Positions 1 through 64,000 of a stretch of 64,000 bases of DNA are shown one piece after another. Source of the DNA: Parcubacteria bacterium C7867-007 (GTDB taxonomy: Bacteria > Patescibacteriota > Minisyncoccia > Phycocordibacterales > Phycocordibacteraceae); the NCBI GenBank assembly GCA_001189195.1, contig LFCQ01000006.1, positions 56,841 to 120,840 of the forward strand, read 5' to 3'. The position numbers and the translations under genes were made by a program. Every line of letters begins with the position of its first letter. Positions within the stretch are counted from its first letter, which is position 1. Under the pieces are notes generated by a model. That model was not told the origin of the DNA. It did not search any database and saw only the letters and a program-made list of their open reading frames with translations.

Positions 1-22
1 TGCGATCTACGTCGCAGTTGCG

Positions 23-376
23 TTGCTCCTGTTCACTAACGGAGGAGCTACGTTTGCTGGGTACGCTCTCTCGAGAGAACGCACTCGAGAGAAGTATATG
101 CACATGGAGATATGGGGAAGGACCTCCTTCATCTACAATCTTCTCCTGCTCATAGTGGTGGTGAGTGCGCAGTATGTCATCGTACAAGGCAGACCCTCGA
201 CGCTGTTCTGGGTGCTTCTTGGGTTTGCGACCATCACGGTGATCTTGTCGTCAGTCCTGGTGTTCTTCAAGAAGTGGGCGGATCGAAACCGTCTCCACAG
301 AAAAGTCGCTGTTCCCTATGCGCTCATTGCGCTTGTGGCGGCCATCACGGGAGTGATGTTTGCATACCGGCTCTGA
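23..376 (+). CDS. hypothetical membrane protein (3 predicted TM segments)
   Basis: ORF with hydrophobic segments; convergent terminator hairpin downstream. Confidence 0.4.
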   Translation: MLLFTNGGATFAGYALSRERTREKYMHMEIWGRTSFIYNLLLLIVVVSAQYVIVQGRPSTLFWVLLGFATITVILSSVLVFFKKWADRNRLHRKVAVPYALIALVAAITGVMFAYRL

Positions 377-377
377 A

Positions 378-409
378 AGAAGCCGCCTGCGCGTAGCGCA
401 GGCGGCTTC
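378..409. terminator. bidirectional intrinsic terminator hairpin (GAAGCCGCCTGCGC/GCGCAGGCGGCTTC)
   Basis: perfect GC-rich inverted repeat between convergent genes. Confidence 0.6.
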
Positions 410-426
410 AAATCATTTCATACTAC

Positions 427-900
427 TTACTTCTGCTCTTCTTCGGCAGCAGGTGCAATGATCTCCTCATTAATTGTTTTGCGGAGTTCATTAAATTCAT
501 GGGTTAGCATAGCGAGCTTTTCATCTGTGCCGTCTTCAATATCAATGAATTCATCACGTGCAGGACCACTAGCACGAATGATCTCATCAAGCTTTAGATG
601 AATGGCATGAGCATCACGGTTCTGTGTGTTCTGAATAAGGAACACCATAAGGAAGGTGAGTATGGTCGTTCCGGTGTTAATCACCAGTTGCCACGTATTT
701 GAGAAGTTGAACAACGGACCACTTGCTGCCCATATCAGAACAAACAGAATGGCAACAAAGAAGCCCATGGGCGAGCCGGCAATACGACTCGTCTTCTGTG
801 CAGCTCTCCGGAAGATGTCATTCATGATGTTGTCAGTACCGTGCTTAAGATCCGCGCTCGAAACACTTGCAGCTTCCTGCAAACAGCTTTGCCACACCAA
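427..900 (-). CDS. low-affinity iron permease (Fet4-like, PF04120-type) family membrane protein; true start possibly M at 825
   Basis: motif SGPLFNFSNTWQLVINTGTTILTFLMVFLIQNTQNRD typical of this family. Confidence 0.5.
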   Translation of the reverse strand: MVWQSCLQEAASVSSADLKHGTDNIMNDIFRRAAQKTSRIAGSPMGFFVAILFVLIWAASGPLFNFSNTWQLVINTGTTILTFLMVFLIQNTQNRDAHAIHLKLDEIIRASGPARDEFIDIEDGTDEKLAMLTHEFNELRKTINEEIIAPAAEEEQK

Positions 901-1199
901 TCAAGATGATAAGGGTTGGCCAAACGATACGAATGATATCTGCACCAAGGTACCCCATGTTTCCTGCAAGGAAGGAACCTCCAAATAGGATGATAAGGAT
1001 TGGCTGTACTAAATGGTGAGGGCAGCGGCACGCAGAGGTCGTATTGAGATGGTTCATGAACTGAAATTATGTGGGTATACGCTAAGAATAGCAGGGTATG
1101 AGCTGCTGCTTCTGAATCAGGTGGATAGTCTTTAAGATTGAAAAAATGACGGAATTGGGTAGGATGAGCAGAACGGACCAAGTTGGTTCGTTTTCGTTC

Positions 1200-1271
1200 G
1201 CCGATGTAGCTCAGGGGTAGAGCAACTCCATGGTAAGGAGTAGGTCGGCAGTTCAATTCTGCCCATCGGCT
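1200..1271 (+). tRNA. tRNA-Thr (anticodon GGT), no encoded CCA
   Basis: cloverleaf: acceptor GCCGATG/CATCGGC, D arm GCTC-AGGGGTA-GAGC, anticodon loop ATGGTAA, T arm GGCAG-TTCAATT-CTGCC. Confidence 0.8.
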
Positions 1272-1276
1272 CTCGT

Positions 1277-1918
1277 ATGACAGAGCCTAAAACAAAGGAG
1301 CACCCATTCACTGGTAAGACTGGAAGGATCTTGGTGTTGGTATTCACCCTCCTCTATATAGCTGCAGCCGGTATCTATTTCTTTACGACCGGTGTGCAGG
1401 AATTTACTCTGTACCTTGCAGTGCTTCTTGCGCTGGTAGGACTTGTTGCATGGACACTTCCCAGAACTAAGTTGCCGGTATGGGCCCTCTGGTTACTCTC
1501 GATTCTAGGGCTTCTCCATGCACTTGGCGGAGGTGTGCAAGTGAACGGTGATGTACTTTATAACCTCATTCTCATTCCGATCATAGATAATGGTTTGAAT
1601 GGAATCACCATCTGGCGCTTTGATCAGCTGGTACACCCTTATGGCACTGCGGTCGGTGCACTCATTGCATACTTTTTCATAGCTCGACACGCAACCCTTC
1701 CGCGCCTCTGGATGGTACTTCTTGCCGTATTCGTTGCAATGGGTCTCGGTGCACTCAATGAGGTGATCGAATTCATCACCAAACTCAGCATCCCAAATAC
1801 CGATGTGGGAGGATATAACAACACGGCAATTGACCTCTGCACTAATGCCATCGGTGCGGTTATCGGTGCTGCGATAGCGGCACTTACGTGGGGAAAGAAA
1901 CCACCGCTTGATACTTAA
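1277..1918 (+). CDS. hypothetical polytopic membrane protein
   Basis: 213-aa ORF with multiple hydrophobic helices between two tRNA-Thr genes. Confidence 0.45.
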   Translation: MTEPKTKEHPFTGKTGRILVLVFTLLYIAAAGIYFFTTGVQEFTLYLAVLLALVGLVAWTLPRTKLPVWALWLLSILGLLHALGGGVQVNGDVLYNLILIPIIDNGLNGITIWRFDQLVHPYGTAVGALIAYFFIARHATLPRLWMVLLAVFVAMGLGALNEVIEFITKLSIPNTDVGGYNNTAIDLCTNAIGAVIGAAIAALTWGKKPPLDT

Positions 1919-1955
1919 GTATTTTCTCGGTACATTTTGAAAACACAGTAGATAT

Positions 1956-2031
1956 GCCGAGGTAGCTCAGTTGGTAGAGCAATTGCATCGTAAGCAATGG
2001 GTCGGGAGTTCAAGTCTCCCCCTCGGCTCCA
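1956..2031 (+). tRNA. tRNA-Thr (anticodon CGT) with encoded CCA
   Basis: acceptor GCCGAGG/CCTCGGC, anticodon loop ATCGTAA, T arm GGGAG-TTCAAGT-CTCCC, 3' TCCA. Confidence 0.8.
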
Positions 2032-2035
2032 GAAG

Positions 2036-2065
2036 AAAAACTGACTCTAATTAGAGTCAGTTTTT
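2036..2065 (+). terminator. intrinsic terminator (AAAAACTGACTCTAATTAGAGTCAGTTTTT)
   Basis: perfect hairpin flanked by A-run and T-run. Confidence 0.65.
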
Positions 2066-2118
2066 CTTTATCTCCACCACACCGTCCTCTGATCACTGTT
2101 CCGCTATTCTGCTTCTAC

Positions 2119-2186
2119 GCCGGTGGCAGGTTTGCAGTGGTCCCCCTCATCAAGGTACCTTTGAGGGTTCAATTCCCTCCACCGGC
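2119..2186 (+). other. 68-nt tRNA-derived palindromic element, copy 1 (GCCGGTGG...GAGGG-TTCAATT-CCCTC-CACCGGC)
   Basis: 8-nt 5' arm complementary to 3' end plus a T-arm-like hairpin; same 68-nt length and same ends as copy at 42282-42349; middle does not fold as a canonical cloverleaf. Confidence 0.5.
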
Positions 2187-2312
2187 ACAAGAATGTTGAC
2201 GAATTTATCATTGAGCAATAATATTATTAGCGATGAGGGGCACCTGCAAATAAGCAAGAGTACTGGGAAAGGCGGCCGAAAGGTCGTTTTTCTTTTTTGC
2301 TATACTCACCCC

Positions 2313-3194
2313 ATGAGTCCTGAGGAACGCCTAGCAGAAATAGAAGAGCTAATGATGTCTCCAACTTTCTGGAGCGATAAGGAGGCTGCACAGAAAGTAG
2401 TACGTGAATACCAATCCCTTAAAGAGGGAGGTTCTGGTGATGGACATGATGGTGGTTCCGCAACCCTGGCTATTCTTGCGGGAGCAGGGGGTGATGATGC
2501 TGAAGACTTCGCACGCATGTTACGTGGGATGTATGAAGGCTATGCAGATGAAAAAGGATGGAGTGTACGTGAGCTCCATGCCAACGAGAATAATCATGGA
2601 GGGTACCGTAACCTACTCCTTGATATAGACGGGAGGGGTGCATACGGACGCTTGAAGCATGAGTCTGGGGTGCACCGTCTTGTACGTATCTCCCCCTTTA
2701 ATGCCAACGATAAACGACAGACATCTTTTGCGCTTGTGGAGGTCTTGCCCGTACTAGCACCAAACGAGCAGACAGCACTCAATCCAGAAGATCTTGAGGT
2801 CACCTTTGCACGTTCTGGTGGAGCGGGAGGACAGAATGTGAACAAACGAGAGACTGCTGTACGTATTACCCACACCCCAACAGGAATTTCTGTACACGTA
2901 TCTAGTGAGCGTAGTCAGCAAGCAAATAGGGACAAGGCTGTTTCACTTATCCAGGCAAAGATATTCGCACGCGAAGAAGAGAAACGTGATGCAGAAGCAA
3001 AGGGACGTTCTATCGCAGCAACCACAGCGAATGAGTGGGGCAGTCAGATACGTTCCTATGTATTGCACCCATACAAAATGGTAAAAGATCACATAACCGG
3101 CCACGAATCACATGATCCAGAGGCTGTTTTGGCGGGAGATCTGGATGCGTTTATTGACGCATCCACAAATTCTGGGCAAGAGGGTGAAGGGTAG
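2313..3194 (+). CDS. prfB: peptide chain release factor 2 (no programmed frameshift; N-terminally short)
   Basis: SPF and GGQ motifs; aligns to RF2 from about residue 28 of B. subtilis RF2; TATACT box 12 nt upstream of ATG. Confidence 0.85.
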
Positions 3195-3211
3195 GGTATA
3201 ATGACCCGGTC

Positions 3212-3892
3212 ATGATCTATTTCGACAAGGTGACCAAGCTATACCGAGACGGGACTCCCGCTCTTGAAGACATCACCCTATCGATTGCTCCTAAGGAATT
3301 CGTTTCTATCGTTGGTCACTCAGGCGCAGGCAAGACCACTCTCCTTAAAATGCTTCTTGCAGAAGACGCACCGACAGAAGGCACGGTCTATTTTGAATCA
3401 ACAGATGTGCACTCGCTCCCAAAGAGCCTTCTGCATCACTACCGTCGCAAGATTGGTATGGTCTTCCAAGACTTCCGTCTCATTCCAAACAAGACTGCGT
3501 ACGAGAACATTGCTTTTGCTATGGAAGCAGCAGGTCGTCATGATGATGAGATCGCTTCAGATGTACCTCATATTCTTGATCTGGTAGATCTTGGTAGCAA
3601 GGGAGGACACTTCCCGCACCAGCTTTCAGGAGGAGAGCAACAGCGTGTGGCTATTGGTCGTGCAATCGTAAACCAGCCAGATGTGATTGTGGCTGATGAG
3701 CCAACGGGGAACCTAGATCCGGTAAATACCTACGAGATCGTGGAGATTCTAAAGAAGGTTAACGAACTGGGAACAACGGTGCTTATCACCACACACAATA
3801 AAGGTGTGGTGGACGCGATGGGTAAGCGCGTTATTACTATGGAGCGTGGACGCATAACCCGTGATGATGCGCACGGCCAATATATTCTTTAG
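3212..3892 (+). CDS. ftsE: cell division ATP-binding protein FtsE
   Basis: Walker [13 protein letters not shown] signature LSGGEQQR, Walker B; TATAAT 9 nt upstream of ATG. Confidence 0.85.
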
Positions 3893-3895
3893 CGT

Positions 3896-4807
3896 ATGAT
3901 GATGACTCTTAAGCGAATCTTTTCAGCAGGCGCGACCTCCTTTACGCGCAGTGGTCTCGTATCCTTCGCGACAGTGCTCATCATGACGGTGACACTCATC
4001 ATAATTGGGTCACTTGTTCTTCTCTCAGCCGTGCTTAGCGACACCCTCAGTTCTATTCAAAAGAAGGTAGATGTAAACATATATTTTCTAACTACCGCAG
4101 AAGAAAGTCAGGTGCTTGCCGTAAAGACTCGTCTTGAACAGCGCCCCGAAGTAGATGAGGTTACCTATACTTCCCGAGACCAGTCTCTTCTAGATTTCCG
4201 TAATGATAATAAAGATGATGTTCTCACCCTCCAGGCACTTGATCAGCTGGGAGACAATCCACTCGGCGCAGCCCTCGCTGTACGTGCAAAGGATCCTACC
4301 CAATACGCAGCACTCGTACAATTCCTTGCAGATGATGCAGCCGCAAACAGTATTATTGATCGTATTAATTACGGTAGGAACAAGGTAGTTATCGAAAGAC
4401 TCAGCAATGCAATAGATGCAACGCAGACGGCAGGTTTTGCAATTGTTCTCCTCTTTGTGATCTCTTCAGTAATCATCGCGCTTGCGACCGTTCGTCTCGC
4501 TATATATAGTGCCCGTGATGAAATTGCTGTCATGAGACTCGTGGGTGCTTCAAATATGTACATCCGTGGCCCATTTATTGTTGCCGGAATTATTGCTGGC
4601 CTTATCTCTGGCCTCATTGCACTTGCATTCTTCTTCCCAGTTTCCTGGTATGTGGGGCAGGCCTCTGTTGGTTGGCTTGATGGATTCAATCTCTTCACGT
4701 ACTACGTGGTTAACTTCCCGTTCCTCTTCTTCGTTATCGTAGGTTCTGGACTAGGGCTTGGTGCAGTTGCTTCATTCTTAGGAGTGCGTAGGTATTTGCA
4801 GGTGTAA
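3896..4807 (+). CDS. ftsX: cell division permease-like protein FtsX
   Basis: 303 aa, N-terminal TM, large extracellular domain and 3 C-terminal TM; follows ftsE. Confidence 0.8.
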   Translation: MMMTLKRIFSAGATSFTRSGLVSFATVLIMTVTLIIIGSLVLLSAVLSDTLSSIQKKVDVNIYFLTTAEESQVLAVKTRLEQRPEVDEVTYTSRDQSLLDFRNDNKDDVLTLQALDQLGDNPLGAALAVRAKDPTQYAALVQFLADDAAANSIIDRINYGRNKVVIERLSNAIDATQTAGFAIVLLFVISSVIIALATVRLAIYSARDEIAVMRLVGASNMYIRGPFIVAGIIAGLISGLIALAFFFPVSWYVGQASVGWLDGFNLFTYYVVNFPFLFFVIVGSGLGLGAVASFLGVRRYLQV

Positions 4808-4810
4808 GGT

Positions 4811-6454
4811 ATGGCACTCGAAGGACACAAATACATATTCGTTCTCGGTGGCGTCATGTCGGGCGTTGGTAAGGGGGTCGCCACCTCAAGCATGGGACTT
4901 ATCCTGCAGCAGCGTGGATACGGTGTGAACCTCGTAAAGATCGACCCGTATCTAAACGTAGACGCGGGTACCATGAATCCAACAGAGCACGGAGAGGTGT
5001 TTGTACTCAAGAGTGGTCTTGAGACAGATCAGGACATGGGTAACTATGAGCGCTTCCTTAACCGTGATCTAGGGCCGGAAGACTATATGACCTCAGGTAT
5101 GGTGTACCAGACGGTTATCAACCGTGAACGGGCACTGGGATATCACGGAAAGTTTGTTGAAACTATCCCCCATGTTCGAGATGAAATCATTGATCGCCTA
5201 ACCACAGCTGCGGCACATAACGGAAGCCGTATCTCTGTGATCGAGATTGGAGGAACCGTGGGTGATTTTCAGAATGCTCTTTTCATTGATGCTGCTCGTG
5301 TGATGCGTCTCAAGAATCCTAACGATGTTCGCTTTGTCCTTGTTTCGTACCTTCCGGTACCAAACACCATTGGTGAAATGAAGACCAAACCAACACAGAG
5401 TGCAGTGCGTGAACTGAACTCATATGGGGTGCAGCCAGATTTCATCGTTGCTCGATCTAATCATGCGATGGACGAGAAACGCAAAGAGAAACTAGCTATA
5501 TGGTGCAACGTGCAGCCTAACCACATAATCTCTGCGCCGGATGTGGACTCTATCTATGATGTACCACTCAACTTTGAGCAGGATAACCTAGGAGACCTCC
5601 TTCTAGATGCGCTCTCTCTTTCCAAAGAGAAGGTTGCTGATTTCACTGAATGGAATAAGTTTGTCGCAGGAACAAAGGTAAAGGACGCAGAGGTTAAGAT
5701 AGGAATTGTTGGTAAGTATTTTGATACGGGAGACTATATTCTTTCTGATGCATATCTCTCAGTTATTGAGGCACTTAAATTCTCTGGTGCAGAACTAAAA
5801 GTGAAACCAAAGATTGAGTGGATCAATGCAAAGAAGCTTGAAAGCGATGAGGATCTTGAACAGCTCAGCCAATACGATGGCATTATCGTTCCCGGTGGAT
5901 TCGGGGAGACTGGTATTGAAGGGAAGATTCGTGCAGCTCGGTTCTGCCGCGAGAAAAAGATTCCATACTTTGGCCTTTGCTATGGAATGCACATGTTAGT
6001 GATTGAATATGCACGCAATGTTCTGGGTCTTGAGGGTGCACATACGGTAGAGATCAACGCAGAGACAAATTATCCTGTGGTGGATGTGATGCCGGATCAG
6101 AAGGCGCATATCTCTGAAGGGAAGTACGGAGGTACCATGCGTCTTGGCTCATATACAGCAAAGCTTGGTGAAGGAACCATTGCACGTGAGGCATATGGAG
6201 CCGATGCTGTTGAGGAGAGACATCGTCACCGATACGAAATCAATCCTGAATACGTACCACAACTCATTGAGAAAGGTCTGGTGTTCTCTGGTACTAGTCC
6301 CGATGGGGTGCTTATGGAAATTGCTGAACTCCCAAAGAGTGAACACCCGTTCATGCTTGGGTGTCAGTTCCATCCTGAACTCCAGGCTCGTCCTCTTGCA
6401 CCGCACCCACTCTTCACTGCCTTCCTAAGGGCATCCATAGAGAAGAAAGGGTAG
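4811..6454 (+). CDS. pyrG: CTP synthase
   Basis: N-terminal GGVMSGVGKG synthetase motif and C-terminal glutamine amidotransferase domain. Confidence 0.9.
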   Translation: MALEGHKYIFVLGGVMSGVGKGVATSSMGLILQQRGYGVNLVKIDPYLNVDAGTMNPTEHGEVFVLKSGLETDQDMGNYERFLNRDLGPEDYMTSGMVYQTVINRERALGYHGKFVETIPHVRDEIIDRLTTAAAHNGSRISVIEIGGTVGDFQNALFIDAARVMRLKNPNDVRFVLVSYLPVPNTIGEMKTKPTQSAVRELNSYGVQPDFIVARSNHAMDEKRKEKLAIWCNVQPNHIISAPDVDSIYDVPLNFEQDNLGDLLLDALSLSKEKVADFTEWNKFVAGTKVKDAEVKIGIVGKYFDTGDYILSDAYLSVIEALKFSGAELKVKPKIEWINAKKLESDEDLEQLSQYDGIIVPGGFGETGIEGKIRAARFCREKKIPYFGLCYGMHMLVIEYARNVLGLEGAHTVEINAETNYPVVDVMPDQKAHISEGKYGGTMRLGSYTAKLGEGTIAREAYGADAVEERHRHRYEINPEYVPQLIEKGLVFSGTSPDGVLMEIAELPKSEHPFMLGCQFHPELQARPLAPHPLFTAFLRASIEKKG

Positions 6455-6497
6455 CCGTTGATTTTAATAAATATAGTGTTATAGTTACGTTAGAGTC

Positions 6498-6512
6498 GTA
6501 TCAGTTCGATAC
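6498..6512. promoter_or_regulatory. operator-like palindrome GTATC-AGTTC-GATAC upstream of XRE regulator 1
   Basis: inverted repeat 22 nt upstream of TTG start; paralogous site at 7023-7037 carries compensatory changes. Confidence 0.45.
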
Positions 6513-6533
6513 GAAGTATTTGGGGAGAGTGTC

Positions 6534-6914
6534 TTGGACGAAATTGATATCAACCTCGGTCGTCGTTTGCGTCGCCGTCGCCGTCTGTTGGGTCTGACCC
6601 AACAAGAACTCGCACATGCAAGTGGGGTTCGATTTCAGCAGATCCAGAAGTATGAGTGTGCCGCGAACCGCATGAGTGCCGCTCGTCTCTGGCAACTCGC
6701 TGAAGTTCTGGAGGTCCCGGTCTCCTACTTCTACGAGGGCCTCACCCGTAATCAACGGGAAGCTCTGGAACAGGAGACGGTCTCGTCAGCGAACGCAGCC
6801 ATGGCTAGCAAGGAGACGCAGGACCTGATCCATGCGTACTACAAGCTCGGAGAACGTCCTCGGCGACGCCTCCTCGATCTTGCTAAAGCCATGAACGGCG
6901 AGGTCGAAGCGTAG
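6534..6914 (+). CDS. XRE-family HTH transcriptional regulator, PraR/PhrR-like (TTG start, GGAGAG SD)
   Basis: RLRRRRRLLGLTQQELA...GVRFQQIQKYE...SAARLWQLAEVLEVPVSYF; about 60% GC. Confidence 0.75.
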   Translation: MDEIDINLGRRLRRRRRLLGLTQQELAHASGVRFQQIQKYECAANRMSAARLWQLAEVLEVPVSYFYEGLTRNQREALEQETVSSANAAMASKETQDLIHAYYKLGERPRRRLLDLAKAMNGEVEA

Positions 6915-6934
6915 AACACCCAGAAAGAAACACA

Positions 6935-6965
6935 CCGGCGGCCCCAAGGGTCGCCGGTTCTTTTG
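6935..6965 (+). terminator. intrinsic terminator CCGGCGGCCCCAAGGGTCGCCGG + TTCTTTT
   Basis: GC-rich hairpin with T tract; identical copy at 7332-7362. Confidence 0.8.
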
Positions 6966-7022
6966 TGAAAAGAAGGAATCATTGCTTTGAGCAAGAAAAG
7001 TGTTACAGTCCATTCAGGTTTT

Positions 7023-7037
7023 ACATCAGTTCGATGT
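7023..7037. promoter_or_regulatory. operator-like palindrome ACATC-AGTTC-GATGT upstream of XRE regulator 2
   Basis: same architecture and spacing as 6498-6512. Confidence 0.45.
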
Positions 7038-7059
7038 GACGAATGAGCGGGAGAGTGTT

Positions 7060-7308
7060 TTGGAAGATATCAATTTGCATGTCGGAAGGCGTATGCGCAT
7101 ACGCCGTCGTCTGGCAGGTTTCTCTCAGCAACAGGTTGGGGCTAAGTGTGGGGTGACCTTCCAGACGGTCCAAAAGATGGAATCTGGTCAGGTCGACATT
7201 TCGATAAAGCGACTCTGGAAACTCAGTGAGGTATTGGGTGTCCCCATAACCTACTTCTTCGATGGATACGGTGAAACTGATGACGGTTCTCCAGTAACCT
7301 CCTCGTAA
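7060..7308 (+). CDS. XRE-family HTH transcriptional regulator, paralog of 6534..6914 (TTG start; the ORF track extends it to 7000)
   Basis: nucleotide-level conservation with copy 1, including the GGGAGAGTGT-TTG ribosome-binding region. Confidence 0.7.
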   Translation: MEDINLHVGRRMRIRRRLAGFSQQQVGAKCGVTFQTVQKMESGQVDISIKRLWKLSEVLGVPITYFFDGYGETDDGSPVTSS

Positions 7309-7331
7309 CAGCGGTCTTCAAGAAGACTGTG

Positions 7332-7362
7332 CCGGCGGCCCCAAGGGTCGCCGGTTCTTTTT
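7332..7362 (+). terminator. intrinsic terminator, duplicate of 6935-6965
   Basis: identical hairpin CCGGCGGCCCCAAGGGTCGCCGG + T tract. Confidence 0.8.
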
Positions 7363-7485
7363 ATGGGTAACAAACCCCTCCCACATACGTCTTATACAGT
7401 GGATCCCCATAATGGGGGATAATCCAAACTTCATAGTTCACATTGCTATACTTATTAGTATTAAAAGGTTTTAACAGAATCATCC

Positions 7486-7746
7486 ATGTCTCAGAACACC
7501 AAGGTAGCGGTGGCGATAGCAGTGATAGTAGTGCTCGGGGTTGGTGCCTATTATTGGTACCAGCAAATGATGCCGCAGGAGGACAGTACGTTCACCACGG
7601 CAACCAGTACCGCTCCTTCAGGTACGAGCACCACCGATGACAGTCTTCTTGAAGACACCGCTGCTATTGATGCCGAACTTAAGGGTCTCACCGCAGACCA
7701 AGCAACGGTAGAGAGTTCAGTGGATGATTCAGAGAAAACCTATTAG
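7486..7746 (+). CDS. small membrane-anchored protein with Thr/Ser-rich acidic tail
   Basis: N-terminal TM followed by a low-complexity region. Confidence 0.4.
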   Translation: MSQNTKVAVAIAVIVVLGVGAYYWYQQMMPQEDSTFTTATSTAPSGTSTTDDSLLEDTAAIDAELKGLTADQATVESSVDDSEKTY

Positions 7747-7770
7747 CAGTCGCTAATCCACATTCTATAT

Positions 7771-8688
7771 ATGAAAAACATAACCACTCCTGCAGTAGCG
7801 CTCGCGGTACTTATTGCCGCAACTCCATTCGCTGCATTTGCAGAAAGCATGGTAGTAGAGGGTAGTGCGGGCGGAGATCTGCGCATAGACCAGCCGATTA
7901 AAGGTGAAAACATTGCCCCGCTATATATACAGGGGAAGCCAATTATAAAGGTTCGTGAGGGCGCATCTTCAACCATTCAGATACGAGGTGCAGAGAAAGT
8001 TGAACAGAAGCGTCCAGAGCCTGCGATGGTAAAAGCAAAGGTTGCTGCAGCTGCAGATACTGGAATCGATGCACGTATTCAGAAGCTCAATGATGTACTT
8101 ATCCGTTTAGATAAGACTGAACGTCTTTCAGACAGTGCACGTGCATCTATTAAAGCAGCCGTAACTGGCCAGATTCAATCATTGAAAGATGTGAAAGTTA
8201 AGATTGAGACAAACAGCACTAGCACGGTGAAGGAAAGGATGAATACCGCCAATCAACCCTTCCGTGCTGCGGGCCTCATCCTGCCAAAGGCAGCAATCAC
8301 CGCTGCAGCAGATCGCATCATGACGATCGCAGGACAGATGGAAGTATTCTCAGCAAAGATCGAAGCACGTATTGATGCTGCGTCTGCTGCAGGTACCGAT
8401 GTATCAGCGGCACGTACGGCACTTGCAAACTTTGATGCAAAGGTTGCTAGCGCAAAGGTGAATGCACAAGCAGCTGCAAAACTCGTTGCCACTGTTTCTG
8501 CGGACAAAGAAGCGGATGAAGCGACCTTCAAAGCAAATGTTGCAGCACTTAGAGAGGCAAAGTTAAAGATTGATGCGGCACAAGCAGACCTAAAGGCTGC
8601 GCGTACTGAGATCGGTAACCTCCTTAAGAGTATTAAGGGCAAGGGAGAAGTACGTGCTGATGCGTCGGTTAAAGCATCCGCTCAATAA
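7771..8688 (+). CDS. secreted Ala-rich coiled-coil protein
   Basis: signal peptide MKNITTPAVALAVLIAATPFAAFA followed by Ala/Lys-rich heptad-like sequence. Confidence 0.5.
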   Translation: MKNITTPAVALAVLIAATPFAAFAESMVVEGSAGGDLRIDQPIKGENIAPLYIQGKPIIKVREGASSTIQIRGAEKVEQKRPEPAMVKAKVAAAADTGIDARIQKLNDVLIRLDKTERLSDSARASIKAAVTGQIQSLKDVKVKIETNSTSTVKERMNTANQPFRAAGLILPKAAITAAADRIMTIAGQMEVFSAKIEARIDAASAAGTDVSAARTALANFDAKVASAKVNAQAAAKLVATVSADKEADEATFKANVAALREAKLKIDAAQADLKAARTEIGNLLKSIKGKGEVRADASVKASAQ

Positions 8689-8700
8689 CCCCACTCATCC

Positions 8701-9144
8701 ATGTTGGACCTCGCCATAAACTACTACGCGGTACTCGGTGCAGGAATTCTGGGAGTCGTGCTAGGTATGCTTTGGTATGGTCCAATCTTTGGAAAGACCT
8801 GGATGAAAGAAATGGGCGTAACTCCTGAAGAGGTGGCGGCATTCCGTTCAGACAAGAAGAAGATGAACGAGATGAATCGCAACTATGTTATTGTTGCAAT
8901 CTCATCATTCGTACTAGCGTTTGTCTTGAATCTCATCCTTATACTCACCGCTGCATATACGCAAACCTTAAGTCTAACGATTGGTTTGACCGTGTCTTTC
9001 TGGGTATGGATAGGGTTTATTGTCCCCGTTACGCTTAACGGAGTGCTCTGGGAGGGGAAGAGTATTAAATACTGGATCATTGTATCTGGGTATTACCTCG
9101 TCTCGCTCACTCTCATGAGCATGATTCTTGCGTACTGGATGTAG
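8701..9144 (+). CDS. DUF1761-family membrane protein
   Basis: WYGPIFGKTWMKEMG motif, 4 TM segments. Confidence 0.55.
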   Translation: MLDLAINYYAVLGAGILGVVLGMLWYGPIFGKTWMKEMGVTPEEVAAFRSDKKKMNEMNRNYVIVAISSFVLAFVLNLILILTAAYTQTLSLTIGLTVSFWVWIGFIVPVTLNGVLWEGKSIKYWIIVSGYYLVSLTLMSMILAYWM

Positions 9145-9217
9145 TGCGGGTGGCTTGAAAAACAGACCTTTTTCAAGTATCGTCTGTATACCTTCGCGGC
9201 TTCGGCCGCGTTGGCAT

Positions 9218-9291
9218 TGCGGGATCGTCTAATGGTAGGACTACGGTTTCTGGTACCGTCTATCTAGGTTCGAGTCCTAGTCCCGCAGCCA
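9218..9291 (+). tRNA. tRNA-Gln (anticodon CTG) with encoded CCA
   Basis: acceptor TGCGGGA/TCCCGCA, anticodon stem ACGGT/ACCGT with loop TTCTGGT, T arm CTAGG-TTCGAGT-CCTAG. Confidence 0.75.
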
Positions 9292-9314
9292 GTGTTTAGT
9301 GCTACTCTTACAGC

Positions 9315-10085
9315 ATGGAAATTGATCAGCACAAGAATAAGTTCGGGAGCCAGGCTGAGAACTATACAAAATATCGACGACCATACATGAGTGAAGTGTA
9401 TGATCTTCTTTTCTCATTAGTACCAGAAGACAGTAAAAGGATTCTCGATATCGCATGCGGTACCGGTAAATCAACTGAGCCACTATTACGCTCGGGCCTT
9501 GCAGTTGATGGGGTCGATATTGATCCGTTGATGATCGACGAAGCAAAGGGTCAGGCTAAGGTAAAGAATTTAGATATTACGTATGCGGTTTCAGAAGTTG
9601 AGCACCTTCCATATGAAGACGGAAGCTTTGACGTGGTAACGGTTGGCACCGCATTCCACTGGTTTGTAAACGAGACGGCAATGAATGAGATAAAACGAGT
9701 ATTGAAAAAGGACGGTCTGCTGTTCGTGTACTGGACTCTCACCACCAAGGATGTACCAGAAGAGGATGCGATACCTGCTGCAATCTTTAGGGAATTTAAT
9801 TGGGAGAAAGTTCCATCGGAATTACGTGATCTTGAATACATATCATCTTTTTTCAAGGAACAAGACATGCAGAATGTTTCCACTGAACGCCTCCCATTTA
9901 CGCACAATGATTCAGTAGAAGACCAGGTCGGACTTATGAAGACTGCCTCAAGCTATGAGGTATTGCCCGAGGAAGACAAAGAACGCTTCATAGCAGCAAT
10001 TCAGGCAGCTCTTACTGAACAGTTGGGAAGTCGTCCCTATTTTATCTATGAGGAAGAAATACAGGTTTGCTACGGGTACAGGTAG
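9315..10085 (+). CDS. class I SAM-dependent methyltransferase
   Basis: ILDIACGTGKST motif I, DIDPLMID motif II. Confidence 0.7.
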   Translation: MEIDQHKNKFGSQAENYTKYRRPYMSEVYDLLFSLVPEDSKRILDIACGTGKSTEPLLRSGLAVDGVDIDPLMIDEAKGQAKVKNLDITYAVSEVEHLPYEDGSFDVVTVGTAFHWFVNETAMNEIKRVLKKDGLLFVYWTLTTKDVPEEDAIPAAIFREFNWEKVPSELRDLEYISSFFKEQDMQNVSTERLPFTHNDSVEDQVGLMKTASSYEVLPEEDKERFIAAIQAALTEQLGSRPYFIYEEEIQVCYGYR

Positions 10086-10093
10086 ATAAAAAG

Positions 10094-10140
10094 ATCCCCA
10101 CGTCGTACCAAACCCCACAGCTCGCTAACTATAGTCATCA
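10094..10140. repeat. intergenic linker repeat copy R1 (CCCCACGTCGTACCAAACCCCACAGCTCGCTAACTATAGTCATCA)
   Basis: shares the core CCACGTCGTACCA.ACCCC.CAGC with copies at 10840, 11402, 11903, 12844, 13455 and 20111. Confidence 0.7.
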
Positions 10141-10201
10141 CATTTAAATAAAAAGAAGCCGCCCGGAGCGTGGCGGAGATACTCCGGACGCTTCCAAGCG
10201 G

Positions 10202-10462
10202 CTAATCAAAATCATTCTTCAGCCACCCATCTTGTTCGCTGAGGAATTCGAATTCTTCCACACCGACTCCGATGGTGACCTCAATGTGTGGGTTTTCTTC
10301 ATCAAATTCAAGGTGGTGTGCAATGGCCTCAACCAGCCACCCAATGATGCCCTTGAGAAAGATCGTATCTCCTACCCGAGGCAGAACGGGCCACGAGTAG
10401 TCTTTGGTGAGATAGCGATCCGAACCCTCAGGATCCGGAACAACGAGAACGAATTTAATCAT
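10202..10462 (-). CDS. hypothetical protein (86 aa)
   Basis: ORF only. Confidence 0.35.
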   Translation of the reverse strand: MIKFVLVVPDPEGSDRYLTKDYSWPVLPRVGDTIFLKGIIGWLVEAIAHHLEFDEENPHIEVTIGVGVEEFEFLSEQDGWLKNDFD

Positions 10463-10514
10463 GGGTCAGACCCTTTGTTTCCTAAATAATTTATACACTA
10501 TTTAAACTAATAAG

Positions 10515-10557
10515 TCAAATACAGCCTAGATACTTGATTTTGGTTCGAATATCGTCC
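10515..10557. repeat. second intergenic repeat family (TCAAATACAGCCTAGATACTTGATTTTGGTTCGAATATCGTCC)
   Basis: about 85% identical to 13417-13460. Confidence 0.6.
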
Positions 10558-10620
10558 TAGACTGCCAGCTCGTATTTTTCATACCTTTATGTTTAGATTC
10601 CTTTAGAAAGGAACCATACG

Positions 10621-10788
10621 ATGCACACACCTCCCGAGTTTGACGAAGCTATGGTTGAGGCACCAAAGCCGGAAAAGTCGCCGGAGCCCGGGTCTGACGA
10701 ATATTACGCAGTGCTCGGAAGAGAGATCGACAAGGGCCCGATCGGTGTTCCTCACCACCGAGGTCCGTTATCGGGCCCAATAGATTGA
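10621..10788 (+). CDS. small hypothetical protein (55 aa), GC-rich, with GAAAGGAAC RBS
   Basis: ATG with upstream AGGA and terminator hairpin immediately downstream; not in the ORF track because it is under 60 aa. Confidence 0.4.
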   Translation: MHTPPEFDEAMVEAPKPEKSPEPGSDEYYAVLGREIDKGPIGVPHHRGPLSGPID

Positions 10789-10792
10789 ACTA

Positions 10793-10866
10793 GGAGCCGC
10801 CAGTACCGAAAGGGAACGGCGGCTCTGCTACTTAAGCAAGGTTCCCACGTCGTACCAACCCCCAGC
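10793..10866 (+). repeat. linker module R2: terminator hairpin GGAGCCGCC..GGCGGCTC + TACTTAA + core GGTTCCCACGTCGTACCAACCCCCAGC
   Basis: about 85% identical to module at 12796-12870. Confidence 0.75.
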
Positions 10867-10891
10867 ACGTCATCTGTGTCATAATCTTTTA

Positions 10892-11398
10892 ATGCGTGTA
10901 ACCATTCTCGGACTTCCTGGAAGCGGCAAGTCCACTTTGGCTCGAAAGATTTCAGAAAAGCTAAATATTCCATATATACATATAGATCGTTTCTGGCTTG
11001 AAGCGGGAGGTGGGCACAATAGCAAAACTACACCTGATCCTGAAAAGGCACATGCAAATGTACGAGAGAAAGTCCTTGAAGCGATACAAGCTGAGTCGTG
11101 GGTATCAGATGGGGTATATCGCCTTGTACAGCCAGAGATAGCAAATAGGGCAGATGCAGTTGTATTTCTTGATATTCCGCTTTGGGAACGATTACTTAAT
11201 CACGCGGCCCGCACCATACACAGAAAGAGTCGACATGATGAGATGACTTTCTGGGGCGATATGAGTTTCTTTCTTGAAATAGTAAGTCGTGATTTACGGA
11301 AGAAAGGGAAAATACAGAGTCTGGTTGAAAGCTATAAGTCTAAGGCAATCATTCTGAAATCCCGTAAGGCGATAGCAAACTACCTTGGAACTCTTTGA
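10892..11398 (+). CDS. P-loop NTPase, adenylate-kinase / topology-modulation-protein-like
   Basis: MRVTILGLPGSGKSTLARKISEKLNIPYIHID Walker A start. Confidence 0.6.
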   Translation: MRVTILGLPGSGKSTLARKISEKLNIPYIHIDRFWLEAGGGHNSKTTPDPEKAHANVREKVLEAIQAESWVSDGVYRLVQPEIANRADAVVFLDIPLWERLLNHAARTIHRKSRHDEMTFWGDMSFFLEIVSRDLRKKGKIQSLVESYKSKAIILKSRKAIANYLGTL

Positions 11399-11401
11399 TT
11401 A

Positions 11402-11462
11402 GGGTTCCCACGTCGTGCCAAACCCCCAGCACTTGACTTTTAATGCATTTAGTGCTATTAAT
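11402..11462 (+). repeat. linker module R3: core GGTTCCCACGTCGTGCCAAACCCCCAGC followed by TTGACT-N17-TATTAAT promoter
   Basis: repeat core directly followed by sigma70-like -35/-10 for the next gene. Confidence 0.7.
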
Positions 11463-11507
11463 AATACAGATCAATCGGCTCGTTGAGCCCACTACTGGAG
11501 ACTTCAA

Positions 11508-11804
11508 ATGAATCCTCGAAATACAACGCTTCTTGCGCTCTCGGCAGTTGCAGCGGCGGTGTTTGCTCTGGTCCCGATCATCGGCATCATGTACAACGGA
11601 GCTACGGCCCAGCTTCTCGAGATGTTCGGTGAAGCTATGGGCTGGGAGTGGCTCGATCACCGCCATCCACACAGCCTTGCCGTCGCTTGGGTGATCTTCA
11701 CCCTGATCTTCTTCTTCGCCCTCAAGCTGTGGTTGAAGTTCGGGAAGCGAGAAGACCCTCTCGTTCGCCTCTTTCGGGAGGCAGGCGGGGAAAAGCGTCA
11801 GTAG
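11508..11804 (+). CDS. small membrane protein (98 aa), GC-rich
   Basis: two hydrophobic helices. Confidence 0.4.
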   Translation: MNPRNTTLLALSAVAAAVFALVPIIGIMYNGATAQLLEMFGEAMGWEWLDHRHPHSLAVAWVIFTLIFFFALKLWLKFGKREDPLVRLFREAGGEKRQ

Positions 11805-11854
11805 CGCGAATCCACCAGCTAGCATCAAACGGCTCACCCAATATGCCGAAATGG

Positions 11855-11945
11855 GAGCCCCGCACCAGTATGCGGGGTTTTACATACATCAGTGCTCGAG
11901 TATCGTACCAAACCCCCAGCAATTGACTTTTATATAATATCGTGT
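11855..11945 (+). repeat. linker module R4: terminator CCCCGCACCAGTATGCGGGGTTTT + core TCGTACCAAACCCCCAGC + TTGACT promoter
   Basis: same organisation as R2/R3. Confidence 0.7.
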
Positions 11946-11996
11946 TATTTAAATAGAACCAGTTCTTTGCGTATCAAAAAGAGAAGGAAATAGACC

Positions 11997-12791
11997 ATGT
12001 CAAAAGACATGCTCGGCCCGCTTCCGCGGGCTCTCGTTCAGGTGCCGAACAGGCATCACGGTCTCGTACTGGACATTCTCCACAAGCTCGCAGGTGGGCA
12101 GGGGGATTCCGTGCGAAGTAATCTGAGTGCGGCACTTCGGGCACCATCTGAACCTGTGCGGCAGCAAGCTCCGCCGGTCGTACCTATTACGGATGTACCT
12201 GCGGAGTATCGAGCGTTTTTCGAAGCTCTGCCGCCGCTGGATCGTCAGTGGGTGCTCGAGAATCCCCGTACTGCCGTTCCGCTATTCGCACGAGCTGTTG
12301 CTACGGCGCATATCGAGAGCTATCCCTTGGTGCTTGTCGGGACCGCCGACTTTGCTGAAATCAGTGAATTCCGTCCTGCTGAGAAATATCAGCCAGGACA
12401 GCAAATCGACGGCATTCTAATATCACCGCAAATGCATAAGAGCTTCAAGGAGCTTTGCCAGACGGTTGAGCACAACACGCCTGCTGCGACACTGAGATTC
12501 CATTCCTCAAATACCAAGGCCAAAGCATCCAGAATTCTGAGTAGCTTCGGCGACAAGGCAGACACCACGCTCGGCCAGCTCTGGGAATTGATCCAACGGG
12601 AAGAGAAGGATGATCTCCTTCAGGCCAGCCTGCACACGACCATCTACATGTGTTTCCGTAAGGCCGACGGCAACCGTTGTTACGTCTCTGCTTCGTACGC
12701 ACCAGACGGCTGGTACTTCCGGGTGAGGTTTGGTGAGACTGGCTACCATGGGAGGCCCCCGAATAAGGTCGACCGCTTTATCACTCACTGA
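11997..12791 (+). CDS. hypothetical protein (264 aa), about 60% GC
   Basis: ORF with GC-rich codon usage distinct from backbone. Confidence 0.45.
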   Translation: MSKDMLGPLPRALVQVPNRHHGLVLDILHKLAGGQGDSVRSNLSAALRAPSEPVRQQAPPVVPITDVPAEYRAFFEALPPLDRQWVLENPRTAVPLFARAVATAHIESYPLVLVGTADFAEISEFRPAEKYQPGQQIDGILISPQMHKSFKELCQTVEHNTPAATLRFHSSNTKAKASRILSSFGDKADTTLGQLWELIQREEKDDLLQASLHTTIYMCFRKADGNRCYVSASYAPDGWYFRVRFGETGYHGRPPNKVDRFITH

Positions 12792-12795
12792 ACAA

Positions 12796-12890
12796 GGAGC
12801 CGCCTGTTTCCGAAAGGGAACGGCGGCTCTTCTACTTAATATAGGTTCCCACGTCGTACCACACCCCCAGCTCGCAAACTATAGTCATCG
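12796..12890 (+). repeat. linker module R5: terminator hairpin + TACTTAA + core GGTTCCCACGTCGTACCACACCCCCAGCTCGCAAACTATAGTCATCG
   Basis: near-duplicate of R2; 3' part matches R1. Confidence 0.75.
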
Positions 12891-12948
12891 TAGGTAAAAA
12901 GAAACCGCCCGAACCGTAAGGAACGGGCAGTTCCTTTGGTTCGGGCAG

Positions 12949-13359
12949 TCATGGTGCCGGATCGGCAAGTGCCTTAGGTACCCCATACATGTTCCACTTG
13001 TCGTCGAAGCGGATGGCGAGGTTCGTCGTCTGTTCGGGATACGCTCTGTGGACGGACCACTTCAGCATCTCGAACAGTATCGGGGTCATCACGTGATTTC
13101 GGAAGTGAGCGAAATTCACGTATGGGTTGATCCCCATGGGCATGTCGTTCGCTTCGTGCATCCCCTCATGTTCAGTCTTCACCTGATCGTAGAGGATAGC
13201 GATCGCTTTCTGTTCAGTCGTCGCCACGCCGATCAGGACGGAGTTCGGCTGACGCTCCAGCAGACGCTTCGGGGGCGGACCCAGTATGTGCCTAGAGGAC
13301 ATGAGCCCCGATAGGCGCTCATGCATCTCTGCAGTGATTAGTTGCATATCTTCTGCCAA
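12949..13359 (-). CDS. hypothetical protein (136 aa), GC-rich
   Basis: ORF; terminator-like hairpin GCCCGAACC..GGTTCGGGC downstream on minus strand. Confidence 0.4.
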   Translation of the reverse strand: MAEDMQLITAEMHERLSGLMSSRHILGPPPKRLLERQPNSVLIGVATTEQKAIAILYDQVKTEHEGMHEANDMPMGINPYVNFAHFRNHVMTPILFEMLKWSVHRAYPEQTTNLAIRFDDKWNMYGVPKALADPAP

Positions 13360-13416
13360 CGTACTCTCCCTAATTCAAATTCAACCTAAGTGTATTTTAA
13401 CATCTATTGTATAAAA

Positions 13417-13492
13417 ATCAAATATGGCCTAGACACTCGATTTCGGTTCGAATATCGTACCACACCCCACCTCGTCATCGTAGCTGTATAAT
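13417..13492 (+). repeat. linker module R6: second-family repeat + degenerate core TCGTACCACACCCCACCTCGTCATCGTAGC + TGTATAAT
   Basis: matches 10515-10557 and the core family; extended -10 sits 7 nt before ATG at 13500. Confidence 0.6.
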
Positions 13493-13499
13493 TTAGGAT

Positions 13500-13865
13500 A
13501 TGAACAAAACATCTAAACTTATTCTCGTCGCAGTAATTGGAATAATCGTTGGTGCCGGAGGTACTTTGGCTCTATCACCAAAGAATAATACTCAACCTGA
13601 AATGATTTCTCATGGAAACATGAATATGCAGGGAGAAATGGGGAGAATGGCTCAGGTCCTCGAAGGGAAGACCGGTGATACGTTCGACCAAGCATTTTTA
13701 AGCGAGATGATCGTACATCACCAGGGCGCTGTTCAGATGGCTCAAGCTGCACTTCAGAACGCAAAGCATCAGGAGATTAAAGATCTCGCTACAAAGATTA
13801 TCTCGGCACAAGAGTCAGAGATTATCGAAATGCAGGGTTGGCAGAAGAGCTGGTACGGACAGTAG
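13500..13865 (+). CDS. DUF305 (ferritin-like) domain protein with N-terminal TM
   Basis: MIVHHQGAVQMAQAAL...ISAQESEIIEMQGW motifs. Confidence 0.6.
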   Translation: MNKTSKLILVAVIGIIVGAGGTLALSPKNNTQPEMISHGNMNMQGEMGRMAQVLEGKTGDTFDQAFLSEMIVHHQGAVQMAQAALQNAKHQEIKDLATKIISAQESEIIEMQGWQKSWYGQ

Positions 13866-13930
13866 GAGAGATTCCCAAGGGTAAGGCCGTCTCAAATGAG
13901 ACGGCCCACGTACGCTTTGGTTTGTACTTG

Positions 13931-14458
13931 CTACTCGATACGGATTGGTCGAACAATAGGTATTCGAATCCGTAGCATATTCTCTGCACGTGCACCGAAC
14001 TGAGTTCGAAGTCCACTCACGCCATCGGTGAAATACTTAGCATACACATTCACGGCATTGAAGTTGAGTGCATATGCCCACACCACAAAGGTGAGATGGC
14101 TTTCAATCCGATCGTTGCTTTCCTTCGTCCACGTCAGGAGTGCCTGCATGCATTCCTGTATGAGACGTGGAGCAAGTCCTTTGCCTTGGTGTGCGGGAAG
14201 GATGCCGATCTGATCCAGCTCTATAACTGGTTCAGCACGGTGGAATCCTCCATGCAGTTGCCAACCTGCGTATCCCACCACCACGTCATCTTCTTCAACC
14301 ACAAAGTACTGGTAGAGGGGGAATGCATTGAACCAGCACGTAGCCCATCGCTGGGCTCCATCAAACTGGTCACGATCTCCCAGGAAGACGCTTCCGTTGA
14401 TGAGGCCAATGGCCTCGAGGTCCCGTTCTTCGGCACGCCGAATATTGATGGTGCTCAT
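13931..14458 (-). CDS. GNAT family N-acetyltransferase
   Basis: LDQIGILPAHQGKGLAPRLIQE acetyl-CoA binding motif. Confidence 0.75.
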   Translation of the reverse strand: MSTINIRRAEERDLEAIGLINGSVFLGDRDQFDGAQRWATCWFNAFPLYQYFVVEEDDVVVGYAGWQLHGGFHRAEPVIELDQIGILPAHQGKGLAPRLIQECMQALLTWTKESNDRIESHLTFVVWAYALNFNAVNVYAKYFTDGVSGLRTQFGARAENMLRIRIPIVRPIRIE

Positions 14459-14514
14459 GATTCTTCTCCCTGCTTCTATTCTCTAGAACCGCACATACAC
14501 CTTTTGGTTACTAT

Positions 14515-14553
14515 AAATAAAAAACCGCCCCCTCGCGCCAACGAAGGGGTTAG
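14515..14553 (-). terminator. intrinsic terminator for minus-strand gene 14582..14911
   Basis: hairpin CCCCTCG..CGAAGGGG followed on minus strand by TTTTTTATTTAT. Confidence 0.55.
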
Positions 14554-14581
14554 GCTTCGTTGCAACAAAGTGACGGATACG

Positions 14582-14911
14582 CTATCTCATTGCTGAGGGC
14601 ACCAAGGACACAAGGTCCTGGGCGGTCATGCCCAGAGCGTTGGCGAGGTTGAGTGTGTTGACCAACATCTTCGTAGTCGCCATGCGCAGAGCTTCTGGAT
14701 CAAGCTCGCCGCCGTGGTCGTAGTTCTCAGCCTGCGCAGCAATTATGCCTCCGGTCTTGGCTATGTGCGCACTGCTGTGCCGTACAGCGAAGGCCAATGT
14801 CTTTTCAGGTGTGCTGAGATCCCCATTTGGGTACTTCTCTTGGGTGAAGGGGAATCCATCCCCGATCACCTGCATCAACGAAGTGAGATCGGTAGTTGGT
14901 GTCATGGTCAT
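14582..14911 (-). CDS. MazG-like nucleotide pyrophosphohydrolase family protein (tentative)
   Basis: about 109 aa all-alpha pattern STPEKTLA...LVNTLNLANALG resembling small MazG-like proteins. Confidence 0.4.
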   Translation of the reverse strand: MTMTPTTDLTSLMQVIGDGFPFTQEKYPNGDLSTPEKTLAFAVRHSSAHIAKTGGIIAAQAENYDHGGELDPEALRMATTKMLVNTLNLANALGMTAQDLVSLVPSAMR

Positions 14912-15040
14912 GGAACGCTCCTTGTCTGGATGGAAGGTACCACAAAACTATCTAAGCCTCCAACATAGATAAACAGGGATGATGGTGTCGTCTCTGTGCA
15001 TGTATTCGCACATGCATTGCGGAGGATATACACTAACACT

Positions 15041-15430
15041 ATGCCTGCAGAACTGCGTAAAGCGCTTACTCTAAATCCTAGAGCAAAAGTGAAGTGGGAT
15101 CTCCTTACCCCAATTAGCAAAAGAGACTTCATCACCTGGATAGAGTCTGCAAAACAGGATGCTACTCGTGTTCGTAGAGTGAGCAAGGCAGTGGACATAC
15201 TTATAAAAGGAAAGCGTCGTCCTTGTTGTTATGCAGTGGTGCCGATGAATCTGTACAAGACTCTTAATGAGCTCCCAAAAGCAAAGGCACAATGGAAAGA
15301 TCTCACTCCCGATGAGAAACGAGACTTTGTTGCCTGGATAGACTCTGGAAAGGACGCAGGGGTACGTGCACAGCGTATTGAGAAAACAAGCATTCTGCTC
15401 CTTAAAGGGAAACGACGAGCATCTATATAA
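15041..15430 (+). CDS. YdeI/OmpD-associated family protein (PF13376-like) with internal duplication
   Basis: two repeats of WDLLTPISKRDFITWIESAK / WKDLTPDEKRDFVAWIDSGK. Confidence 0.6.
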   Translation: MPAELRKALTLNPRAKVKWDLLTPISKRDFITWIESAKQDATRVRRVSKAVDILIKGKRRPCCYAVVPMNLYKTLNELPKAKAQWKDLTPDEKRDFVAWIDSGKDAGVRAQRIEKTSILLLKGKRRASI

Positions 15431-15435
15431 AAGAA

Positions 15436-15478
15436 ATCGCCTGGCGTGTGAGGATGCAATCCTCACACGCCAGGCGAT
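15436..15478. terminator. bidirectional terminator (ATCGCCTGGCGTGTGAGGATGCAATCCTCACACGCCAGGCGAT)
   Basis: long perfect inverted repeat between convergent genes. Confidence 0.7.
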
Positions 15479-15491
15479 CAGTCCCAACTCC

Positions 15492-16223
15492 CTATTTCGG
15501 AGTACAGATGTGGATGTAGTCTCCATAGCCGGAATCGTGATCCGGCCAGGGTTGAATGGTGATCACACTGCCGAAGTGGCGTTGAAGCGGCTCAAGCCGT
15601 TGCTTGAGTGATGTCTTGAACTCTTCCTTCAGGACATCGTTGTACAGGATATCTATCGTCCACTTGATGACTTGATCGGTGGCGCCATTCCTGATGGCTT
15701 CAAGCAGATACTCGTACCCCAGCCTGCTAGCAGCGAGCCTCCGTTCAGTTTCCGTGTTGAAGTCTTCGACGTAGCAGTCGGAGATCACCACCACGCCACC
15801 CGGCTTAACCATGCTGGCGATATTGGCGATTGCCGCTTCCTGTTGCGCATACGGTACATGATGCAGAGAGCCCGTGCAGACCACGGTGTCGAAGAGTCTC
15901 CGGGGTTGCCAGTTGAGTACGTCACCGACGAAAAACTCAACTCCCAGATACCGATCTCTTCCGAAACGGACGTATCGCTTGTCCAGATCCATGCCTGTCA
16001 ACCACAGATCCGAACGACCCTCCTGGAGCTTTCCAAGCAGATAGCCGGGTCCGCACATAATATCGAGTACGCTTCCGTTCAAGGGAGTACGTTCCAAGAC
16101 CTTCGCGGTGACAAGTTCTAGCGAGAGCCTATAGGGCCAATACCCAAGACTTTCTTCGTACAGTTCGGCTTCTGGTAGGGGATTCATTTGGGGACCCTCC
16201 TCAGGTCTTACTATGAATGACAA
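15492..16223 (-). CDS. class I SAM-dependent methyltransferase
   Basis: VLDIMCGPGYLLGKL motif I; VVCTGSLHHV. Confidence 0.7.
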   Translation of the reverse strand: MSFIVRPEEGPQMNPLPEAELYEESLGYWPYRLSLELVTAKVLERTPLNGSVLDIMCGPGYLLGKLQEGRSDLWLTGMDLDKRYVRFGRDRYLGVEFFVGDVLNWQPRRLFDTVVCTGSLHHVPYAQQEAAIANIASMVKPGGVVVISDCYVEDFNTETERRLAASRLGYEYLLEAIRNGATDQVIKWTIDILYNDVLKEEFKTSLKQRLEPLQRHFGSVITIQPWPDHDSGYGDYIHICTPK

Positions 16224-16294
16224 ATAACGTTCGAGTGCAGAATACCACTTATTTCAGATATATCCAGATTATTAAGAATTGCTATAGTTTCACT

Positions 16295-16723
16295 ATGAAG
16301 CAGCAGGATTTCACAAAGCGACTCACCATAGTAGTTCGTACGGATATTGAGTCATGGCAGGGAGCAAATACTATTGCCCACATTGCGGGATATGTAGGAA
16401 ATAAGTTAGGAGAAGCTTTTGATACAGGAACGTATTTCATCACCGCAGATGGTGTGGAGCTTCCAAGAAATTCTCAGTATCCAATGATAATTAAAGCTGC
16501 TCAATGCGCTACAGATATACGGGATGCGTATGACATTATTCGTACTCACGATCTAATACACATCGGATTCATACGGGAAATGATAGAAACTAGTGATGAT
16601 TCTGAAATAGAAACCATCCTTAAGGATAAGAAGCATAAAGATATTGAGTTGCTAGGTTTCGGGGTCTTTGGAGAGAATGAGACCGTGAAAGAACTTACCA
16701 AACAATTTACGCTTTGGAAGTAG
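16295..16723 (+). CDS. DUF2000-like protein (tentative); TATAGT box 6 nt upstream of ATG
   Basis: TIVVRTDIESWQGANTIAHIAGYVG resembles DUF2000 N-terminus. Confidence 0.4.
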   Translation: MKQQDFTKRLTIVVRTDIESWQGANTIAHIAGYVGNKLGEAFDTGTYFITADGVELPRNSQYPMIIKAAQCATDIRDAYDIIRTHDLIHIGFIREMIETSDDSEIETILKDKKHKDIELLGFGVFGENETVKELTKQFTLWK

Positions 16724-16760
16724 TTGTTCAATTTTCCTAAAATCAAGCTATAGTGCATCT

Positions 16761-17378
16761 ATGATAAAGGCAGTCATATTTGATTCAGACGGGATGCTCT
16801 CGCACGGCCCAAGGTTTAGCGATACGTATGCGAGAGAACAGAATATTCCTATTGAGGAAATGATCCCTTTCTTCACAGGCCCTTTCAAAGACTGTCTTAT
16901 CGGAAAAGCAGACCTAAAAGACGAGCTTGAAAAGGGAGACTGGCTCCAAAAGTGGGGTTGATCAGACTCCGTTGATGCGTTTCTTGCATACTGGTTTTCG
17001 GTCGGGGACCAACTAGATGAGAAGGTGTTTGCTTCCATTCAAGAACTCCGTAGTGCGGGGGTTATGGTGGTGCTTGCAACGAATCAAGAGAAATACCGCA
17101 CCGCATATCTTTCTGAGAAGTTTAATTACGAATCTGCGTTCAACAGAATATTCTCTTCGGCACATACCGGACACAAGAAACCAAGTGCGGAATTCTTTCA
17201 GAAGATTCTTGAATATCTCCAAGAGCAAGATGCTTCAATCACTAAGGACAATATTCTCTTTTGGGATGATGATATAGAAAATGTAGAGGGAGCTGCTATG
17301 TTCGGTATTGTGTCTGAGCAGTTTCTAGATGAAAAGGGGTATCGAACCAAAATGGCTGAGTACGGAATACTTAATTAG
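16761..17378 (+). pseudogene. HAD-superfamily hydrolase interrupted by an in-frame TGA at 16959-16961
   Basis: VIFDSDGML (motif I) in the first ORF and ILFWDDD (motif IV) in the second ORF, same frame, separated by a single TGA. Confidence 0.6.
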
Positions 17379-17911
17379 GTTTTAAATTTGAATAGAGGTT
17401 TCTTAAGAAGGTACATAACTAGAATCGCACTGACTATTCCAACAACACCCCCTGCAATCATATCGGAAGGGTAGTGAACGCCTGCAGCAACTCGGGCTGC
17501 ACAAACGAGGACCGTACAGATATAGAACACAATACCGAGGGTTCGGTTATAGAAAAAGACTATGGTTGAAAATCCAAACAGGAACGATGCGTGTCCTGAT
17601 GGGAAGGAGGGTGCTTCGATAATAAAGAGATGCGTTATATCCATTGCTGCTAAAGGGCGGTCCCGAGGAAAGAAGAATCGTATGGGACTCGTAACAGCAA
17701 AGCGAGCAATACTGCCAGCAAGTAGTGCAAGTAAAAAGGCGACTATCTTCGATCGATGTGAAAGTTCCTTTTTATATACAAGATAGAGTGCAAACCACCC
17801 CACCAGAATAAAGGGAAGGTATGTAGCAAAGAAGACAATAACAGCATCAGATACCGGACCTTGCCCAGCAAAGGAGTTTAATACATTGAACACATATAGA
17901 TCCAAAGACAT
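17375..17911 (-). CDS. PAP2-family phosphatase
   Basis: PSGHASFLFGFS and SR...GVHYPSD PAP2 motifs. Confidence 0.75.
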   Translation of the reverse strand: MSLDLYVFNVLNSFAGQGPVSDAVIVFFATYLPFILVGWFALYLVYKKELSHRSKIVAFLLALLAGSIARFAVTSPIRFFFPRDRPLAAMDITHLFIIEAPSFPSGHASFLFGFSTIVFFYNRTLGIVFYICTVLVCAARVAAGVHYPSDMIAGGVVGIVSAILVMYLLKKPLFKFKT

Positions 17912-17953
17912 AAATGCAGCGTACTACAGATTTGTGTATGAGTATGCCTGTAT

Positions 17954-17986
17954 AACAAAACACCCCGCTGTGCGGGGTGTTTTGTT
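17954..17986. terminator. bidirectional terminator AACACCCCGCTGTGCGGGGTGTT
   Basis: perfect hairpin flanked by A/T runs. Confidence 0.65.
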
Positions 17987-18200
17987 ATGAGTGTGCCGGT
18001 ACCGGTTTACGAACGCTTGTGGCGTACGGCCCTTTCAGGCTCTTCGTAACGAGGAAGGCGAGCTTGTCACCGATGCGTAGATCCGTGAAGGAAACATCAA
18101 TGAGATCGCTTGCGTCGAAGAATAGTTCTTCGTCTGAGCCCTCCTGCTTTATGAAGCCAGAACTCCGTTCACTGAAACTTGAAATGGTTCCTGTGCGCAT
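17985..18200 (-). CDS. cold-shock domain protein
   Basis: GTISSF..SGFIKQEG...ELFFDASDL CSD pattern. Confidence 0.7.
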   Translation of the reverse strand: MRTGTISSFSERSSGFIKQEGSDEELFFDASDLIDVSFTDLRIGDKLAFLVTKSLKGPYATSVRKPVPAHS

Positions 18201-18229
18201 GAGATGAGCATTACACTGATAAGAGAATA

Positions 18230-18254
18230 AAAAGCGTCCATGAGGACGCTTTTT
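18230..18254. terminator. bidirectional terminator AAAAGCGTCCATGAGGACGCTTTTT
   Basis: perfect hairpin with flanking A/T runs. Confidence 0.7.
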
Positions 18255-18255
18255 A

Positions 18256-18462
18256 TTAAACCTTGCTAACGTTTACTGCGTTCTTCTTTGCAGGATCGTT
18301 CTTGCTTGGAGCGATCTCGAATTCGAGAGTGTCCCCAGGGTTGAGGTCATCAATACGAACGTTTACGAGCTCGTTAGCGTGAAAGAAGAGATCTGGCTCT
18401 CCTTCGATCTTGATAAAGCCGAAGCCTTTTGGATTAATTCCTGCGATAGTTCCTGTTTGCAT
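18256..18462 (-). CDS. cold-shock domain protein (start MQTGTIAG)
   Basis: GTIAGINPKGFGFIKIEGEPDLFFHANEL. Confidence 0.75.
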   Translation of the reverse strand: MQTGTIAGINPKGFGFIKIEGEPDLFFHANELVNVRIDDLNPGDTLEFEIAPSKNDPAKKNAVNVSKV

Positions 18463-18638
18463 AATATGTATGAGCGATGCACCTGATAACAATCAAGTGC
18501 AGGAGGTTCAACTCGACGAGTTAGACTCATACCGATACTGCCCAGCGCTGCGATTGATATTCCCAATTTACCATTTCAGAGATCGATTGTCAATTTAGGG
18601 TCGTACTCCAGTCTTTGTTTTGCTATAGTGTGCACATT

Positions 18639-19526
18639 ATGACCTATCAGGTGCTGCTTTTCTATAAGTACATAACCATTGAAGATCCAGCAGCTCTGGC
18701 GGATCATGTGCGTTCCCTTGCGCAGAAACATTCACTTCTTGGTCGTGCACTTATTGCAGAAGAAGGTATCAATGCCACTTTTGAGGGAGAGGTCTCAGCT
18801 ACCGAGGCATTCGCTGCAGAGTTTCTCACAGACCCACGTTTTGCAGACATGCAGATAAAGCGGAGCGAAGGGGATGGTGCTGCTTTCCCAAAGCTTGCGG
18901 TGAAGGTACGTGAGCAAATCGTAGGAACACGTTTTTCAAAGGAGAAAGCAGATCCTCGTGTACAGACTGCACCACGTATTCAGCCTGAAGAACTTAAACG
19001 GTGGTTTGAAGAAGCAGAGGACTTCACTATCATTGATATGCGCAACGACTACGAGTATCGTTCCGGTCATTTTAAGGGATCGATAAACCCTGAGCTTGAG
19101 AATTCACGTGATCTTCCCGATGCGATGCCAAAACTCATGCCACTTAAAGAAAAGAAAGTCCTCACCGTGTGTACCGGGGGAGTACGCTGTGAATCAATGA
19201 GCGCATACCTTATGAGTGAAGGCTTCACTGATGTGTATCAGCTTGAGAATGGGATGCATGGCTATATGGAGAAGTACCCTGGAGAGGATTTCCTAGGAAC
19301 GCTCTATACTTTTGATCGTCGCAAGGTGATGGACTTCGGTGGTGAGAGAGAAGTGATTGGTACTTGTCATCGTTGCCAGGGGAAAACAGAGAAGTATACA
19401 AACTGTGCAAATGATCTGTGTCACCTACATTTCCTGGTGTGTGACGATTGTTCCCGCGAGGACGGAACGTATTGTTCTGAGAGCTGTGAGAAGATGCTTT
19501 CATCAGCTGGAAAACTCGAGTCTTAG
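18639..19526 (+). CDS. trhO: rhodanese-domain tRNA U34 hydroxylase TrhO (YceA/UPF0176)
   Basis: MTYQVLLFYKY..., rhodanese active-site C in CTGGVRCE, C-terminal Cys cluster; TATAGT 9 nt upstream of ATG. Confidence 0.75.
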   Translation: MTYQVLLFYKYITIEDPAALADHVRSLAQKHSLLGRALIAEEGINATFEGEVSATEAFAAEFLTDPRFADMQIKRSEGDGAAFPKLAVKVREQIVGTRFSKEKADPRVQTAPRIQPEELKRWFEEAEDFTIIDMRNDYEYRSGHFKGSINPELENSRDLPDAMPKLMPLKEKKVLTVCTGGVRCESMSAYLMSEGFTDVYQLENGMHGYMEKYPGEDFLGTLYTFDRRKVMDFGGEREVIGTCHRCQGKTEKYTNCANDLCHLHFLVCDDCSREDGTYCSESCEKMLSSAGKLES

Positions 19527-19555
19527 CCCTTTAGCAAGTATGTTAGTCTGAAAAT

Positions 19556-20101
19556 ATGAAAAGGGTATTTATAGTACTCATAGCCTCTCTACTACTTTTA
19601 GTACTCGGTTTCTTTGTTATTAGCTCGTATATCTACAATAAGAAGCAGGATCCGAGTGAGTCTTCAGGGAACACCTCATTATCTGAGGGGTGCCCTTATG
19701 GAGATTACTACACTCTTACAAAAGGGAATGAAGAGTATAAAAACAGCAAGCGGGGCTACAGTCTTGTGTTGCCAAAGGATTATTATTTTCCTACAAATGA
19801 AGAGAACGAGAACGAATCAGACCCGCACTTCTACGATTGCGTAGCAGGAATTGGCTTTGAGTTACAAGACGGTACACGCTCATTTGAAGAGCTTAGCGCA
19901 AGGCAGGATACAGAAACAATAATCACTACCTCTGTATTTCCGGGAGCAACAATATCAGGTGGTAAATACACAGGAGATTATACGAAAGGATGGGATTATA
20001 TCTACACAGTTGTATATTCAAACGAAAAGAGAGGCTTTGTTTTTGCATCAAATCGTCCAATTAGTGAGTATGTCTTTTTAAGTACATTCAAGATTTTCTA
20101 A
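19556..20101 (+). CDS. hypothetical secreted/anchored protein; AT-rich
   Basis: N-terminal anchor LVLGFFVISSYIYNKKQ shared with the 37605 protein. Confidence 0.45.
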   Translation: MKRVFIVLIASLLLLVLGFFVISSYIYNKKQDPSESSGNTSLSEGCPYGDYYTLTKGNEEYKNSKRGYSLVLPKDYYFPTNEENENESDPHFYDCVAGIGFELQDGTRSFEELSARQDTETIITTSVFPGATISGGKYTGDYTKGWDYIYTVVYSNEKRGFVFASNRPISEYVFLSTFKIF

Positions 20102-20110
20102 ATTAATCTA

Positions 20111-20131
20111 GTTCCCACTTCGTACAAAACC
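20111..20131. repeat. degenerate linker repeat copy R7 (GTTCCCACTTCGTACAAAACC)
   Basis: matches the core of R2-R5. Confidence 0.45.
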
Positions 20132-20148
20132 TCAAGCTTAACTAACCT

Positions 20149-20925
20149 CTAATACAAAACAAGGAAGAAAAATACTCCCGCAAGCACGATACGATACACA
20201 CCAAACGGTATAAAGGTATATCGTTTAATAAAGCTGAGGAAGAGACGGAGTACTAACAGTGCGGTGATAAAGGCGGTGACCATTCCGATTGCAAGAACAC
20301 CAATGTCTGCATCCACAAATGATTCGTAATTCTTAAGCAGATCGTAACTAGTTGCAGCACCCATCGTTGGTACCGCAAGAAGGAAAGAGAACTCAACGAT
20401 CGCGGTACGACGAATACCCAGAAGCAAGCCACCCATAATAGTTGCTGCAGAACGTGATACCCCGGGGATCACTGCAATGGACTGGAAGAGTCCAACCAGG
20501 AATGCTTTCCTATACGGAATAGTTGCAAAGGAATCTGTTTCAGTTGGTTGCACAGGTTCCTTGTGCAAGAGTTCAAATATAATGAGCAGAATACCTCCAA
20601 CAAACAATGCGATAACCACGGTGAGTTCGCTCTTGAGGAGCACATCTTTAATGAGCGGGTAGAGTGTGAACCCAATAACTGCAGTGGGGAGGAAGGCAAC
20701 GAAGAGTCGTTTCAAGACCTCAATGTTTAGGAAGGATTTCCAATACGTAATAAGCACTGCAGCAATAGCGCCAAACTGAATGGCAATAATAAAACTAGTG
20801 AGGAAGGCAGAGTCTGGAATCGCTAGGAGATCACTGGCTAGAATAAGGTGCCCTGTTGAAGAAATGGGGAGGAACTCAGCAGCTCCCTCCAAAAGACCAA
20901 GGATTATAGCGTCTAAGGCAGTCAT
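20149..20925 (-). CDS. uppP: undecaprenyl-diphosphate phosphatase
   Basis: GLLEGAAEFLPISSTGHL motif; 258 aa polytopic. Confidence 0.85.
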   Translation of the reverse strand: MTALDAIILGLLEGAAEFLPISSTGHLILASDLLAIPDSAFLTSFIIAIQFGAIAAVLITYWKSFLNIEVLKRLFVAFLPTAVIGFTLYPLIKDVLLKSELTVVIALFVGGILLIIFELLHKEPVQPTETDSFATIPYRKAFLVGLFQSIAVIPGVSRSAATIMGGLLLGIRRTAIVEFSFLLAVPTMGAATSYDLLKNYESFVDADIGVLAIGMVTAFITALLVLRLFLSFIKRYTFIPFGVYRIVLAGVFFFLVLY

Positions 20926-20972
20926 GCACCCATTCTAATCTATCCTTCAGGATCTGTTGCTATACTTTACGT

Positions 20973-21368
20973 ATGAAAGGATATGTTGGAAATATAGAGC
21001 AATTGAGCCTAGAGAACGAACTCTTCAGAAAGGTACTGTATACCTCAAAGCACCTGCAGCTCGTACTTATGAGTATTCCAGTAGGGGAGGAGATTGGGTC
21101 AGAGACCCATGAGCTAGACCAGTTTATACGTATAGAGGAAGGAGAGGGGCAAGCAGTCCTTAATGGAGTTGAACATCCACTTGAGGATGGTAGTGCGGTG
21201 GTAATTCCTGCAGGTGTGCTGCACAACATCATCAACACCTCTTCTGACGCACCCCTTAAACTCTACTCACTATATGGTCCTCCCGAACATAAGGATGGAA
21301 TCATTCATGCAACCAAAGAAGAAGCTGAAGCACACGAAGAGCATTTTGATGGAGTCACCAGCGAGTAA
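20973..21368 (+). CDS. cupin domain protein
   Basis: cupin motifs G(X)5HXH-like, HELDQFIRIEEGEG...VVIPAGVLHNI; TATACT 6 nt upstream of ATG. Confidence 0.6.
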   Translation: MKGYVGNIEQLSLENELFRKVLYTSKHLQLVLMSIPVGEEIGSETHELDQFIRIEEGEGQAVLNGVEHPLEDGSAVVIPAGVLHNIINTSSDAPLKLYSLYGPPEHKDGIIHATKEEAEAHEEHFDGVTSE

Positions 21369-21612
21369 TTCATACTTTGTATACATACTGGAGTGCGCAG
21401 ATGGAACTCTCTATACCGGGAGTACGAATGATATAGAGCGAAGAATGAAAGCACACAATGGTGATGGACCAGGTGGCGCACGGTATACCCGTGGGAGACG
21501 ACCGGTGGTGCTTAGGTATCAAGAGGTATGTGACGGACGCGGCGTTGCACTTACTCGTGAGCATGAGCTGAAGCAATTGAGCCGTATACAGAAGCTTGCC
21601 TTGTGTAAATAA
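21349..21612 (+). CDS. GIY-YIG nuclease family protein (UPF0213-like)
   Basis: YFVYILECADGTLYTGSTNDIERRMKAHN GIY-YIG motif; overlaps cupin gene end. Confidence 0.7.
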   Translation: MESPASNSYFVYILECADGTLYTGSTNDIERRMKAHNGDGPGGARYTRGRRPVVLRYQEVCDGRGVALTREHELKQLSRIQKLALCK

Positions 21613-21637
21613 CTTCAGCATTTCTTTATCTTCTCCT

Positions 21638-21670
21638 TACGCTCCTCATATCACCCTGTGCGTATAGTAC
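21638..21670 (+). promoter_or_regulatory. conserved upstream motif TTACGCtCCtCATATCAC-N8-TATAGTA
   Basis: near-identical motif at 42242-42277; weaker copy at 2088-2113. Confidence 0.45.
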
Positions 21671-21697
21671 GTGGGTTCCTACTATATACTTTCACTT

Positions 21698-22432
21698 ATG
21701 GAACAAACCTACGTAATGACCAATCATGATCTACTCCTTGATGGTAGCGGGAAGCGCTATGAGCTTCGTGTACGTGACTTGCCGCAAGAAGAGAAACCAC
21801 GTGAGCGCCTTAGTGCGGAAGGTCCTGCTGCACTTTCCGTGCAAGAACTTCTTGCGATAGTGCTCACCACAGGAACGAAGAAAGAAGAAGTTCTTTCTAT
21901 GGCAACACGCATTGTTAATGAGTATGGAGATCGTAATGCTCTTATGGCAAGCGATGCCAAAGTACTTGCTGCGGATCTCGACATACCGCTAGTGAAAGCG
22001 ATGCAGATTGTTGCGGTAGGGGAACTCGGGCGCCGCTTCTTCCGAAAGCAGAAGAATGGAGCTGCAATAATCCGTACCGCTCGTGATGTATATGACTACA
22101 CCGTGGATATGCGTACCCTGCCAAAGGAACATCTGCGCGGCCTATACTTGGATGCACACTATCAGGTGATTCATGACGAGACACTATCTATTGGAACAAT
22201 CGATGCAAACCTGATTCACCCACGTGAAGTGTTTCGCCCAGCACTCGCACATGCGGCAGCTGCAGTAGTACTCGTTCACAATCATCCCTCAGGTGTTGTT
22301 ACGCCAAGCGAAGCAGATTGTATGGTCACTCAACAAATTGCTGCAGCAGGAAGAATTCTTGGAATTGAACTTGTGGACCACGTTGTTATTACGGAGGATA
22401 CCTTTACCAGCATATCTACTGAATTCTCATGA
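21698..22432 (+). CDS. radC: RadC-like JAB-domain protein (UPF0758)
   Basis: HNHPSGVVTPSEAD JAMM motif; TATATACT 7 nt upstream of ATG. Confidence 0.8.
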   Translation: MEQTYVMTNHDLLLDGSGKRYELRVRDLPQEEKPRERLSAEGPAALSVQELLAIVLTTGTKKEEVLSMATRIVNEYGDRNALMASDAKVLAADLDIPLVKAMQIVAVGELGRRFFRKQKNGAAIIRTARDVYDYTVDMRTLPKEHLRGLYLDAHYQVIHDETLSIGTIDANLIHPREVFRPALAHAAAAVVLVHNHPSGVVTPSEADCMVTQQIAAAGRILGIELVDHVVITEDTFTSISTEFS

Positions 22433-22722
22433 AGACTCTTCAAACACAGTCTCGTACCTATCACCGGGGTTTGTATTCTCAGGCATCCGTTACAGCACTG
22501 TATCCAAGTACCCACCTCTTCATTCATGATCGCGGAGTATGGGAAACCTTTGATCGCACAGATCTCACCAACTATCTATTTGATGGCGCAAGCAAAGCCG
22601 CAGCACAGATAGAACGCATTGCGTATCTGGACCAGCCATACACCAAGCAGGATGAGGAGAATCTTGCTTTCATGGTGGAAGCTCTGTTGTACGCTCGTGG
22701 TGTTGCAGACGAAGTCAAGTGA
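22429..22722 (+). CDS. hypothetical protein (97 aa)
   Basis: ORF overlapping radC stop. Confidence 0.35.
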   Translation: MKTLQTQSRTYHRGLYSQASVTALYPSTHLFIHDRGVWETFDRTDLTNYLFDGASKAAAQIERIAYLDQPYTKQDEENLAFMVEALLYARGVADEVK

Positions 22723-22735
22723 TTAGTGATGTGAT

Positions 22736-22766
22736 AAAAGAGACCTATCACTGATAGGTCTCTTTT
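22736..22766. terminator. bidirectional terminator AAAAGAGACCTATCACTGATAGGTCTCTTTT
   Basis: perfect hairpin flanked by A/T runs. Confidence 0.7.
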
Positions 22767-23433
22767 ATTCTTCCATCCGGTATCCACGTCCAGGAACGGT
22801 ATAGATAAGCTTCTTCCATTCTGGTCTTTCAATCTTCTTTCGAAGACTCAACATGTGTGACTCAATGGTGTTAGAGAATGGATCACTCGTCATGTCCCAC
22901 ACGTGCTCCATGATCATAGATCGTGAGAGTACGCTGCCCCGGTTACGCATCAGGTACTCAAGCAGCATGTATTCCTTCTTCGTAAGGTGAATCTGTATTT
23001 CACTGCGGCGTACCACTTGCTTCTTGGTGTCGAGCGAAAGGGTATCAACGGCAAGAAGATCTCCTTCCATTACGTGCGGCCTACGCAGAAGTGCACGTAT
23101 GCGTGCCATAACTTCTTCAAAGGAGAATGGTTTAATCATGTAGTCGTCTGCACCTGCGTTTAGGAGTTCAACCTTTCTCCAAGAATCAGAGAGTACTGAA
23201 AGTACGAGTATAGGGGTAGTTCGTCCGGTGCGGCGAATATCCTCGCAGACCGCGTACCCATTCTTCTCAGGAAGCATATTGTCTAGGATGATGATGTCGT
23301 ACGCATTAGTGCGTGCGAGGTACGAACCTTGTGTGCCATCGTCTGCAGTGTCAACGACAAATGCCCGAGCACGTAGGTTCTCCGCCAGAGCTTCACGAAT
23401 ATCTGGCTCGTCTTCAATCACCAGTGCGCGCAT
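22765..23433 (-). CDS. OmpR-family response regulator (orphan)
   Basis: receiver D-box IILDNMLPEKNG and winged-helix C-terminus. Confidence 0.8.
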   Translation of the reverse strand: MRALVIEDEPDIREALAENLRARAFVVDTADDGTQGSYLARTNAYDIIILDNMLPEKNGYAVCEDIRRTGRTTPILVLSVLSDSWRKVELLNAGADDYMIKPFSFEEVMARIRALLRRPHVMEGDLLAVDTLSLDTKKQVVRRSEIQIHLTKKEYMLLEYLMRNRGSVLSRSMIMEHVWDMTSDPFSNTIESHMLSLRKKIERPEWKKLIYTVPGRGYRMEE

Positions 23434-23581
23434 ATATGTTCATCGTACCAATGCAATTCTTGGAGGTGGCCTTATCGAATAGAAATCGGGGAAAACAAGA
23501 AGCCGGTATGCCTTCAAAAGAGGCATACCGGCTTCTTACGTTGATTTCCTTCACTCAAATATGAAGAAAATCTAGAGGCTT

Positions 23582-23929
23582 CTAGAAGTCTTTTCCGTTT
23601 AATTTGGTAGGGGAGAGGGAATCTATATCAACACTTTCAACACAACGGAGATTGATACCACACATTGCGGTTCCTTCTGGACCATTTCCGTACGCATATG
23701 GCTGCACACCACAAACACTGCAGAACTGATGGTGGATACTTTTCTTATTAAAGAGATATTCCGTGAGAGGTGCTTCTGGAGTCAGGAGAGTGAAGTTATC
23801 CTTTGGTACAAATACCAGTATCAATCCCTTCATCTGGCAGTGTGAACAATTACAAGAAACCGCCGTTGATAGGTCTGCTTCGGCCTCAAACTTAACCGCC
23901 CCGCAATGACATGCTCCGTTGTACTTCAT
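23582..23929 (-). CDS. GFA (CENP-V/glutathione-dependent formaldehyde-activating)-family protein
   Basis: CHCGAV...CNCSHC...CSVCG zinc-binding Cys pattern. Confidence 0.65.
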   Translation of the reverse strand: MKYNGACHCGAVKFEAEADLSTAVSCNCSHCQMKGLILVFVPKDNFTLLTPEAPLTEYLFNKKSIHHQFCSVCGVQPYAYGNGPEGTAMCGINLRCVESVDIDSLSPTKLNGKDF

Positions 23930-24009
23930 GAAGGCAGTGTACCACCTCAAAGATAAGAAAGTAGCCCCACTCTGGGGAGCGAGGCTACTGTGCTTGGACG
24001 ACCTTCGCA

Positions 24010-24762
24010 TTACGCGAAGGGTAAGAGTCCGTTCAATTCCATGATCGACTGACGGGCTTGTTCTGTGTGTACACCGGTGTCGCGTAGATGTTCCAAGTTG
24101 CGAACTCCCCAAGTTAGGGCAGCTCGGCTTTTCTGTGCCCGCGCACGCTTGGCAATGAACGTTACTGCCTCAGGGATCTCGACGGCTGTAACTACTGCCA
24201 ACCCGTCCACACAGGCAAGCTTCACCGCAGCAGACCTTCCATCCACTACATAGATGAAAGTATCCTCGGGTATTTCATACATCTGCTGCCGTTGAGGAGA
24301 GCCATTTTTCCCTGCTTGCCTGAACGGCTGTATCTCTCCGTCACCGCCTGGCCGAAGTGTCAAACCTTCTGCAAGAGGCTCTATTCCTTCGAATAGAAGA
24401 TTTTCACTGCGTATGTGAAGAATCAGACTCCTCACTTCATCTGATGCATGTACCAGTCGTTCGCCGTTACTCAAAGTGTCTTTAAGTCTTGCGCGCATAA
24501 CTCGTCCACCCAGCATGCCAGGATAACCATGAATATCGCGTCGATTTCCGAGGAGCACTCTGCAGTCAGGTGCCAGAACTACTGCCGGAGGACCTTCATT
24601 CATGACTGCGCCTATGCCGGATTCCATAGGGACTCCATTCGTAAAGCGGTACCCGGCAGCGATTGTGAGACAGTTAGCAAGGGGCATGTCTGCCTCCCAT
24701 TCAAGAGCGCTTCCACAATTAGGAATTGCATTAGTAATACGACAGGGGAGATAGGGAGTCAA
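24010..24762 (-). CDS. hypothetical protein (250 aa) divergent from lexA
   Basis: ORF; no confident family assignment. Confidence 0.4.
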   Translation of the reverse strand: MTPYLPCRITNAIPNCGSALEWEADMPLANCLTIAAGYRFTNGVPMESGIGAVMNEGPPAVVLAPDCRVLLGNRRDIHGYPGMLGGRVMRARLKDTLSNGERLVHASDEVRSLILHIRSENLLFEGIEPLAEGLTLRPGGDGEIQPFRQAGKNGSPQRQQMYEIPEDTFIYVVDGRSAAVKLACVDGLAVVTAVEIPEAVTFIAKRARAQKSRAALTWGVRNLEHLRDTGVHTEQARQSIMELNGLLPFA

Positions 24763-24795
24763 TTTCAGTCCTGTACACAGGCTACTGTTGACGTT

Positions 24796-24809
24796 CGAAC
24801 AATTGTTCG
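24796..24809. promoter_or_regulatory. LexA box (Cheo-type) CGAACAATTGTTCG inside a TTGACG-N18-TATACT promoter
   Basis: perfect match to CGAAC-N4-GTTCG consensus between -35 and -10 of lexA. Confidence 0.65.
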
Positions 24810-24823
24810 ACTATACTGTTTCT

Positions 24824-25390
24824 ATGGAAATGAGCCGACACAGGAAGGTATTGTCCTTCTATAAGAAACATAAGCGTATGCCCTCTATAACGGAGATTAT
24901 GGCTATATTTGGCCTCTCTTCACGCAGTAGCGGGTTCTATGTAACAAACCAGTTAGTGCGCGAAGGTATTGCAGAGAAGGATAGTACCGGAAAGCTCATT
25001 CCTGGCCCGGACCTATTTACGCTTCCGGTACTCGGTCACATTCGTGCCGGATTTGCTGCACCTGCAGAAGAAGAACTTGCAGACACTATTACCATCGGTG
25101 ATTACCTCCTAGGACGACCTGAAGCGAGCTACCTACTAAAAGTGGAAGGTGACTCCATGCAAGATGCCGGTATACAGGAAGGAGACATGGTGGTGTTTGA
25201 GCGCACCAATGATTACAAACCAGGGGACATTGTTGTTGCTCTCACAGAAGATGGATACACCCTCAAGTATCTGCGCAAGAAACCGAATGGATATTATCTG
25301 GAGGCAGCTAACGATAAGTATCCAGATATACATCCGCGAGAAGGTTCTATTATTGGTGTCGTCGTATCAACATTTCGTACCTATGGCTAA
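24824..25390 (+). CDS. lexA: LexA repressor
   Basis: S24 peptidase domain with catalytic GDSM...K, N-terminal winged HTH; TATACT 6 nt upstream of ATG. Confidence 0.85.
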   Translation: MEMSRHRKVLSFYKKHKRMPSITEIMAIFGLSSRSSGFYVTNQLVREGIAEKDSTGKLIPGPDLFTLPVLGHIRAGFAAPAEEELADTITIGDYLLGRPEASYLLKVEGDSMQDAGIQEGDMVVFERTNDYKPGDIVVALTEDGYTLKYLRKKPNGYYLEAANDKYPDIHPREGSIIGVVVSTFRTYG

Positions 25391-25572
25391 ACTCTCTACC
25401 TTCGATCCGTTCTTCAGCATGTATCTACGTACACCCGCGCGTCATACCACTACACGCCACACATCACAGTTTGCATCCTTCACAGAACGGGAACGGCGAT
25501 ACCTCTCTCCTAAACGTATGATCCCACTATCTCTGCGTTCTGAACGTGTGTCCGCACGTCAATCAGTGGTTC

Positions 25573-26886
25573 ATGAGTGATCTGCTTTCAACACGATCCT
25601 TTCCACGCGCAATCGTACACTTTGATGGTGACTCCTTCTTTGCATCAGTAGAGCAAATCATGAATCATGAGTTGCGTGGCAAGCCGGTAATCACCGGTGG
25701 AGAGCGTGGCGCTGCGACATCTCTTTCGTATGAAGCAAAGCGTATGGGTGCACATCGCGGTATGACAATGCGTGAAATTAAAAAGATATGTCCAGACGCA
25801 ATCATTGTTGCTTCGGACTATCTTTCATATTCCATATATGCACGACGCATGTATACGATCGTTCGTTCCTTCACACCCGATGTGGAGGAATACAGTATTG
25901 ATGAATGTTTTGCAGACATAACCGGACTCAGACAGAAATACCGTATGTCCTATGCACGCATCACACAAATGATTCAGGAGAAGCTCCATGCAGATCTTGG
26001 TATCACCTTTAGTGCAGGACTCGGTCCCAACAAGAGTCTTGCAAAGATTGCGTCAAAACATCGTAAACCAGCAGGCTTCACCTCTATTCCTGCAAAAGAA
26101 GCACATCTGTTTCTTAAAGATCTTCCCATAAGCAATATCTGGGGCATGGGAGGAAGTACCAGCTTGTATCTAGAGAAGTTGGGGGTACGCACTGCACTCG
26201 AGTTTGCACAAAAGGATGAGTACTGGCTTGCAACAAATAAGATTAGCAAGCCGTATCGTGATATATGGCTTGAGATGCGAGGCTCTTTTGTTAAGAAGCT
26301 GAACACTGAGACCGATGATTCAATTGGCTCAATCATGAAGACACAAACCTTCACACCCCCTTCGAGTGATCGTGCGTATGTACTCTCACAGCTTGCTCGA
26401 AACATAGAGGGTGCCTGTGCAAAAGCACGCAGGCATCAAGTAAGAGCACGGTCGGCATCATTCTACTTAAAGACACAAGATTTCACCTATGGTGGTCTTT
26501 CTATAGAGCTTTCAGTGCCGCTTGCAGATCCACGAGAATTCCAGAGACTCGTAGAAATAGAGTTCGATCGTGTATTTGAACCAGGAACACTCTATCGTGC
26601 CACGGGATTCACTCTTCGATCCATCACTGCAGAGTATGCAGCCACAAACGATCTGTTCGGAGACATAGAGCGCGCACAGACTAAGGAACGTATTCTAGAA
26701 ACAGTAGATGGGCTTAATCATAAATTCGGAAATGGTACCGTGCATTTCGCCTCCAGCTTCACTGCGCGTAAAGAGGGCGAGGAGCGTGCAAAAGAAAGGG
26801 CACGTAAAGCTCGTCCAAAGATTGGACTCTCTGTTGAGAAGAAACGAAAGTCTCTCAACATCCCATACCTAGGTATTGTTCGGTAG
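25573..26886 (+). CDS. dinB: Y-family DNA polymerase (DinB/Pol IV-like)
   Basis: HFDGDSFFASVE and SIDECFADIT catalytic motifs present. Confidence 0.8.
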   Translation: MSDLLSTRSFPRAIVHFDGDSFFASVEQIMNHELRGKPVITGGERGAATSLSYEAKRMGAHRGMTMREIKKICPDAIIVASDYLSYSIYARRMYTIVRSFTPDVEEYSIDECFADITGLRQKYRMSYARITQMIQEKLHADLGITFSAGLGPNKSLAKIASKHRKPAGFTSIPAKEAHLFLKDLPISNIWGMGGSTSLYLEKLGVRTALEFAQKDEYWLATNKISKPYRDIWLEMRGSFVKKLNTETDDSIGSIMKTQTFTPPSSDRAYVLSQLARNIEGACAKARRHQVRARSASFYLKTQDFTYGGLSIELSVPLADPREFQRLVEIEFDRVFEPGTLYRATGFTLRSITAEYAATNDLFGDIERAQTKERILETVDGLNHKFGNGTVHFASSFTARKEGEERAKERARKARPKIGLSVEKKRKSLNIPYLGIVR

Positions 26887-26890
26887 TGCG

Positions 26891-29800
26891 TTAAGGAGTC
26901 TGTGTTTCAGAGAACTTTGCACGAACACTCTTTCCTGGCCAGCGGTAGTAGAGCATAGGGATGAGTACCAGAGTGAGAAGAAGAGAGAAGGCCAGACCGA
27001 ACATAATTGCAATTGCTAGCGGACCAAAGAATGCAGAGGAGAGTGCCAGTGGAAGCATACCCACTACGGTAACTACCGTTGTAAGAAGAATAGGACGAAG
27101 ACGCGTTGATGCGGCATCAATCACCACCTCTTCAAGCGTGTGATTTGGGTTCTCACGATGGATGCGTGCAATAGAGTCCATCAGAATAATGGCGTGGTTA
27201 ATGATCACCCCAGCCAAAGCAATCACTCCTAACATTGATGTGAGAGACAATGGTTGGTTCACAATGGCCAGACCAAAGAACACACCAATCAGTGACAGTG
27301 GGATGATAAGAAGGAGATAGAACGAGTGACGGAATGAGTTGAACTCAAGTACAAGAATCGCAAGCATAAGGGCTGCGCCTGCGATAAGGGCGAGGAACAT
27401 TTCTGTGAAGGACTGCGCGATATCCTCCGTGGCACCTCCTTGTTTCTTCACCACCCCCTTGCCAAGCATGTCGTCTGTAAAGCGCCTTTCGAATTCGTTT
27501 GTTACTTCAACCACGTTTGCCGTAGGTGCAACGTCTGCTGAAACAGTAGTGATGCGATCACCTGCCTCATGATTTATAGAAGACTGGGCTGATTCATACG
27601 TAATGGTTGCAATAGAGGAAAGGGGAACTGGACCCTTTGTTCCCACAACGGTGAGGTTACGAACGGCGTCGATAGTGGCATGTCGTGTTTCAGACGGATC
27701 TGCATAGGCAGGATTAAGATCAAGCTTGGTGAGTACTTCAATATCATCGGTACCTGTACGGATTGATGTTGCCTTGGTGCTAAATAGAGCAGTGCGCAGT
27801 GTATCTGCAACGGTAAGGGGTGATACTCCAAGCTCGGTTGCCTTAGCGCTATCAAGAGACACAACGAATTCAGCACTAGAATTCTTAGTACTTGAATTAA
27901 TATTCACCACACCAGGGATATCTGAAAGTATATGTGCCGCACGATCTGCGGTTGCACTAAGCTCATCTAAATCATCGCCAGAGAAAGTCACACTAACTGC
28001 TGAAGACGCAGGAGGACCGCCGGCAGGTTCACCCACCGTAACGAGTGCTGAGGTGATACCAGAGAACTCCTCACGCAGTTCTGTTACAAACCCTGCACTG
28101 GTTTGTGCATTGTTCTTAGGCATGTTCACCGTGATGTTTGCCACATTGCTTCCTGAACTTGGACCTGTGAAGCCACCCGCGAACAAACTACCTGAACCCA
28201 CCTCGCTAACGAACGATTCAACATTCTTATTTACATACAGAATCTCTTCTACCTCACGAACAGAAAGATCTGTTACAGCCAGATCAGTCCCTTGAGGCTT
28301 CTCAATCTGCACGTACACATAATCCATGTCCTCACTAGGGAAGAAGATTGACTTCACAATACCGGTTGCAGGAAGTGCCAGTGCTATGAAGAACAGTACG
28401 ATCATGCTGATAAGGAAGCGCTTCTGATCTTTCTTGTTGTGCAAGAACTTCTTAAGGAAGGCACGATACTTTTCATGCGCAACACGGTTGTAGTGCTCCT
28501 GCTTCTGTTCAAGGGGTGAGAGCTTTGCTTTCACGAAGAAGACTGAAAGGATTGGCACAAAACCAAGCGCTACGAAGATCGATGCAAGCAGTACGAAGAT
28601 AACGGTGAACGGAATAGAGAAGAGGAACTTGCCAATGATTCCAGAGAGGAAGAAGAGGGGTACGAACACCACAATTGTGGTGAATGTTCCTGCAATAAGT
28701 GGCCATGCGTATTCACGAATTGCGGCAATAGCTGCATCCATCTTTCTTCCATGCTTTAGCAGATGCGTATGATACGCCTCCACCATCACAATGCCGGAGT
28801 CCACAAGAATGCCGATTGCAAGAATAAGTGCGAAGAGCGACACGTTGTTAAGTGTGTTTCCAGAAGCTTGAAGACCGATGAACGCAATAAGGAAGGAAAG
28901 AGGGATGGATGCTGCAGCAACTAATGATTCACGCCACCCAAGAGTTATGAGAAGCACGAGCAGGACAAGAATAACGGTTTCAATACCCACACGTGAAAGC
29001 TCTACGAGACTTTTATTCACTTCCTCCGCACCGTTATACGAAACAACGATATCCGTACCCGTGAGGGTGGTCGCCTTTAGGTCCTCAAGTTTCTTCTCTA
29101 CGGCCTGCCCGGTTTGTACAATGTTGCCCCCACGAGACTTAAATATGGAAAGGGTTAGAGAAGGGTTTGCAGGTTCACCGTCTACCGATACTCGTGAATA
29201 GCTGGATGCGTCAGCAAGACCATCAACTACATCAGCGACATCACGCACGTGCAGTGCCACCCCACCAGGGCCGGCAATCGCAACACCCGCTACTTCGTCC
29301 GTAGTGGCAACACCTGATTCAAAACGTACGGCATAGTTCACACCATCAACGGTGATAGCTCCAGCAGGTGACGCAACACCTGCAGAACGTATAGCAGCCG
29401 TTACTTCTGAGAGGGAAAGATTGTACTGTTGAAGACGATCCGCTTTTACAATCACCTGTACCTCACGTGCGCGTACACCAGATACGGCTACCCGTGAGAC
29501 CCCAGGAACACGCTTCACTTCTTCAGATACTGTTTCGCTGAGCGCAGTCAGCTCGCTTGGTGCAAGGTTGCCAGAAACAGAAACGATAAGGATCGGTTGA
29601 TCAGCAAAGTTAACATCGGTAACAGTTGGTGCGAGCGCTTCGGTAGGAAGTTCGGGACGCACCTTATCAACTGCATCCTTTAAGAGTTGAATAGATTTAT
29701 CAATATCAGCATTTGCATCGAACTCAACAGATACACTTGATACTCCATCACCAGACGTGGAAGTGACTTTTGATACACGCTCAACACCCAGAACCCCACT

Positions 29801-30007
29801 TTCAATCTTGTCTGTGATAAGACGCTCTACGTCTGCAGACGATGCTCCGGGGAGGATGGTGGTGACAATACCCAAAGGGATCTTAATTTCGGGAGTCGAT
29901 TCCTTTGGAATAGCGTTCACGGCAAATAGCCCCGCCGCAAACAGCACGATCATGAGAAATACCGTGAAGTGTTGCTTGTGAAGGAAGAAGCTCCAGAATT
30001 TGGTCAT
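26891..30007 (-). CDS. RND efflux transporter permease (AcrB/HAE family)
   Basis: 1038 aa, 12 TM with two large periplasmic loops. Confidence 0.85.
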   Translation of the reverse strand: MTKFWSFFLHKQHFTVFLMIVLFAAGLFAVNAIPKESTPEIKIPLGIVTTILPGASSADVERLITDKIESGVLGVERVSKVTSTSGDGVSSVSVEFDANADIDKSIQLLKDAVDKVRPELPTEALAPTVTDVNFADQPILIVSVSGNLAPSELTALSETVSEEVKRVPGVSRVAVSGVRAREVQVIVKADRLQQYNLSLSEVTAAIRSAGVASPAGAITVDGVNYAVRFESGVATTDEVAGVAIAGPGGVALHVRDVADVVDGLADASSYSRVSVDGEPANPSLTLSIFKSRGGNIVQTGQAVEKKLEDLKATTLTGTDIVVSYNGAEEVNKSLVELSRVGIETVILVLLVLLITLGWRESLVAAASIPLSFLIAFIGLQASGNTLNNVSLFALILAIGILVDSGIVMVEAYHTHLLKHGRKMDAAIAAIREYAWPLIAGTFTTIVVFVPLFFLSGIIGKFLFSIPFTVIFVLLASIFVALGFVPILSVFFVKAKLSPLEQKQEHYNRVAHEKYRAFLKKFLHNKKDQKRFLISMIVLFFIALALPATGIVKSIFFPSEDMDYVYVQIEKPQGTDLAVTDLSVREVEEILYVNKNVESFVSEVGSGSLFAGGFTGPSSGSNVANITVNMPKNNAQTSAGFVTELREEFSGITSALVTVGEPAGGPPASSAVSVTFSGDDLDELSATADRAAHILSDIPGVVNINSSTKNSSAEFVVSLDSAKATELGVSPLTVADTLRTALFSTKATSIRTGTDDIEVLTKLDLNPAYADPSETRHATIDAVRNLTVVGTKGPVPLSSIATITYESAQSSINHEAGDRITTVSADVAPTANVVEVTNEFERRFTDDMLGKGVVKKQGGATEDIAQSFTEMFLALIAGAALMLAILVLEFNSFRHSFYLLLIIPLSLIGVFFGLAIVNQPLSLTSMLGVIALAGVIINHAIILMDSIARIHRENPNHTLEEVVIDAASTRLRPILLTTVVTVVGMLPLALSSAFFGPLAIAIMFGLAFSLLLTLVLIPMLYYRWPGKSVRAKFSETQTP

Positions 30008-30016
30008 GACGTGTGG

Positions 30017-31567
30017 CTAGAGAGTTGCTTCAGGAGCTACCTGTACTTTTTGTCCTTCTGCGAGTCCACGTGCATCGGTAACAATACGCATGTCAGTGGT
30101 GATACCACTCAGGATCTCAATACGATCACCACGCACGTCACCGATTTGCACCTGGTGCGCAACCAGACGACTTTCTTCACCAACCGTGAACACAATGCGT
30201 TGCTTTGCACTCAATTTCACACTTGCAAGCGGAAGGAGGATTGGACCAGCAACTACCGGTTCTGAAGGTGCTGCGGCAATAGCATCAGGGAAACTGATAC
30301 GTACGGACTGTCCGTTCACCACGTCTACCGCATCATCTGAAACCGCAACATGCACCTCAATCTGTTTGGTAACAGGGTCAAGAGCAGGAGCGATGGTGGT
30401 AATCACACCATCATACGTATCCTCTACACGAACCTTCATACCTGCAGAAATGTTTTCACGATCGCTTTCTGATACATAGGTAACAATCTCCAAGGTTCCG
30501 TTGTTTGCCACTGTCGCTACGTGCTGGAGCGTAGTTACGTAATCACCCACATGGATAGGGAGGAAGTTAACGGTTCCGCCAATCGGTGCACGTACATACG
30601 TCTTCTCAAGATTTGCCTGTGCAAGACGAAGTGTTCCAAGGGCAGACTTTACTCCTGCATCAACACTTGCTGTTGAGGTCGTGCGCTTTGCACGGTATGC
30701 CTCACGAGCACTTGCCACTGCAGCAATCAACGTATCAAGACTAGTGCGTGCTGAAGTGAGTGCTGCAATCTGGGCTGTCGTCTCACCCGAACCCTCACGA
30801 TTTGCCGCCTCAGAAATATCATTAAGGAGAGCGTCAATAGTATCTAGATCTGCCTGTGCTTCAGAGAGGAGGGTGTCTGGACTACGTGATTCAAGAGTTG
30901 AGAGTTGAGCACGACGAGCATCGAATGTATCTTCAATCCCATCACGTCGTCGGGACATCTGATCAAGAGGGACACGGCTTTCATTCAACAGGAAGCGAGG
31001 GCCGATTGGTGTGTTATCTCCATAGAATGCATCGAGATCAGTATGAAGGAGGCTATCTAGTGATGAATATACGGAGCGATAGGTATTGCGTACGGTTGCG
31101 GTTGCATCCGTAGGTGATACTGCGTTGCGTGAAGCAAGAGCAGATTCATATGCCCCCTGTGCTTGGAGTACCTGAGCACGCTCAGTTGCATTATCAAGTT
31201 CTGCAATCACCGTTCCTGCAGCAACAACGCTGCCAATCTTTGCACGAAGCGCACGTACCGTTCCTCCTGCCTGTGCAAGGAGATCTGCCTGAGTTACTGA
31301 GCGTACAGTACCTATGATACTTACCGAATCTCCTGTTCCACTAAGGCTCGCAACAGACTCCACTGTTACTGTCCGAAGCTGGTTCTCCTGAGTTGTTTTG
31401 TTTCCTGAGCGCGCAAGTGCAATGGCACCGAAAAGCAACGCAATGATCAGGGCTACTATTACAATCTGTTGCCAGCGCTTACGACCCTTAAACCAGGACC
31501 ATCCAGCAGCGACGCGAGTGCGCAGGCCTTTCATTGTTCGCTTTACCCACGTACTAAAAGGTTTCAT
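30017..31567 (-). CDS. RND/HlyD-type periplasmic adaptor (membrane fusion protein)
   Basis: N-terminal TM, long coiled-coil, beta-barrel/lipoyl segments; operon with RND pump. Confidence 0.75.
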   Translation of the reverse strand: MKPFSTWVKRTMKGLRTRVAAGWSWFKGRKRWQQIVIVALIIALLFGAIALARSGNKTTQENQLRTVTVESVASLSGTGDSVSIIGTVRSVTQADLLAQAGGTVRALRAKIGSVVAAGTVIAELDNATERAQVLQAQGAYESALASRNAVSPTDATATVRNTYRSVYSSLDSLLHTDLDAFYGDNTPIGPRFLLNESRVPLDQMSRRRDGIEDTFDARRAQLSTLESRSPDTLLSEAQADLDTIDALLNDISEAANREGSGETTAQIAALTSARTSLDTLIAAVASAREAYRAKRTTSTASVDAGVKSALGTLRLAQANLEKTYVRAPIGGTVNFLPIHVGDYVTTLQHVATVANNGTLEIVTYVSESDRENISAGMKVRVEDTYDGVITTIAPALDPVTKQIEVHVAVSDDAVDVVNGQSVRISFPDAIAAAPSEPVVAGPILLPLASVKLSAKQRIVFTVGEESRLVAHQVQIGDVRGDRIEILSGITTDMRIVTDARGLAEGQKVQVAPEATL

Positions 31568-31645
31568 ATTTTTACAGTAAATTCAAAGCAGTACTAAGTC
31601 AATTATGAGTATATCGGTACACGACCCCTCATACCTATTTAACTA

Positions 31646-32275
31646 ATGGAGCGTACACTAAAGAGTATGAAGAAAACCTATGTGATCTGCAGCGTTTTAC
31701 TATTTATATTGCTTGTCGCGTCTGCGCTATATGCGTTCCTGCACTTAAAATCAACACCCACGGAAGTAGTTGAAATAGATACTAATGTGAAAACATTCAC
31801 TGAACCCAGCAAAACGTTTCGGTTTATGTATCTGGATACATACATTCTTTCAAATACCGATACAGGGTATAGCACTGATTGGATGAACGGATCAGTTGAG
31901 ATGGGTCGTGTGCTTGCTCGTGTAACTATCCCAAAGAGCTTCCAGCCCAACACGAACTTCTCTGATGCCCGATTCACTGTTGGAACCAGTGCAGATCTCA
32001 CGGCACTGAAGAATTGTCTGGTTGGTGGAACCAATCAAGTGGATATAAACGGTACACCCTTTACCGTATTCATCATGGCAGATGCTGGGGCGGGGAATCG
32101 ATATGACACAACCAGCTACCGTACGGTGCGGAATGATCAGTGCTACGTTGTCGAATATACGATTCACTCCACCAATATAGGTAACTATCCACCTGAACTT
32201 GGGATAACTGAGTTCGATGAGGTCCAGATACAGTCCGCACTTGAGGCTATGGTGCATAGTTTCGCATTCCTTTAA
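31646..32275 (+). CDS. hypothetical membrane-anchored protein
   Basis: N-terminal TM; ORF. Confidence 0.4.
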   Translation: MERTLKSMKKTYVICSVLLFILLVASALYAFLHLKSTPTEVVEIDTNVKTFTEPSKTFRFMYLDTYILSNTDTGYSTDWMNGSVEMGRVLARVTIPKSFQPNTNFSDARFTVGTSADLTALKNCLVGGTNQVDINGTPFTVFIMADAGAGNRYDTTSYRTVRNDQCYVVEYTIHSTNIGNYPPELGITEFDEVQIQSALEAMVHSFAFL

Positions 32276-32284
32276 TATAGGTGT

Positions 32285-32923
32285 ATGAAACAACTATATT
32301 CATTCCTGATCGTTGGTGCGCTAATCGTTCTTGCGCAGCCTGTTTCTGCGGACACCCTTGCAGGCTGCCCGGTTCTATCACGTGATCTATCTATAGGTAT
32401 GACTGATAGCGCGACATTGATGGATGTGACGGCACTGCAGAAGTACCTCACTGATACCGGGTACCTAACTCCAGGAACGGCAAATGGTACCTTTGGTCCC
32501 AAAACACACGCCGCAGTACAAGCCTTTCAGCGTAAGAATGGACTCTCTGCACAGGGATACTTTGGTCCACGCAGTCGAGCAATACTTCAAACCCTTGGTT
32601 GTTCCTCTGTAGCAACGAACGACTCGCTCGCATTTGTTGCCCTCGATGTACCGGACAGCCTTTCGTTTGGTGAAAATGGTGTATGGATCCTACAATTCTC
32701 ACCTCGCTCTGTTGCACCAAACACTCTCGACTTTAACGCTGACTGGGGTGACGGTACTACCTCTTCGGGACCCATCGTAACGACCGCAGGTTCAGCAACC
32801 ACCACGGTTGCATACTTCAACCACAAGTATAAGAGGAGTGGTGGATATAAAACGACATTCACTATCGTGCCAGAGAAGGGTGATGTTGTTCGGGTACAGG
32901 GAAGTATTCGGGTTTCTCGTTAA
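32285..32923 (+). CDS. secreted peptidoglycan-binding domain (PG_binding_1) protein
   Basis: signal peptide; LQKYLTDTGYL...GPKTHAAVQAFQRKNGLSAQGYFGP. Confidence 0.65.
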   Translation: MKQLYSFLIVGALIVLAQPVSADTLAGCPVLSRDLSIGMTDSATLMDVTALQKYLTDTGYLTPGTANGTFGPKTHAAVQAFQRKNGLSAQGYFGPRSRAILQTLGCSSVATNDSLAFVALDVPDSLSFGENGVWILQFSPRSVAPNTLDFNADWGDGTTSSGPIVTTAGSATTTVAYFNHKYKRSGGYKTTFTIVPEKGDVVRVQGSIRVSR

Positions 32924-32978
32924 CCTGGAATTCATACCTCTCGTGTTTTCATACGGACGTTACCCATAACGATCCCGT

Positions 32979-33518
32979 ATGAAGAAATTTACCGTTGGCA
33001 TATTCGAGAACCGAGAGGATGCAGAGAAAGCAATCAACCGTACACATAATGAGTTGAATATCCCCACGAGTGATCTTTCATTCGTCTATCGCAATAGCGA
33101 AGGAGAAGTGAGAGAGGTACAGGCGGCGGACATTGCAACCTCTACACCCGCAGAAGGTGCAGGAAAAGGTGCTGCTGTAGGTGCAACCATTGGTGCTATT
33201 GCGGGGCTCGCTACCGTTGCTGGAGTGATTCCAGTAATTGGCCCACTCTTTGCAGCTGGTCCGCTTGCTGTGGCACTTGGTCTTACCGGTGCGGTTGGCG
33301 CCACTGCCGCAGCCGCCGCTACCGGTGCAATTGCCGGTGGTCTGATTGGTGCACTCACCAATCTTGGTGTGGGAGAAGAGAATGCCAAGCGCTATGCAGA
33401 TCGCGTGCAGGCAGGTGATGTGCTTGTTGCTGCATACGCAGAAGAAGAGGTTGATGTGCGCACACTCTTCCTAGATGCAGGTGCAATCGAAACAGAAGGA
33501 TACGCACTAAAAGTGTAA
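32979..33518 (+). CDS. Gly/Ala-rich glycine-zipper membrane protein (general-stress-like)
   Basis: GAAVGATIGAIAGLATVAGV...GAIAGGLIGAL repeats. Confidence 0.45.
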   Translation: MKKFTVGIFENREDAEKAINRTHNELNIPTSDLSFVYRNSEGEVREVQAADIATSTPAEGAGKGAAVGATIGAIAGLATVAGVIPVIGPLFAAGPLAVALGLTGAVGATAAAAATGAIAGGLIGALTNLGVGEENAKRYADRVQAGDVLVAAYAEEEVDVRTLFLDAGAIETEGYALKV

Positions 33519-33782
33519 CGAGGTTGAAAGAATTCGCAGTGGATCACGTCTGTATAGATACAGACGTTTTCACTTTTCTTTCATGACCCTTCCTATATTG
33601 TATCGAGGTATGATGTACCGAACCGCAAACAGACACAGTGTCCGCTTTATTGTGCGTCGCCTAGCTCGTAAACTAAAGATCACCCTTAGTGAGTTGCTTT
33701 CTGACATTACTGCATCTGCAAGAAGTACGTTCGCATAATGCATCCACAGTTTGTGTGTATGCGTAGATGCTAAAATGCATTA

Positions 33783-34751
33783 ATGCCTACATGGGTGCGG
33801 GTGCTCCTTATTTCAATTGGGACAATTATCGTATGCGGACTTCTGTACGCATGGCTCTTTGGTCCTACGCAACCTACCGCCGCACGTGAGGAATTTCTGG
33901 TACAACCAGGTGAGACAACAGAGCAAGTTGCTTCCAATCTAAAAAACAAAGGGTATATACGTAGCAGTATTGCGTTCCGTCTTGCACTTATAGGCAAGGT
34001 GACTGATCGTGGTATTCGTCCAGGTGGCTATGAAATAGCACGAAGTATGGATACGCTATCTCTTGCAGACACTCTTACGCATCCTCCGTACCTTCGGTTT
34101 GTCACCTTCCCGCAAGGGGCACGAAAGGAGCAGATTGCAGATATTCTTGCAGAAGAATTATTTTGGACGGATGCACAGAAGCAGGAATGGATACAAGTAG
34201 ATACTGCCGCAAGTGGGACCCTCGCTGAGGGTGTGTACTATCCAGATACGTATCTGATTCCTTCAGATCAAGCACCAGCGCAGATTGCTGCGCGACTCAG
34301 AGGTCGATTCACTGATGTATTTGCTCCCTATGTACAGCAAGCGGAGGAAAAAGGGCTCGAGTGGAGTGATGTGTTAACTCTCGCATCTATTGTTGAACGT
34401 GAATCAGCAAAGAATGACCGACATCTTGTCGCGGGTATTCTGTGGAATCGCTTGAATGATGGTATGAAGCTACAGGCAGATGCAACGTTGCAATATGTGA
34501 AAGGAAAATCAGGGAACTGGTGGCCCGTACCAAAGAGTGAGGACAAGTATCTGGATTCGCCATTTAACACATACAAACATGTGGGACTTCCACCGCACCC
34601 CATTGCAAACCCAAGTCCCGAATCAGTGGCTGCAGTTCTGAACCCTGACAAAACTGACTGCATCTACTATCTCCATGATGAGGATCATGTGATCCATTGC
34701 TCCATTACATACGCAGGGCAGAAGAAGAATGTGCAGAAGTATTTAAAATAG
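33783..34751 (+). CDS. mltG: endolytic murein transglycosylase MltG (YceG-like)
   Basis: N-terminal TM, ASIVERES...LQADATLQYV catalytic region. Confidence 0.8.
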   Translation: MPTWVRVLLISIGTIIVCGLLYAWLFGPTQPTAAREEFLVQPGETTEQVASNLKNKGYIRSSIAFRLALIGKVTDRGIRPGGYEIARSMDTLSLADTLTHPPYLRFVTFPQGARKEQIADILAEELFWTDAQKQEWIQVDTAASGTLAEGVYYPDTYLIPSDQAPAQIAARLRGRFTDVFAPYVQQAEEKGLEWSDVLTLASIVERESAKNDRHLVAGILWNRLNDGMKLQADATLQYVKGKSGNWWPVPKSEDKYLDSPFNTYKHVGLPPHPIANPSPESVAAVLNPDKTDCIYYLHDEDHVIHCSITYAGQKKNVQKYLK

Positions 34752-35402
34752 AGAAGCAATTGTTTTTGCCAGTGAAGGTGAAACAATAGTCGTTACCGAA
34801 TCATTCATGAATAGAGCAGTGGTGTCGTCAAAAATCACTAGAGAAGCGGCTGCATCTTTCTTTGTTTGAACATGCACGTTCACGCCCCGTTGCTTTGCAT
34901 CAGAAACACGTGAACCGTCCGCATCAAATCGCTTTAAGAATTCAGAAGAGGTTGCGAGTATGTAGCATTCCTTTGATCGTGGATAAAGAGCAAGGTCAAA
35001 CATAGTTTGCATATTCTTAGTACCCGCATAGCTTGTTACAACAATATCCTGGGTACTTGAGGGAGTGTGTGTGGCCAGTTCAGCAATCAACTTTTGAACA
35101 CCATCTTCTTTCTGTGCAAACTCCTCACGCTGACGATCGAGCCACCCTAAGAGACGGGCTGGAGGCTCCATATGGAAGTGAATCTTGCCGGTGCGGTGTT
35201 GTTCAGTTACCAATCCTTTTTCCGTTAGGGTGTGCAGCGCGTGATAGATGGTTGGACGCTTAATACCCGTTTCTTTTCCTAATTCCTGCACAGTGACGGC
35301 ATCATGCTGAATACCATACCTATATAGGTGTGCTTCGGTCTCGGTTAGTCCAACCTCCTCCAACAGGTTTTGGGTGCTTTTATCTGATCCAGCAGTACTC
35401 AT
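34743..35402 (-). CDS. TrmB-family transcriptional regulator
   Basis: N-terminal winged HTH LTETEAHLYRYGIQHDAVTVQELGKETGIKRPTIYHALHTLTEKGLV. Confidence 0.6.
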   Translation of the reverse strand: MSTAGSDKSTQNLLEEVGLTETEAHLYRYGIQHDAVTVQELGKETGIKRPTIYHALHTLTEKGLVTEQHRTGKIHFHMEPPARLLGWLDRQREEFAQKEDGVQKLIAELATHTPSSTQDIVVTSYAGTKNMQTMFDLALYPRSKECYILATSSEFLKRFDADGSRVSDAKQRGVNVHVQTKKDAAASLVIFDDTTALFMNDSVTTIVSPSLAKTIASLF

Positions 35403-35514
35403 GCGTGTACTAATTATAACTCTGTGTTGACACTTATTGACGCAAAGGCCTTTTAAAGGTATTTTAGAACTATCAGCCCGAGGGGCATTTTTATTTTCAA
35501 TCGCCACCCTTAGT

Positions 35515-37305
35515 ATGGAAATTCGTAACATCGCAATCATCGCACACGTGGACCACGGCAAGACCACGCTCACTGACGCTCTTATGCGCCAGACGGGTGC
35601 TGTTGCCGATGGTGTCTCCATGGACTCCAATAAGCTTGAGCAGGAGCGCGGTATCACAATCTACTCAAAGAACACCTCAATTGAGTACAAGGGAACCAAG
35701 ATCAACATTGTTGATACTCCCGGACACGCCGACTTCGGTTCAGAAGTGGAGCGTGTGCTTCGCTCAATCGATTCAGTGCTTCTTGTGGTGGACGCACAGG
35801 AAGGTCCGATGCCTCAGACTCGTTTCGTTCTTAAGAAGTCTCTTGAACTTGGTATCAAGCCAATCGTGGTACTCAACAAGATCGATAAGCCAGCCGCAGA
35901 TGCAGATCGCGCTGAAGAGCAGGTACTTGAACTCTTCCTTGAGCTCGGTGCTTCAGATGAACAAGCAGACTTCACCTCGGTGTATGCCATTGGTCGTGAA
36001 GGTGTTGCAATGAAGAAGCTAGAGGATCCTCGTGTGGACCTAACTCCGCTTCTCGATACCATTCTTGAACTCGTACCTCCTGCAACCACTCCAGAGGCGC
36101 TTGCAAAGCCGGCAAAGCTTCAGGCATTCAATCTTGCGTACGACAACTTCCTTGGCCGTCTTGCTATCTGTCGTGTATACGAAGGTGTTATAAAGGCGAA
36201 TGATAACGTAACAGTTAAGAAGCCCGATGGCTCTACCCGCACTGGCAAGCTCACCAAGATCTTCACCTTTAAAGGTATTGAGCGTAGCGACGTAGCAGAA
36301 GCACAGGCAGGAGACATTGTGATTGTTGCCGGTCTTCCAGACATTTTCATTGGTGAAACTATCACCATGGATCCAAATACTGAACCAATGACGGCTATCG
36401 CTATTGATGAACCAACCATCACTGTTAACTTCTTGGTTAACAACTCACCATTCGCTGGACGCGAGGGCAAGTATGTAACCAGTCGTCAGCTTCGTGAGTA
36501 TCTTGAACGCGAACTCGAAGTGAACGTTGGTCTTAAGATCGACTTCGTTTCGCCAGACTCATTCAAAGTATCTGGTCGTGGCGAACTTCACATCGCTATT
36601 CTTCTTGAGAACATGCGTCGTTCTGGCTATGAACTTCAGGTATCTCAGCCACAGGTAATTATCCGTGAGGAGGAGGGACAGAAGATGGAGCCATTCGAAG
36701 AGGTGATCATCGACACTCCAAGCGCATACCAGGGAGCTATTATCGAACGTCTCGGTACACGTGCATTCGTAATGCAGAATCTGGTGCAGCATGACGATTC
36801 AGTACGCCTCACCTTCGAAGGTCCAACACGTGGTCTTCTTGGATACCGCAACCAGTTTGTTATTGATACAAAGGGTGAAGGTATTCTTTCCTCTCGCGTT
36901 CTAGACTTCAAGCCATTTGCTGGTGAGATCAAGAAGCGTCAGGTTGGTTCAATGATCTCTATGGCAACCGGCAAAGCACTTGGTTATGCACTCTGGGCTA
37001 TGCAGGAGCGCGGCGTGCTCTACATCATCCCTGCTACAGAAGTGTATGAAGGTATGGTGGTGGGCAACACAAGCAAGGGAGAGGAAATGGTGGTTAACCC
37101 AACCAAGGGAAAGAACCTCACTAACGTTCGTTCTTCAGGTAACGATGAGGCAATCACGCTCGTACCTGCATACGAACTCTCTATCGAGCGTGGTCTAGAA
37201 GTGATGGCAGAGGATGAATACCTCGAGATCACTCCACAGAGCGTACGTCTCCGTAAGCAGCATCTCACTGAGAGTGCTCGTGCGAAGAATAAAGGGAAGG
37301 GATAA
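35515..37305 (+). CDS. typA: translational GTPase TypA/BipA
   Basis: [27 protein letters not shown] motifs; about 600 aa. Confidence 0.9.
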
Positions 37306-37316
37306 TAATTCCAATA

Positions 37317-37358
37317 AAAGAATGAGGGCGGCTCTCCGGAGCCGCCCTCATTCTTTCT
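37317..37358 (+). terminator. intrinsic terminator AGAATGAGGGCGGCTCTCCGGAGCCGCCCTCATTCT
   Basis: long perfect hairpin and T tract. Confidence 0.75.
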
Positions 37359-37407
37359 TCAGCATACAAAGTGCATCATCTATGGATTAATCCATAAACC
37401 GCTATCC

Positions 37408-37557
37408 ATGCTCTATACCATTGCTGTCATTCTGCTTGTCCTTTGGGCTCTAGGTCTCCTCACGTCATTCACCCTAAACGGATTTATCCATCTCCTCATT
37501 GTGGCAGCGGTCGTACTTGTGTTGGTGCGCATCATTCAGGGGAGAAAGATTCTTTAG
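37408..37557 (+). CDS. lmo0937-family small membrane protein (49 aa)
   Basis: MLYTIAVILLVLWALGLLTSFTLNGFIHLLIVAAVVLVLVRIIQGRKIL; under 60 aa so not in the ORF track. Confidence 0.65.
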   Translation: MLYTIAVILLVLWALGLLTSFTLNGFIHLLIVAAVVLVLVRIIQGRKIL

Positions 37558-37604
37558 TTTGGTGAGTGTAAGAATACAGAACCTGTGAACGTCTACGGTA
37601 CAAT

Positions 37605-38183
37605 ATGGATATGAAAAAGATTGCCCTTGGATTGGTTCTAGGAATCGCGGTGCTTATTCTTGGATTCTTTGCTCTCAATTCATACATTTATAATGAGAAG
37701 CAGGGAGATCAAAATACTCCAACACAGATTCTTAGTTTTGAGGATTGTGAAAGGGCAGGGTATCCCGTGATGGAAAGCTATCCACGCCAGTGCCGGGTAC
37801 CTGATGGCAGGGTGTATGCAGAAGAAATTCTTGTATCTCCAACCTATCAAAACGCTTCTGCAAACCTTATTGTTGTGGACACGCCACAACCGGGATCTGT
37901 AACAGGGAAGGAGGTTGTGGTTAAGGGTAAGGCACGTGGGTATTGGTACTTTGAAGCATCCTTCCCTGTAGAACTCCGGGATGCTAATGGAAAGGTACTT
38001 CAAGTGCTTCCGGCACAAGCAATGGGTGAATGGATGACTGAAGAGTTTGTTCCATTCAGTATTACGCTTAAAGCGCCTCAGTCTTATATTGGTCCTGCAA
38101 CGCTTGTACTCATGAAAGACAATCCTTCGGGACTTCCTGAAAACGACGCATCGATCAGCATCCCCATAACGATCGAGTATTAA
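37605..38183 (+). CDS. Gmad2 (GerM-like immunoglobulin-like) domain protein, membrane-anchored
   Basis: KGKARGYWYFEASFPVELRDANGKVL...GEWMTEEFVPFSITL matches Gmad2 domain; N-terminal anchor shared with the 19556 protein. Confidence 0.6.
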   Translation: MDMKKIALGLVLGIAVLILGFFALNSYIYNEKQGDQNTPTQILSFEDCERAGYPVMESYPRQCRVPDGRVYAEEILVSPTYQNASANLIVVDTPQPGSVTGKEVVVKGKARGYWYFEASFPVELRDANGKVLQVLPAQAMGEWMTEEFVPFSITLKAPQSYIGPATLVLMKDNPSGLPENDASISIPITIEY

Positions 38184-38218
38184 ACAGAAAGAGCGCACAT
38201 TTGCGCTCTTTCTGTTTA
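38183..38218 (+). terminator. intrinsic terminator AAACAGAAAGAGCGCACATTTGCGCTCTTTCTGTTT
   Basis: perfect hairpin and T tract. Confidence 0.75.
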
Positions 38219-38398
38219 TTTGGCATACTGACCCCACAACCGTTTTCTAGTTTATTCGTCTTGAGAGGGTAAAAGCCACTGCTTAAGACCGGGTTCAATT
38301 GGTTTCCAAGGAACGACCCCGAAACTCTCGAGACGCTTGTTTTACTTCTCCGGCTCCATGCATAGGCGTTCCAGCCGGGACCCAAAACACAACAATAA

Positions 38399-39709
38399 AT
38401 GACCACAGTATATATGCGGCGCAATGACGGCCGCCGTAACCCGTTCGACCGCGATGCGAGTCGTTCATCGGGCCGTCCTAATCGTTCAAGTTCTTCAAAC
38501 CGCTCTTCAGGCGGCCGCCCTTCACGTGGCGGTGATCGTTTCTCTTCAAACCGTTCATCAGGTAGTCGTCCTTCTCGTGGAGGTCGTAACTTCCAGGAAA
38601 TGGCGGTTGACCTTTCGAAGCTTATTAACAAGGCAGTAGAGGGATTTGTTGCAGAGGTATACGTACCAAAGCACCAGTTCATCGATTTCCCAGTGGATGA
38701 GAAGCTTAAGGCAAACATTATTTCTAAGGGCTATGTCACCCCAACTCCTATTCAGGATCAGTCGATCCCGGTAGTACTTGAAGGGAAGGATGTGGTTGGT
38801 ATAGCTAACACCGGTACAGGAAAGACCGCATCATTCCTCATCCCTCTTATCGACAAGGTACTCAAGATGCGTGCTGCTGGTATCGAAGAGCGTGTACTCA
38901 TCATGGTTCCAACCCGTGAGCTCGCTATTCAGATTGAGCAGGAATTCTATGGATTCGCTCGTCAGCTCGGTATTAACTCCGTAGTAGTAGTGGGTGGTGC
39001 AGGCATGGAGCCACAGGTTCGTGGCCTACGTCGCAAGCCAAACTTCGTGATCGGTACTCCCGGTCGTCTTAAGGATCTTATGGAGCGCCGTGAACTGGAT
39101 CTTTCGAAGTTCCAGACCGTGGTTCTCGATGAAGCAGACCGCATGCTCGACATGGGGTTCATCCAGGACATGCGTCACATCATGAGTTTCATGATGGATG
39201 ATCGTCACACCCTCTTCTTCTCTGCAACGCTTTCACGCGACATTGAGAAGCTGATCGGTGAATTCCTTCATGACCCCGTGCGTGTTTCGGTTAAGACCCG
39301 TGACACTGCCGCTACCGTTGATCAGGACGTGATTCGCGTTCCTTCAAGCGAGAAGCTCAACACCCTTATCGACATGCTCAAGCAGCCTGAATACGATAAG
39401 GTACTTGTTTTCGGGCGTACGAAGCATGGTGTTGAACGTCTTGCTCGTGACCTTAACCAGGCAGGTATCAAGGCCGACTCTATTCACGGAGACAAGACCC
39501 ATGGCAAGCGCCAGAAGGCCCTTGGACTCTTCAAGCAGAGTCACGTAACGGTACTTGTCGCTACTGACGTTGCTGCTCGCGGCCTCGACATTAGTGGTGT
39601 ATCGCACGTGATCAACTATGATCTTCCTGCGACGTATGAGGACTACACTCACCGCATTGGCCGTACAGGCCGTGCAGGAAAGACAGGAAAGGCACTTACG
39701 TTCATTTAA
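38399..39709 (+). CDS. DEAD-box ATP-dependent RNA helicase with N-terminal Arg/Ser/Gly-rich low-complexity extension
   Basis: Q motif, GTGKTA, DEAD, SAT, HRIGRTGR; N-terminal about 65 aa RSSGRPNRSSSSNRSSGGRPSRGG. Confidence 0.85.
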   Translation: MTTVYMRRNDGRRNPFDRDASRSSGRPNRSSSSNRSSGGRPSRGGDRFSSNRSSGSRPSRGGRNFQEMAVDLSKLINKAVEGFVAEVYVPKHQFIDFPVDEKLKANIISKGYVTPTPIQDQSIPVVLEGKDVVGIANTGTGKTASFLIPLIDKVLKMRAAGIEERVLIMVPTRELAIQIEQEFYGFARQLGINSVVVVGGAGMEPQVRGLRRKPNFVIGTPGRLKDLMERRELDLSKFQTVVLDEADRMLDMGFIQDMRHIMSFMMDDRHTLFFSATLSRDIEKLIGEFLHDPVRVSVKTRDTAATVDQDVIRVPSSEKLNTLIDMLKQPEYDKVLVFGRTKHGVERLARDLNQAGIKADSIHGDKTHGKRQKALGLFKQSHVTVLVATDVAARGLDISGVSHVINYDLPATYEDYTHRIGRTGRAGKTGKALTFI

Positions 39710-39714
39710 TTGAA

Positions 39715-39745
39715 CGAGTAATACAAAAGGGCCGGCTGTGAAGCC
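39715..39745. terminator. bidirectional terminator AAAAGGGCCGGCTGTGAAGCCGGCCCTTTG
   Basis: GC-rich perfect hairpin. Confidence 0.7.
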
Positions 39746-39768
39746 GGCCCTTTGCCGTATACGGTGAA

Positions 39769-40095
39769 CTACGCTGCGGCAGCCATCGGTTCTGCCAACT
39801 GTTGCTTGATGAACGCGATGATTTCTCCACGGATGAAAGACTTTGGCATGTCGTCACCCGCGACCCATCGAGCGAATAGTTCAGGGGTGAGTCCCCACCG
39901 ATCAAGAAAGCGGTTGGTGGTCATGCCGCAGAACAACGCGAATCGGAGGATCAGGCTGAACGTAGCGCGATCGATCTGCCCGGGATCAATTTCCGACCTC
40001 TCGAGCAGACCTCTGTAGAAGTGAATGGACTGCGTTGCGATCGCCTCAAGTCCCTTGGCGAACGTTGCGGTATTCAGACGTTCAGATTCAGACAT
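39769..40095 (-). CDS. hypothetical protein (108 aa), GC-rich, AAGGAG SD
   Basis: start MSESERLN preceded by AAAGGAG 7 nt upstream. Confidence 0.5.
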   Translation of the reverse strand: MSESERLNTATFAKGLEAIATQSIHFYRGLLERSEIDPGQIDRATFSLILRFALFCGMTTNRFLDRWGLTPELFARWVAGDDMPKSFIRGEIIAFIKQQLAEPMAAAA

Positions 40096-40259
40096 CACCA
40101 GACTCCTTTGCGGTAACGCGAGAAATGATGTGAGTTCCATTACTCAAAGTACGCCCATTATAAAAAATGTCGAGGGTGATAAGGATAACAACAAGTATAA
40201 AAGAAATCGGCCGCACGAGGTGTGCGACCGACCATTTCTTGTGGGACTGGCCCAAATGC

Positions 40260-40445
40260 TTACGCGGCGACGAGTTCCTTGACCTCGACAACTTCCAAGC
40301 TACAAACTGGACAGGTCGCGAAGAATCCACGACCGGTACAGGTGCAGAGGATAGGTTTCCTTCGGGGGTTTTCCGTTTCCGAGAGAACAGGCCTCTCAGG
40401 CTCACGCGCAGATCTAGATCCAACGGTGATCGGAATGCATATCAT
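40260..40445 (-). CDS. small Cys-rich (zinc-ribbon-like) protein (61 aa), GC-rich, AAGGAG SD
   Basis: CTC...CPVC pattern; strong SD AAGGAG 6 nt upstream of ATG. Confidence 0.5.
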   Translation of the reverse strand: MICIPITVGSRSAREPERPVLSETENPRRKPILCTCTGRGFFATCPVCSLEVVEVKELVAA

Positions 40446-40573
40446 TCGGAGCTCCTTCTGTTGCAGTCTGTTGGCAATAATGCGCTATACAGCGCCTTCA
40501 GTCAACGTTCATATAGTGGGGATAGAGGAGCTTGTAAGCTCAGAAAATCGTTATACTTAAAGGGCGAAGGCTC

Positions 40574-40852
40574 ATGGATCCATTCCTTCAGATGCATATC
40601 TTTTTTCTGGTCACCACGATCGTCGTGGTGGTACTTGGCGTACTTTCGTGCGTCGCGTTGGTGTATGTAATCCTGCTCATTCGTACTGTGGAGCGCATTG
40701 CGAGCCATGTGAACGAAGAAGCAGAAGAGATACGCGCAGATATAGATGATGTGCGAAGGAAAGCGAAACGTGAGGGGCTTCGTCTCAAGCATTTGATTAC
40801 GTTCTTTGGGAAAACTGCAAAGCGCACAAAGAAGCGCGCCGCAGCAGATTAA
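40574..40852 (+). CDS. small membrane-anchored protein with charged C-terminal helix
   Basis: N-terminal TM followed by EEAEEIRADIDDVRRKAKREG. Confidence 0.45.
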   Translation: MDPFLQMHIFFLVTTIVVVVLGVLSCVALVYVILLIRTVERIASHVNEEAEEIRADIDDVRRKAKREGLRLKHLITFFGKTAKRTKKRAAAD

Positions 40853-40871
40853 TTATTTTTGTAACTCATGT

Positions 40872-41366
40872 ATGGCAACTAAGAAAACTGTTAAGAAGAC
40901 TGTAAAGAAGGGGAAGAAGCAGAGCGATGTAATGCTTGCTGCAGAAATTGGTGCAGGTGTACTCGCAGCCGGAGCCGCTGCAGGTGCTGCGTACTACTTC
41001 TATGGAGACAAGAAGGCAAAGAAGCATCGTCAGGCTGCTGCTAAGTGGGCAAAGGGTATGAAGGCACAGGTGATTAAGGAAGCAAAGGTTGTTGCAAAGA
41101 TTGATCAGAAAGCAATGGCAGCAATTGTAGACAAGGCAGCTGCAGCATATGCAGGTGTACGTTCTGTTGATGCACAGGACCTTAAGAATGCTGCTGCTGA
41201 ACTCAAGCGCAACTGGAAGGAGGTAGAGCGCGAAGTTGAGAGCGCTCGTCGCAAGGCAAAGAGCACAGGGAAGAAGGTGGTAAAGAAGGCGACTAAGGTG
41301 GTAAACAAGGCGGCAAAGAAGGTTGTTAAGAAAACAACCCCAAAAAAGGCCTCAAAGAAGCGTTAA
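40872..41366 (+). CDS. Lys/Ala-rich (histone-H1-like low-complexity) protein with one hydrophobic segment
   Basis: MATKKTVKKTVKKGKKQ...KKVVKKATKVVNKAAKKVVKKTTPKKASKKR. Confidence 0.5.
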   Translation: MATKKTVKKTVKKGKKQSDVMLAAEIGAGVLAAGAAAGAAYYFYGDKKAKKHRQAAAKWAKGMKAQVIKEAKVVAKIDQKAMAAIVDKAAAAYAGVRSVDAQDLKNAAAELKRNWKEVEREVESARRKAKSTGKKVVKKATKVVNKAAKKVVKKTTPKKASKKR

Positions 41367-41392
41367 ATTAGGGTGTGATAGGATAGACCAAT

Positions 41393-42109
41393 ATGGAAAA
41401 CACAAAAAGCGCATTTATGGACCGATACCTTACTCCGTTAGCAGTATTGCTTGCGGCAGTAATTATCGCTCTTGCAATGATTTATGGTCAGGGTCTTGGT
41501 TCAGGCAACAAAGGGGCTGATGGTAAGGCTGCAGTAGCAGTAGACATCAAAGATGTTAAGACGGACAACAGTCCGTATATTGGAGACAAGAATGCACCTA
41601 CCACCGTTGCAGTCTTCTATGATTACCAGTGCCCATTCTGCAAGCAGTTTGAGGAGGCAGTAACTCCTAAACTCATCGATGCGTATGTGAAGGAAGGAAA
41701 GACAAAGATTGTCTTCAAGGACTTCCAGTTCCTCGGTGAGGACTCAACCACTGCAGCACTATTCGGTCGTGCCCTTTGGGAGGCACATCCTGATAAGTTC
41801 CATGACTGGTTCGTTGCAATGGCTGGTGCTCAAGATGATGAAGGTGATCAGGGCTTCGGAGATCTTGCATCTATCCAGAAACTATCGGCAGGTATTCCTG
41901 GGATCGATGTTGCAAAGGTAACCAAGCTCATGACTGATAAGAAGGCTGACTACATGAAGGCAATTGAAGCTGATCGTGCAGAAGGTGCCGCTCTCGGTAT
42001 CAACGGTACACCAAGCGTTATTGCAGGTACTAAGCTCTTCTCAGGCATGTCTCCTGATGCATTCTTCACTGGAATCTCGGCACAGCTTGATGCACAGCTG
42101 AAGAAGTAA
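41393..42109 (+). CDS. DsbA-like thiol:disulfide oxidoreductase, membrane-anchored
   Basis: thioredoxin CPFC active site in FYDYQCPFCKQF; N-terminal TM. Confidence 0.75.
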   Translation: MENTKSAFMDRYLTPLAVLLAAVIIALAMIYGQGLGSGNKGADGKAAVAVDIKDVKTDNSPYIGDKNAPTTVAVFYDYQCPFCKQFEEAVTPKLIDAYVKEGKTKIVFKDFQFLGEDSTTAALFGRALWEAHPDKFHDWFVAMAGAQDDEGDQGFGDLASIQKLSAGIPGIDVAKVTKLMTDKKADYMKAIEADRAEGAALGINGTPSVIAGTKLFSGMSPDAFFTGISAQLDAQLKK

Positions 42110-42183
42110 TTGACATGTCATAGCAATTTGCTACGATTGTCTATGACAGTTACCCTCTGGTGAAAACCAAACGAGAGTGGAAG

Positions 42184-42220
42184 AAAAACACCGACCCATA
42201 AAGTCGGTGTTTTTCTTTTT
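42184..42220 (+). terminator. intrinsic terminator AAAAACACCGACCCATAAAGTCGGTGTTTTTCTTTTT
   Basis: perfect hairpin and T tract. Confidence 0.75.
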
Positions 42221-42241
42221 CAGTTGTATTTGATTTTCTTC

Positions 42242-42277
42242 TTACGCCCTCCATATCACTATTTTTCTATAGTAATC
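42242..42277 (+). promoter_or_regulatory. conserved upstream motif TTACGCCCTCCATATCAC-N8-TATAGTAAT
   Basis: near-identical to 21638-21670. Confidence 0.45.
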
Positions 42278-42281
42278 CTGC

Positions 42282-42349
42282 GCCGGTGGTTTCGGTGACG
42301 AGAGGGTAATTGTCACTCCACTCTTGAGGGTTCAACTCCCTCCACCGGC
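42282..42349 (+). other. 68-nt tRNA-derived palindromic element, copy 2 (GCCGGTGG...GAGGG-TTCAACT-CCCTC-CACCGGC)
   Basis: same ends and length as 2119-2186; internal GTGAC/GTCAC hairpin; sits immediately upstream of a TATATACT box and ATG at 42370. Confidence 0.5.
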
Positions 42350-42369
42350 TAAGGATATATACTGAATAC

Positions 42370-42870
42370 ATGAAAATAGTCACGGCACATGATCCCATGC
42401 AGCCGGGATACTGCTATGAATTAACGGCACCAGAAGGGGAAGGCTTTGATTCAGAGTTCAAACCAGATCTCACACCCAAAGATATGTTTGAACGCGGCGT
42501 CTTTGGAGGAAACTATTTTGAAGGACATCTCGACGAGTTCCCCAAAGATTGGCTAAAGAACGCAAAGATCTCTACGGTACACGACAAGAGCTTGAACTAC
42601 TTTGGTATCGACGCATCACAACCTTATGAAGTCTGGAAGGCAAAAGGATGGATATACAAAGATGATCCACGGGGGTGGTTCCAGTGGTATTGCCGATACT
42701 ATAGGGGGCGACGTATCCCCGAAGAAGATGCACGCCAAATAAAGCGCTGGAAGCAAATGGTTCGCCATGTTGCTCAGGTACGGTATGGATGCCGCAAAGG
42801 TGATTTCACCTGCCGAACACGCCAGCGACAAGCTCTGTTACACTGGGCATACGATAGCGCAGCACTCTAA
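42370..42870 (+). CDS. hypothetical protein (166 aa)
   Basis: ORF; TATATACT 6 nt upstream of ATG. Confidence 0.45.
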   Translation: MKIVTAHDPMQPGYCYELTAPEGEGFDSEFKPDLTPKDMFERGVFGGNYFEGHLDEFPKDWLKNAKISTVHDKSLNYFGIDASQPYEVWKAKGWIYKDDPRGWFQWYCRYYRGRRIPEEDARQIKRWKQMVRHVAQVRYGCRKGDFTCRTRQRQALLHWAYDSAAL

Positions 42871-42880
42871 TTATCTACCC

Positions 42881-43117
42881 ATGAATATCCCCACACCTGG
42901 TATCTACTATCACTTCAAACACCCAGAACAACACTACCAAGTCCTTGGAGTTGCATTTCATACCGAAACTGAAGAAGACATGGTGGTGTATAAGGCTCTG
43001 TATGGAGAAGAAAAACTCTATGTACGTCCACTAGCTATGTTTTTGGAGTATGTTGAAAAACCAGAATTTGGCTATAGTGGCCCGCGCTTTGTACGTATTG
43101 AGGCCACTCATGGTTGA
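42881..43117 (+). CDS. DUF1653 domain protein
   Basis: GIYYHFKHPEQHYQVLGVAFHTETEEDMVVYKALYGE pattern. Confidence 0.55.
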   Translation: MNIPTPGIYYHFKHPEQHYQVLGVAFHTETEEDMVVYKALYGEEKLYVRPLAMFLEYVEKPEFGYSGPRFVRIEATHG

Positions 43118-43541
43118 AGAAGAACGATTCAAAGTACTTGTTGCTGAGGCATGGGAGCATGTTCCTGAACACTGGCGTGCTCAAGTACAAAACGTTGCAC
43201 TGTTGGTTGAAGATGAGCCAAGTGATGATGTGCGTGCAGAGGAAGGACTTGGGCCAGAGGATACTCTTCTTGGGTTATATCATGGTGTACCAAATACCGA
43301 ACGAGGTGAAGGGTATGGAGTGGGATCTGTACTTCCAGATACCATCACGTTGTACCGCATACCAATTCTTGAAGAAGCACGGCATCACCTAGGAGAATCA
43401 GATTCTCCCGAAGTATTTGAAATGATTGTACGCACTGTTATACAGGAAACTTTATGGCACGAGATAGGCCACTACTTTGGTCTTTCAGAAGGAGCGATAG
43501 ATGAACGAGAACAAGAAGGGACAAATTGGTTCGAACCTTAG
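43110..43541 (+). CDS. zincin-like metallopeptidase family protein (HExxH)
   Basis: TLWHEIGHYFGLSEG motif. Confidence 0.5.
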   Translation: MVEEERFKVLVAEAWEHVPEHWRAQVQNVALLVEDEPSDDVRAEEGLGPEDTLLGLYHGVPNTERGEGYGVGSVLPDTITLYRIPILEEARHHLGESDSPEVFEMIVRTVIQETLWHEIGHYFGLSEGAIDEREQEGTNWFEP

Positions 43542-43599
43542 TGTCTAAATATAAAGCACGTGTTACACGCTTTGAAGCATCAAGTAGTGCGCTGTAATA

Positions 43600-44079
43600 C
43601 TATTGCTCCACATTAGAAAATACTTCGTTTGATCCATAGGCTTCACTAAAATCACCAAAACGAACCCATGTTGGGACAAGCTTAAATAATAGTGGCATCG
43701 CTGAATCCATGTGTGTTATTGGAGCGGATGGTTCTCCCTTAGGGAAGAGTCGCGCAGTGAGATCGGAGAGGACGGGACCAAAGGTGGCGGTGTCGGTAAT
43801 TTCTTCAAACACACCCTCTATCTGCAGTGTCTGGTTTCCCTCCAAATCAGTTACTACAAACGCTGCATGAGGATTTGAGTGGATATCATTCACTTTGCGT
43901 GTGTTCGCCAGCGTCAAGAAATATACGGACAGTGCATCATCGCATGCGTAATATAGCGTGCGTACGCGTGGAGTTCCTTCTACAGAGACTGTTGCAAGAG
44001 AGCCATGAGAGTGTGCTTTAAGAAAGGCGACGGCGTCAGATTTTTGCATTTTGGATGTTTCCATTGCATAAGTATACAC
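43600..44079 (-). CDS. pyridoxamine 5'-phosphate oxidase-like FMN-binding protein
   Basis: split-barrel pattern LATVSVEGTPRVRTLYY...AAFVVTD. Confidence 0.6.
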   Translation of the reverse strand: MYTYAMETSKMQKSDAVAFLKAHSHGSLATVSVEGTPRVRTLYYACDDALSVYFLTLANTRKVNDIHSNPHAAFVVTDLEGNQTLQIEGVFEEITDTATFGPVLSDLTARLFPKGEPSAPITHMDSAMPLLFKLVPTWVRFGDFSEAYGSNEVFSNVEQ

Positions 44080-44114
44080 CCTGCAAGAGCGAAGGATAAT
44101 GCTACCATTTCTTC

Positions 44115-44708
44115 ATGTTCGACCTTAAGATTCTACTAGTCATAATAGCCTCTATCCTAGCGGTCATTGGTAACGCCTCTTATCTTAAAGATGCGATTAC
44201 GGGCAAGGTGAAGCCTCACCCCTACACCTGGTTCATATGGTCCATTGTGTCGATGACTACATTCTTTGGTGGACTCTCTAAGGGTTCTGGGATTGGAGCA
44301 ATACCCACAGGAATAGCTGAGGTATTCACCATCATTATTTTTCTTCTATCGCTCAAATACTTTTTTAAGGATCGTACTCTACATATACGACCAATTGATA
44401 ATTACTTCCTCGCCGCAGCGTTGCTAGGACTTATTCCTTGGGTGCTCACTAAGGACCCGACTATTTCTGTGGTTATAGTGGTCGCAATCGATATTGTGGC
44501 CTTCCTCCCGACGCTTCGAAAGACATGGATGCATCCTGAAACAGAGAAGCCACTTCTCTACGGTATGAACGTTGGACGCCATGTGCTCACGCTACTGTCT
44601 CTGGGTTCATATAATATCGCCACAACCATACACTCAATTGCGATGATTATTACAAATACGCTAATGGTACTTTTTATACAAAAGAAAGGTCATCGCTCGA
44701 AGCTATAG
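44115..44708 (+). CDS. hypothetical polytopic membrane protein
   Basis: about 6 predicted TM segments. Confidence 0.4.
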   Translation: MFDLKILLVIIASILAVIGNASYLKDAITGKVKPHPYTWFIWSIVSMTTFFGGLSKGSGIGAIPTGIAEVFTIIIFLLSLKYFFKDRTLHIRPIDNYFLAAALLGLIPWVLTKDPTISVVIVVAIDIVAFLPTLRKTWMHPETEKPLLYGMNVGRHVLTLLSLGSYNIATTIHSIAMIITNTLMVLFIQKKGHRSKL

Positions 44709-44718
44709 AGAGACTTAG

Positions 44719-45555
44719 TTAGTCCTGAACTAGAACCGGTGTGCCCAAAGGAGTCCATTCATACAGCGCCTTGGCAACATCGGGAGGAAGGTTCACACAT
44801 CCGTGAGACCGCTGCTTGCCGAACATATCATGCCAGTATGTGCCGTGTATGGCACCACCTTCTTCAGTAAAATAGAGATTCCATGGCACCCCAGGAAGAT
44901 CGTAGTACTGATCCGATATGCTTGGAAGCGGCCCTTGCATGTAACGACTGGGTGTCTTTCGGTACACTATGAAATTTCCTCGGGGAGTTGGAGTAAGATC
45001 AAGTCCTGTCGACACCTGTGTATCAAGAAAAAGTTCATCGCCGTCATAGGCATAGAGCATTTGTTCAGAACGGTCGATACGAATACGCTTTGTCGTTGCA
45101 GGAACCACATCATCGGATAGTTCTTGAGCCTGCTCACTCAGGAATGAGTTCGTACCATCGGTGGCCACATACCAGTCGCGTTGCATTCGTTCTGGGTACC
45201 GTAGCCATTCACTGAAGACGACCTTGTTCCATTCTCGCCCGGTACTATCGATTGTCGTGGTAGCAGCAACGGCGAGCACTACACCGGATCGGAGCTTTTC
45301 GAGTACAGGAGCCGTTGTTGTGGGGGCTGCCCGAACGTTCACACACCCTCCTTGGAAATACGCATCGCAACCGGCAGTCACCTCAACGTATCGAACGGTT
45401 GAGGTGGATATCTCTTCGCTCACAAAAGCATTGTTGAACTCTTCCAGTACATCTGACTCTTCTGAAGCTTCTTGTAGTGCGGAGTATCCAATAGCGATTG
45501 CAAAGGCGAGCAGAATAAAAATCACCCAGCGGACTGTTAGGGAAAAGGCACTCAT
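44719..45555 (-). CDS. L,D-transpeptidase (YkuD domain), membrane-anchored
   Basis: catalytic HGT...SHGCVNL motif at C-terminus. Confidence 0.75.
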   Translation of the reverse strand: MSAFSLTVRWVIFILLAFAIAIGYSALQEASEESDVLEEFNNAFVSEEISTSTVRYVEVTAGCDAYFQGGCVNVRAAPTTTAPVLEKLRSGVVLAVAATTTIDSTGREWNKVVFSEWLRYPERMQRDWYVATDGTNSFLSEQAQELSDDVVPATTKRIRIDRSEQMLYAYDGDELFLDTQVSTGLDLTPTPRGNFIVYRKTPSRYMQGPLPSISDQYYDLPGVPWNLYFTEEGGAIHGTYWHDMFGKQRSHGCVNLPPDVAKALYEWTPLGTPVLVQD

Positions 45556-45637
45556 ACCTAGACTATACTCTGCGGCCCCGTTTTTGCGATATACTCTATA
45601 CAACCAGATCTCTGGCAAGTAAAGAACCACAGAAACT

Positions 45638-46117
45638 ATGGACAATGATACAAAACTAACGCGCTCCTTCACGGGATACGTCGCCACGCTTTTATTCTTC
45701 GGTGTCGGGGCAATAACCACTATTGGTATGGAGTGGTATGACGGCCTGGTGCTGCCTGCGTGGACGCCACCAGAGCTACTGGTCGCATTAATTTGGTTCG
45801 TGCTCTTTGTTCTCACGGCATGTTCTGTGGCAGTGTTTTGGGAGAGATCTAAACGAAACGAGCGATCGTTCGCCTCAATTCTCGTGCTCTACATGGAGAA
45901 CGCCATGCTGGTTCTTCTCTGGAACTACGTCTTCTTTGGCCTCCACAATCTAAGTATTGCTTTCGGTGTAGCAATTCTTATTGGTGCCCTTGTAGTTATA
46001 ATTATGGCAAAGGTGTGGAATGAGGTTCGTCTTGCGGCCTTGCTACTCATTCCATACTTGCTATGGATGCTGGTGGCACTTGCACTCACGTACCAGATCA
46101 TGCTCCTAAATCCCTAG
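45638..46117 (+). CDS. tspO: TspO/MBR family tryptophan-rich sensory protein
   Basis: 5 TM segments, PAWTPPELLVALIWFVLFVL. Confidence 0.7.
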   Translation: MDNDTKLTRSFTGYVATLLFFGVGAITTIGMEWYDGLVLPAWTPPELLVALIWFVLFVLTACSVAVFWERSKRNERSFASILVLYMENAMLVLLWNYVFFGLHNLSIAFGVAILIGALVVIIMAKVWNEVRLAALLLIPYLLWMLVALALTYQIMLLNP

Positions 46118-46265
46118 TTCAGCTTATATAAAAGGATCGGGGACAAATATGTAAGGGGTTGTTGTATACCAGGAAATATCATCAGATCGCGCCCAAATAG
46201 CCTGTCTAGGTGATACTTGTATTTTTATCATTTAGTGATATAATCAACATCACTAACATATTCTC

Positions 46266-46754
46266 ATGCCTGACTACAAGAACAACAGCCGTTTTAAGAA
46301 ACCCTTTACCAGTGGTGGTCCGAGTCGTGGACCTGCCCGTTTTGGTCGCCCAAACACCGATGGACCTCGTGAAATGCACACTGCAGAATGCAGTAAGTGC
46401 CACAAGTCCTGCCAGGTACCGTTCCGTCCAAACGGAACAAAGCCGGTATTCTGTGGAGACTGCTTCACCCGTGATGGTGATTCTCGCGACTCTCGCGATA
46501 CCCGCGGCTCATACCAGAAAAAGGAATATGGTGCTCCTCGCACAGCAGCTCCCACTGAGGATCGTCGTATAGACGAGCTCAAGCGCCAGCTTATTCAGAT
46601 GGACAGCAAGCTTGATCGTCTCGTACAGATGATTGATGCAGCAAACCGTGCACCTGCAACAAAGACAAAGACTGCTGCTCCTGCTGAAGCACCTGCAAAG
46701 GCAAAGAAAGTAGCAGTGAAGAAAGTTGTTGCTAAGAAAGCAAAGAAAGCCTAA
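46266..46754 (+). CDS. CxxC...CxxC zinc-ribbon protein with RG-rich N-terminus and Lys/Ala-rich C-terminal tail
   Basis: CSKCHKSCQVPFRPNGTKPVFCGDCF; tail KAKKVAVKKVVAKKAKKA. Confidence 0.55.
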   Translation: MPDYKNNSRFKKPFTSGGPSRGPARFGRPNTDGPREMHTAECSKCHKSCQVPFRPNGTKPVFCGDCFTRDGDSRDSRDTRGSYQKKEYGAPRTAAPTEDRRIDELKRQLIQMDSKLDRLVQMIDAANRAPATKTKTAAPAEAPAKAKKVAVKKVVAKKAKKA

Positions 46755-46772
46755 CGGTACCTTTGACGTAAC

Positions 46773-46804
46773 GAAGCCCAGACGATGTCTGGGCTTTTGC
46801 GTTT
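46773..46804 (+). terminator. intrinsic terminator GAAGCCCAGACGATGTCTGGGCTTTTGCGTTT
   Basis: hairpin and T tract. Confidence 0.7.
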
Positions 46805-47105
46805 AACGGATGATGTTGGTGGCACGGGGTAGGGTAAGTGGATCAGACGAACCCGGGATAGTGCCAGAGATAGAACCTGCGGAGCCAGCTAGTTGTGAAC
46901 CGACAGTCGCAGAGATTTCAGCAGCGTTCAAGAATGCGATAATCGTACTTTGAAGCTGGAGAAATATAGTAGGAACGAGAAGCTGAAGAATAAGGATGAG
47001 AATACCGAGTCCTAATGCGCGAAAGATAGGCATAAGGGTGGTAGTTATTTGATAAACGTGGACTCTAACAGAGCACACACGTGAGACGATGCGGGTCTCA
47101 ATCAA
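46803..47105 (-). CDS. small hydrophobic protein (possible pilin-like/membrane protein)
   Basis: ORF with two hydrophobic segments; weak support. Confidence 0.25.
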   Translation of the reverse strand: MIETRIVSRVCSVRVHVYQITTTLMPIFRALGLGILILILQLLVPTIFLQLQSTIIAFLNAAEISATVGSQLAGSAGSISGTIPGSSDPLTLPRATNIIR

Positions 47106-47156
47106 ATCCTTCCTAAGCTCCTTCCATCTCCTATAACCACATCCCCTAAATCCAGG

Positions 47157-47699
47157 TTACACAACCTTCTCTTTGAGAAGTTGTGCATACTTCTCCTGCA
47201 CCTTCTGGAGCTTTGGCGCAATGATGACTTGGCAGTATCCCTGCATCTTATTCTGTGCGTAATAGTCTTTGTGGTATTCCTCAGCAGGGTAGAAGGTGGC
47301 CCCTTCTTCAATCGTGGTGACGATAGGATCACCCTCACTAGATGAATCACTCAGCTCTTTGATAAAGGCTACTGTCTCCTCCTTCTGTTCTGGAGTGGTG
47401 GGGAACACCACGGAACGATACTGCGTCCCAACATCGTTACCCTGACGATTTAATTGAGTTGCATCATGAGAACCGAAGAAGACGGTAAGGAGATCACGAT
47501 AGGCAACTTGTGAAGGATCAAACTCAATCTTAATCACTTCTGCGTGACCAGTATCTCCACCGCACACCTGCTGGTACGTAGGGTTAGCTGATTTCCCACC
47601 GGCATACCCCGGCTCAACGCCAGATACCCCTTTAAGCATTTTAAATACTGCTTCAGTGCACCAGAAGCACCCACCTCCAAATATTGCTGTTTCTGTCAT
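47157..47699 (-). CDS. msrA: peptide methionine sulfoxide reductase MsrA
   Basis: GGGCFWC active site. Confidence 0.9.
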   Translation of the reverse strand: MTETAIFGGGCFWCTEAVFKMLKGVSGVEPGYAGGKSANPTYQQVCGGDTGHAEVIKIEFDPSQVAYRDLLTVFFGSHDATQLNRQGNDVGTQYRSVVFPTTPEQKEETVAFIKELSDSSSEGDPIVTTIEEGATFYPAEEYHKDYYAQNKMQGYCQVIIAPKLQKVQEKYAQLLKEKVV

Positions 47700-47881
47700 A
47701 TGAGTAAGTATATCAAGTATCTATTTTTGACGTAATTCCAAATATAATCCCAAATATGTTATGAACAGGTATTTCTCGCTACTGTGTCCACCGCAGGCAT
47801 ATACTCCGAGCAGGTGCATCGAACTTTGATACAAAAGCACCTTGCGAATCATCGCATCATCAGTTAATCAAGGGGTCGATC

Positions 47882-48409
47882 ATGGGTTGGACAGACGAAC
47901 GTATTGAACTGCTCAAGAATCTCTGGAGAGATGGTCTCTCCGCCTCGCAGATCGCCAAGCAGTTGGGTGGTGTCACCCGCAACGCTGTGATCGGCAAGGT
48001 TCATCGCCTTGGACTATCTGGGCGTGCGACACCCTCGAAGCCGCAACGCACCTTCTTCAAGGCGCCGCGGCCTGCGAGACCGGTCACGGCAGCTCCGTCA
48101 GCACCGCGTCGGATATATGAGTCGGTTGAAGTGCCGACTCCCGCAAAGAAGTGCGGCACGGTGGTCGCACCCACACCCGTTCACTACGTGGACGAGTCGC
48201 CTGGAACGGCGACGATCACCACCCTCGGCAACCACATGTGCAAGTGGCCGATCGGTGACCCGTCACGCGAGAACTTCACGTTCTGTGGCAACAGAGCAGA
48301 GAACGGCCCGTACTGCTACAGACATGACGCTTTGGCGCATCAACCAGCCCAGGCCAAGAAGAAGTCTGCTGCGGCTGAACTTGCTCGCTCACTTCGCCGC
48401 TACATCTAG
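47882..48409 (+). CDS. gcrA: GcrA-like cell-cycle regulator family protein (about 60% GC insert)
   Basis: MGWTDERIELLKNLWRDGLSASQIAKQLGGVTRNAVIGKVHRLGL N-terminal DNA-binding domain and C-terminal CKWPIGDP...FCG...YC; AAGGGG SD. Confidence 0.75.
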   Translation: MGWTDERIELLKNLWRDGLSASQIAKQLGGVTRNAVIGKVHRLGLSGRATPSKPQRTFFKAPRPARPVTAAPSAPRRIYESVEVPTPAKKCGTVVAPTPVHYVDESPGTATITTLGNHMCKWPIGDPSRENFTFCGNRAENGPYCYRHDALAHQPAQAKKKSAAAELARSLRRYI

Positions 48410-48433
48410 AATCTATCCCTCGGGATATCAAAC

Positions 48434-48458
48434 GGGCCCCTCCAGAACAGAGGGGCCC
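48434..48458 (+). terminator. GC-rich hairpin GGGCCCCTCCAGAACAGAGGGGCCC after gcrA-like gene
   Basis: perfect stem; weak T tract. Confidence 0.5.
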
Positions 48459-48472
48459 GTGATCTATTTTCC

Positions 48473-48859
48473 TTATTGTTTCTCGAACTCTAAACAGACT
48501 GAGTTAATACAGTATCTCTTTCCACCTTTGTCCTCAGGGCCGTCATCAAATACATGACCAAGGTGACTATTGCAGTGCTTGCAGAATACTTCAGTACGGC
48601 GCATGCCATGCGCGTCATCTGAACGGGTACCTACATTTTCAGCTACAGCAGGATCTGTAAACGAAGGCCAACCACTCTTGGAATCAAACTTTGCATCCGA
48701 AGAGAAGAGCTCATTGCCGCAAACCTTGCAGCGATACATCCCGTGGTCGTGGTTATCAACGTAGGCACCTTTCCAAGGAGCTTCAGTACCGCCTTCGCGG
48801 AGAACAGCATATTCTTCAGGGGTCAATTTGGCACGAATTTCGTCTTCATTTATATCCAT
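48473..48859 (-). CDS. msrB: peptide methionine sulfoxide reductase MsrB
   Basis: CxxC...CxxC zinc site and RTEVFCKHCNSHLGHVFDDGP. Confidence 0.9.
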   Translation of the reverse strand: MDINEDEIRAKLTPEEYAVLREGGTEAPWKGAYVDNHDHGMYRCKVCGNELFSSDAKFDSKSGWPSFTDPAVAENVGTRSDDAHGMRRTEVFCKHCNSHLGHVFDDGPEDKGGKRYCINSVCLEFEKQ

Positions 48860-48917
48860 ATATGAGAATTATACCCCTATGACAAAGCGTTGCCGATAGG
48901 CTAGGATTAAGAGACGT

Positions 48918-49400
48918 ATGACCCGAACAGCCCTGCTGTCACTCCTTCTCGTGCTTACCTTCCTAGGCCTTGCAGATTCTTGGTATCTTGCCCAAACCGC
49001 ACTAGATGGCGCCTCTCTTGCCTGCAGCATTGATGGTCTTGAAAGCTTAAATGGTTGTAACCAGGTCGCACAGAGTGCGTATTCCAAGGTTATGGGAGTA
49101 CCGCTTGCACTATACGGTGTCTTCTTTTACGGGGTGCTGTTTGTTATCGCATCAGTACTCTTTGCTATGCCCTGGCGTGTACTCTACCGAGCATCAATTG
49201 TACTTGGAGTGATTGGTATGCTTCTTTCACTGTATTTCGTCTTCCTGCAGTTCTTCGTTATTAAAGCACTCTGCATATACTGCATGGCATCCATGGTCAT
49301 CTCCATTTTGATTTTCTTTGTCACACTACGACTGTGGAACCAATTCGCGGTTGTGCGTGTAGTGGAGCCCGTTACACCGGTGATACCACTTGTTTCCTAA
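48918..49400 (+). CDS. vitamin K epoxide reductase (VKOR) family protein
   Basis: 4-5 TM, CxxC redox motif CIYC and loop Cys pair. Confidence 0.7.
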   Translation: MTRTALLSLLLVLTFLGLADSWYLAQTALDGASLACSIDGLESLNGCNQVAQSAYSKVMGVPLALYGVFFYGVLFVIASVLFAMPWRVLYRASIVLGVIGMLLSLYFVFLQFFVIKALCIYCMASMVISILIFFVTLRLWNQFAVVRVVEPVTPVIPLVS

Positions 49401-49406
49401 CGTTTC

Positions 49407-50573
49407 ATGCCTATGCCACGCATCATCTCACTCGCACTTCTCACCCTGATGCTTCCGATACTCGCGCACGCAGCAACGTTTGCTGAAGATAAGACATTGG
49501 TCCTCTCAGATGCGCCTCCTGATAACACGTATCTTGCGGGCGTAACGGTAACGGTGAGTGCACCATTGCCTGCAGATCTTGCTGCAACCGGGGGTACCGT
49601 AACAACCTATTCTCCTATTACGGGTGATGCCCTTATCGCTGCAGGCACCATTCACATGCAAGAGCGAGTGGAGGGGGACGTGCGTGCAATGGGACTTCGT
49701 GTGTTGATTGATGGTGCTGTTAGAGGCGACGTAGTGGCAGCAGGCGCAACGGTTAAGGTTACTGCACCAGCACGTGATGTTCGTCTTTTTGGACTACAGG
49801 TACTTGCTACCGGAGGAGCAGAAGGACCGGTAACGATATACGGCACCGATGTAACGCTGGCTGGTGAGTATGCGGGTGATGTTGAGATAATTGCATCAGA
49901 CCGGCTCACCATTGGTCCAGATACCCGTATTCACGGCACGCTTCGCTATAACGCACCGCAACAGGTGGAGATACCTGCATCCTCGCTGGTTGATGGAGGA
50001 ATAACCTATACCGGATCGTATGCGTATGTCCCAACGAATGAAGAGGTTAAAAAGTTTGCGATTGCCGGTGCCGGCATCTTCTTTATGGTACGTGCACTTG
50101 CGGTGATGGTTGCTGCAGGTCTACTCGCAGGATTGTTCCCAATGTTTAGCACACCACTTGCTGCACGCGTATTCACACGCCGATACTCTCGTCTTAGTCT
50201 CATAGCACTGCTTGGTTTCGGTATCCTCATTGCTGCACCTGTCCTAATTCTTCTCTTAAGTGTTTCATTTGTCGGTGCAGCCATCGCTCTGCTTCTTGGA
50301 TCTGCATATATTCTTCTGCTTATCCTTTCATATCTCTACGCAGGTATTTTGGTTGGTGGGGCAGTGAGGCACTTTGCAACTAAGCGCTCGGCAACCCTCA
50401 TCTACTGGCAAGACGCGCTTGTTGGTATGCTCCTGCTCTTCATTGCAGGAAGTATCCCCTATGTCGGCTGGATTATTACACTCCTTGCGGTGTGTATCAC
50501 TCTTGGAGCGCTTGTTTCAAATCTATACCTCTTCGCGTTCCGCCGCACCACCTCTTGGCATACTGAATTCTAA
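49407..50573 (+). CDS. bactofilin-like beta-helical repeat protein with signal peptide and C-terminal TM domain
   Basis: repeats GDVRA.GLRVLIDGAVRGDVVAAGATVKV; 4 C-terminal TM. Confidence 0.4.
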   Translation: MPMPRIISLALLTLMLPILAHAATFAEDKTLVLSDAPPDNTYLAGVTVTVSAPLPADLAATGGTVTTYSPITGDALIAAGTIHMQERVEGDVRAMGLRVLIDGAVRGDVVAAGATVKVTAPARDVRLFGLQVLATGGAEGPVTIYGTDVTLAGEYAGDVEIIASDRLTIGPDTRIHGTLRYNAPQQVEIPASSLVDGGITYTGSYAYVPTNEEVKKFAIAGAGIFFMVRALAVMVAAGLLAGLFPMFSTPLAARVFTRRYSRLSLIALLGFGILIAAPVLILLLSVSFVGAAIALLLGSAYILLLILSYLYAGILVGGAVRHFATKRSATLIYWQDALVGMLLLFIAGSIPYVGWIITLLAVCITLGALVSNLYLFAFRRTTSWHTEF

Positions 50574-50577
50574 TCCT

Positions 50578-51051
50578 ATGGCTATTCCACATGTTGGTTC
50601 TGTTGCGCCCGCCTTCACTCTTCCTGATCAGGATGGAGCTCAACATACGCTCTCAGAAGCAAAAGGGAAGTATGCGCTTGTATACTTCTATCCAAAAGAT
50701 GATACCGGTGGGTGTACCAAGGAAGCCTGTTCTCTAGGAGAGTATTTCCCTGACTTCTCAAAAAGCGGTGCGGTGATATATGGAATCTCTCCGGATAGTG
50801 TGAAGAGCCACAAGAAGTTTGCAGAGAAATACAACCTGCCATTCACTCTCCTTGCAGATCCCGAGCACCAAGCCATAAAAGCATACGATGTGTGGGGAAA
50901 GAAGAAATTCATGGGACGTGAATATGATGGGGTGTACCGTACCTCATTCCTCATTGCACCAGATGGCACTATTGCGAAGGTATACGAGAGCGTAAAACCT
51001 GAATCACATGCACAGGAAGTACTGAACGACCTGAAAGAACTTGGTGCGTAA
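50578..51051 (+). CDS. bcp: thioredoxin-dependent peroxiredoxin Bcp
   Basis: FYPKDDTGGCTKEAC peroxidatic Cys motif. Confidence 0.85.
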   Translation: MAIPHVGSVAPAFTLPDQDGAQHTLSEAKGKYALVYFYPKDDTGGCTKEACSLGEYFPDFSKSGAVIYGISPDSVKSHKKFAEKYNLPFTLLADPEHQAIKAYDVWGKKKFMGREYDGVYRTSFLIAPDGTIAKVYESVKPESHAQEVLNDLKELGA

Positions 51052-51053
51052 CT

Positions 51054-51719
51054 ATGAATAGTAAACAGGAAGAACGGAAACTACGTGCAAAGAAGATACT
51101 CACTTATCTTAAGAAAACGTATCCGGAACCAAAGACAGAACTTGCCTATAAGACACCGGTACAACTTACCGCTGCTGTCATGCTTTCTGCGCAGTCTACA
51201 GACAAACGTGTGAATCAGGTTACAGAAACTCTCTGGAAGAAGTACAAGACCGTGAACGATTTCGCTGATGCTGATCTTGCAACTTTCACAAAGGAAATCT
51301 CAAGCATCACGTTCTATCGTAATAAGGCTAAAGCAATCATTGGTATGGCACAGCGTGTACGTAGTGAATATGGAGGAACGATTCCCAAGACTGAAACAGA
51401 ACTTGTTACTCTTCCCGGTATCGCGTACAAGTCCGCTCACGTGATTATGGGTGAGCTATACAACATATACGAAGGTATCCCCACAGACACACATGTACGT
51501 CGCTTTGCCCTTCGATTTGATCTCACTGATAGCAAGGATCTCACAAAGATTTCAAAAGATCTTGAAGCGCTGATTCCAAAAGGGGACTGGAAGTATGTAA
51601 ACAACGGACTGGTGTTGTATGGTCGCTATCTCTGCAAAGCGCTTCCACACGACTGTGATGGCCATCCTCTCACCAAGATCTGGCCACCTGCAGCAGAGCG
51701 TTGGCCGAAGAGCAAATAG
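51054..51719 (+). CDS. nth: endonuclease III (HhH-GPD)
   Basis: HhH-GPD LPGIAYKSAHVIM and catalytic region; C-terminal Cys cluster. Confidence 0.8.
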   Translation: MNSKQEERKLRAKKILTYLKKTYPEPKTELAYKTPVQLTAAVMLSAQSTDKRVNQVTETLWKKYKTVNDFADADLATFTKEISSITFYRNKAKAIIGMAQRVRSEYGGTIPKTETELVTLPGIAYKSAHVIMGELYNIYEGIPTDTHVRRFALRFDLTDSKDLTKISKDLEALIPKGDWKYVNNGLVLYGRYLCKALPHDCDGHPLTKIWPPAAERWPKSK

Positions 51720-51729
51720 TTGCGTATTT

Positions 51730-52017
51730 GATATGTGGGTATATAGTGCCCCCTAGGTTCGGTTCCTTGAAGCCTGTAAGGTCAGATGAGTCCTGAGGGG
51801 ACGATTCGTAGACACACCTGTGTGTTCCTCGTTGCAGTTAACCAAATGTCAGTTTGGTCCAACGCTCTGCGGCCTAATGGTGTGCGAGTCGTCAGGATAT
51901 AGCGCAGCTTGCTGCGCACTAACGTCACCCTAGTAGTCTAGAGGGATCGAACCAACCCTTTCTGTATTTCGTAGCCGCCACTTCGCGCGTCGCCCTCCCA
52001 GCGACGCGCTCTTTTTA
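51730..52017 (+). ncRNA. candidate structured non-coding RNA of unknown class ending in a strong terminator
   Basis: about 290 nt with no ORF, multiple hairpins, GGGGACGATTCG segment, terminator CGCGCGTCGCCCTCCCAGCGACGCGC + TCTTTTT at 51984-52016. Confidence 0.35.
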
Positions 52018-52061
52018 TACCTTCCCCTTTCATATCCACAGGATAGACTGTTGATATTGCT

Positions 52062-52871
52062 ATGGATTCTAGGAAGTTCAGGAAAATCATATGGGACTTT
52101 TATAAAAAACAAGGAAGGCATGATCTTCCTTGGAGAAACACCACTGACCCCTACCGCATCCTTGTCTCAGAGGTAATGCTGCAACAAACTCAGGTTGAGC
52201 GTGTTCGCGGATATTACGCTGCATGGCTCAAAAGGTTTCCAACAGTACGTGCGCTTGCCAAAGCACCCCTCGCTGAGGTCCTCACCCTGTGGCAGGGTCT
52301 TGGATATAATCGTCGTGCAAAGATGTTGCATGATGCAGCGAAGAAGGTGGTTATTGAATACAAAGGAAAAATGCCCACTGATCCAGATACTCTTGTATCT
52401 CTGCCCGGTGTTGGGCCATACACTGCACGTGCCGTAGCGGCATTCTCAATGAATGCAGACGTAGTGTTTATTGAGACAAACCTACGAACAGTAGTACTGC
52501 ACCATTTCTTCTCAGACAAGAAGCAGGTCTCAGATGCAGAAATATTGGAAGTACTAAGCAAATCACTTCCAAAAGGAAGATCACGAGAGTGGTATGCCGC
52601 ACTTATGGACTACGGTTCCTATCTAAAGCGCAGCGGTATACGTGTGAACACAAAGAGCATGAGTTATACAAAACAGACTGCTTTCAGTGGTTCTGGAAGA
52701 CAAGCACGGGGTGCCATTCTTAAAGAACTTGCACGAAACTCAGTAACGAAGAAACGCCTCCTCGTATTACTTGGTGACGATCGTATTGAACAGATGGAAA
52801 CACAGCTCAAGAAGCTTATATTGGAAGGAATGGTTGAGAAAACAGGAACATACTATACGTTGCCGAGTTAA
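52062..52871 (+). CDS. mutY: MutY-like adenine DNA glycosylase catalytic domain (no NUDIX domain)
   Basis: LPWRNTTDPYRILVSEVMLQQTQV...LPGVGPYTARAVAAF HhH-GPD. Confidence 0.7.
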   Translation: MDSRKFRKIIWDFYKKQGRHDLPWRNTTDPYRILVSEVMLQQTQVERVRGYYAAWLKRFPTVRALAKAPLAEVLTLWQGLGYNRRAKMLHDAAKKVVIEYKGKMPTDPDTLVSLPGVGPYTARAVAAFSMNADVVFIETNLRTVVLHHFFSDKKQVSDAEILEVLSKSLPKGRSREWYAALMDYGSYLKRSGIRVNTKSMSYTKQTAFSGSGRQARGAILKELARNSVTKKRLLVLLGDDRIEQMETQLKKLILEGMVEKTGTYYTLPS

Positions 52872-54148
52872 GCAGGATCTACACCGGAGCTGATAGCGAC
52901 CTGCTTAAGACGCATGCCTTGAATCGAGTTAGCTGCAATGACCCCGCCAACCGCAATAAGGATTCCCGTAACGATAAAGAATATAGTGAAGTTGCTGATC
53001 ATTAGAATGATGGTGCCCACGAGAGGTGCGATGAGTGCGCCTAATGGACGCATCATACGAAATATACTGACCGTGTTGATGTCTTGTTCAGATACCCTAC
53101 GAAAGAAGTGACCCTCTACCATTGCTTCAACAAGTGCAGCACCGATACGGGTTAGCAGAAGGATGCTCAGGATAATTAAGATAGAAGTTTCTGCAGTGAT
53201 GAATCCGATAAACGCAAAGGAAATACCGGTGCAGATGAATCCAGCAATGAGTAGTATGCGATCTCCAAATTTAGTGTCTGCGAGTACTCCTGCGGGGTAC
53301 TCAAGTACCACAAATGGAATCAACATCACCGCAAAGACCCACCCAAGTTGAGACCACGGAATACCTAATACGGTGTGAAGGTATAGAGGAATATACAGTG
53401 GTGCGAGATGGAAGAAGAATTGGAGAATACCCATCGCGATTGCTACGGCTCGTAGATCCTTATCCTTTGCAATGCATGCGCAGGCTTCCGTGACATTGTG
53501 TATGCCAAGAATATGCTTAGAGGGTAGTTTGCGAAGGAACATCAAGAGTATGACTGGTATGAGGGAGAGTGACGCAACCAAGAAGACTCTATCGTAATGG
53601 ACATCTCCATCAAGAAGTAGGCCAATGATAAGGGGCGCAATCACCAACATAATATTGCCCGCAGTGAGGAATGCTGTGCGTACACGGCCCGTTTCATCTT
53701 CGCTCTCAACAGTAGCTTCAAGAAGAATATCCAGCTGATACACCAGTAGGGGAGAAACGGCACAAGCAAGTGCTGCAAGTAGTACCGCACCGACTGCCGT
53801 TGGAATAAGTGCGAGCCATAGCAGGATGCACATCTCTACCAATGCAAAAAAGATCACAAGACGCTGAGCACCATGCTGCGCCACAAGCTTTGGCATGAAA
53901 GGGAAGACACCGAGTGTTACCAATGCACCCAAAGCGACCACCAAACCAGTGCTCTCTTTGGGCATGAATATCGCCAGATATGGCGTGAGTATATATATAA
54001 TGAGGAAAAAGTGCGCTGCAGCAAAGAAATTGCTTAGTGAAAGAATACGGCGCGCTTGCATAGTGATACGAATTGTACCATTTGCATAAAAGAAACGGCC
54101 GCACATAATGCGGCCGTTTCTTTGTAAAACTACGTTGCTACACTCCAA
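52868..54148 (-). CDS. MFS transporter
   Basis: 12 TM; 426 aa. Confidence 0.7.
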   Translation of the reverse strand: MECSNVVLQRNGRIMCGRFFYANGTIRITMQARRILSLSNFFAAAHFFLIIYILTPYLAIFMPKESTGLVVALGALVTLGVFPFMPKLVAQHGAQRLVIFFALVEMCILLWLALIPTAVGAVLLAALACAVSPLLVYQLDILLEATVESEDETGRVRTAFLTAGNIMLVIAPLIIGLLLDGDVHYDRVFLVASLSLIPVILLMFLRKLPSKHILGIHNVTEACACIAKDKDLRAVAIAMGILQFFFHLAPLYIPLYLHTVLGIPWSQLGWVFAVMLIPFVVLEYPAGVLADTKFGDRILLIAGFICTGISFAFIGFITAETSILIILSILLLTRIGAALVEAMVEGHFFRRVSEQDINTVSIFRMMRPLGALIAPLVGTIILMISNFTIFFIVTGILIAVGGVIAANSIQGMRLKQVAISSGVDPA

Positions 54149-56111
54149 TCAGTACCGGAATAACCATCGGTGCTTTATTGGTGCGGTTGAAGAGGTACCC
54201 ACTCATAACGTCTGTAAGATTGTTCTTCACATAGTCGAGATCTACCGGATTCATACCATGGGTAGAATCTTCCACTGTCTTCTTAATGAGCAGGCGGGCC
54301 TGGTTAAGAAGATCTTGGCTTTCACGTAGATATACGAAGCCACGAGAGATGATATCGGGAGACTTGCGCAGCTTTCCTGTCTTCAAGTTCACGGTAGCGA
54401 TGATGACGAACATACCATCCTTTGCGAGGGCCTGACGATCACGGATCACCACCTCCTGCATATCACCGATTGCAAAGCCATCTACGATAAGTGGGGAAGA
54501 GGGAACCTTCTCTTTGTGAATATCAAGGCGCTCTCCATCAATGATGTCGATCACCATACCGTTATCAGCAACGATGATGGAATCACGAGCACGTCCCGCC
54601 TGTTCCATTGCCTTTGCGTGTGATGCGGTCATCGAGTAGTACCCGTATGCAGGCATGAAGAAGGTTGAGTTAACTTTCTTATTGATCCAGATTAGCTCAC
54701 CCGTGTTGCCGTGACCGGTTGAGTGCACGTCACTTGAACGATAGTGGATGAGGGTAACCCCATTACGGTATAGATTGTCCTTCAGCTTCTGTACGGCAAT
54801 CTCATTTCCAGGAATAACTGAAGAGGAAAGAACGATGGTGTCGCGTGGGTTAAGCTGGACATTCTTATGCTGCTTCGTTGCGATACGCATGAGTGCTGCA
54901 AACTCCTCACCTTGTGCACCAGTAGAAAGAATAACAATCTTGTCTGGTGAGTAGTCACCAATTTCCTGTGCAGGGATAATTGTATCTTTCTTGATGTTGA
55001 TAAGATTGGTCTTCTGAGCAATCTCAAGGTTCGTCTTGATAGAACGACCCTCTGTTACCACCTTCTTTCCAAGCTTCTCGCAAGTCTCGATGATGTGAAT
55101 CATACGTTCGAACTGAGAAGCGAAGGTACCAATGATAAGACGTCCATGTACATTCTTGATGATTTCCTCAAGCGTTTCATGCACTTTACGTTCTGGCATA
55201 GAGAAGCCATCACGCTCAGCGTTAGTTGAGTCTGCGATAAAGAAGAGATTCTTCTGTGCAGCGAGTACACCCCAGGTCTTCTCTTCTTTTGCGGTTGGAA
55301 CACCGTTGTCATGATCCAGCTTAAGATCTCCCGTTACCACTACATTGCCGTATGGAGTCTCAATAGCGATACCCATGGAATCAGGAATCGAGTGAGTAAC
55401 ACCGAAGAACTGAACCTTGGTGGATCCAATGGTCATAGTCTGACCCGCTTCAACCACCACAATGTTTGGCTTAGGCACATCAGGATACTCTTCCTGACGC
55501 TTCTGAATCATCACCGCAGTGAGGTTCTGGGTGTAGATCGGTGGATTGCCGAAACGATTCATCAAGAATGGAATACCGCCGATGTGGTCGAGGTGACCGT
55601 GGGTGATGAACACACCACGTACACGATCGGTGTTCTTCTCAAGGTATGCCGTGTTTGGAAGCATGTAGTCCACTCCAGGATTGGAATCCTCAGATACGAA
55701 CTGGAAGCCTACGTCGAAGACGAAGATATCTCCGTTCGTTTCAACGCAGAACATGTTGCGTCCCACTTCCTCCACACCACCGAGCGGAATCACACGAACT
55801 ACGTTTGATGCCGGAGCAGCAGGGAAGTAGTCCGCACCACGCTTTGGGGTGCTGTTTGGGGCAGGGCGGCGCATACGCATGCGGTCGCGAGATGACCCAC
55901 GACTTGCTCCACGCGGCCCAGCAGGGCGGTTGTTGCGGGGTCCTTCAGCGCGTGGCGCGCTTCCTTCAGGACGCGGTCCACGATTTTGACCACCGCGTCG
56001 TACGGGACGACGTGATGCACCCTCAGGACGTGGGGTGCGTGCTGGGGAATCCTGACGAGGACCATCGTGCGGAGTACGAGGTGCCGGAGCAGGTGCTGGT
56101 GCTGATGCCAT
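54138..56111 (-). CDS. rnj: ribonuclease J with about 100-aa N-terminal Arg/Pro/Gly-rich disordered extension
   Basis: metallo-beta-lactamase HGHLDH, beta-CASP; N-terminus PAPAPAPRTP...RRGGQNRGPRPEG. Confidence 0.85.
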   Translation of the reverse strand: MASAPAPAPAPRTPHDGPRQDSPARTPRPEGASRRPVRRGGQNRGPRPEGSAPRAEGPRNNRPAGPRGASRGSSRDRMRMRRPAPNSTPKRGADYFPAAPASNVVRVIPLGGVEEVGRNMFCVETNGDIFVFDVGFQFVSEDSNPGVDYMLPNTAYLEKNTDRVRGVFITHGHLDHIGGIPFLMNRFGNPPIYTQNLTAVMIQKRQEEYPDVPKPNIVVVEAGQTMTIGSTKVQFFGVTHSIPDSMGIAIETPYGNVVVTGDLKLDHDNGVPTAKEEKTWGVLAAQKNLFFIADSTNAERDGFSMPERKVHETLEEIIKNVHGRLIIGTFASQFERMIHIIETCEKLGKKVVTEGRSIKTNLEIAQKTNLINIKKDTIIPAQEIGDYSPDKIVILSTGAQGEEFAALMRIATKQHKNVQLNPRDTIVLSSSVIPGNEIAVQKLKDNLYRNGVTLIHYRSSDVHSTGHGNTGELIWINKKVNSTFFMPAYGYYSMTASHAKAMEQAGRARDSIIVADNGMVIDIIDGERLDIHKEKVPSSPLIVDGFAIGDMQEVVIRDRQALAKDGMFVIIATVNLKTGKLRKSPDIISRGFVYLRESQDLLNQARLLIKKTVEDSTHGMNPVDLDYVKNNLTDVMSGYLFNRTNKAPMVIPVLIGV

Positions 56112-56194
56112 AATATATTTTGAATTTAGAATAATGTGTTTAGTAAAAACAAACAGTGAGAAGTAGGTGACGCGTGCGTCCTGCCTACTACTTT

Positions 56195-57853
56195 CTACTT
56201 ATTTTTAGCGAAGATGGGCCATACCAGTTCCGTATTGCGATACCAGTGTGCTACATCATCGAAACGATCAGATGGTGCTGCAATCTCCGTGATATGAACA
56301 CCACGAAGTCCTGCAGGAATCGTGTACACGAAGTCGGGGGTGTGGGTGAATGCTGCAGGATAGTCCGCAGCAATCAACACATTCAAGCTCGCAAGGTCTG
56401 CAGGATCAGGGGTCTTCTCTTGGCGAAGTTTCTCCAATAATGCATCCACCTCTTTATTAGAATAGTCTGCAATATTAAGACCTGGATTTGTGCGCTCTGT
56501 TGAACTCCAGAATGCGAACAAGTCTGGAGTACGTCCAATCACTTCTCCGAAGAGGAGTGCGCCATACGCACGAGGTCGTATCACTTCCTGGGTAAGAACA
56601 CTTGCATCATGTAGCTCAATTGATACAGGCACACCGAGTGTCTGCCAATCCTCCTGAATCTGTGTGGCGACGGCTTTTAGTTCGGGCACGTTTGATGTCG
56701 TGAGAGTTACCTCAAGCGTCACACCACCTTTAGACCAACGCTGACTCGCTTCATCATACAGCCATTTACCTTCTGAAAGAACCTGTCTGGCATCTGCAAT
56801 GCGTGTTTCTGCTGGGGGCAGGGGAACTGCTGCAATTTCATTGTTTGGAGGTAATGGTCCTGCAATGGGTGTTGCATACCCTCCCAAGGCCTCATTAACA
56901 ATTGCCTGACGATTAATCGCAACAGAAAGTGCTTTACGCACACTTATATCTGCAAACAGAGGATCCTCACTTGGATTGAAGAATATACCGAACACACGAC
57001 TATACGGAATGTTGATTGCACGAGCCGATGCAACACCGTATGCGCTCTGGACCTCACCTTTCCGCACCGCTTCTGTTAGTTCACTCTGATCTGAATAGAA
57101 TACAAACCGAATACTGTTCAGATACGGGCGACCCCCAGCATACCCTTTGAATGCACTTAGTTCGTATGAAGATATTGAACCATCACTCTTGCGGGTCATA
57201 TTTGAAACTTGGAAGGGTCCTGCTCCGACCGGATTAATCTGGCGAGAAGAGAAAGGGAACTCCGCATTCGAAACGTTCTTCCAGATATGCGATGGAAGAA
57301 TACCGAGGGTGGCGTCTTCAATAAAGGGTGTGTATGCCTTTGGAAGGGTAAAACGAACTGTACGAGCATCTACCACTTCCGCACGGATATTCGCCCAGTT
57401 TGCCAGTGCAGGACTACGTAGTGCAGGATCCTGTGCCTTTGAAACGGTAAACACCACATCACTTGCCGTTACCGATGTATTGTCTGAGAACTTCGCATTC
57501 GAACGAAGAATAAAGGTATACGTCTTTCCATCCGGAGAAATCTCATAGGACTCAGCAAGAATCGGTACCAATGCACCGTTTGCGTCATGACCCATAAGGC
57601 CTGCGAAGGTGAGTGCGGCAAGGTCTCGGTCTGTATCAGAAATGGCAAGGAGCGGATTTATGAATCGTGGTGTCCCCACAACTCCTTCTGTGAACGATCC
57701 GCCGTATGCAGGCTGCTCTATTAGAAAGCGTAGCTGAAAACCATACAGTGCAATGATGCACGCAAGTACAAGGAATCCACCCAGGATACTCGCAATGAGC
57801 CGGTCACCAGGGGAAAGGGTACGTAAATAGCGTAGGGGAGACGGAAAAGTCAT
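56195..57853 (-). CDS. ABC transporter substrate-binding protein (family 5, peptide/nickel type), membrane-anchored
   Basis: 552 aa SBP_bac_5-like with N-terminal TM. Confidence 0.7.
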   Translation of the reverse strand: MTFPSPLRYLRTLSPGDRLIASILGGFLVLACIIALYGFQLRFLIEQPAYGGSFTEGVVGTPRFINPLLAISDTDRDLAALTFAGLMGHDANGALVPILAESYEISPDGKTYTFILRSNAKFSDNTSVTASDVVFTVSKAQDPALRSPALANWANIRAEVVDARTVRFTLPKAYTPFIEDATLGILPSHIWKNVSNAEFPFSSRQINPVGAGPFQVSNMTRKSDGSISSYELSAFKGYAGGRPYLNSIRFVFYSDQSELTEAVRKGEVQSAYGVASARAINIPYSRVFGIFFNPSEDPLFADISVRKALSVAINRQAIVNEALGGYATPIAGPLPPNNEIAAVPLPPAETRIADARQVLSEGKWLYDEASQRWSKGGVTLEVTLTTSNVPELKAVATQIQEDWQTLGVPVSIELHDASVLTQEVIRPRAYGALLFGEVIGRTPDLFAFWSSTERTNPGLNIADYSNKEVDALLEKLRQEKTPDPADLASLNVLIAADYPAAFTHTPDFVYTIPAGLRGVHITEIAAPSDRFDDVAHWYRNTELVWPIFAKNK

Positions 57854-57891
57854 GGAAGCACAGATGTCGGTACGCGTACGTACCGCACTCC

Positions 57892-58452
57892 TTATCCGAC
57901 GAGGAATCCAGCTATAGCACTGATCACGAAGAGAATTGCGATAACAACGGTTGCGTTGAATAGGAACTTCTCCGCGCCACGGCGCTTATAGAATGTCGAT
58001 GCGAAGTTGTCGCCTCCGAATGCACCTCCTAGACCAGCACCGCGCTGTTGAAGCACGATTCCGATGATAAGGAGGAGGGAGAGAACCAGCTCCGCGTATG
58101 GCAATATCGCCTTGAGTGTCTCCATCTCACGAACGCCGGCGCAAATGGCCAGGGCTGCGCCGCTGAGTCCGATGATCAGCAGCGCTTCGTCGCTGAACCC
58201 TGGGACCGTCACCAACGTGATGATGCAGCCGACCATGAGTGTCGACATCAGGCCGGTCAGGATCCCGCTGGTGAGCGACCTTTCCTTCAGGAACATGAAG
58301 GTCGCAAAAGCATAGCTGATCGCACTGACGCACAGTAGCGGTACTGCGATCGTCATGAGGCCTGGAAAGTCCTGACGGTAGAAAATGATGCCGGGTATGA
58401 ACCCGCACAGAGCGAGCACGATACCGATGAAGAAAAAGATTGTGCGGAACAT
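57892..58452 (-). CDS. secG: SecG preprotein translocase subunit (C-terminal about 77 aa from M at 58125) with about 110-aa N-terminal membrane extension, or two adjacent ORFs
   Basis: LLLIIGIVLQQRGAGLGGAFGG...RRGAEKFLFNATVVIAILFV typical SecG. Confidence 0.6.
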   Translation of the reverse strand: MFRTIFFFIGIVLALCGFIPGIIFYRQDFPGLMTIAVPLLCVSAISYAFATFMFLKERSLTSGILTGLMSTLMVGCIITLVTVPGFSDEALLIIGLSGAALAICAGVREMETLKAILPYAELVLSLLLIIGIVLQQRGAGLGGAFGGDNFASTFYKRRGAEKFLFNATVVIAILFVISAIAGFLVG

Positions 58453-58503
58453 GGCTTAATCTCCCCAAAGCCGTTTAATACTAAATACATTATAACCCAC
58501 AAA

Positions 58504-58518
58504 TAGCATATTAGTCAA
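58504..58518. promoter_or_regulatory. palindrome GTCAAA-TAG-TTTGAC overlapping the putative -35 (TTGACG) of the groES promoter
   Basis: perfect 6-bp inverted repeat; not a CIRCE element. Confidence 0.35.
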
Positions 58519-58668
58519 ATAGTTTGACGCTATTTTTCTATTTCTGGTAAACTAAATGTAATTCCACTACCTGTGGATAACTTTTCGGCAGTGGGGAAGA
58601 CTCACGTCGGAAAAGGCAAGAAACAAATCGTTATAAGCGTTCTTCATTTATCTAAAGAGCGTATTTCT

Positions 58669-58971
58669 ATGGCTACATCAAAGGTCTCTATTTCACCATT
58701 GGCAGATCGTGTCGTGGTTCAACCCTTCCCTAAGGAGGAAATCTCGGCTTCGGGCATTATTATCCCGGACACGGCAAAACAAGATAAGCCAGAACGTGGC
58801 ACGGTAGTAGCCGTTGGTCCCGGCAAGTATGACGGTGATGAATTATCCTCTATGACCGTAAAGGTTGGTGACGTCGTACTGTTCTCTAAGTATGGATACA
58901 CAGACATTAAGATTGATGGAAAGGATTACCTTATCCTTTCTGAATCAGATATCCTCGCAAAAATAGCGTAA
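58669..58971 (+). CDS. groES: co-chaperonin GroES
   Basis: ISPLADRVVVQP...GIIIPDTAKQDKPERGTVVAVG. Confidence 0.9.
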   Translation: MATSKVSISPLADRVVVQPFPKEEISASGIIIPDTAKQDKPERGTVVAVGPGKYDGDELSSMTVKVGDVVLFSKYGYTDIKIDGKDYLILSESDILAKIA

Positions 58972-60654
<1,683 letters not shown>

Positions 60655-60693
60655 ACAGTTTCACTTCCCTACTACGCAAGATATAAAATGAGG

Positions 60694-60729
60694 CCCCGTC
60701 GATCTTCCAGATCGGCGGGGTTTCTCGTT
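60694..60729 (+). terminator. intrinsic terminator CCCCGTCGATCTTCCAGATCGGCGGGG + TTTCT
   Basis: hairpin with one G-U pair. Confidence 0.6.
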
Positions 60730-60931
60730 AATGGTCACAGGGCTGATGTTCGTTCGGGTCAATCACGGTGCACCCAAAGCCTGACGCGCGCGCTACTGAG
60801 CCAAGCTTTACCTGGGGTTGTGCATCCCGTGTTTCTCGACGCACATGCAGCACGTATGCCACGCTGCAGGCACCAAAGGGTAGGGATACGAGAAATGCGT
60901 CCAGAAGCGTTCTCGCTACGATTTCAAGCAT
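60728..60931 (-). CDS. small hypothetical protein (67 aa), about 60% GC, AAGGAG SD
   Basis: AAGGAG 7 nt upstream of ATG on minus strand. Confidence 0.45.
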   Translation of the reverse strand: MLEIVARTLLDAFLVSLPFGACSVAYVLHVRRETRDAQPQVKLGSVARASGFGCTVIDPNEHQPCDH

Positions 60932-61037
60932 GGGAATGCTCCTTTATTCCTCTTGCACAGTACGCATGAATACATGCTTTTGCAACTATTGAGTGCTTTT
61001 GGCAATGCAGTATACTTAGTACATAACCGCAACCTTT

Positions 61038-61598
61038 ATGATGACTCTCTACATTGTGCTCGGCATTCTTGCACTCGTTGTTCTTTGGGTGGTATTTGCA
61101 TTCAACGGCTTTGTATCTCGTGTTAACCGTACCAAGGAAGCCTGGGCAGATATTGATGTTCAGCTCAAGCGTCGCTATGACCTTATCCCTAACCTCGTTG
61201 AAACGGTTAAGGGATATGCAACCCATGAAGCAGCAGCATTTGAAAACGTAACCAAGGCACGTGCAGCAGCTATGGGTGCAACAGATCCTTCTGCAAAGGC
61301 AGAGGCTGAAAACATGCTCTCAAGCACTCTTAAGAGTCTCTTTGCAGTGTCTGAAGCGTATCCAGACCTTAAAGCGAATGAGAACTTCGTTCAGCTTCAG
61401 AAGGAGCTTGCTGATACTGAAGACAAGATTCAGGCAGCACGCCGTTTCTACAACAGCAACGTGCAGGAACTCAACACCGCTGTTGAATCCTTCCCAGGAA
61501 ACGTTATTGCGTCTTCATTTAACTTTAAGAAGATGGATCTCTTCCAGCTCACTGACGCAGATGCTGCAGCACGTGAACCCGTAAAGGTGGGATTCTAG
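61038..61598 (+). CDS. lemA: LemA family protein
   Basis: N-terminal TM and LemA motif WADIDVQLKRRYDLIPNLVETVKGYA. Confidence 0.8.
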   Translation: MMTLYIVLGILALVVLWVVFAFNGFVSRVNRTKEAWADIDVQLKRRYDLIPNLVETVKGYATHEAAAFENVTKARAAAMGATDPSAKAEAENMLSSTLKSLFAVSEAYPDLKANENFVQLQKELADTEDKIQAARRFYNSNVQELNTAVESFPGNVIASSFNFKKMDLFQLTDADAAAREPVKVGF

Positions 61599-61633
61599 TG
61601 TATTTATAGGGTTTTCTAAGGCCCAATCTCTGT

Positions 61634-62533
61634 ATGGCAACGCTCTATCAAGAACGATCGAATAATGTGTGGCGAACGGTATTACTCATGTCGTTCTTCT
61701 TGGTGCTTGTTATCGCTATTGGATACGCTTTTAGCTGGTATTACGGCGCACCAGAGATTCTGTATGTGGCTGTTGGATTTGCTCTCATCATGAATTTCTG
61801 GAGCTACTGGTTCTCTGATAAGACCGTACTTGCCCTTACCGGTGCTCGCCCTGCAACCCGTGAAGAGTTCTTTGACCTCTACACCGTTACGGAAAACCTC
61901 ACCATCACTGCTGGGCTTCCTATGCCAAAGCTCTATGTACTTGATGATCCTGCACCGAATGCCTTTGCCACAGGACGTGATGAAAAGCATGCGGTAGTGT
62001 GTGCAACCACAGGACTTCTCTCAATGATGACTCGTTCTGAGCTAGAGGGAGTGATTGGACATGAACTGTCGCATATTAAGAATCGAGACATACTTATTAT
62101 GACGGTGGCAGTGGTGCTTGCTGGATTCCTTGCGATTGTCTCAGACATGTTTGTTCGCATGTCTCTTTTTGGAGGTGGTAATAGCGACAACGGTCGTGCA
62201 AACATCCTCTTTATGGTGCTTGGATTGGTTGCAATTATACTTGCACCAATTGCGGCACAACTCATTCAGATGGCTATCTCACGTCGTCGTGAATACCTTG
62301 CAGATGCCTCTGGTGCGCTCCTCACCCGATACCCTGAAGGATTAGCTTCAGCGCTTCAGAAGATTGGTAGCTATGGCCAGCCTATGCAGCATGCGTCACA
62401 CGCAACTGCCCATCTATTTATTGGAGATCCGTTTGGTGAGAAGGAGGGTAAGACAGGACAGTGGATCAACGGTCTCTTTGCAACACATCCACCGGTTGAG
62501 GAGCGTATCAAAAGACTGCTCGGTCAGAGCTAG
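61634..62533 (+). CDS. htpX: zinc metalloprotease HtpX (M48)
   Basis: HELSHIKNRD HExxH, 4 TM. Confidence 0.85.
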   Translation: MATLYQERSNNVWRTVLLMSFFLVLVIAIGYAFSWYYGAPEILYVAVGFALIMNFWSYWFSDKTVLALTGARPATREEFFDLYTVTENLTITAGLPMPKLYVLDDPAPNAFATGRDEKHAVVCATTGLLSMMTRSELEGVIGHELSHIKNRDILIMTVAVVLAGFLAIVSDMFVRMSLFGGGNSDNGRANILFMVLGLVAIILAPIAAQLIQMAISRRREYLADASGALLTRYPEGLASALQKIGSYGQPMQHASHATAHLFIGDPFGEKEGKTGQWINGLFATHPPVEERIKRLLGQS

Positions 62534-62557
62534 GAACCGTGCTATAACAGTGCAATT

Positions 62558-62644
62558 GGAGGCGTCGCATAGCGGTCTAGTGCACCACCTTGGAAAGGTG
62601 GCAGGCTCGAAAGGGTCTCGAGAGTTCGAATCTCTCCGCCTCCG
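62558..62644 (+). tRNA. tRNA-Ser (anticodon GGA), long variable arm, no encoded CCA
   Basis: acceptor GGAGGCG/CGCCTCC, anticodon stem CCACC/GGTGG loop TTGGAAA, long variable arm, T arm GAGAG-TTCGAAT-CTCTC. Confidence 0.75.
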
Positions 62645-62653
62645 CTACGTTGT

Positions 62654-63037
62654 TTAAGAAATAACAGTGCTTGCGCCCTTAACCACACGTTGCTTGCTGT
62701 TTACCTCAAGGATACACGCAACCTCACCGTCTGAGAGAGTTACGTTTGTAGATCCAGGACCATCGATTGTTACCGTACCTCCGCTATCATTTACCACTTC
62801 GCATTCAAACCCGTTTGCGAGCGTTCCTAGAGCAGGAACGGTAATAGTGATTGCAGCAGTTGCAACAATACGCTGGCTGTTGTTTGCAGCAGTTAGGGTG
62901 TATCCAGTACCTTTGGTTGATTCAACAAGTTTGCCACCAACATTATTTCCGTCAGCATCGTGTCCAACAAGCAAATAAGTATTAAGGGTGTCTCCCCAGG
63001 TTCCTGAGTCTGCGCCCGGTGTTGGTAGGTTTGCCAT
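62654..63037 (-). CDS. hypothetical protein (127 aa)
   Basis: ORF abutting tRNA-Ser. Confidence 0.35.
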   Translation of the reverse strand: MANLPTPGADSGTWGDTLNTYLLVGHDADGNNVGGKLVESTKGTGYTLTAANNSQRIVATAAITITVPALGTLANGFECEVVNDSGGTVTIDGPGSTNVTLSDGEVACILEVNSKQRVVKGASTVIS

Positions 63038-63116
63038 ACATCAGCAGTATAGCAAAGATATTTCACACGCACTCCTGATTATTGTAGATGTAGTAGATAT
63101 GGTCTAAAATTACCCA

Positions 63117-63296
63117 ATGAACTTCTTCGGCCTAGGTATCCCCGAGATACTGCTCATCCTCTTTATTCTCCTATTATTCTTCGGTAAGGATAAGCTACCT
63201 GAACTCGCAAAGAGTATCGGGCACTCATTCAAGGAGCTTCGTGAAGGATTTGAGGGTGGCACAAAGGGCGAACAGAATGGAACCAAGAAAAAGTGA
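63117..63296 (+). CDS. tatA: twin-arginine translocase TatA/E (59 aa)
   Basis: MNFFGLGIPEILLILFILLLFFGKDKLPELAKSIGHSFKEL; under 60 aa so not in the ORF track. Confidence 0.8.
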   Translation: MNFFGLGIPEILLILFILLLFFGKDKLPELAKSIGHSFKELREGFEGGTKGEQNGTKKK

Positions 63297-64000
63297 TGAA
63301 GAGCTGAGTCTCTGGCAACATCTTGCAGAGCTCAGGAATTACTTCTTCATATCCCTTACCGCACTGATTATTGGTGCAGTAGTCACTCATAACTTCAATA
63401 AAGAGATAATTGAGCTTTTGTTTGCGCCCCTGGGCACACAATCTCTGGTATTCCTCTCCCCACTGGACCCACTTCTCTTTATATTTAAAGTCGACTTCTT
63501 CGGCGGCTTTCTGCTATCCCTCCCCGTTATAGCGTTCTGCGCATTCAGGTTCATTGCTCCTGCGCTTGGAAAGCGTAGTAATTGGCACGTAATAGCATTT
63601 TTGATGATCTGTACCGTGCTGGTACTAGTGGCGAGTATATACACCTACCTACTCCTTTTGCCCCTTAGTATTGGATTTCTGCTCTCAATTCAAGTACCTG
63701 GTGTAGAGAATTTCTTTACCGCAGACCGTTATATGGACTTTGCTCTCATGCAATTGACCATAATGATCGGTATATTCCAGATCCCCTGCATTATTGCTGC
63801 TCTAGCGTATACTCGCGTACTTGATCCTGGTGTCATTGCCCGACGGCGTGGTCTGGCCTATCTCGTGGCCATCATTGCACTCTCCATACTTACTCCAACC
63901 AGTGATCTCTATACGCTAGGACTCTTTCTAGTACCAACACTTCTCCTCTTCGAGATTAGTCTCATCATTGGAAGGGCGGTATACTCAATACGAACTAGTG
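63277..64000 (+). CDS. tatC: twin-arginine translocase TatC (partial, runs off window)
   Basis: LWQHLAELRNYFF... multi-TM TatC pattern; no stop within window. Confidence 0.75.
   Translation, partial: MEPRKSDEELSLWQHLAELRNYFFISLTALIIGAVVTHNFNKEIIELLFAPLGTQSLVFLSPLDPLLFIFKVDFFGGFLLSLPVIAFCAFRFIAPALGKRSNWHVIAFLMICTVLVLVASIYTYLLLLPLSIGFLLSIQVPGVENFFTADRYMDFALMQLTIMIGIFQIPCIIAALAYTRVLDPGVIARRRGLAYLVAIIALSILTPTSDLYTLGLFLVPTLLLFEISLIIGRAVYSIRTS

Follow-up and report, generated by a model that had tools for sequence, protein, structure and literature searches.

Organization of the tRNA-Gln island

The window analyzed here, a 64-kb stretch of DNA from Parcubacteria bacterium C7867-007, contains a tRNA-Gln(CTG) gene, downstream of which mostly single-gene units alternate with copies of a 28-nt repeat, ahead of a longer distal block (Table 1). 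Pfam backs the two methyltransferases, P-loop kinase, GNAT, YdeI/OmdA, DUF305, DUF2000 and split HAD genes named in the first-pass annotation; the gene at 14582-14911, called MazG-like there, is without Pfam support. Within the distal block, Pfam searches describe DUF305, GNAT, YdeI, methyltransferase, DUF2000, split HAD, PAP2, rhodanese/UPF0176 and two cold-shock genes, alongside ORFs of 109 and 181 aa. The composition is mosaic, as had been described: across the region, genes span 39-57% GC and 35-70% GC3.

Table 1. Coordinates of the tRNA gene, 28-nt sites, units and regulatory-type signals in the window
Feature	Coordinates	Strand	Remarks
tRNA-Gln(CTG)	9218-9291	+	ARAGORN, Rfam
SAM methyltransferase, 256 aa (unit 1)	9315-10085	+	Pfam Methyltransf_11/25
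R1	10093-10121	+	degenerate R, 21.8 bits, family D17; CTCGCTAACTATAGTCATC follows, as after R5
86-aa ORF (unit 2)	10202-10462	-	no Pfam family
R' site	10542-10569	+	GGTTCGAATATCGTCCTAGACTGCCAGC, 35.5 bits
55-aa ORF (unit 3)	10621-10788	+	GC 56%
Terminator-like hairpin T1	10793-10825	+	GGAGCCGCC...GGCGGCTC; family D1; fold taken from near-identical T2
R2	10840-10866	+	27 nt, 1-nt deletion
P-loop kinase, 168 aa (unit 4)	10892-11398	+	Pfam
R3	11403-11430	+	41.8 bits; starts 4 nt past kinase stop codon
Promoter-like TTGACT-N17-TATTAA	11433-11461	+	directly after R3; by inspection
98-aa ORF (unit 5)	11508-11804	+	GC 57%, no Pfam family
R4	11893-11920	+	hybrid: R'-like left half (TGCTCGAGTATCGT), R right half; 33.9 bits
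Promoter-like TTGACT-N17-TATTTA	11923-11951	+	directly after R4; by inspection; family D10
264-aa ORF (unit 6)	11997-12791	+	GC 56%, no Pfam family
Terminator-like hairpin T2	12796-12829	+	~90% identical to T1
R5	12844-12871	+	41.8 bits; CTCGCAAACTATAGTCATC comes next
136-aa ORF (unit 7)	12949-13359	-	GC3 70%
R6	13445-13472	+	hybrid: R' left half (GGTTCGAATATCGT), R right half, degenerate 3' end; 26.5 bits
Distal block, 13 genes	13500-20101		no internal site; mosaic composition
R7	20110-20137	+	degenerate R, 30.1 bits; distal edge of island

The terminators seen ahead of R2 and R5 are indeed near-identical (90% over 58 nt), and the T2 hairpin folds at -14.4 kcal/mol (z = -2.25). Sigma70-like promoters had been placed after R2, R3 and R4. 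Those behind R3 and R4 can be recognized by inspection but are absent from the consensus-scan list, and R2 is followed by a different sequence, the extended -10-like TGTGTCATAAT. The region shows no enrichment of promoter-like sites (14 vs 15 expected). A minus-strand promoter-like site at 13421-13394, by unit 7, is found by the consensus scan.

The 28-nt repeat and the tRNA-Gln 3' end

A position-weight scan of both strands of the 64 kb identifies eight copies of the 28-nt element, all intergenic and on the plus strand between 10093 and 20137, with none on the minus strand or elsewhere in the window; no site scoring at least 12 bits lies between 13473 and 20109. The 18-nt core has six matches vs 0.12 expected by chance, and the repetition is non-random. 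The linker that had been listed in six copies plus a degenerate one at 20111 is real, but the copies at 11893 and 13445 match R in their right halves only and carry R'-type left halves. R1 differs in that GATCC replaces GGTTC and one nucleotide is inserted ahead of CAGC. The proposed second repeat family (10515 and 13417) exists as a pair with 82% identity (10512-10562 and 13415-13465), yet its core at 10542-10569 is R', a variant of the same element with the same length. At 10512-10541, left of the R' site, lies the divergent-promoter portion that is conserved in repeat family D7.

The site and the tRNA-Gln 3' end agree over the inner 16 nt and, with a 5-nt outward displacement of the motif, over an outer GGTTCNA (28 vs 23 nt). 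R' is the nearest mimic, with 19 of 23 positions matching after this shift. Among the ~128,000 28-mers of the window, only the tRNA, R' (with 19) and the R copies (with 16) score at least 16/23. In large serine recombinases (LSRs), the outer, zinc-ribbon motif is positioned 5 bp further inward in attB than in attP (PMC3783163). The offset fits this published rule. The repeat has the format of an LSR attP half-site mimicking the tRNA-Gln 3' end, and the 3' 23 nt of the tRNA (9267-9289, GGTTCGAGTCCTAGTCCCGCAGC) can be read as the attB-type (B-arm) half-site.

Comparison with related genomes

In eight other loci, the sites are likewise co-oriented with the tRNA and locus-specific, with a median spacing of 642 bp (n = 28), and in related genomes the repeat flanks different genes. 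The suggested insertion and cassette hotspot beside tRNA-Gln is genuine. Gene content differs between nearly identical strains exactly at the repeat. Loci L006 and L018 are 100% identical over 855 nt and the identity breaks off at ...CCAGCA; L051 and L052 are 98.2% identical from R onward, with unrelated DNA upstream. An occupied site is represented by L005, in which R'' is followed directly by AATTGACTTTC and then a 195-aa gene. At the empty site of L006 and L018, tRNA-Gln is followed directly by AATTGACTTTT and then a 208-aa gene homologous to that of L005. Present after R3 in the window, the AATTGACTTTT module in other genomes comes after sites of all three types (R, R', R'') and after tRNA-Gln.

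Homologs of the P-loop kinase with 85-87% amino acid identity are located between R-like sites in L045, L051 and L052, and positions 688-1282 of L051 align to window positions 10838-11431, the R2-to-R3 kinase block. Together with the window, this unit is found with four different sets of neighbors.

A large serine recombinase at tRNA-Gln in relatives

The window contains no recombinase, in agreement with the first-pass annotation, as judged by Pfam on ~50 ORFs and tblastn with serine and tyrosine recombinase queries; no LSR remnant was found in the window by tblastn. The sister genome, C7867-008, encodes a 537-aa LSR whose last codons are supplied by the tRNA-Gln 3' end. Its Resolvase, Recombinase and Zn_ribbon_recom domains all score over the Pfam cut-offs, and the protein matches the A118 integrase structure (4KIS). 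In C7867-008 and the four other LSR relatives looked up, the ~540-aa LSR gene adjoins the tRNA-Gln 3' end in four of the five cases and a 28-nt site in one. The partner is tRNA-Gln(CTG or TTG) in L028, L041-43 and L044 and a 28-nt site in L033; the junction sequence is always identical. The mechanism and element type had been considered undescribed, a view that is not supported: the repeat has the LSR attP half-site format, and the matching recombinase occupies the same tRNA in the sister genome and many relatives.

A 28-nt site also stands at the far end of LSR elements, at L044:2788 for an element of ~8.9 kb and at L012:4978 for the 13.2-kb C7867-008 element, where an R/R' cassette array starts directly past the site. 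Only R''-type sites are seen in this position in LSR-bearing elements. In L019, an R site is fused to 184 nt left over from the 3' end of the LSR gene. A common format, position and this one junction suggest that R and R' are linked to the LSR as well.

In attP sequences reconstructed from the site and the LSR end, 11-14 of 27-28 arm positions are symmetric, a weak dyad (p ~0.002-0.07) that is not seen in the empty tRNA site. The symmetry favors a crossover at the 2 nt directly after CAGC. The attL and attR sequences differ in these 2 nt (AA vs TA; AA vs CC), a mismatch that points to a crossover inside CAGC.

Origin of the island

We consider it probable that the 28-nt linker (R and R' here, R'' in relatives) is the attP P-arm half-site of LSR-using integrative elements targeting the tRNA-Gln 3' end, and that the window holds a tandem-accretion island of recombinase-less modules. 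An incoming element would integrate beside tRNA-Gln, joining the tRNA end to its recombinase gene (attL) and leaving its own 28-nt site at the far end (attR). Further integrations at the tRNA-proximal site would displace older units outward, and loss of the recombinase part would produce a stack of recombinase-less modules, every one ending in a 28-nt site. In the window, which has no recombinase of its own, this stack would run from tRNA-Gln (9218) to the outermost site (20137). An LSR would accordingly have acted on R and R', integration events would have taken the order given above, and single-gene units may have moved on their own.

Several points count against LSR-driven accretion. The window has neither an LSR nor a remnant, so LSR action on its copies is a prediction, and a crossover at the 3' edge would not be expected to yield the hybrid sites at 11893 and 13445. 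Tandem stacking requires attP to recombine with attL or attR, which canonical LSRs, to our knowledge, do not do; the precedent for stacking is SCC/Ccr, not phage integrases.

One alternative refines accretion rather than opposing it, and we regard it as possible, if tentative. The units could be true gene cassettes, each composed of a promoter-like 5' end, a gene and a 3' 28-nt site. An LSR acting in trans would cut them out as small circles and insert them again at tRNA-Gln or a different site, which would amount to integron-like capture via a serine recombinase, not decay of larger elements. The median unit has the size of an integron cassette, and the kinase unit recurs exactly site-to-site, with 80% nucleotide identity, in its four neighbor sets. 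Conserved modules (AATTGACTTTT.., TCG.., ACG..) begin right at the junction in many genomes, and the sites are far more conserved than the genes: terminator plus R shares 92-95% identity with modules of L005, L006 and L018, against only 38% for the adjacent proteins. However, single units have yielded neither a circular form nor an empty-site pair, and viral and episomal scans gave nothing. No convincing P'-type motif is found at the unit 5' ends, information content past the junction is low, and the 2 nt after CAGC differ among units. It is unlikely that the sites are instead relics or passive homology patches, with RecA-dependent recombination after DNA uptake anchored on terminator-site-promoter modules (~30-110 nt), as in the minimal mobile elements of Neisseria, and the LSR explaining only the first origin of the sequence. 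Breakpoints fall at site edges and are not scattered through homologous modules, every site is co-oriented with the tRNA regardless of neighbor gene direction, and relics would not keep 28/28 identity across species while adjacent genes diverge. In favor of such passive patches are the lack of a recombinase in the window, the hybrid R'/R sites at 11893 and 13445 and the length of the conserved modules beyond 28 nt (76 nt for terminator plus R, 30-45 nt for promoter modules).

A role in regulation is very improbable. R3 and R4 end 2 nt ahead of the TTGACT hexamer and AATTGACTTTT follows many sites in other genomes, as might be expected of an activator or UP-like site placed immediately ahead of the -35 in an accessory-gene regulon unrelated to recombination. 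But R1 and R5 face convergent gene 3' ends and drive nothing, the same sequence abuts LSR gene ends and occupies the distal end of LSR elements, sites are restricted to the tRNA-Gln island, and promoter-like sites are not enriched there. We give still less credence to an integron- or REP-type element, whose sites would fold as single strands, attC- or REP-like, for recognition by a tyrosine recombinase or transposase. Co-oriented sites with single ORFs between them do recall such arrays, but the fold test contradicts this explanation because R and R' have no stable structure on either strand (z -0.3 to +1.9). Inverted core sites and, in the window, a Phage_integrase domain are absent, and the units bring their own promoter-like ends. 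Without a hairpin, attC identity is rejected, as the first-pass annotation had concluded; REP or MITE identity is likewise rejected for the 28-nt repeat.

Relation to known systems

The overall architecture is already known from SCC composite islands, Dehalococcoides ssrA islands (PMC3146451) and CIME accretion (PMC5704250). It consists of an RNA-gene 3' end, a reverse-strand serine recombinase of ~540 aa at attL and tandem units between direct repeats (PMC3146451). Dehalococcoides ssrA islands (DsiB; McMurdie et al. 2011, PMC3146451) resemble the present locus in using a small RNA gene 3' end as target, in having the ~540-aa reverse-strand serine recombinase directly at attL, and in their tandem downstream islands, with a copy of the RNA-gene end at the boundary of each. 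Many of their units are without an integration module, and the repeat is preceded by additional conserved bases that cannot be aligned with the RNA gene. The target there is tmRNA, whereas here it is tRNA-Gln in a CPR host, and the vcrABC-carrying islands are ~12-kb, whereas units here are mostly single genes (PMC3146451). Furthermore, rather than simply duplicating the gene end, the repeat here has 28 nt and an outer motif displaced by 5 bp, and a single array combines several distinct site alleles (R, R', R'').

Accretion of CIMEs, ICEs and IMEs (PMC5704250) similarly proceeds from integration through decay to an att-flanked, recombinase-less element and new integration at the retained att site. 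Those systems mostly involve tyrosine recombinases and conjugative elements; here no conjugation or relaxase genes are seen and the units are far smaller. With phage serine-integrase systems (A118/LI; Rutherford et al. 2013, PMC3783163), the elements share the Resolvase, Recombinase and Zn-ribbon domains and the match to 4KIS, half-sites that differ in length by 5 bp (attP-type longer) and have their common outer motif displaced, and weak attP dyad symmetry. They differ in that no phage genes are seen here, attB is a tRNA gene end, and the tandem structures are not expected from strictly unidirectional phage integrases.

In SCCmec, ACME and psiSCC at rlmH, an LSR (CcrAB or CcrC) also inserts at the 3' end of a conserved gene, and serial insertions, including integration next to an already occupied site, lead to tandem elements with short direct repeats between them. 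Recombinase-less units such as ACME and psiSCC persist and are movable by a recombinase in trans. The target there is a protein gene, the units are 10-60 kb, and the repeats are identical cores of 15-18 bp with no evident attP-type spacing difference.

What is unusual about the tRNA-Gln island is that its units are as small as single genes. It would be an integron-like stack of small gene modules in tiny-genome (CPR) bacteria, run by an already known enzyme class. As in integrons and CALINs, co-oriented recombination sites separate mostly single, unrelated and compositionally foreign ORFs, the cargo consists of small enzymes and unknowns, and the array is able to exist without a local recombinase. 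Unlike in those systems, an IntI tyrosine recombinase is missing, attC-like folding is not seen in the sites, and the primary site is a tRNA gene end, not attI; the units have their own promoter-like ends and terminators, and the associated enzyme is a serine recombinase on a mobile element.

Sites and units downstream of tRNA-Gln

The core repeat reported in the first-pass annotation is genuine, with six matches to its 18-nt core against 0.12 expected by chance. A weight-matrix scan, in which the matrix was built on 34 copies pooled from all loci, identifies eight copies in the 64 kb, all of them intergenic and on the + strand; the same scan finds none on the - strand of the window. The copies are restricted to 10.09-20.14 kb, and together with tRNA-Gln they span 10.9 kb. 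A second repeat family (D7) had been distinguished, but its core, copy 10542, is a variant of the main repeat with equal length and identical invariant columns. The two sequences differ at eight positions that change together, and we therefore regard them as alleles, R and R'. Two further copies are hybrids, R'-like in the left half and R in the right half, joined at the invariant TCGT; no hybrid sites were seen in the other loci. The sites divide the island into seven short units and one 6.7-kb distal block, which ends in a degenerate site.

Several properties of the intervening DNA agree with the initial description. The near-identical hairpins (T) upstream of R2 and R5 are present, and gene GC is indeed mosaic, ranging from 39 to 57%. 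Pfam bears out most of the gene identities but not the "MazG-like" assignment. The promoters placed after R3 and R4 can be made out on inspection of the sequence (TTGACT-N17-TATTAA and TTGACT-N17-TATTTA), though a consensus scan neither calls them nor shows enrichment. In hairpin T the 5' GTTCCC motif of R recurs in inverted form, as GTTTCC...GGGAAC. Furthermore, the 76 nt made up of T, spacer and R are 92-95% identical between genomes, while the adjacent proteins are unrelated or only 38% identical (related loci L005, L006 and L018). The inverted motif and this conservation suggest that T may be more than a terminator. In the distal block, a stop codon splits the HAD hydrolase gene into ORFs of 66 and 117 aa, and the gene is probably a pseudogene.

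The window sequence belongs to the MAG Parcubacteria bacterium C7867-007 and also occurs in two other assemblies of one metagenome sample, making a single-assembler artefact unlikely. Exact-protein look-ups with the flanking genes of the window return matches from the same strain only, and Rfam at gathering threshold reports four tRNAs in the window and nothing else.

Features of the tRNA-Gln island, of related loci and of the surrounding window (window coordinates unless a locus is named)
Feature	Position	Sequence or content
tRNA-Gln(CTG)	9218-9291	array lies downstream
28-nt sites (starts)	10093, 10542, 10840 (R2), 11403 (R3), 11893 (R4), 12844 (R5), 13445, 20110	
Hybrid sites	11893-11920, 13445-13472	
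R allele		RGTTCCCACGTCGTACCAAACCCCCAGC
R' allele		NGTTCGAATATCGTCCCAGACGGCCAGC
R'' allele		GGTTCTAACTTCGTCCAGTCCCCGCAGC
Invariant columns, R and R' alike		GTTC 2-5; A 8; TCGT 11-14; CCA 16-18; AC 20-21; CCAGC 24-28
Conserved intergenic modules		site; hairpin T; promoter-like AATTGACTTTT...; CTCGCWAACTWTAGTC
Hairpin T	10793-10825, 12796-12829	
Short units	tRNA to 13472	
Kinase unit	10838-11431	P-loop kinase
Distal block	13473-20137	
HAD hydrolase gene	16761-17378	
C7867-008 LSR element	L025:10570-20438 + L012:1-5000	CsoR, copper ATPase, HMA/DsbD, cupredoxin, DsbB, DsbA, CDF transporter, M23 peptidase, AbiU2 abortive-infection gene
R'' site, C7867-008	L012:4978	
Flank of this R'' site	L012:4958-4977	GATTTACCAGCCAATAAAAC
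Tyrosine integrase region	L044:8482-11659	
CBASS-like genes	L045:7244-11305	CD-NTase/SMODS
XRE/HTH_3 paralogues	6534-6914, 7000-7308	
Terminator-like repeats	6935-6964, 7332-7361	
305-aa gene	7771-8688	
S24 peptidase and DinB/IMS genes	24788-26886	
RND-type pump genes	26891-31567	
YkuD gene and two neighbours	43600-45816	

The sites in related genomes

A pattern scan of one genome per species gives 13 matches, eight of which are chance occurrences inside GC-rich coding DNA. The real matches lie in two Saccharibacteria MAGs (L005 and L006) and in the sister MAG C7867-008 (contigs L010 and L012). A metagenome scan returns five loci only and adds L017-L020; arrays like that of the window are seen in L010, L012, L018 and L019. 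The repeat flanks different genes in these relatives. At every locus the R and R' copies are intergenic, co-oriented and mixed in arrays, with a median spacing of 642 bp (n = 28). From genome to genome the intergenic modules keep 80-95% identity, whereas the intervening genes show no relationship in their DNA. Viral contigs scanned for R and R' and for the end motif of the large serine recombinase (LSR) yield nothing real.

Differences between strains also fall at the repeats. L006 and L018 share 855 nt at 100% identity, comprising tRNA-Gln, a 208-aa gene, hairpin T and R, and the identity ends exactly after ...CCCCCAGCA. Beyond this breakpoint L018 continues as an array with at least five more sites, and L006 with an ABC-ATPase gene. 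By extrapolation from L006, the L018 array is predicted to finish with a site, then ACGTTATAGTAAGG and the ABC-ATPase gene. A second pair of related loci, L051 and L052, encodes an identical P-loop kinase and is 98.2% identical over 1959 nt from an R site on, but unrelated upstream of R. The kinase unit of the window, which runs from R2 through the gene to R3, aligns with L051:688-1282 at 79.9%, site to site. It recurs in L045, another related locus, 2.7 kb downstream of tRNA-Gln(TTG), with an R-like site directly after it and different neighbors. The strain breakpoints and the site-to-site recurrence of the kinase unit indicate that a site-bounded single-gene unit is a discrete module.

Other elements are found in L045, where CBASS-like genes lie between tRNA-Gln(TTG) and the kinase unit and an IS fragment (rve) is inserted immediately after the R-like site. 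A YkuD transpeptidase gene with two neighbors flanks the array in C7867-008 (L010), is near the array in L006, and is 24 kb distant in the window; the sister genomes thus differ by a rearrangement of gene order near the island.

Large serine recombinases at the same tRNA

The window itself contains no recombinase, as first noted. None is detected by Pfam among ~50 ORFs or by tblastn with serine and tyrosine recombinase queries. Specifically, Pfam and tblastn find no ORF in the window with Resolvase, Recombinase and zinc-ribbon domains beside a site, nor is there an LSR remnant in the window. The scanned window ORFs lack a Phage_integrase domain, and two tyrosine recombinase queries give no tblastn match. 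The 305-aa gene upstream of the tRNA was considered as a novel recombinase and rejected; it encodes a secreted Ala-rich coiled-coil protein.

In C7867-008, the gene for a 537-aa LSR lies on the opposite strand immediately after the same DUF1761 gene and tRNA-Gln, and the 3' end of the tRNA supplies its last five codons. The Resolvase, Recombinase and Zn_ribbon_recom domains of this protein each exceed the curated Pfam cut-off, and it matches the A118 integrase structure 4KIS. The family is large, with 2915 relatives at E < 1e-30; in viral contigs, the search for relatives gives only proteins of 33-39% identity. Four further family members were looked up and all share the same junction, ...CC(C/G)CAGC followed by A(A/T)NC..GGATTTT..GAGTAGATTTCTCC. 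In the related loci L028, L041-43 and L044 the LSR genes abut tRNA-Gln (CTG or TTG). In L033 the LSR abuts a 28-nt site of a third type, R''; the true tRNA-Gln is 6.3 kb beyond the junction of site and LSR, and the intervening cargo has no LSR. Since LSRs are present at the same tRNA-Gln in C7867-008, L028, L033 and L041-44 and absent here, we take the window to be a recombinase-less array of an LSR system.

Both element boundaries, attL and attR, are present in L044 and C7867-008. The L044 element (~8.9 kb) has the tRNA-Gln/LSR junction at one end and the 28-nt site AGTTCCAACTTCGTCCAAGACCCCCAGC at the other, followed by host genes (Ham1). A tyrosine integrase (380 aa, PF00589) and an HTH_17 excisionase-like gene are located directly upstream of its serine recombinase, so this element has two recombinases. 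The C7867-008 element is 13.2 kb long and carries the LSR, core genes, copper resistance and AbiU2; its far end is an R'' site, directly beyond which the R/R' cassette array begins. A related copper module is found upstream of R'' in L005 and beside the kinase unit in L051. Finally, R'' in L005 is joined to AATTGACTTTC and a 195-aa gene, and tRNA-Gln in L006 and L018 is joined to AATTGACTTTT and the homologous 208-aa gene; the two arrangements are the occupied and empty states of the site. In L019, 184 nt left over from the end of an LSR gene are joined to an R site, and an R'' site lies 1.35 kb further on.

The site as a probable attP-type half-site

The 28-nt site is similar to the tRNA-Gln 3' end: its inner 16 nt (10-14/16 positions) and the outer GGTTCNA motif match once the motif is moved 5 nt outward. 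From GGTTC to the end of CAGC, R, R' and R'' measure 28 nt and tRNA-Gln 23 nt. Among ~128,000 window 28-mers, a shifted-motif score of at least 16/23 is reached only by the tRNA itself, R' (19) and the R copies (16). For serine integrases, minimal attB is ~10 bp shorter than attP, and the zinc-ribbon-domain (ZD) motif lies 5 bp nearer the center in attB half-sites (Rutherford et al., PMC3783163). The outer GGTTC is exactly 5 bp nearer CAGC in the tRNA, the host or B-type arm, than in R, R' and R'', the element or P-type arms. This is the relationship described in PMC3783163, with an attP half ~5 bp longer than the attB half and the same outer ZD motif shifted. In L006 and L018, moreover, the tRNA end ...CGCAGC is followed by the AATTGACTTTT module, as are many R and R' sites, which argues that the tRNA end and the sites are interchangeable left-hand partners.

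The attP sequences, observed or reconstructed from a 28-nt site and an LSR end, show weak dyad symmetry (11-14 of 27-28 arm positions, p ~0.002-0.07). This symmetry favors a crossover at the 2 nt after CAGC; attL and attR, however, differ at those 2 nt (AA vs TA in C7867-008, AA vs CC in L044), pointing inside the invariant CAGC instead. No convincing P'-type or B'-type motif was found at the 5' ends of the units. A conserved flank of ~20 nt, GATTTACCAGCCAATAAAAC, lies directly upstream of R''-type sites in C7867-008, L033, L044, L019 and L005, beyond the expected ~26-bp half-site.

Origin of the island

The 9.2-20.1 kb region is best explained as an island that LSR elements built at tRNA-Gln by tandem accretion. 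In the window and its relatives, units lie in tandem 3' of one target gene, each bounded by a co-oriented att repeat, and some of them have no recombinase. Each integration would leave the P-arm site of the element at its distal end, and later integrations beside the tRNA would push older units outward. Loss of the recombinase part would leave recombinase-less modules, and the short units may have formed in this way. Such a history presumes that the LSRs act on R and R'.

Units that have no recombinase, and integration next to a site already occupied, have a precedent in composite SCC islands. The same is true of CIME accretion (PMC5704250). The insertion hotspot suggested in the first-pass annotation is supported, but an undescribed mechanism is not: the closest published architecture is that of the Dehalococcoides ssrA islands (PMC3146451). 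There, tandem islands follow an RNA gene, a copy of the 3' end of this gene bounds each of them, and a serine recombinase of 540 aa is encoded on the reverse strand at attL. The tRNA-Gln array differs from the ssrA, SCC and CIME islands in its target, its CPR host and its unit size, which is in the integron range. Instead of plainly duplicating the gene end, its repeat takes the form of an attP-type half-site with the motif shifted by 5 bp, and several discrete site alleles occur within one array. In the literature on Saccharibacteria or CPR, we found no description of such a system.

The array shares with integrons co-oriented sites separated by single, mostly unrelated ORFs, but unlike an integron it has no adjacent IntI-type tyrosine recombinase in the window. 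Integron-like and REP-like mechanisms fail on two counts, folding and the presence of a recombinase. With their flanks included, R and R' have folding energies of 0 to -4.5 kcal/mol on both strands (z -0.3 to +1.9), no better than shuffled sequences, and the original statement that the repeat does not match attC cores holds. Sites unstructured on either strand exclude attC-like and REP-like elements, and no inverted core sites (attC R''/L''-L'/R' boxes) were found. The small hairpin possible in R' is not kept in R, so that the differences between the alleles are not compensatory base pairs. Besides lacking a fold, the copies are confined to one stretch and a single strand of the window rather than dispersed, unlike a REP or MITE family. 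Inspection of the consensus by eye also rejects the 11-6-11 structure of Xer dif/pdif, for although the site is 28 nt long its ends are not inverted copies. A CRISPR-like array is dismissed since the sites are separated by genes, not spacers. Sites facing convergent genes and those at element ends contradict a role in regulation alone.

Two other processes bear on how the units were arranged. Homologous recombination between the conserved modules could reshuffle units, and it accounts better for the hybrid sites, which are not expected from crossover at the 3' edge; it is a poor account of the edge-precise breakpoints and of the strict co-orientation. Alternatively, each unit may be a mobile cassette in its own right, moved in trans. 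The unit size, the well-conserved sites and the fact that the kinase unit recurs speak for this, but no circle was seen, nor an empty/occupied pair for a single unit. In its full form, this reading is integron-like gene capture in CPR (Patescibacteria): single-gene cassettes with their own expression signals and a 28-nt attP-type half-site would be moved singly and in trans by the LSR of a mobile element, at tRNA-Gln or resident sites, with R, R' and R'' as compatibility classes. We consider it rather unlikely, yet a serine-recombinase analogue of the integron is a real but unproven possibility. If single-gene units do move themselves, the integron principle would have been invented a second time, by an independent mechanism.

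The genomes of CPR bacteria are very small, and few routes of gene gain have been described for them. A tRNA-Gln hotspot fed by serine-recombinase elements, as in the tandem-accretion reading, would account for the swapping of accessory genes in these organisms; cargo in the window and its relatives includes copper resistance, AbiU2, CBASS-like genes, methyltransferases and kinases. With a single attB-type tRNA end and three attP-type alleles whose main difference is one motif displaced by 5 bp, the naturally occurring sites offer a ready means of testing the structural model of attP/attB discrimination by serine integrases. The LSR and tRNA-Gln pair could also become an integration tool for genetically intractable Patescibacteria.

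Other features of the window

Two XRE/HTH_3 paralogues (46% aa identity) share a perfect 30-nt terminator-like repeat, one copy of which lies downstream of each gene. In the Logan contig L022, from the same strain, no gene is called at the second position, a difference that points to recent tandem duplication or to a strain indel. A LexA-like S24 peptidase gene adjoins a DinB/IMS translesion polymerase gene, which looks like an SOS-type pair in a reduced genome. Finally, genes for an RND-type efflux pump (ACR_tran, 1038 aa) and for a membrane-fusion protein (516 aa) lie together in the window; the RND family is best known from double-membrane bacteria.

What the first reader, a model, noticed from the sequence alone, without database searches (positions are those of the whole stretch)
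38399..56111. Arg-rich disordered extensions on RNA-decay enzymes and Lys/Ala-rich tails on small proteins
The DEAD-box helicase carries an unusual N-terminal RS/RGG-like tract of about 65 aa (RSSGRPNRSSSSNRSSGGRPSRGGDRFSSNRSSGSRPSRGG). RNase J carries an N-terminal Arg/Pro/Gly-rich tract of about 100 aa. The zinc-ribbon protein at 46266 has an RG-rich N-terminus and a KAKKVAVKKVVAKKAKKA tail, and the protein at 40872 is a histone-H1-like K/A-rich polypeptide. Such IDRs are typical scaffolds for degradosome-like assemblies or nucleoid or RNA condensates, which suggests lineage-specific RNA-granule biology.
Basis: partly seen in the sequence, partly recalled or inferred. Interest (0 to 1): 0.5.

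Follow-up and report, generated by a model that had tools for sequence, protein, structure and literature searches.

The report
Arginine-rich disordered tails on RNA enzymes
In this tiny-genome Parcubacteria bacterium, the main RNA-degrading enzyme (RNase J) and a DEAD-box RNA helicase each carry a real, lineage-wide, positively charged floppy N-terminal tail, a feature previously described for RNase J only in Helicobacter, which suggests but does not prove an RNA-decay assembly.

Summary
The window is from Parcubacteria bacterium C7867-007 (CPR/Patescibacteria).

- **Helicase and RNase J.** The helicase (38399-39709) has a 68-aa Arg/Ser-rich N-terminal extension. RNase J (54138-56111, minus strand) has one of about 100 aa, rich in Arg/Pro/Gly. 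Neither is a start-site artefact. 115 of 120 helicase homologs carry an extension, as do 77 of 77 species-representative RNase J loci. All RNase J extensions are net-cationic. AlphaFold2 predicts both window extensions to be disordered.
- **Embedded motifs.** The tails contain protein-level conserved motifs: M-x-x-(AP)4-5 on RNase J and MATTYIRR on the helicase.
- **Position of the helicase tail.** All 15 complete Parcubacteria-type helicase genes recovered from metagenomes have the basic tail at the N-terminus and none at the C-terminus. Non-CPR homologs show the reverse.
- **Zinc ribbon.** Its RG-rich head and Lys-rich tail are family-wide.
- **"H1-like" protein.** It is a divergent YtxH-like protein with a hydrophobic helix and Lys-rich tails, not a histone.

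The degradosome or condensate reading is plausible by analogy with H. pylori RNase J/RhpA and Pseudomonas RhlE, but it is untested. Charges are well mixed, unlike the blocky pattern I recall for RNase E.

I classify this as a new variant of a known kind, of moderate interest. In passing I found a covarying, possibly bistable 5' leader upstream of the helicase.

The parts
38399..39709 (+). DEAD-box RNA helicase gene (436 aa). It has no C-terminal extension beyond RecA2.
   Evidence: The core aa 93-436 aligns to solved DEAD-box cores such as CshA 5ivl. It is 100% identical to the C7867-007 'DeaD' entry.
38399..38602 (+). Helicase N-terminal Arg/Ser-rich disordered extension (aa 1-68).
   Evidence: pLDDT below 50 for aa 1-68. 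NCPR +0.16 and kappa 0.14. 115 of 120 homologs carry an extension of 40 aa or more.
38399..38437 (+). Helicase N-cap motif MTTVYMRRNDGRR (family consensus M-A-T-T-Y-I-R/V-R-x-D/N-G/S-R). It marks the true start codon at 38399.
   Evidence: 81 of 115 homologs have the cap. Synonymous codons vary across 9 loci, so selection acts on the protein. The GenBank entry starts 5 codons later.
38585..38629 (+). Conserved junction motif (R/K)(N/G)FQEMxVDLSKLIN linking the tail to the helicase core.
   Evidence: Alignment A2 shows E67, M68, D71, L72, S73, L75 and K78 nearly invariant and N77 invariant. The truncated homolog calls begin at this internal Met.
54138..56111 (-). RNase J gene (657 aa).
   Evidence: Solved RNase J structures align from query aa 96-105 onward.
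55812..56111 (-). RNase J N-terminal Arg/Pro/Gly-rich disordered extension (aa 1-100).
   Evidence: pLDDT below 50 for aa 1-89. NCPR +0.15. 77 of 77 GTDB species-representative loci carry an extension of 46-218 aa, all net-positive.
56079..56111 (-). RNase J N-cap M-A-S-(AP)4.
   Evidence: A5, P6, A7, P8 and A9 are invariant in 62 sequences. 104 of 120 close homologs begin M..(AP)n. All four Ala and all four Pro codons are used across the window and 10 related loci. The cap is present in only 12 of 80 species loci, those of the closest clade.
55857..55898 (-). Arg-rich motif SRDRMRMRRPAP (aa 72-85). It corresponds to RPGRVSRQIRRTLRRP in many orthologs and is followed by the conserved KRGADYFPxAP.
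   Evidence: R81 is nearly invariant; Y94 and P96 are invariant.
46266..46754 (+). CxxC-x17-CxxC zinc-ribbon protein (162 aa). RG-rich head is aa 1-37 (46266-46376), the Zn domain is aa 35-69 (46368-46472), and the Lys/Ala-rich tail is aa 123-162 (46632-46751).
   Evidence: 110 of 120 family members have 30% or more K/R in the last 30 aa, and most have RG/FG-rich heads.
40872..41366 (+). K/A-rich small protein (164 aa), a divergent YtxH-like protein. Lys-rich N-terminus is aa 1-19, the G/A-rich hydrophobic helix is aa 20-38 (40929-40985), the conserved GYYFYG-x-K-x-AKKHR..AAKWA helical core follows, and the Lys-rich tail is aa 121-164 (41232-41363).
   Evidence: Kyte-Doolittle peak 1.67 at aa 20-38. 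The family has 584 representatives. 24 of 61 members hit PF12732 YtxH, best E 8e-7. 132 of 150 have K/R-rich tails.

Best explanation
[quoted passage not shown] Each tail is a polycationic, intrinsically disordered arm with three elements. The first is a short conserved cap at the extreme N-terminus. The second is an Arg-rich spacer of variable length and low complexity. The third is a conserved basic or junction motif next to the catalytic core.

Most likely mechanism (inferred): the Arg-rich arms bind RNA non-specifically and multivalently. This would tether the enzymes to mRNA, to rRNA precursors or to ribosomes, and raise the local substrate concentration. In the helicase, the arm would take over the job done by the C-terminal basic tails of CshA, RhlE and DeaD. 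The embedded caps and motifs are candidate docking sites for partners.

RNA-bridged co-assembly of the two enzymes, as a minimal RNase J-based degradosome and possibly as condensates, is a plausible extension of this model but has not been shown.

The zinc-ribbon protein is a separate small family. It has an RG-rich head and a Lys-rich tail and is probably a nucleic-acid binder. The 40872 protein is a YtxH-like protein with a hydrophobic helix and Lys-rich tails, and has no evident link to RNA decay.
For: Shown directly:
- Sequence and domains as described.
- Both tails are predicted disordered and are net-cationic with few hydrophobic residues.
- Conservation is broad. 115 of 120 helicase homologs and about 100 of 120 RNase J homologs carry an extension. 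So do 77 of 77 species-representative RNase J loci, with median length 96 aa and median NCPR +0.13. K/(R+K) tracks GC content (rho -0.72), so the charge is kept while the residue used drifts.
- The caps lie directly after the first start codon. Their synonymous sites vary freely, so selection acts on the protein and the starts are correct.
- The core of the (AP) cap is as invariant as catalytic residues.
- More distant clades keep the tail but carry different embedded motifs. This is typical of IDR evolution.
- In the 15 complete Paceibacteria-type helicase genes recovered from metagenomes, the N-terminal extension is 50-128 aa and the C-terminal extension is about 0. About 35 non-CPR homologs have a median N-terminal extension of 1 aa and C-terminal extensions of 27-418 aa.
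- Within the window, such tails occur only on these proteins.

By analogy:
- Basic IDRs of RhlE1/2 drive RNA binding, stimulate unwinding, support RNA-dependent phase separation and mediate RNase E binding (PMC11260450).
- H. pylori RNase J has an N-terminal IDR, partners with RhpA and forms foci (PMC7492731, PMC10700544).
- CPR genomes retain rnj, rnc and pnp as their core RNases (PMC12641178).
Against: - There is no experimental or co-evolution evidence that the two enzymes interact. The (AP) cap co-occurs with several different helicase cap types.
- The genes are 14 kb apart and not in one operon. RNase J's conserved neighbours are a solute-binding protein, SecG and an MFS transporter.
- Charges are well mixed rather than blocky. 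This argues against self-coacervation of the RNase E type. Any condensation would have to depend on RNA.
- AlphaFold2 gives no confident docking of the caps or motifs onto the cores.
- RNA binding by the tails is inferred from composition only.
Confidence: 0.6

Rival explanations
1. Condensate or degradosome scaffold. In this view the two N-terminal IDRs mainly drive assembly of an RNase J-helicase degradosome and phase-separated RNA granules.
For: Both enzymes carry IDRs of the kind that drive foci in H. pylori (PMC7492731) and droplets for RhlE (PMC11260450). Arg-rich tails are multivalent RNA binders. The tails are conserved across the lineage and contain embedded short motifs.
Against: No interaction data exist. 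The charge pattern is well mixed, not blocky. There is no operon linkage and no cap co-variation. The tails are short (68-100 aa) and have few aromatic residues (2-4).
Confidence: 0.25
2. Ribosome-directed tails. In this view the cationic arms anchor RNase J and the helicase to ribosomes or pre-ribosomal particles, compensating for the reduced set of ribosome-biogenesis factors in CPR.
For: CPR genomes have about half the usual number of biogenesis factors yet keep rnj, and that study counts rhlE among ribosome-biogenesis factors (PMC12641178). From my own knowledge, H. pylori RNase J/RhpA associates with ribosomes. The helicase gene lies downstream of a BipA-type GTPase gene in the two relatives where this was checked. 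In the window the upstream 622-aa ORF was inferred to be BipA but was not scanned.
Against: Nothing in the sequence distinguishes rRNA binding from general RNA binding. This explanation is not exclusive of the best explanation.
Confidence: 0.3
3. Annotation artefact or non-functional low-complexity drift. In this view the tails come from mis-called upstream starts or from neutral expansion of repeats.
For: A few database homologs are called from internal Met codons. The organism lacks Shine-Dalgarno motifs, so start calling is hard. The spacer sequence evolves quickly.
Against: The caps sit exactly at the first start codon after AT-rich non-coding DNA containing stop codons, and they are conserved at protein level with free synonymous variation. 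All 77 species loci keep a net-positive tail. Residues within the tails are invariant. No DNA tandem repeats were found except the (AP) hexamer.
Confidence: 0.03
4. Localisation signal. In this view the polycationic tails target the enzymes to anionic membrane lipids or to the nucleoid rather than to RNA substrates.
For: The H. pylori degradosome is associated with the membrane (PMC7492731). Polycations bind acidic lipids and DNA.
Against: The tails have no amphipathic or hydrophobic segment (hydrophobic fraction about 0.13). Arg-rich rather than Lys-rich composition favours RNA binding. The Lys-rich tails in this window sit on other proteins.
Confidence: 0.1

Closest known systems
Helicobacter pylori RNase J / RhpA minimal degradosome (PMC7492731, PMC10700544)
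   Same: RNase J carries an N-terminal IDR of about 100-135 aa ahead of the beta-lactamase domain. It is paired in the cell with a single DEAD-box helicase that also has an IDR. An RNase J-based decay system works without a large RNase E scaffold.
   Different: There is no detectable sequence homology between the tails. The full-length H. pylori chain 8cgl aligns only from its residue 144 to query residue 103. The H. pylori papers call the tail specific to Helicobacter, whereas here it is class-wide in Paceibacteria. Here the helicase IDR is N-terminal; in RhpA it is C-terminal. No interaction or foci data exist for this lineage.
Pseudomonas aeruginosa RhlE1/RhlE2, and CshA/DeaD-type bacterial DEAD-box helicases with basic C-terminal IDRs (PMC11260450)
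   Same: A RecA1-RecA2 core plus one basic disordered extension. In RhlE that extension promotes RNA binding, unwinding, RNA-dependent droplets and nuclease interaction.
   Different: The extension here is at the N-terminus and the C-terminus ends at RecA2 (15 of 15 complete Paceibacteria-type genes against about 35 non-CPR homologs). The protein scores below the NCBIfam equivalog cut-offs for CshA, RhlE and DeaD.
Eukaryotic DEAD-box helicases with N-terminal RG-rich IDRs (LAF-1/DDX3, DDX4/Vasa; from my own knowledge)
   Same: The same domain order: an N-terminal Arg/Gly/Ser-rich IDR followed by a DEAD core. The core is close to Vasa and DDX3X in PDB searches.
   Different: The tail here is much shorter, with few aromatic residues and only 2 RGG in the window protein. 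The origin is bacterial, and this is very probably convergence.
RNase E C-terminal scaffold and BR-bodies of alpha-proteobacteria (PMC11321048, PMC12691583)
   Same: An IDR on the main decay nuclease, proposed to organise the decay machinery.
   Different: The nuclease family differs. The RNase E IDR is C-terminal, much longer and, from my own knowledge, has blocky alternating charge. Here the charges are well mixed.
CxxC-x17-CxxC (TIGR04272 / PF23477) small zinc proteins of Methanosarcina mazei (PMC12704099)
   Same: The same zinc-binding domain. Zinc binding was shown experimentally there, and function is unknown in both.
   Different: The Patescibacteria family adds an RG/FG-rich head, a predicted helical middle and a Lys/Ala/Val-rich tail.
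YtxH-like proteins (PF12732)
   Same: An N-terminal G/A-rich hydrophobic helix followed by a helical domain. 24 of 61 family members hit the Pfam model.
   Different: The window protein itself does not reach any YtxH score. The family has a distinctive GYYFYG..AKKHR motif and Lys-rich tails at both ends.

Membership tests
RNase J (TIGR00649 subfamily; NF047419 RNase J1) | Metallo-beta-lactamase domain with the HxHxDH motif, a beta-CASP domain and the RNase J C-terminal domain. Score above the family cut-off. | tested here: met
   PF00753, PF22505 and PF17770 all hit. The HGHLDH motif is present. TIGR00649 scores 474.2 against a cut-off of 400. The narrower RNase J1 model scores 536.8 against a cut-off of 820, which is not met. 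The protein is therefore an RNase J family member and not specifically a J1.
DEAD-box RNA helicase | RecA1 and RecA2 domains with the Q motif, motif I (GTGKT), motif II (DEAD), motif III (SAT) and motif VI (HRIGRTGR). | tested here: met
   PF00270 E 3e-46 and PF00271 E 1e-31. All motifs can be read in the translation.
CshA / RhlE / DeaD equivalogs (NCBIfam) | Whole-protein score above the equivalog cut-off. A C-terminal basic or dimerisation extension. | tested here: not met
   CshA scores 404.8 against 646, RhlE 361.4 against 743 and DeaD-type 287.9 against 989. The protein ends at RecA2.
H. pylori-type RNase J degradosome | N-terminal IDR on RNase J. | tested here: met
   pLDDT below 50 for aa 1-89. 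The tail is analogous but not homologous.
H. pylori-type RNase J degradosome | Physical RNase J-helicase complex and regulated foci. | not testable with these tools
   This needs pull-downs or imaging. No operon linkage or cap co-variation was seen.
BR-body-type condensate scaffold | Long IDR with segregated blocks of opposite charge that drive self-association (feature taken from my own knowledge of RNase E). | tested here: not met
   Helicase kappa is 0.137 against a shuffle mean of 0.232. RNase J kappa is 0.202 against 0.216. Both tails are net-cationic and well mixed.
RGG/RG-motif domain | Clustered RGG repeats (di- or tri-RGG within a few residues; definition from my own knowledge). | tested here: not met
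   The window helicase tail has 2 RGG that are 17 aa apart, and 8 RS/SR dipeptides. RNase J has 1 RGG. 29 of 115 helicase orthologs do have 3 or more RGG, so the family drifts in and out of RGG character.
CxxC-x17-CxxC domain (TIGR04272 / PF23477 zf_Tbcl_2) | Four Cys residues spaced CxxC-x17-CxxC. Score above the cut-off. | tested here: met
   52.5 against 36 and 53 against 27. The motif reads CSKCHKSCQVPFRPNGTKPVFCGDC.
Linker histone H1 / H1-like nucleoid protein | Winged-helix globular domain, or an entirely Lys/Ala-repeat polypeptide that binds DNA. | tested here: not met
   No linker-histone or other DNA-binding domain was found at E up to 10. A conserved hydrophobic helix and a YtxH-like core are present instead. 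Only the tails are H1-like in composition.
YtxH-like (PF12732) | Pfam model hit. N-terminal G/A-rich hydrophobic helix plus a helical domain. | tested here: inconclusive
   The window protein has no hit. 24 of 61 aligned family members do hit, best E 8.2e-7. The architecture matches.

The most novel reading that the evidence does not exclude
Paceibacteria, and perhaps CPR bacteria more widely, organise RNA decay and ribosome maturation around an RNase E-independent assembly. In this reading the N-terminal Arg-rich IDRs of RNase J and of the DEAD-box helicase co-condense on RNA. Clade-specific N-terminal caps, (AP)n on RNase J and MATTYIRR on the helicase, would act as docking motifs for a shared and still unknown partner. 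Helicase dosage would be set by the covarying, possibly bistable 5' leader found upstream of its gene.
Probability: 0.2. Interest if true: 0.7.

Novelty: new variant of a known kind. Interest (0 to 1): 0.45.

Why it matters
In the papers I read, N-terminal IDRs on RNase J are described as peculiar to Helicobacter. Here an unrelated, cationic N-terminal IDR is universal in a whole class of ultra-small, mostly uncultured bacteria. In the same lineage the DEAD-box helicase has moved its basic tail from the C-terminus to the N-terminus.

Three consequences follow:
- It offers a natural, independent second case for asking what such tails do on RNase J: RNA tethering, degradosome assembly or condensates.
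- It supplies short conserved motifs that can be mutated directly.
- It shows that gene callers mis-start or truncate these genes in genomes that lack Shine-Dalgarno motifs.

The work stays computational. No function has been demonstrated.

Tried and rejected
- **Mis-called starts.** Rejected. The caps lie at the first start codon, are conserved with free synonymous variation, and have non-coding DNA upstream.
- **RBS-based start discrimination.** Uninformative. SD-like motifs are essentially absent in the window: 9 of 45 genes have weak 4-5 nt matches. The internal Met codons have none either.
- **RNA-level selection on the (AP)n cap**, for example an mRNA element. Rejected, because all four Ala and all four Pro codons are used.
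- **DNA tandem-repeat origin of the tails.** Only the 6-nt (AP) repeat scores.
- **Pfam or NCBIfam domains inside the tails.** None found.
- **Homology of the tail to the H. pylori RNase J tail.** None detected.
- **Proteome-wide compositional bias.** Rejected by the window census.
- **Histone-H1 identity of the 40872 protein.** Rejected. A PDB profile search of its family found nothing significant.
- **Conserved synteny linking the helicase, zinc ribbon and RNase J.** Seen only in very close relatives. It is absent across the 80 species loci.
- **Literature on CPR RNase J or helicase IDRs.** Searches found nothing.
- **Rfam match for the helicase leader.** None. The only hit was a spurious mir-156 match on a terminator.


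Full report
**Source and identity.** The helicase is 100% identical to 'ATP-dependent RNA helicase DeaD' of Parcubacteria bacterium C7867-007, and the zinc-ribbon protein matches a hypothetical protein of the same genome. The organism belongs to the Patescibacteria group / CPR. All close homologs come from Patescibacteria, Paceibacterota or Parcubacteria records.

**Checking the observation.**
- The helicase (38399-39709, +) has DEAD and Helicase_C domains. Its core starts at about aa 92.
- The minus-strand ORF 54138-56111 is an RNase J. It has MBL, beta-CASP and RNase_J_C domains and scores 474 bits on TIGR00649 against a cut-off of 400. Its core starts at aa 103-105.
- 46266-46754 carries a CxxC-x17-CxxC zinc ribbon (PF23477 / TIGR04272).
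- 40872-41366 has no Pfam hit.
- Solved RNase J structures from B. subtilis, S. aureus, S. coelicolor, T. thermophilus and D. radiodurans align from query residues 96-105 to their own residues 7-24. The first ~100 residues are therefore an add-on. The full-length H. pylori chain aligns only from its residue 144, so the two tails show no detectable homology.
- The helicase ends exactly at the end of RecA2.

- Of the 120 best helicase homologs, 115 have a tail of 40 aa or more. Eighty-one of these begin with a recognisable cap, M-[AT]-T-T-Y-I-[RV]-R, and nearly all share the junction motif (K)RGFQEMxVDLSKLI. The five short entries begin at the internal Met of that junction motif. They look like truncated gene calls.
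- The window sequence MTTVYMRRNDGRR aligns residue for residue with the consensus MATTYIRRxDGRR. The ATG at 38399 is therefore the ancestral start, and the GenBank model (431 aa, starting MRRNDGRR) is probably five codons short. A close relative has the same DNA and the same short call.
- For RNase J, about 100 of 120 homologs carry the tail, with a median of 86 aa before the core. 104 of 120 begin M-x-x-(AP)n. In a 62-sequence alignment A5, P6, A7, P8, A9, Y94 and P96 are invariant, as are the catalytic residues.
- In both genes the cap follows the start codon directly, after AT-rich non-coding DNA. Synonymous positions vary freely: all four Pro and all four Ala codons appear in the AP cap, and Thr, Tyr, Ile and Arg codons vary in the helicase cap. 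Selection therefore acts on the peptide, not on an RNA element.
- Shine-Dalgarno evidence cannot help. Only 9 of 45 window genes have even a 4-5 nt SD-like match, and the internal Met codons have none.

**Breadth.** A scan of one genome per GTDB species returned 80 RNase J loci at 47-81% identity. They include Yonath-, Adler-, Zambryski- and Taylorbacteria and other Paceibacteria, plus many records labelled automatically as Saccharibacteria.
- All 77 loci with complete upstream sequence have an N-terminal extension of 46-218 aa (median 96).
- All 77 are net-positive (NCPR from +0.03 to +0.29, median +0.13) and poor in hydrophobic residues (median 0.13).
- The Lys share of the basic residues rises as GC content falls (rho -0.72). 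The charge is kept while the residue used drifts.
- The (AP)n cap is confined to the closest clade (12 of 80 loci). Other clades have their own embedded motifs, for example an N-terminal NRIRSFHA, RRRSMTxPALTHRM, or GHRVVLGKGxxKHPE...AGARMNVIRKES.
- A conserved bulk property with clade-specific short motifs is the usual signature of a functional IDR.

**Helicase contrast set.** A metagenome scan gave a natural control. All 15 complete Paceibacteria-type helicase genes have N-terminal extensions of 50-128 aa (NCPR +0.08 to +0.22) and C-terminal extensions of -3 to +4 aa. About 35 non-CPR homologs at roughly 45% identity have a median N-terminal extension of 1 aa and C-terminal extensions of 27-418 aa, mostly net-positive. 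The lineage has in effect moved the basic tail from the C-terminus to the N-terminus.

**Physical character.**
- AlphaFold2 with 62- and 69-sequence alignments gives pLDDT below 50 and no secondary structure for RNase J 1-89 and helicase 1-68. The cores are modelled confidently.
- Both tails fall on the disordered side of the charge-hydropathy boundary. They have R:K ratios of 16:0 and 21:1, few aromatic residues, and a well-mixed rather than blocky charge pattern. Helicase kappa is 0.14 against 0.23 for shuffles.
- The window helicase tail is R/S-rich with only 2 RGG, although 29 of 115 orthologs have 3 or more.
- Within the same genome, the tails of the two small proteins are Lys-rich instead (K:R of 11:1 and 16:3). 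The Arg and Lys tails are thus two different classes and not one compositional quirk.
- A window-wide census flagged such basic segments only in the helicase, RNase J and the zinc ribbon among credible genes.

**The two small proteins.**
- The zinc-ribbon architecture is family-wide in Patescibacteria. It consists of an RG/FG-rich head, a CxxC-x17-CxxC domain, a helical middle and a KKVVAKKxKK-type tail. 110 of 120 members have 30% or more K/R in the last 30 residues. The domain binds zinc in Methanosarcina small proteins, and its function is unknown (PMC12704099).
- The 40872 protein belongs to a family with 584 representatives. The conserved part is a G/A-rich hydrophobic helix (Kyte-Doolittle 1.67 at aa 20-38), a GYYFYGxKxAKKHR..AAKWA motif and a helical domain. 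24 of 61 members hit Pfam YtxH (best E 8e-7), and 132 of 150 have K/R-rich tails. It is a divergent YtxH-like protein that is probably membrane-associated. 'Histone-H1-like' describes only the composition of its tails.

**Interpretation.** What is shown is conserved, disordered, cationic N-terminal modules with embedded motifs on the main decay nuclease and on the helicase. CPR genomes retain rnj, rnc and pnp as their core RNases (PMC12641178). What is inferred is function.
- The best-supported mechanism is non-specific, multivalent RNA binding that tethers the enzymes to their substrates. For the helicase, this would replace the C-terminal basic tail that in RhlE1/2 promotes RNA binding, unwinding, RNA-dependent droplets and RNase E binding (PMC11260450).
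- A degradosome-like RNase J-helicase assembly is plausible by analogy with H. pylori. There RNase J has a non-homologous N-terminal IDR, which the authors describe as specific to Helicobacter, and it forms foci with RhpA (PMC7492731, PMC10700544).
- Nothing here tests that analogy, and several points argue for caution. The genes are not linked. RNase J's conserved neighbours are an SBP_bac_5 protein (77 of 80 loci), SecG (60 of 80), an MFS transporter (52 of 80) and GroEL (47 of 80). The (AP) cap co-occurs with several helicase cap types. The charge pattern is not of the blocky, self-associating RNase E type that I recall from the literature.

**Novelty.** I found no paper describing these tails in CPR. 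I rate this as a new variant of a known kind, namely IDR-decorated RNA-decay enzymes, and of moderate interest.

**Side finding.** The ~165 nt upstream of the helicase start are 94.6% identical over 168 nt by blastn between the window and a relative whose helicase is 86% identical. By MAFFT, only about 7 mismatches fall within the ~160-nt conserved core. The flanking DNA diverges.
- In 11 orthologs the leader has a -10-like box and a conserved 5' box. These are followed by A (CGTCTTGAGAG), A' (CTCAAGAC), a variable hairpin B, an AAA spacer and A'' (CTCTCGAGACG).
- A:A' is paired in 80 of 80 cells, with one compensatory change.
- The outer 5 bp of stem B pair in 47 of 50 cells, with 3-4 pair types at most positions. 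Column shuffles average 28.2 and never exceed 39.
- A'' is also complementary to A. In the central 8 bp, 78 of 80 cells pair.
- The A:A' and A:A'' pairings are mutually exclusive. The predicted minimum-free-energy fold picks A:A'' in 6 orthologs and A:A' in 4.
- There is no Rfam match.
- This is a candidate cis-regulatory, possibly bistable leader for the DEAD-box gene. I drew the segment boundaries by eye, so it needs a proper covariance analysis.

Noticed in passing
window 38222-38398 (+). A is 38257-38267, A' 38282-38289, hairpin B 38290-38321 and A'' 38325-38335.: A conserved structured 5' leader lies upstream of the DEAD-box helicase gene. It is 94.6% identical over 168 nt to a relative whose helicase protein is only 86% identical. 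It was recognisable in 11 of about 24 orthologs examined. Helix A:A' pairs in 80 of 80 cells. The stem of hairpin B covaries strongly (47 of 50 paired against a shuffle mean of 28). A third segment, A'', is also complementary to A, so two mutually exclusive folds are possible. No Rfam family matches. It is a candidate riboregulator, thermosensor or autoregulatory switch. I segmented it by eye and built no covariance model.
   Followed up: partly
window 38399 versus 38414: The public annotation of this helicase (431 aa) and the gene calls in close relatives start at the second ATG (MRRNDGRR). The ortholog consensus MATTYIRRxDGRR aligns to MTTVYMRRNDGRR, so the true start is very likely 38399. 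An Ile-to-Met change created the second ATG.
   Followed up: yes
whole window (45 gene starts): Shine-Dalgarno-like motifs are almost absent upstream of genes. Nine of 45 have a 4-5 nt partial match and none has a longer one. Upstream regions are AT-rich, for example ...aaatatattATG for RNase J. This points to SD-independent or short-leader initiation, and it explains the inconsistent start calls in databases.
   Followed up: partly
window 52868-60654; loci L001-L080: RNase J sits in a gene neighbourhood that is strongly conserved across Paceibacteria. The SBP_bac_5 solute-binding protein immediately upstream is found in 77 of 80 loci. The SecG-domain protein is in 60 of 80, the MFS transporter overlapping the RNase J stop codon in 52 of 80, and GroEL in 47 of 80. 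Why this non-RNA context is so conserved is unexplained.
   Followed up: partly
window 57892-58452 (-): The SecG-domain protein is 186 aa long, and the SecG match covers only aa 122-181. It therefore has an N-terminal extension of about 120 aa that begins with a hydrophobic segment (MFRTIFFFIGIVLALCGF...). This is unusually long for SecG.
   Followed up: no
window 35437-37305 (+); L081 534-2318; L163 1-305: A BipA/TypA-type translational GTPase gene lies upstream of the helicase gene in the two relatives checked. In the window the upstream 622-aa ORF is inferred to be the same gene but was not scanned. This may hint at a ribosome-related context for the helicase.
   Followed up: no
window 49407-50573 (+): A 388-aa protein with a signal-peptide-like N-terminus and a weak, sub-threshold bactofilin match (24.6 bits against a cut-off of 27.9) is conserved near RNase J in 20 of 80 loci.
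   Followed up: no
window 56112-56194 (-): The 83-nt gap between the SBP gene and RNase J contains a GC-rich inverted repeat (GTAGGCAGGACGCACGCGTCACCTAC) followed by a T-rich run. This looks like an intrinsic terminator, so RNase J probably has its own promoter and a very short leader (by eye).
   Followed up: no

Follow-up and report, generated by a model that had tools for sequence, protein, structure and literature searches.

Several tRNA-like non-coding RNAs are known, among them mascRNA and menRNA, the Bacillus cereus pseudo-tRNA 'tRNA-Other', and the bacterial YrlA RNAs, which are Y-RNA-like tRNA mimics. All of these are tRNA-shaped RNAs that probably do not serve in decoding, as is the case with the elements described here, and to our knowledge none of them comes with a dedicated complementary partner gene. 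Long duplexes between two small RNAs are familiar from antisense pairs with loop-initiated pairing, such as ColE1 RNA I/RNA II, CopA/CopT, and the type I toxin-antitoxin systems, and 3'ETS-leuZ is an sRNA sponge derived from a tRNA precursor. In the CPR/Patescibacteria with their tiny genomes, regulatory RNA biology has, as far as we know, barely been explored, and in the literature that we searched we found neither a tRNA-like RNA from these bacteria nor a tRNA-like RNA with an antisense or sponge partner.

The locus analyzed here resembles both groups. It lies in a stretch of 64,000 nucleotides (the whole of which is called the window in the following) of Parcubacteria bacterium C7867-007, which the genome paper describes as a metagenome-assembled genome of 702 kb with 48% G+C from Hanford subsurface sediment (PMC4508563). 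An earlier note on this DNA had described a second copy of a tRNA-like element at 42242-42349; the sequence reads as described there, and the companion copy is found at 2119-2186. What that note missed is the main feature of the locus, namely a complementary partner RNA. As far as can be read from the DNA, the locus is a conserved promoter with a 68-nt miniature tRNA-shaped RNA gene, the lower half of which is complementary to an adjoining small RNA gene. Relatives, designated by L numbers, are syntenic contigs that we recovered by exact-protein look-ups on neighboring genes. The predicted features of the window are as follows:

2056..2111, + strand: promoter-like block of copy 1, with the -10 hexamer TATTCT at 2105-2110; 62.6 bits with the block PWM; its 5' part overlaps the tRNA-Thr(CGT) terminator
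2119..2186, + strand: tRNA-like mini-cloverleaf copy 1, 'CAU type'; loop CCUCAUCAA; A at the discriminator position (2187); 76 bits with model R1
2196..2224, + strand: partner promoter of copy 1, TTGACG-N17-TAATAT; the hexamers are kept in L069, the spacer is not
2231..2298, + strand: partner small RNA of copy 1; 2231-2267 complementary to nt 1-34 of the element; terminator at 2265-2294
21614..21669, + strand: third block, upstream of radC and without a tRNA-like element; -10 hexamer TATAGT at 21663-21668; 73 bits with the block PWM
42110..42137, + strand: partner promoter of copy 2, TTGACA-N16-TACGAT, 10 of 12 consensus positions; a palindrome CATAGC-N5-GCTAC overlaps the -10
42143..42222, + strand: partner small RNA of copy 2; free 5' tail and hairpin at 42143-42180, terminator hairpin at 42181-42217 with U-run
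42219..42274, + strand: promoter-like block of copy 2, TTCAG..TTTGATTTTC..CTTACG..ATATCAC-N8-TATAGT, with the -10 at 42268-42273; 69.7 bits with the block PWM
42282..42349, + strand: tRNA-like mini-cloverleaf copy 2, 'GUC type'; loop AAUUGUCAC; T at the discriminator position (42350); 82.9 bits with model R1
42355..42360, + strand: -10-like hexamer TATACT of a 166-aa gene with ATG at 42370 (6-nt spacing); the equivalent is kept in L043 and L061

The GUC type, which lies upstream of the 166-aa gene and has the loop YUGUCAC, was also present in L043 and L061 and was absent from the close relatives L044-46 and L062 and from L047 and L063. The CAU type, which lies between tRNA-Thr(CGT) and prfB, was present in L069 and L070 and absent from the close relatives L064-68. 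As L070 is nearly identical to L069, the comparisons cover three independent sequences of the GUC type and two of the CAU type, all on metagenomic contigs and all from a narrow lineage. With the covariance model R1, neither the window nor some 100 kb of sequence from related contigs yielded another copy, a scan of the JGI metagenomes with the 3' 25-mer of the element gave 0 matches, and a scan of the same metagenomes with promoter plus 5' acceptor strand gave 13, all by chance. Only chance matches were obtained in IMG/VR, which we scanned with two patterns. Positions 3340-3870 of L064, the closest prfB relative (87% identity), were compared with 1918-2313 of the window and are devoid of the whole module between tRNA-Thr and the terminator that precedes prfB; block, tRNA-like RNA, and partner behave as one insertion/deletion unit that is bounded by terminators.

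Both copies of the tRNA-like element are 68 nt long and have the 5' sequence CGCCGGTGG and the 3' 26-mer TTGAGGGTTCAAYTCCCTCCACCGGC in common, with a middle part of ~35 nt that differs between them. When up to 3 mismatches were permitted, the 3' 21-mer had 2 matches in the window, against 0.00 expected from shuffled sequences. The predicted fold is a mini-cloverleaf with a 7-bp acceptor stem, a 3-bp D-like hairpin with GG in its loop, an irregular arm of 9 positions that carries a 9-nt loop, and a T stem of 5 bp with a loop of 7 nt. The cloverleaf has no variable loop, its long arm directly abutting the T stem. Position 8 is a G that is paired with C18 in the 3-bp hairpin, and a 4-bp D stem is missing. 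On a MAFFT alignment of six sequences, 92.9% of the cells paired in this four-helix cloverleaf (100% in the acceptor stem and 96.7% in the T stem), and 11 of the 24 pairs had changed on both sides. Examples of such compensatory changes are GC to AU at 1:72, the alternatives UA, UG, and CG at 6:67, and GC to AU in the T stem. None of 500 shuffles was as good, and slid controls reached at most 64.5%. The T loop is TTCAAYT or TTCGATT in five of the six sequences and TCCAATC in L043. The discriminator base follows the type, with U in GUC-type and A in CAU-type sequences, and CCA is absent from the DNA 3' of the elements, the flanks of which read TAA, ACA, and TCC.

In comparison to canonical tRNA (RF00005), the elements have the same 7-bp acceptor stem stacked on a 5-bp T stem, the same 7-nt TTCAAYT loop, and the GG in the D-like loop, but they differ by the mini D-hairpin with its paired G8, by the 9-nt loop, by sub-threshold scores, and by the selected antisense partner. 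With default settings, ARAGORN found the 4 genuine tRNAs of the window and called neither tRNA-like copy and no tmRNA, and Rfam at gathering scores likewise found these 4 tRNAs only, with no family passing its threshold for either copy. Copy 1 reached 20.7 bits with the tRNA model RF00005 (threshold 29), and copy 2 had no RF00005 match at E<=10, its best score in the clan being 22.7 bits for tRNA-Sec (threshold 47). The best non-tRNA likeness in Rfam was to mascRNA (RF01684), with 23.6-23.7 bits against a gathering score of 42.5; unlike the elements, mascRNA is a eukaryotic RNA that is released by cleavage from the 3' end of a long transcript. The YrlA RNAs differ in being larger and in their linkage to rsr/rtcB, neither of which was seen among the neighboring genes examined. 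With relaxed thresholds, ARAGORN took the loops for those of Asp(GUC)- and Met(CAU)-like tRNAs. Among the hallmarks of tRNA, the 7-bp acceptor stem and the 5-bp T stem with its 7-nt loop (canonically T-Psi-C-R-A-N-Y) are present; lacking are U8, a D stem of 4 bp, an anticodon stem of 5 bp closed by a 7-nt loop with U33 and R37, and the variable loop. A scan of GTDB species genomes with the 3' 22-mer of the elements gave 41 matches and no further copy of the module; by inspection, all of the matches looked like genuine tRNA 3' ends, and they came from many phyla, with tRNA-Thr, -Met, and -Leu genes among them. As this 22-mer is identical to genuine tRNA 3' ends, the elements are clearly of tRNA descent, yet the predicted RNAs lack defining features of a decoding tRNA. 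A tmRNA of one or two pieces, which should also have a tag reading frame, was considered and rejected, as ARAGORN with default or relaxed settings called none, as pair 3:70 is C:G in all sequences where G3:U70 is required and as the short ORFs of the partner are not conserved.

The partner units each consist of a consensus sigma-70 promoter, a predicted RNA of ~70-85 nt (~70 for copy 1 and ~80 for copy 2), and a strong terminator. The unit of copy 2 lies between a dsbA-like gene and the tRNA-like element, and that of copy 1 between the element and prfB; generally, GUC-type partners are encoded upstream of the tRNA-like gene and CAU-type partners downstream of it. In the relatives, the partner promoters keep their -35 and -10 hexamers and diverge in the spacers; in L043 and L061, the spacing is kept as well, and the sequence of the spacer varies except for a palindrome. 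The -10 of the GUC-type partner is overlapped by this palindrome, GATAGC-N5-GCTATC (window 42120-42136, L043 2249-2265, L061 1043-1059), which is perfect in the two relatives, matches at 5 of 6 positions in the window, and resembles a repressor operator. The predicted fold of the partner begins with a free 5' tail that is complementary to the 9-nt loop of the tRNA-like RNA, followed by a hairpin that repeats the sequence of the long-arm stem, and then by the terminator, a geometry that would favor nucleation between loop and tail with subsequent strand exchange; for copy 2, the fold had a z-score of -5.5. An AUG is found at the 5' end of the partner in four of the five loci. The short ORFs of 6-13 codons that occur there (MTVTLW, MTRFCLL, MRGTCK, MRGIPLGMPGEKI) were rejected as coding, as they are not conserved and L061 has ACG for ATG. 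We also considered whether the partner terminators, the arms of which resemble acceptor strands, might act in antitermination or as external guide sequences of RNase P, and rejected this idea, which by eye holds in 2 of 5 loci.

At all five independent loci, the first ~35-40 nt of the partner can pair with nt ~2-37 of the tRNA-like RNA, with 26-33 bp and -36 to -46 kcal/mol, and the z-scores against shuffled partners ranged from -4.4 to -7.7. In copy 2, partner positions 42143-42174 are complementary to nt 2-35 of the tRNA-like RNA, and the duplex has 26 bp and -35.9 kcal/mol. The copy-1 duplex has 27 bp and -37.2 kcal/mol, and in it GAUGAGGGG pairs with the loop sequence CCCCUCAUC. Within the window, cognate combinations gave -32.0 kcal/mol as compared to -13.0 kcal/mol for non-cognate ones. 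RNAduplex energies of about -32 kcal/mol also arise by chance at a few other 45-nt tiles of the 64-kb window, and the case therefore rests on the adjacency at every locus and on covariation, not on energy. On the structure-blind alignment A4, which covers the whole intergenic region, 88.5% paired and 8 of 26 pairs had changed on both sides; slid controls gave 34-55%, and only 1 of 500 shuffles reached 88.5%. In 5 of 5 loci, the duplex of the + strand RNAs was more stable than the duplex of the reverse complements, by 0.8 to 11.2 kcal/mol. As this advantage means that G.U pairs matter, it indicates pairing between + strand RNAs. Judged by these comparisons of sequences, the extended complementarity between the two predicted transcripts is maintained by selection.

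The predicted duplex of 26-33 bp between two small RNAs is what the known antisense pairs with loop-initiated pairing would lead one to expect, and, as in ColE1/CopA-type pairs and in the 3'ETS-leuZ sponge, a structured loop faces the single-stranded tail of a partner with cognate specificity. However, in contrast to these known systems, the genes of the two partners adjoin each other on one strand and are not antisense at a single locus, and there is neither a conserved toxin ORF nor a replicon context. Moreover, one of the partners is a tRNA-derived cloverleaf, which sets the pair apart from antisense pairs and sponges alike. A T-box leader was rejected, since no T-box match was found at E<=10 and the pairing extends over ~30 bp to the 5' half of the element and does not involve anticodon plus NCCA.

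The motif upstream of the element had been taken in the earlier note for a site with a spacing too long for a sigma-70 -35/-10 pair, possibly that of an alternative sigma factor or regulator, and shared by radC, prfB, and the gene at 42370. Its parts lie at 42242-42247 (TTACGC), 42253-42259 (ATATCAC), and 42268-42273 (TATAGT). On its own, ATATCAC-N8-TATAGTA is not significant, as it has 2 matches in the window (42253 and 21648) against 0.46 expected, a number reached in 8 of 100 shuffles. The full 56-nt block, in contrast, occurs at three sites (2056, 21614, and 42219) with 62-73 bits, as compared to a shuffle maximum of ~6 bits, and there are no intermediate matches; the motif is therefore real and common to the three loci. 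A possible fourth block on the minus strand at 92-114 reached 19 bits with the core PWM and was rejected because its upstream part is missing. In an alignment of the copy-2 block with 8 other instances, the best-kept parts were TCAG-N2-TTTCTTTATCT, CTTAMG (TTGAAC in L061) at 20-21 nt upstream of the -10, and the -10 itself. ATATCAC is not universal, since L204 has AGGGGTG at this position. The spacer between TTACGC and TATAGT is 20 nt, and as 16-19 nt is the range for sigma-70, the view that the spacing is too long for a -35/-10 pair holds; no sigma-70 -35 was found at 16-19 nt from the block -10, the spacer measuring 20-21 nt, and the scan for consensus promoters did not list the block.

The block is also found upstream of the tRNA-like RNAs in L043, L061, L069, and L070, in front of radC in L203, which is the sister genome C7867-008, and in L204, and at a fourth kind of locus, a thiF-histidine kinase operon beside an OmpR-type response regulator in L204. 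Its conservation at orthologous positions and this further kind of locus show that it is more than a local duplication. The block fits a dispersed, conserved class of promoter-like sites without sigma-70 spacing. At the tRNA-like loci, its -10 hexamer is TATAGT, TATTCT, TATACT, TATCCT, or TATGCT and lies exactly 8 nt before nucleotide 1 of the element in all five independent loci and their orthologues, and because of this invariant distance we regard the block as the putative promoter of the tRNA-like RNA. With activator-dependent or long-spacer promoters (PhoB/OmpR- and MerR-type), it has in common a good -10 without a -35 at 16-19 nt, a conservation that extends upstream to about -60, and the location of one block inside a two-component locus. 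In PhoB/OmpR-type activated promoters, tandem direct repeats with a period of 10-11 bp replace the -35 hexamer. In the block, direct repeats with an 11-bp period were not detected (z=1.3 for the autocorrelation at offset 11), and its spacer has no conserved dyad. Circumstantial pointers to an OmpR/PhoB-type activator are the response-regulator/kinase locus of L204 and an OmpR-type response regulator (22765-23433) that is encoded two genes downstream of radC in the window, but a specific alternative sigma factor or regulator behind the motif could not be identified.

The 166-aa gene (42370-42870) encodes a protein identical to AB202_02295 of Parcubacteria bacterium C7867-007, for which we found no sequence match in Pfam, NCBIfam, PHROG, or PDB. 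Besides the -10-like hexamer of this gene, prfB has its own -10 (TATACT-6-ATG, with the ATG at 2313), and a further -10-like TATACT was found before radC at 21685-21690 (ATG at 21698). Indeed, most predicted genes of the window, among them prfB, the 166-aa gene, and radC, lack a Shine-Dalgarno sequence and have a TAnnnT hexamer that precedes the ATG by 6-8 nt, and leaderless mRNAs thus seem to be the rule in this Parcubacterium. With a -10 of their own at 6 nt before the ATG, neither prfB nor the gene at 42370 appears to depend on the block as a promoter, and a separate sigma-70 unit with a terminator intervenes between the block and prfB. Hence the block most likely drives the RNA and not these genes. 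The proposal of a site shared by radC, prfB, and the gene at 42370 stands insofar as the dispersed block is indeed present at these loci, and it needs correction insofar as the block would drive the tRNA-like RNA at the latter two. In the literature that we searched, there was no report of leaderless mRNAs in the Parcubacteria group, and the genome paper mentions neither promoters nor leaderless mRNAs, while none of its listed passages on tRNAs deals with a tRNA-like element (PMC4508563). If mRNAs are mostly leaderless, the reading of 5' regions in this group would change. The prfB gene for RF2 (2313-3194), which is apparently leaderless, is a single frame of 293 codons without an N-terminal stop or frame shift, and the programmed +1 frameshift that occurs in prfB of many bacteria therefore seems to be absent. 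At another position, the ATG of a DUF2238 gene (1277) follows tRNA-Thr(GGT) (1200-1272) by 4 nt with no -10 between them, and the 5' end of the DUF2238 mRNA may be made by tRNA 3' processing.

Two separate RNAs are not the only way to explain such an arrangement. Element and complementary segment could be alternative structures of one long transcript, which would act as a switch in cis, similar to an attenuator or a T-box-type device, and govern the read-through into the downstream gene (prfB or that of 166 aa) or its translation. This would suit the CAU type, in which no terminator separates the element from the complementary segment, both RNAs could share one transcript, a terminator lies just before prfB, and a fold of 2100-2240 pairs CCCCCUCAUC with GAUGAGGGG in cis; it would also suit the position of the GUC-type element 14-20 nt before the gene ATG. 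However, the order of the segments is reversed between the types, and in the GUC type a strong terminator and the promoter block lie between them. In addition, every complementary segment is preceded by a conserved consensus promoter of its own, prfB and the 166-aa gene come with separate leaderless -10 hexamers, and we found neither an alternative antiterminator pairing with the terminator nor a T-box or other leader match in Rfam. As the partner order is reversed, action in trans is the common denominator of the two types, and we hold a leader switch in cis to be unlikely. Still less likely, in our view, is that the elements are genuine but structurally reduced tRNAs (Asp-GUC-like and Met/Ile-CAU-like) that serve translation or act as non-ribosomal aminoacyl donors. 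The canonical acceptor stem, T arm, and TTCAAYT loop, the GG kept in the D-like loop, the type-specific discriminator base, and the likeness of the loop sequences YUGUCAC and CUCAUCA to anticodon loops of tRNA-Asp and tRNA-Met, as which relaxed ARAGORN also reads them, would all be explained in this way, but not the scores below the tRNA model thresholds and the missing default ARAGORN call, the paired G8, the missing 4-bp D stem and variable loop, or the 9-nt loop on an irregular arm in place of 7 nt on a 5-bp stem. The T loop of L043 (UCCAAUC) is without U55, and the GUC type has U73, whereas tRNA-Asp normally carries G73. Moreover, the two supposed isoacceptor types have one acceptor stem and one T arm in common, and a selected 30-bp complement to the 5' half would serve nothing in decoding.

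The copies could also be decaying tRNA pseudogenes or remnants of att sites, with attL/attR-like direct repeats 40 kb apart, and indeed the common 26-nt 3' segment forms a direct repeat at a distance of 40,163 nt, its 22-mer recurs at the 3' ends of genuine tRNA-Thr, -Met, and -Leu genes from many phyla, and the distribution among relatives is patchy. Yet both copies also have the 5' acceptor strand and the complete fold, compensatory changes keep all four helices across genomes, promoter and spacing are conserved, and other genomes have retained each copy at the locus orthologous to its site here. In the interval between the copies, which is uniform in composition, the genes are ordinary chromosomal ones, and no integrase was noticed among them. 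An origin as pseudogenes or att sites is very improbable on these grounds, and an integrated element between the two copies was rejected, given the ordinary composition and gene content of the 40 kb and the complete, orthologously conserved copies. We give just as little credence to the idea that the complementary segments are inverted repeats flanking an invertible promoter for phase variation and not RNA partners. A promoter does lie between the segments in both types (the block at GUC-type loci, the sigma-70 promoter at CAU-type ones), but the repeats are imperfect, most of their mismatches permit G.U pairs in the + strand RNAs only, and in 5 of 5 loci the duplex of the + strand is the stabler one. 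Furthermore, no recombinase gene is nearby, and all assemblies show a single orientation. Each of these rivals fits less of the evidence than a module of two RNAs.

We consider it reasonably likely that two RNA genes form a module at this locus, one that belongs to a Parcubacteria lineage and is present here in two cognate copies, and that in it an RNA and its anti-RNA pair and the pairing unfolds the cloverleaf. The first gene would encode the 68-nt tRNA-derived RNA, in which the top half of the tRNA is kept and only a 3-bp hairpin and a long irregular arm are left of the D and anticodon arms, and its transcription from the dedicated conserved block would start 0-2 nt before nucleotide 1. The second gene would give rise to the RNA of 70-85 nt, with its consensus sigma-70 promoter and intrinsic terminator. 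According to this model, the single-stranded 5' tail of the partner would nucleate on the 9-nt loop of the tRNA-like RNA, and the pairing would then spread through the long arm and the D-like hairpin into the acceptor strand, over 26-33 bp. The resulting duplex would open both the cloverleaf and the partner's own 5' hairpin. This unfolding of both RNAs probably leads to mutual inactivation, in that one RNA would titrate or inactivate the other, and in its length the duplex would be an expected substrate of RNase III. The ratio of the two RNAs would be set by the block promoter, which would be regulated differently from the sigma-70 promoter and which radC and the two-component operon have as well. 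Probably, the tRNA top half provides for processing and stability via RNase Z and the CCA-adding enzyme.

A wider and doubtful proposal is that such modules represent a new class of tRNA-shaped antisense RNAs in CPR bacteria, in which the top half would recruit the tRNA machinery and the variable lower half would be a programmable guide for a cognate partner, with orthogonal pairs that are placed on a stress-type promoter. If this were true, the top half might recruit RNase P, RNase Z, the CCA-adding enzyme, and possibly EF-Tu or the ribosome, the genome would have orthogonal pairs (GUC and CAU types) tied to the promoter class of radC and a two-component system, and, given leaderless mRNAs, a tRNA-shaped RNA could act on 5'-terminal start regions. 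A conserved and duplicated module would mean that reduced genomes still invest in dedicated RNA-RNA regulation, and it would be a case from nature in which a tRNA scaffold has been put to new use as an antisense RNA. The block, with its non-sigma-70 architecture, defines a small candidate regulon that comprises the two RNAs and radC in this genome and the thiF-kinase operon in a relative, and it offers a handle on transcription control in organisms that are as yet unculturable.

The window contains some further repeats. A second repeated upstream element, GGTTCCCACGTCGTACCAAACCCCCAGC, occurs at 10091-10134, 10838-10864, 11401-11427, and 12842-12868 and more weakly at 20108-20134; it lies ~20 nt before -10-like hexamers (CATAAT, ACTATAGT) and may represent another promoter or operator family. 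The radC leader contains GTACGTGGGTTCC, which is similar to this element. A perfect direct repeat of 30 nt, CCGGCGGCCCCAAGGGTCGCCGGTTCTTTT, which is terminator-shaped, is found at 6935-6964 and 7332-7361, 397 nt apart. Near radC, at 24762-24788 and 24788-26886, there is an SOS-like cluster with genes for a LexA-like S24 peptidase and an IMS-family polymerase, and a palindrome, CCTGTACACAGG, lies between the divergent genes.
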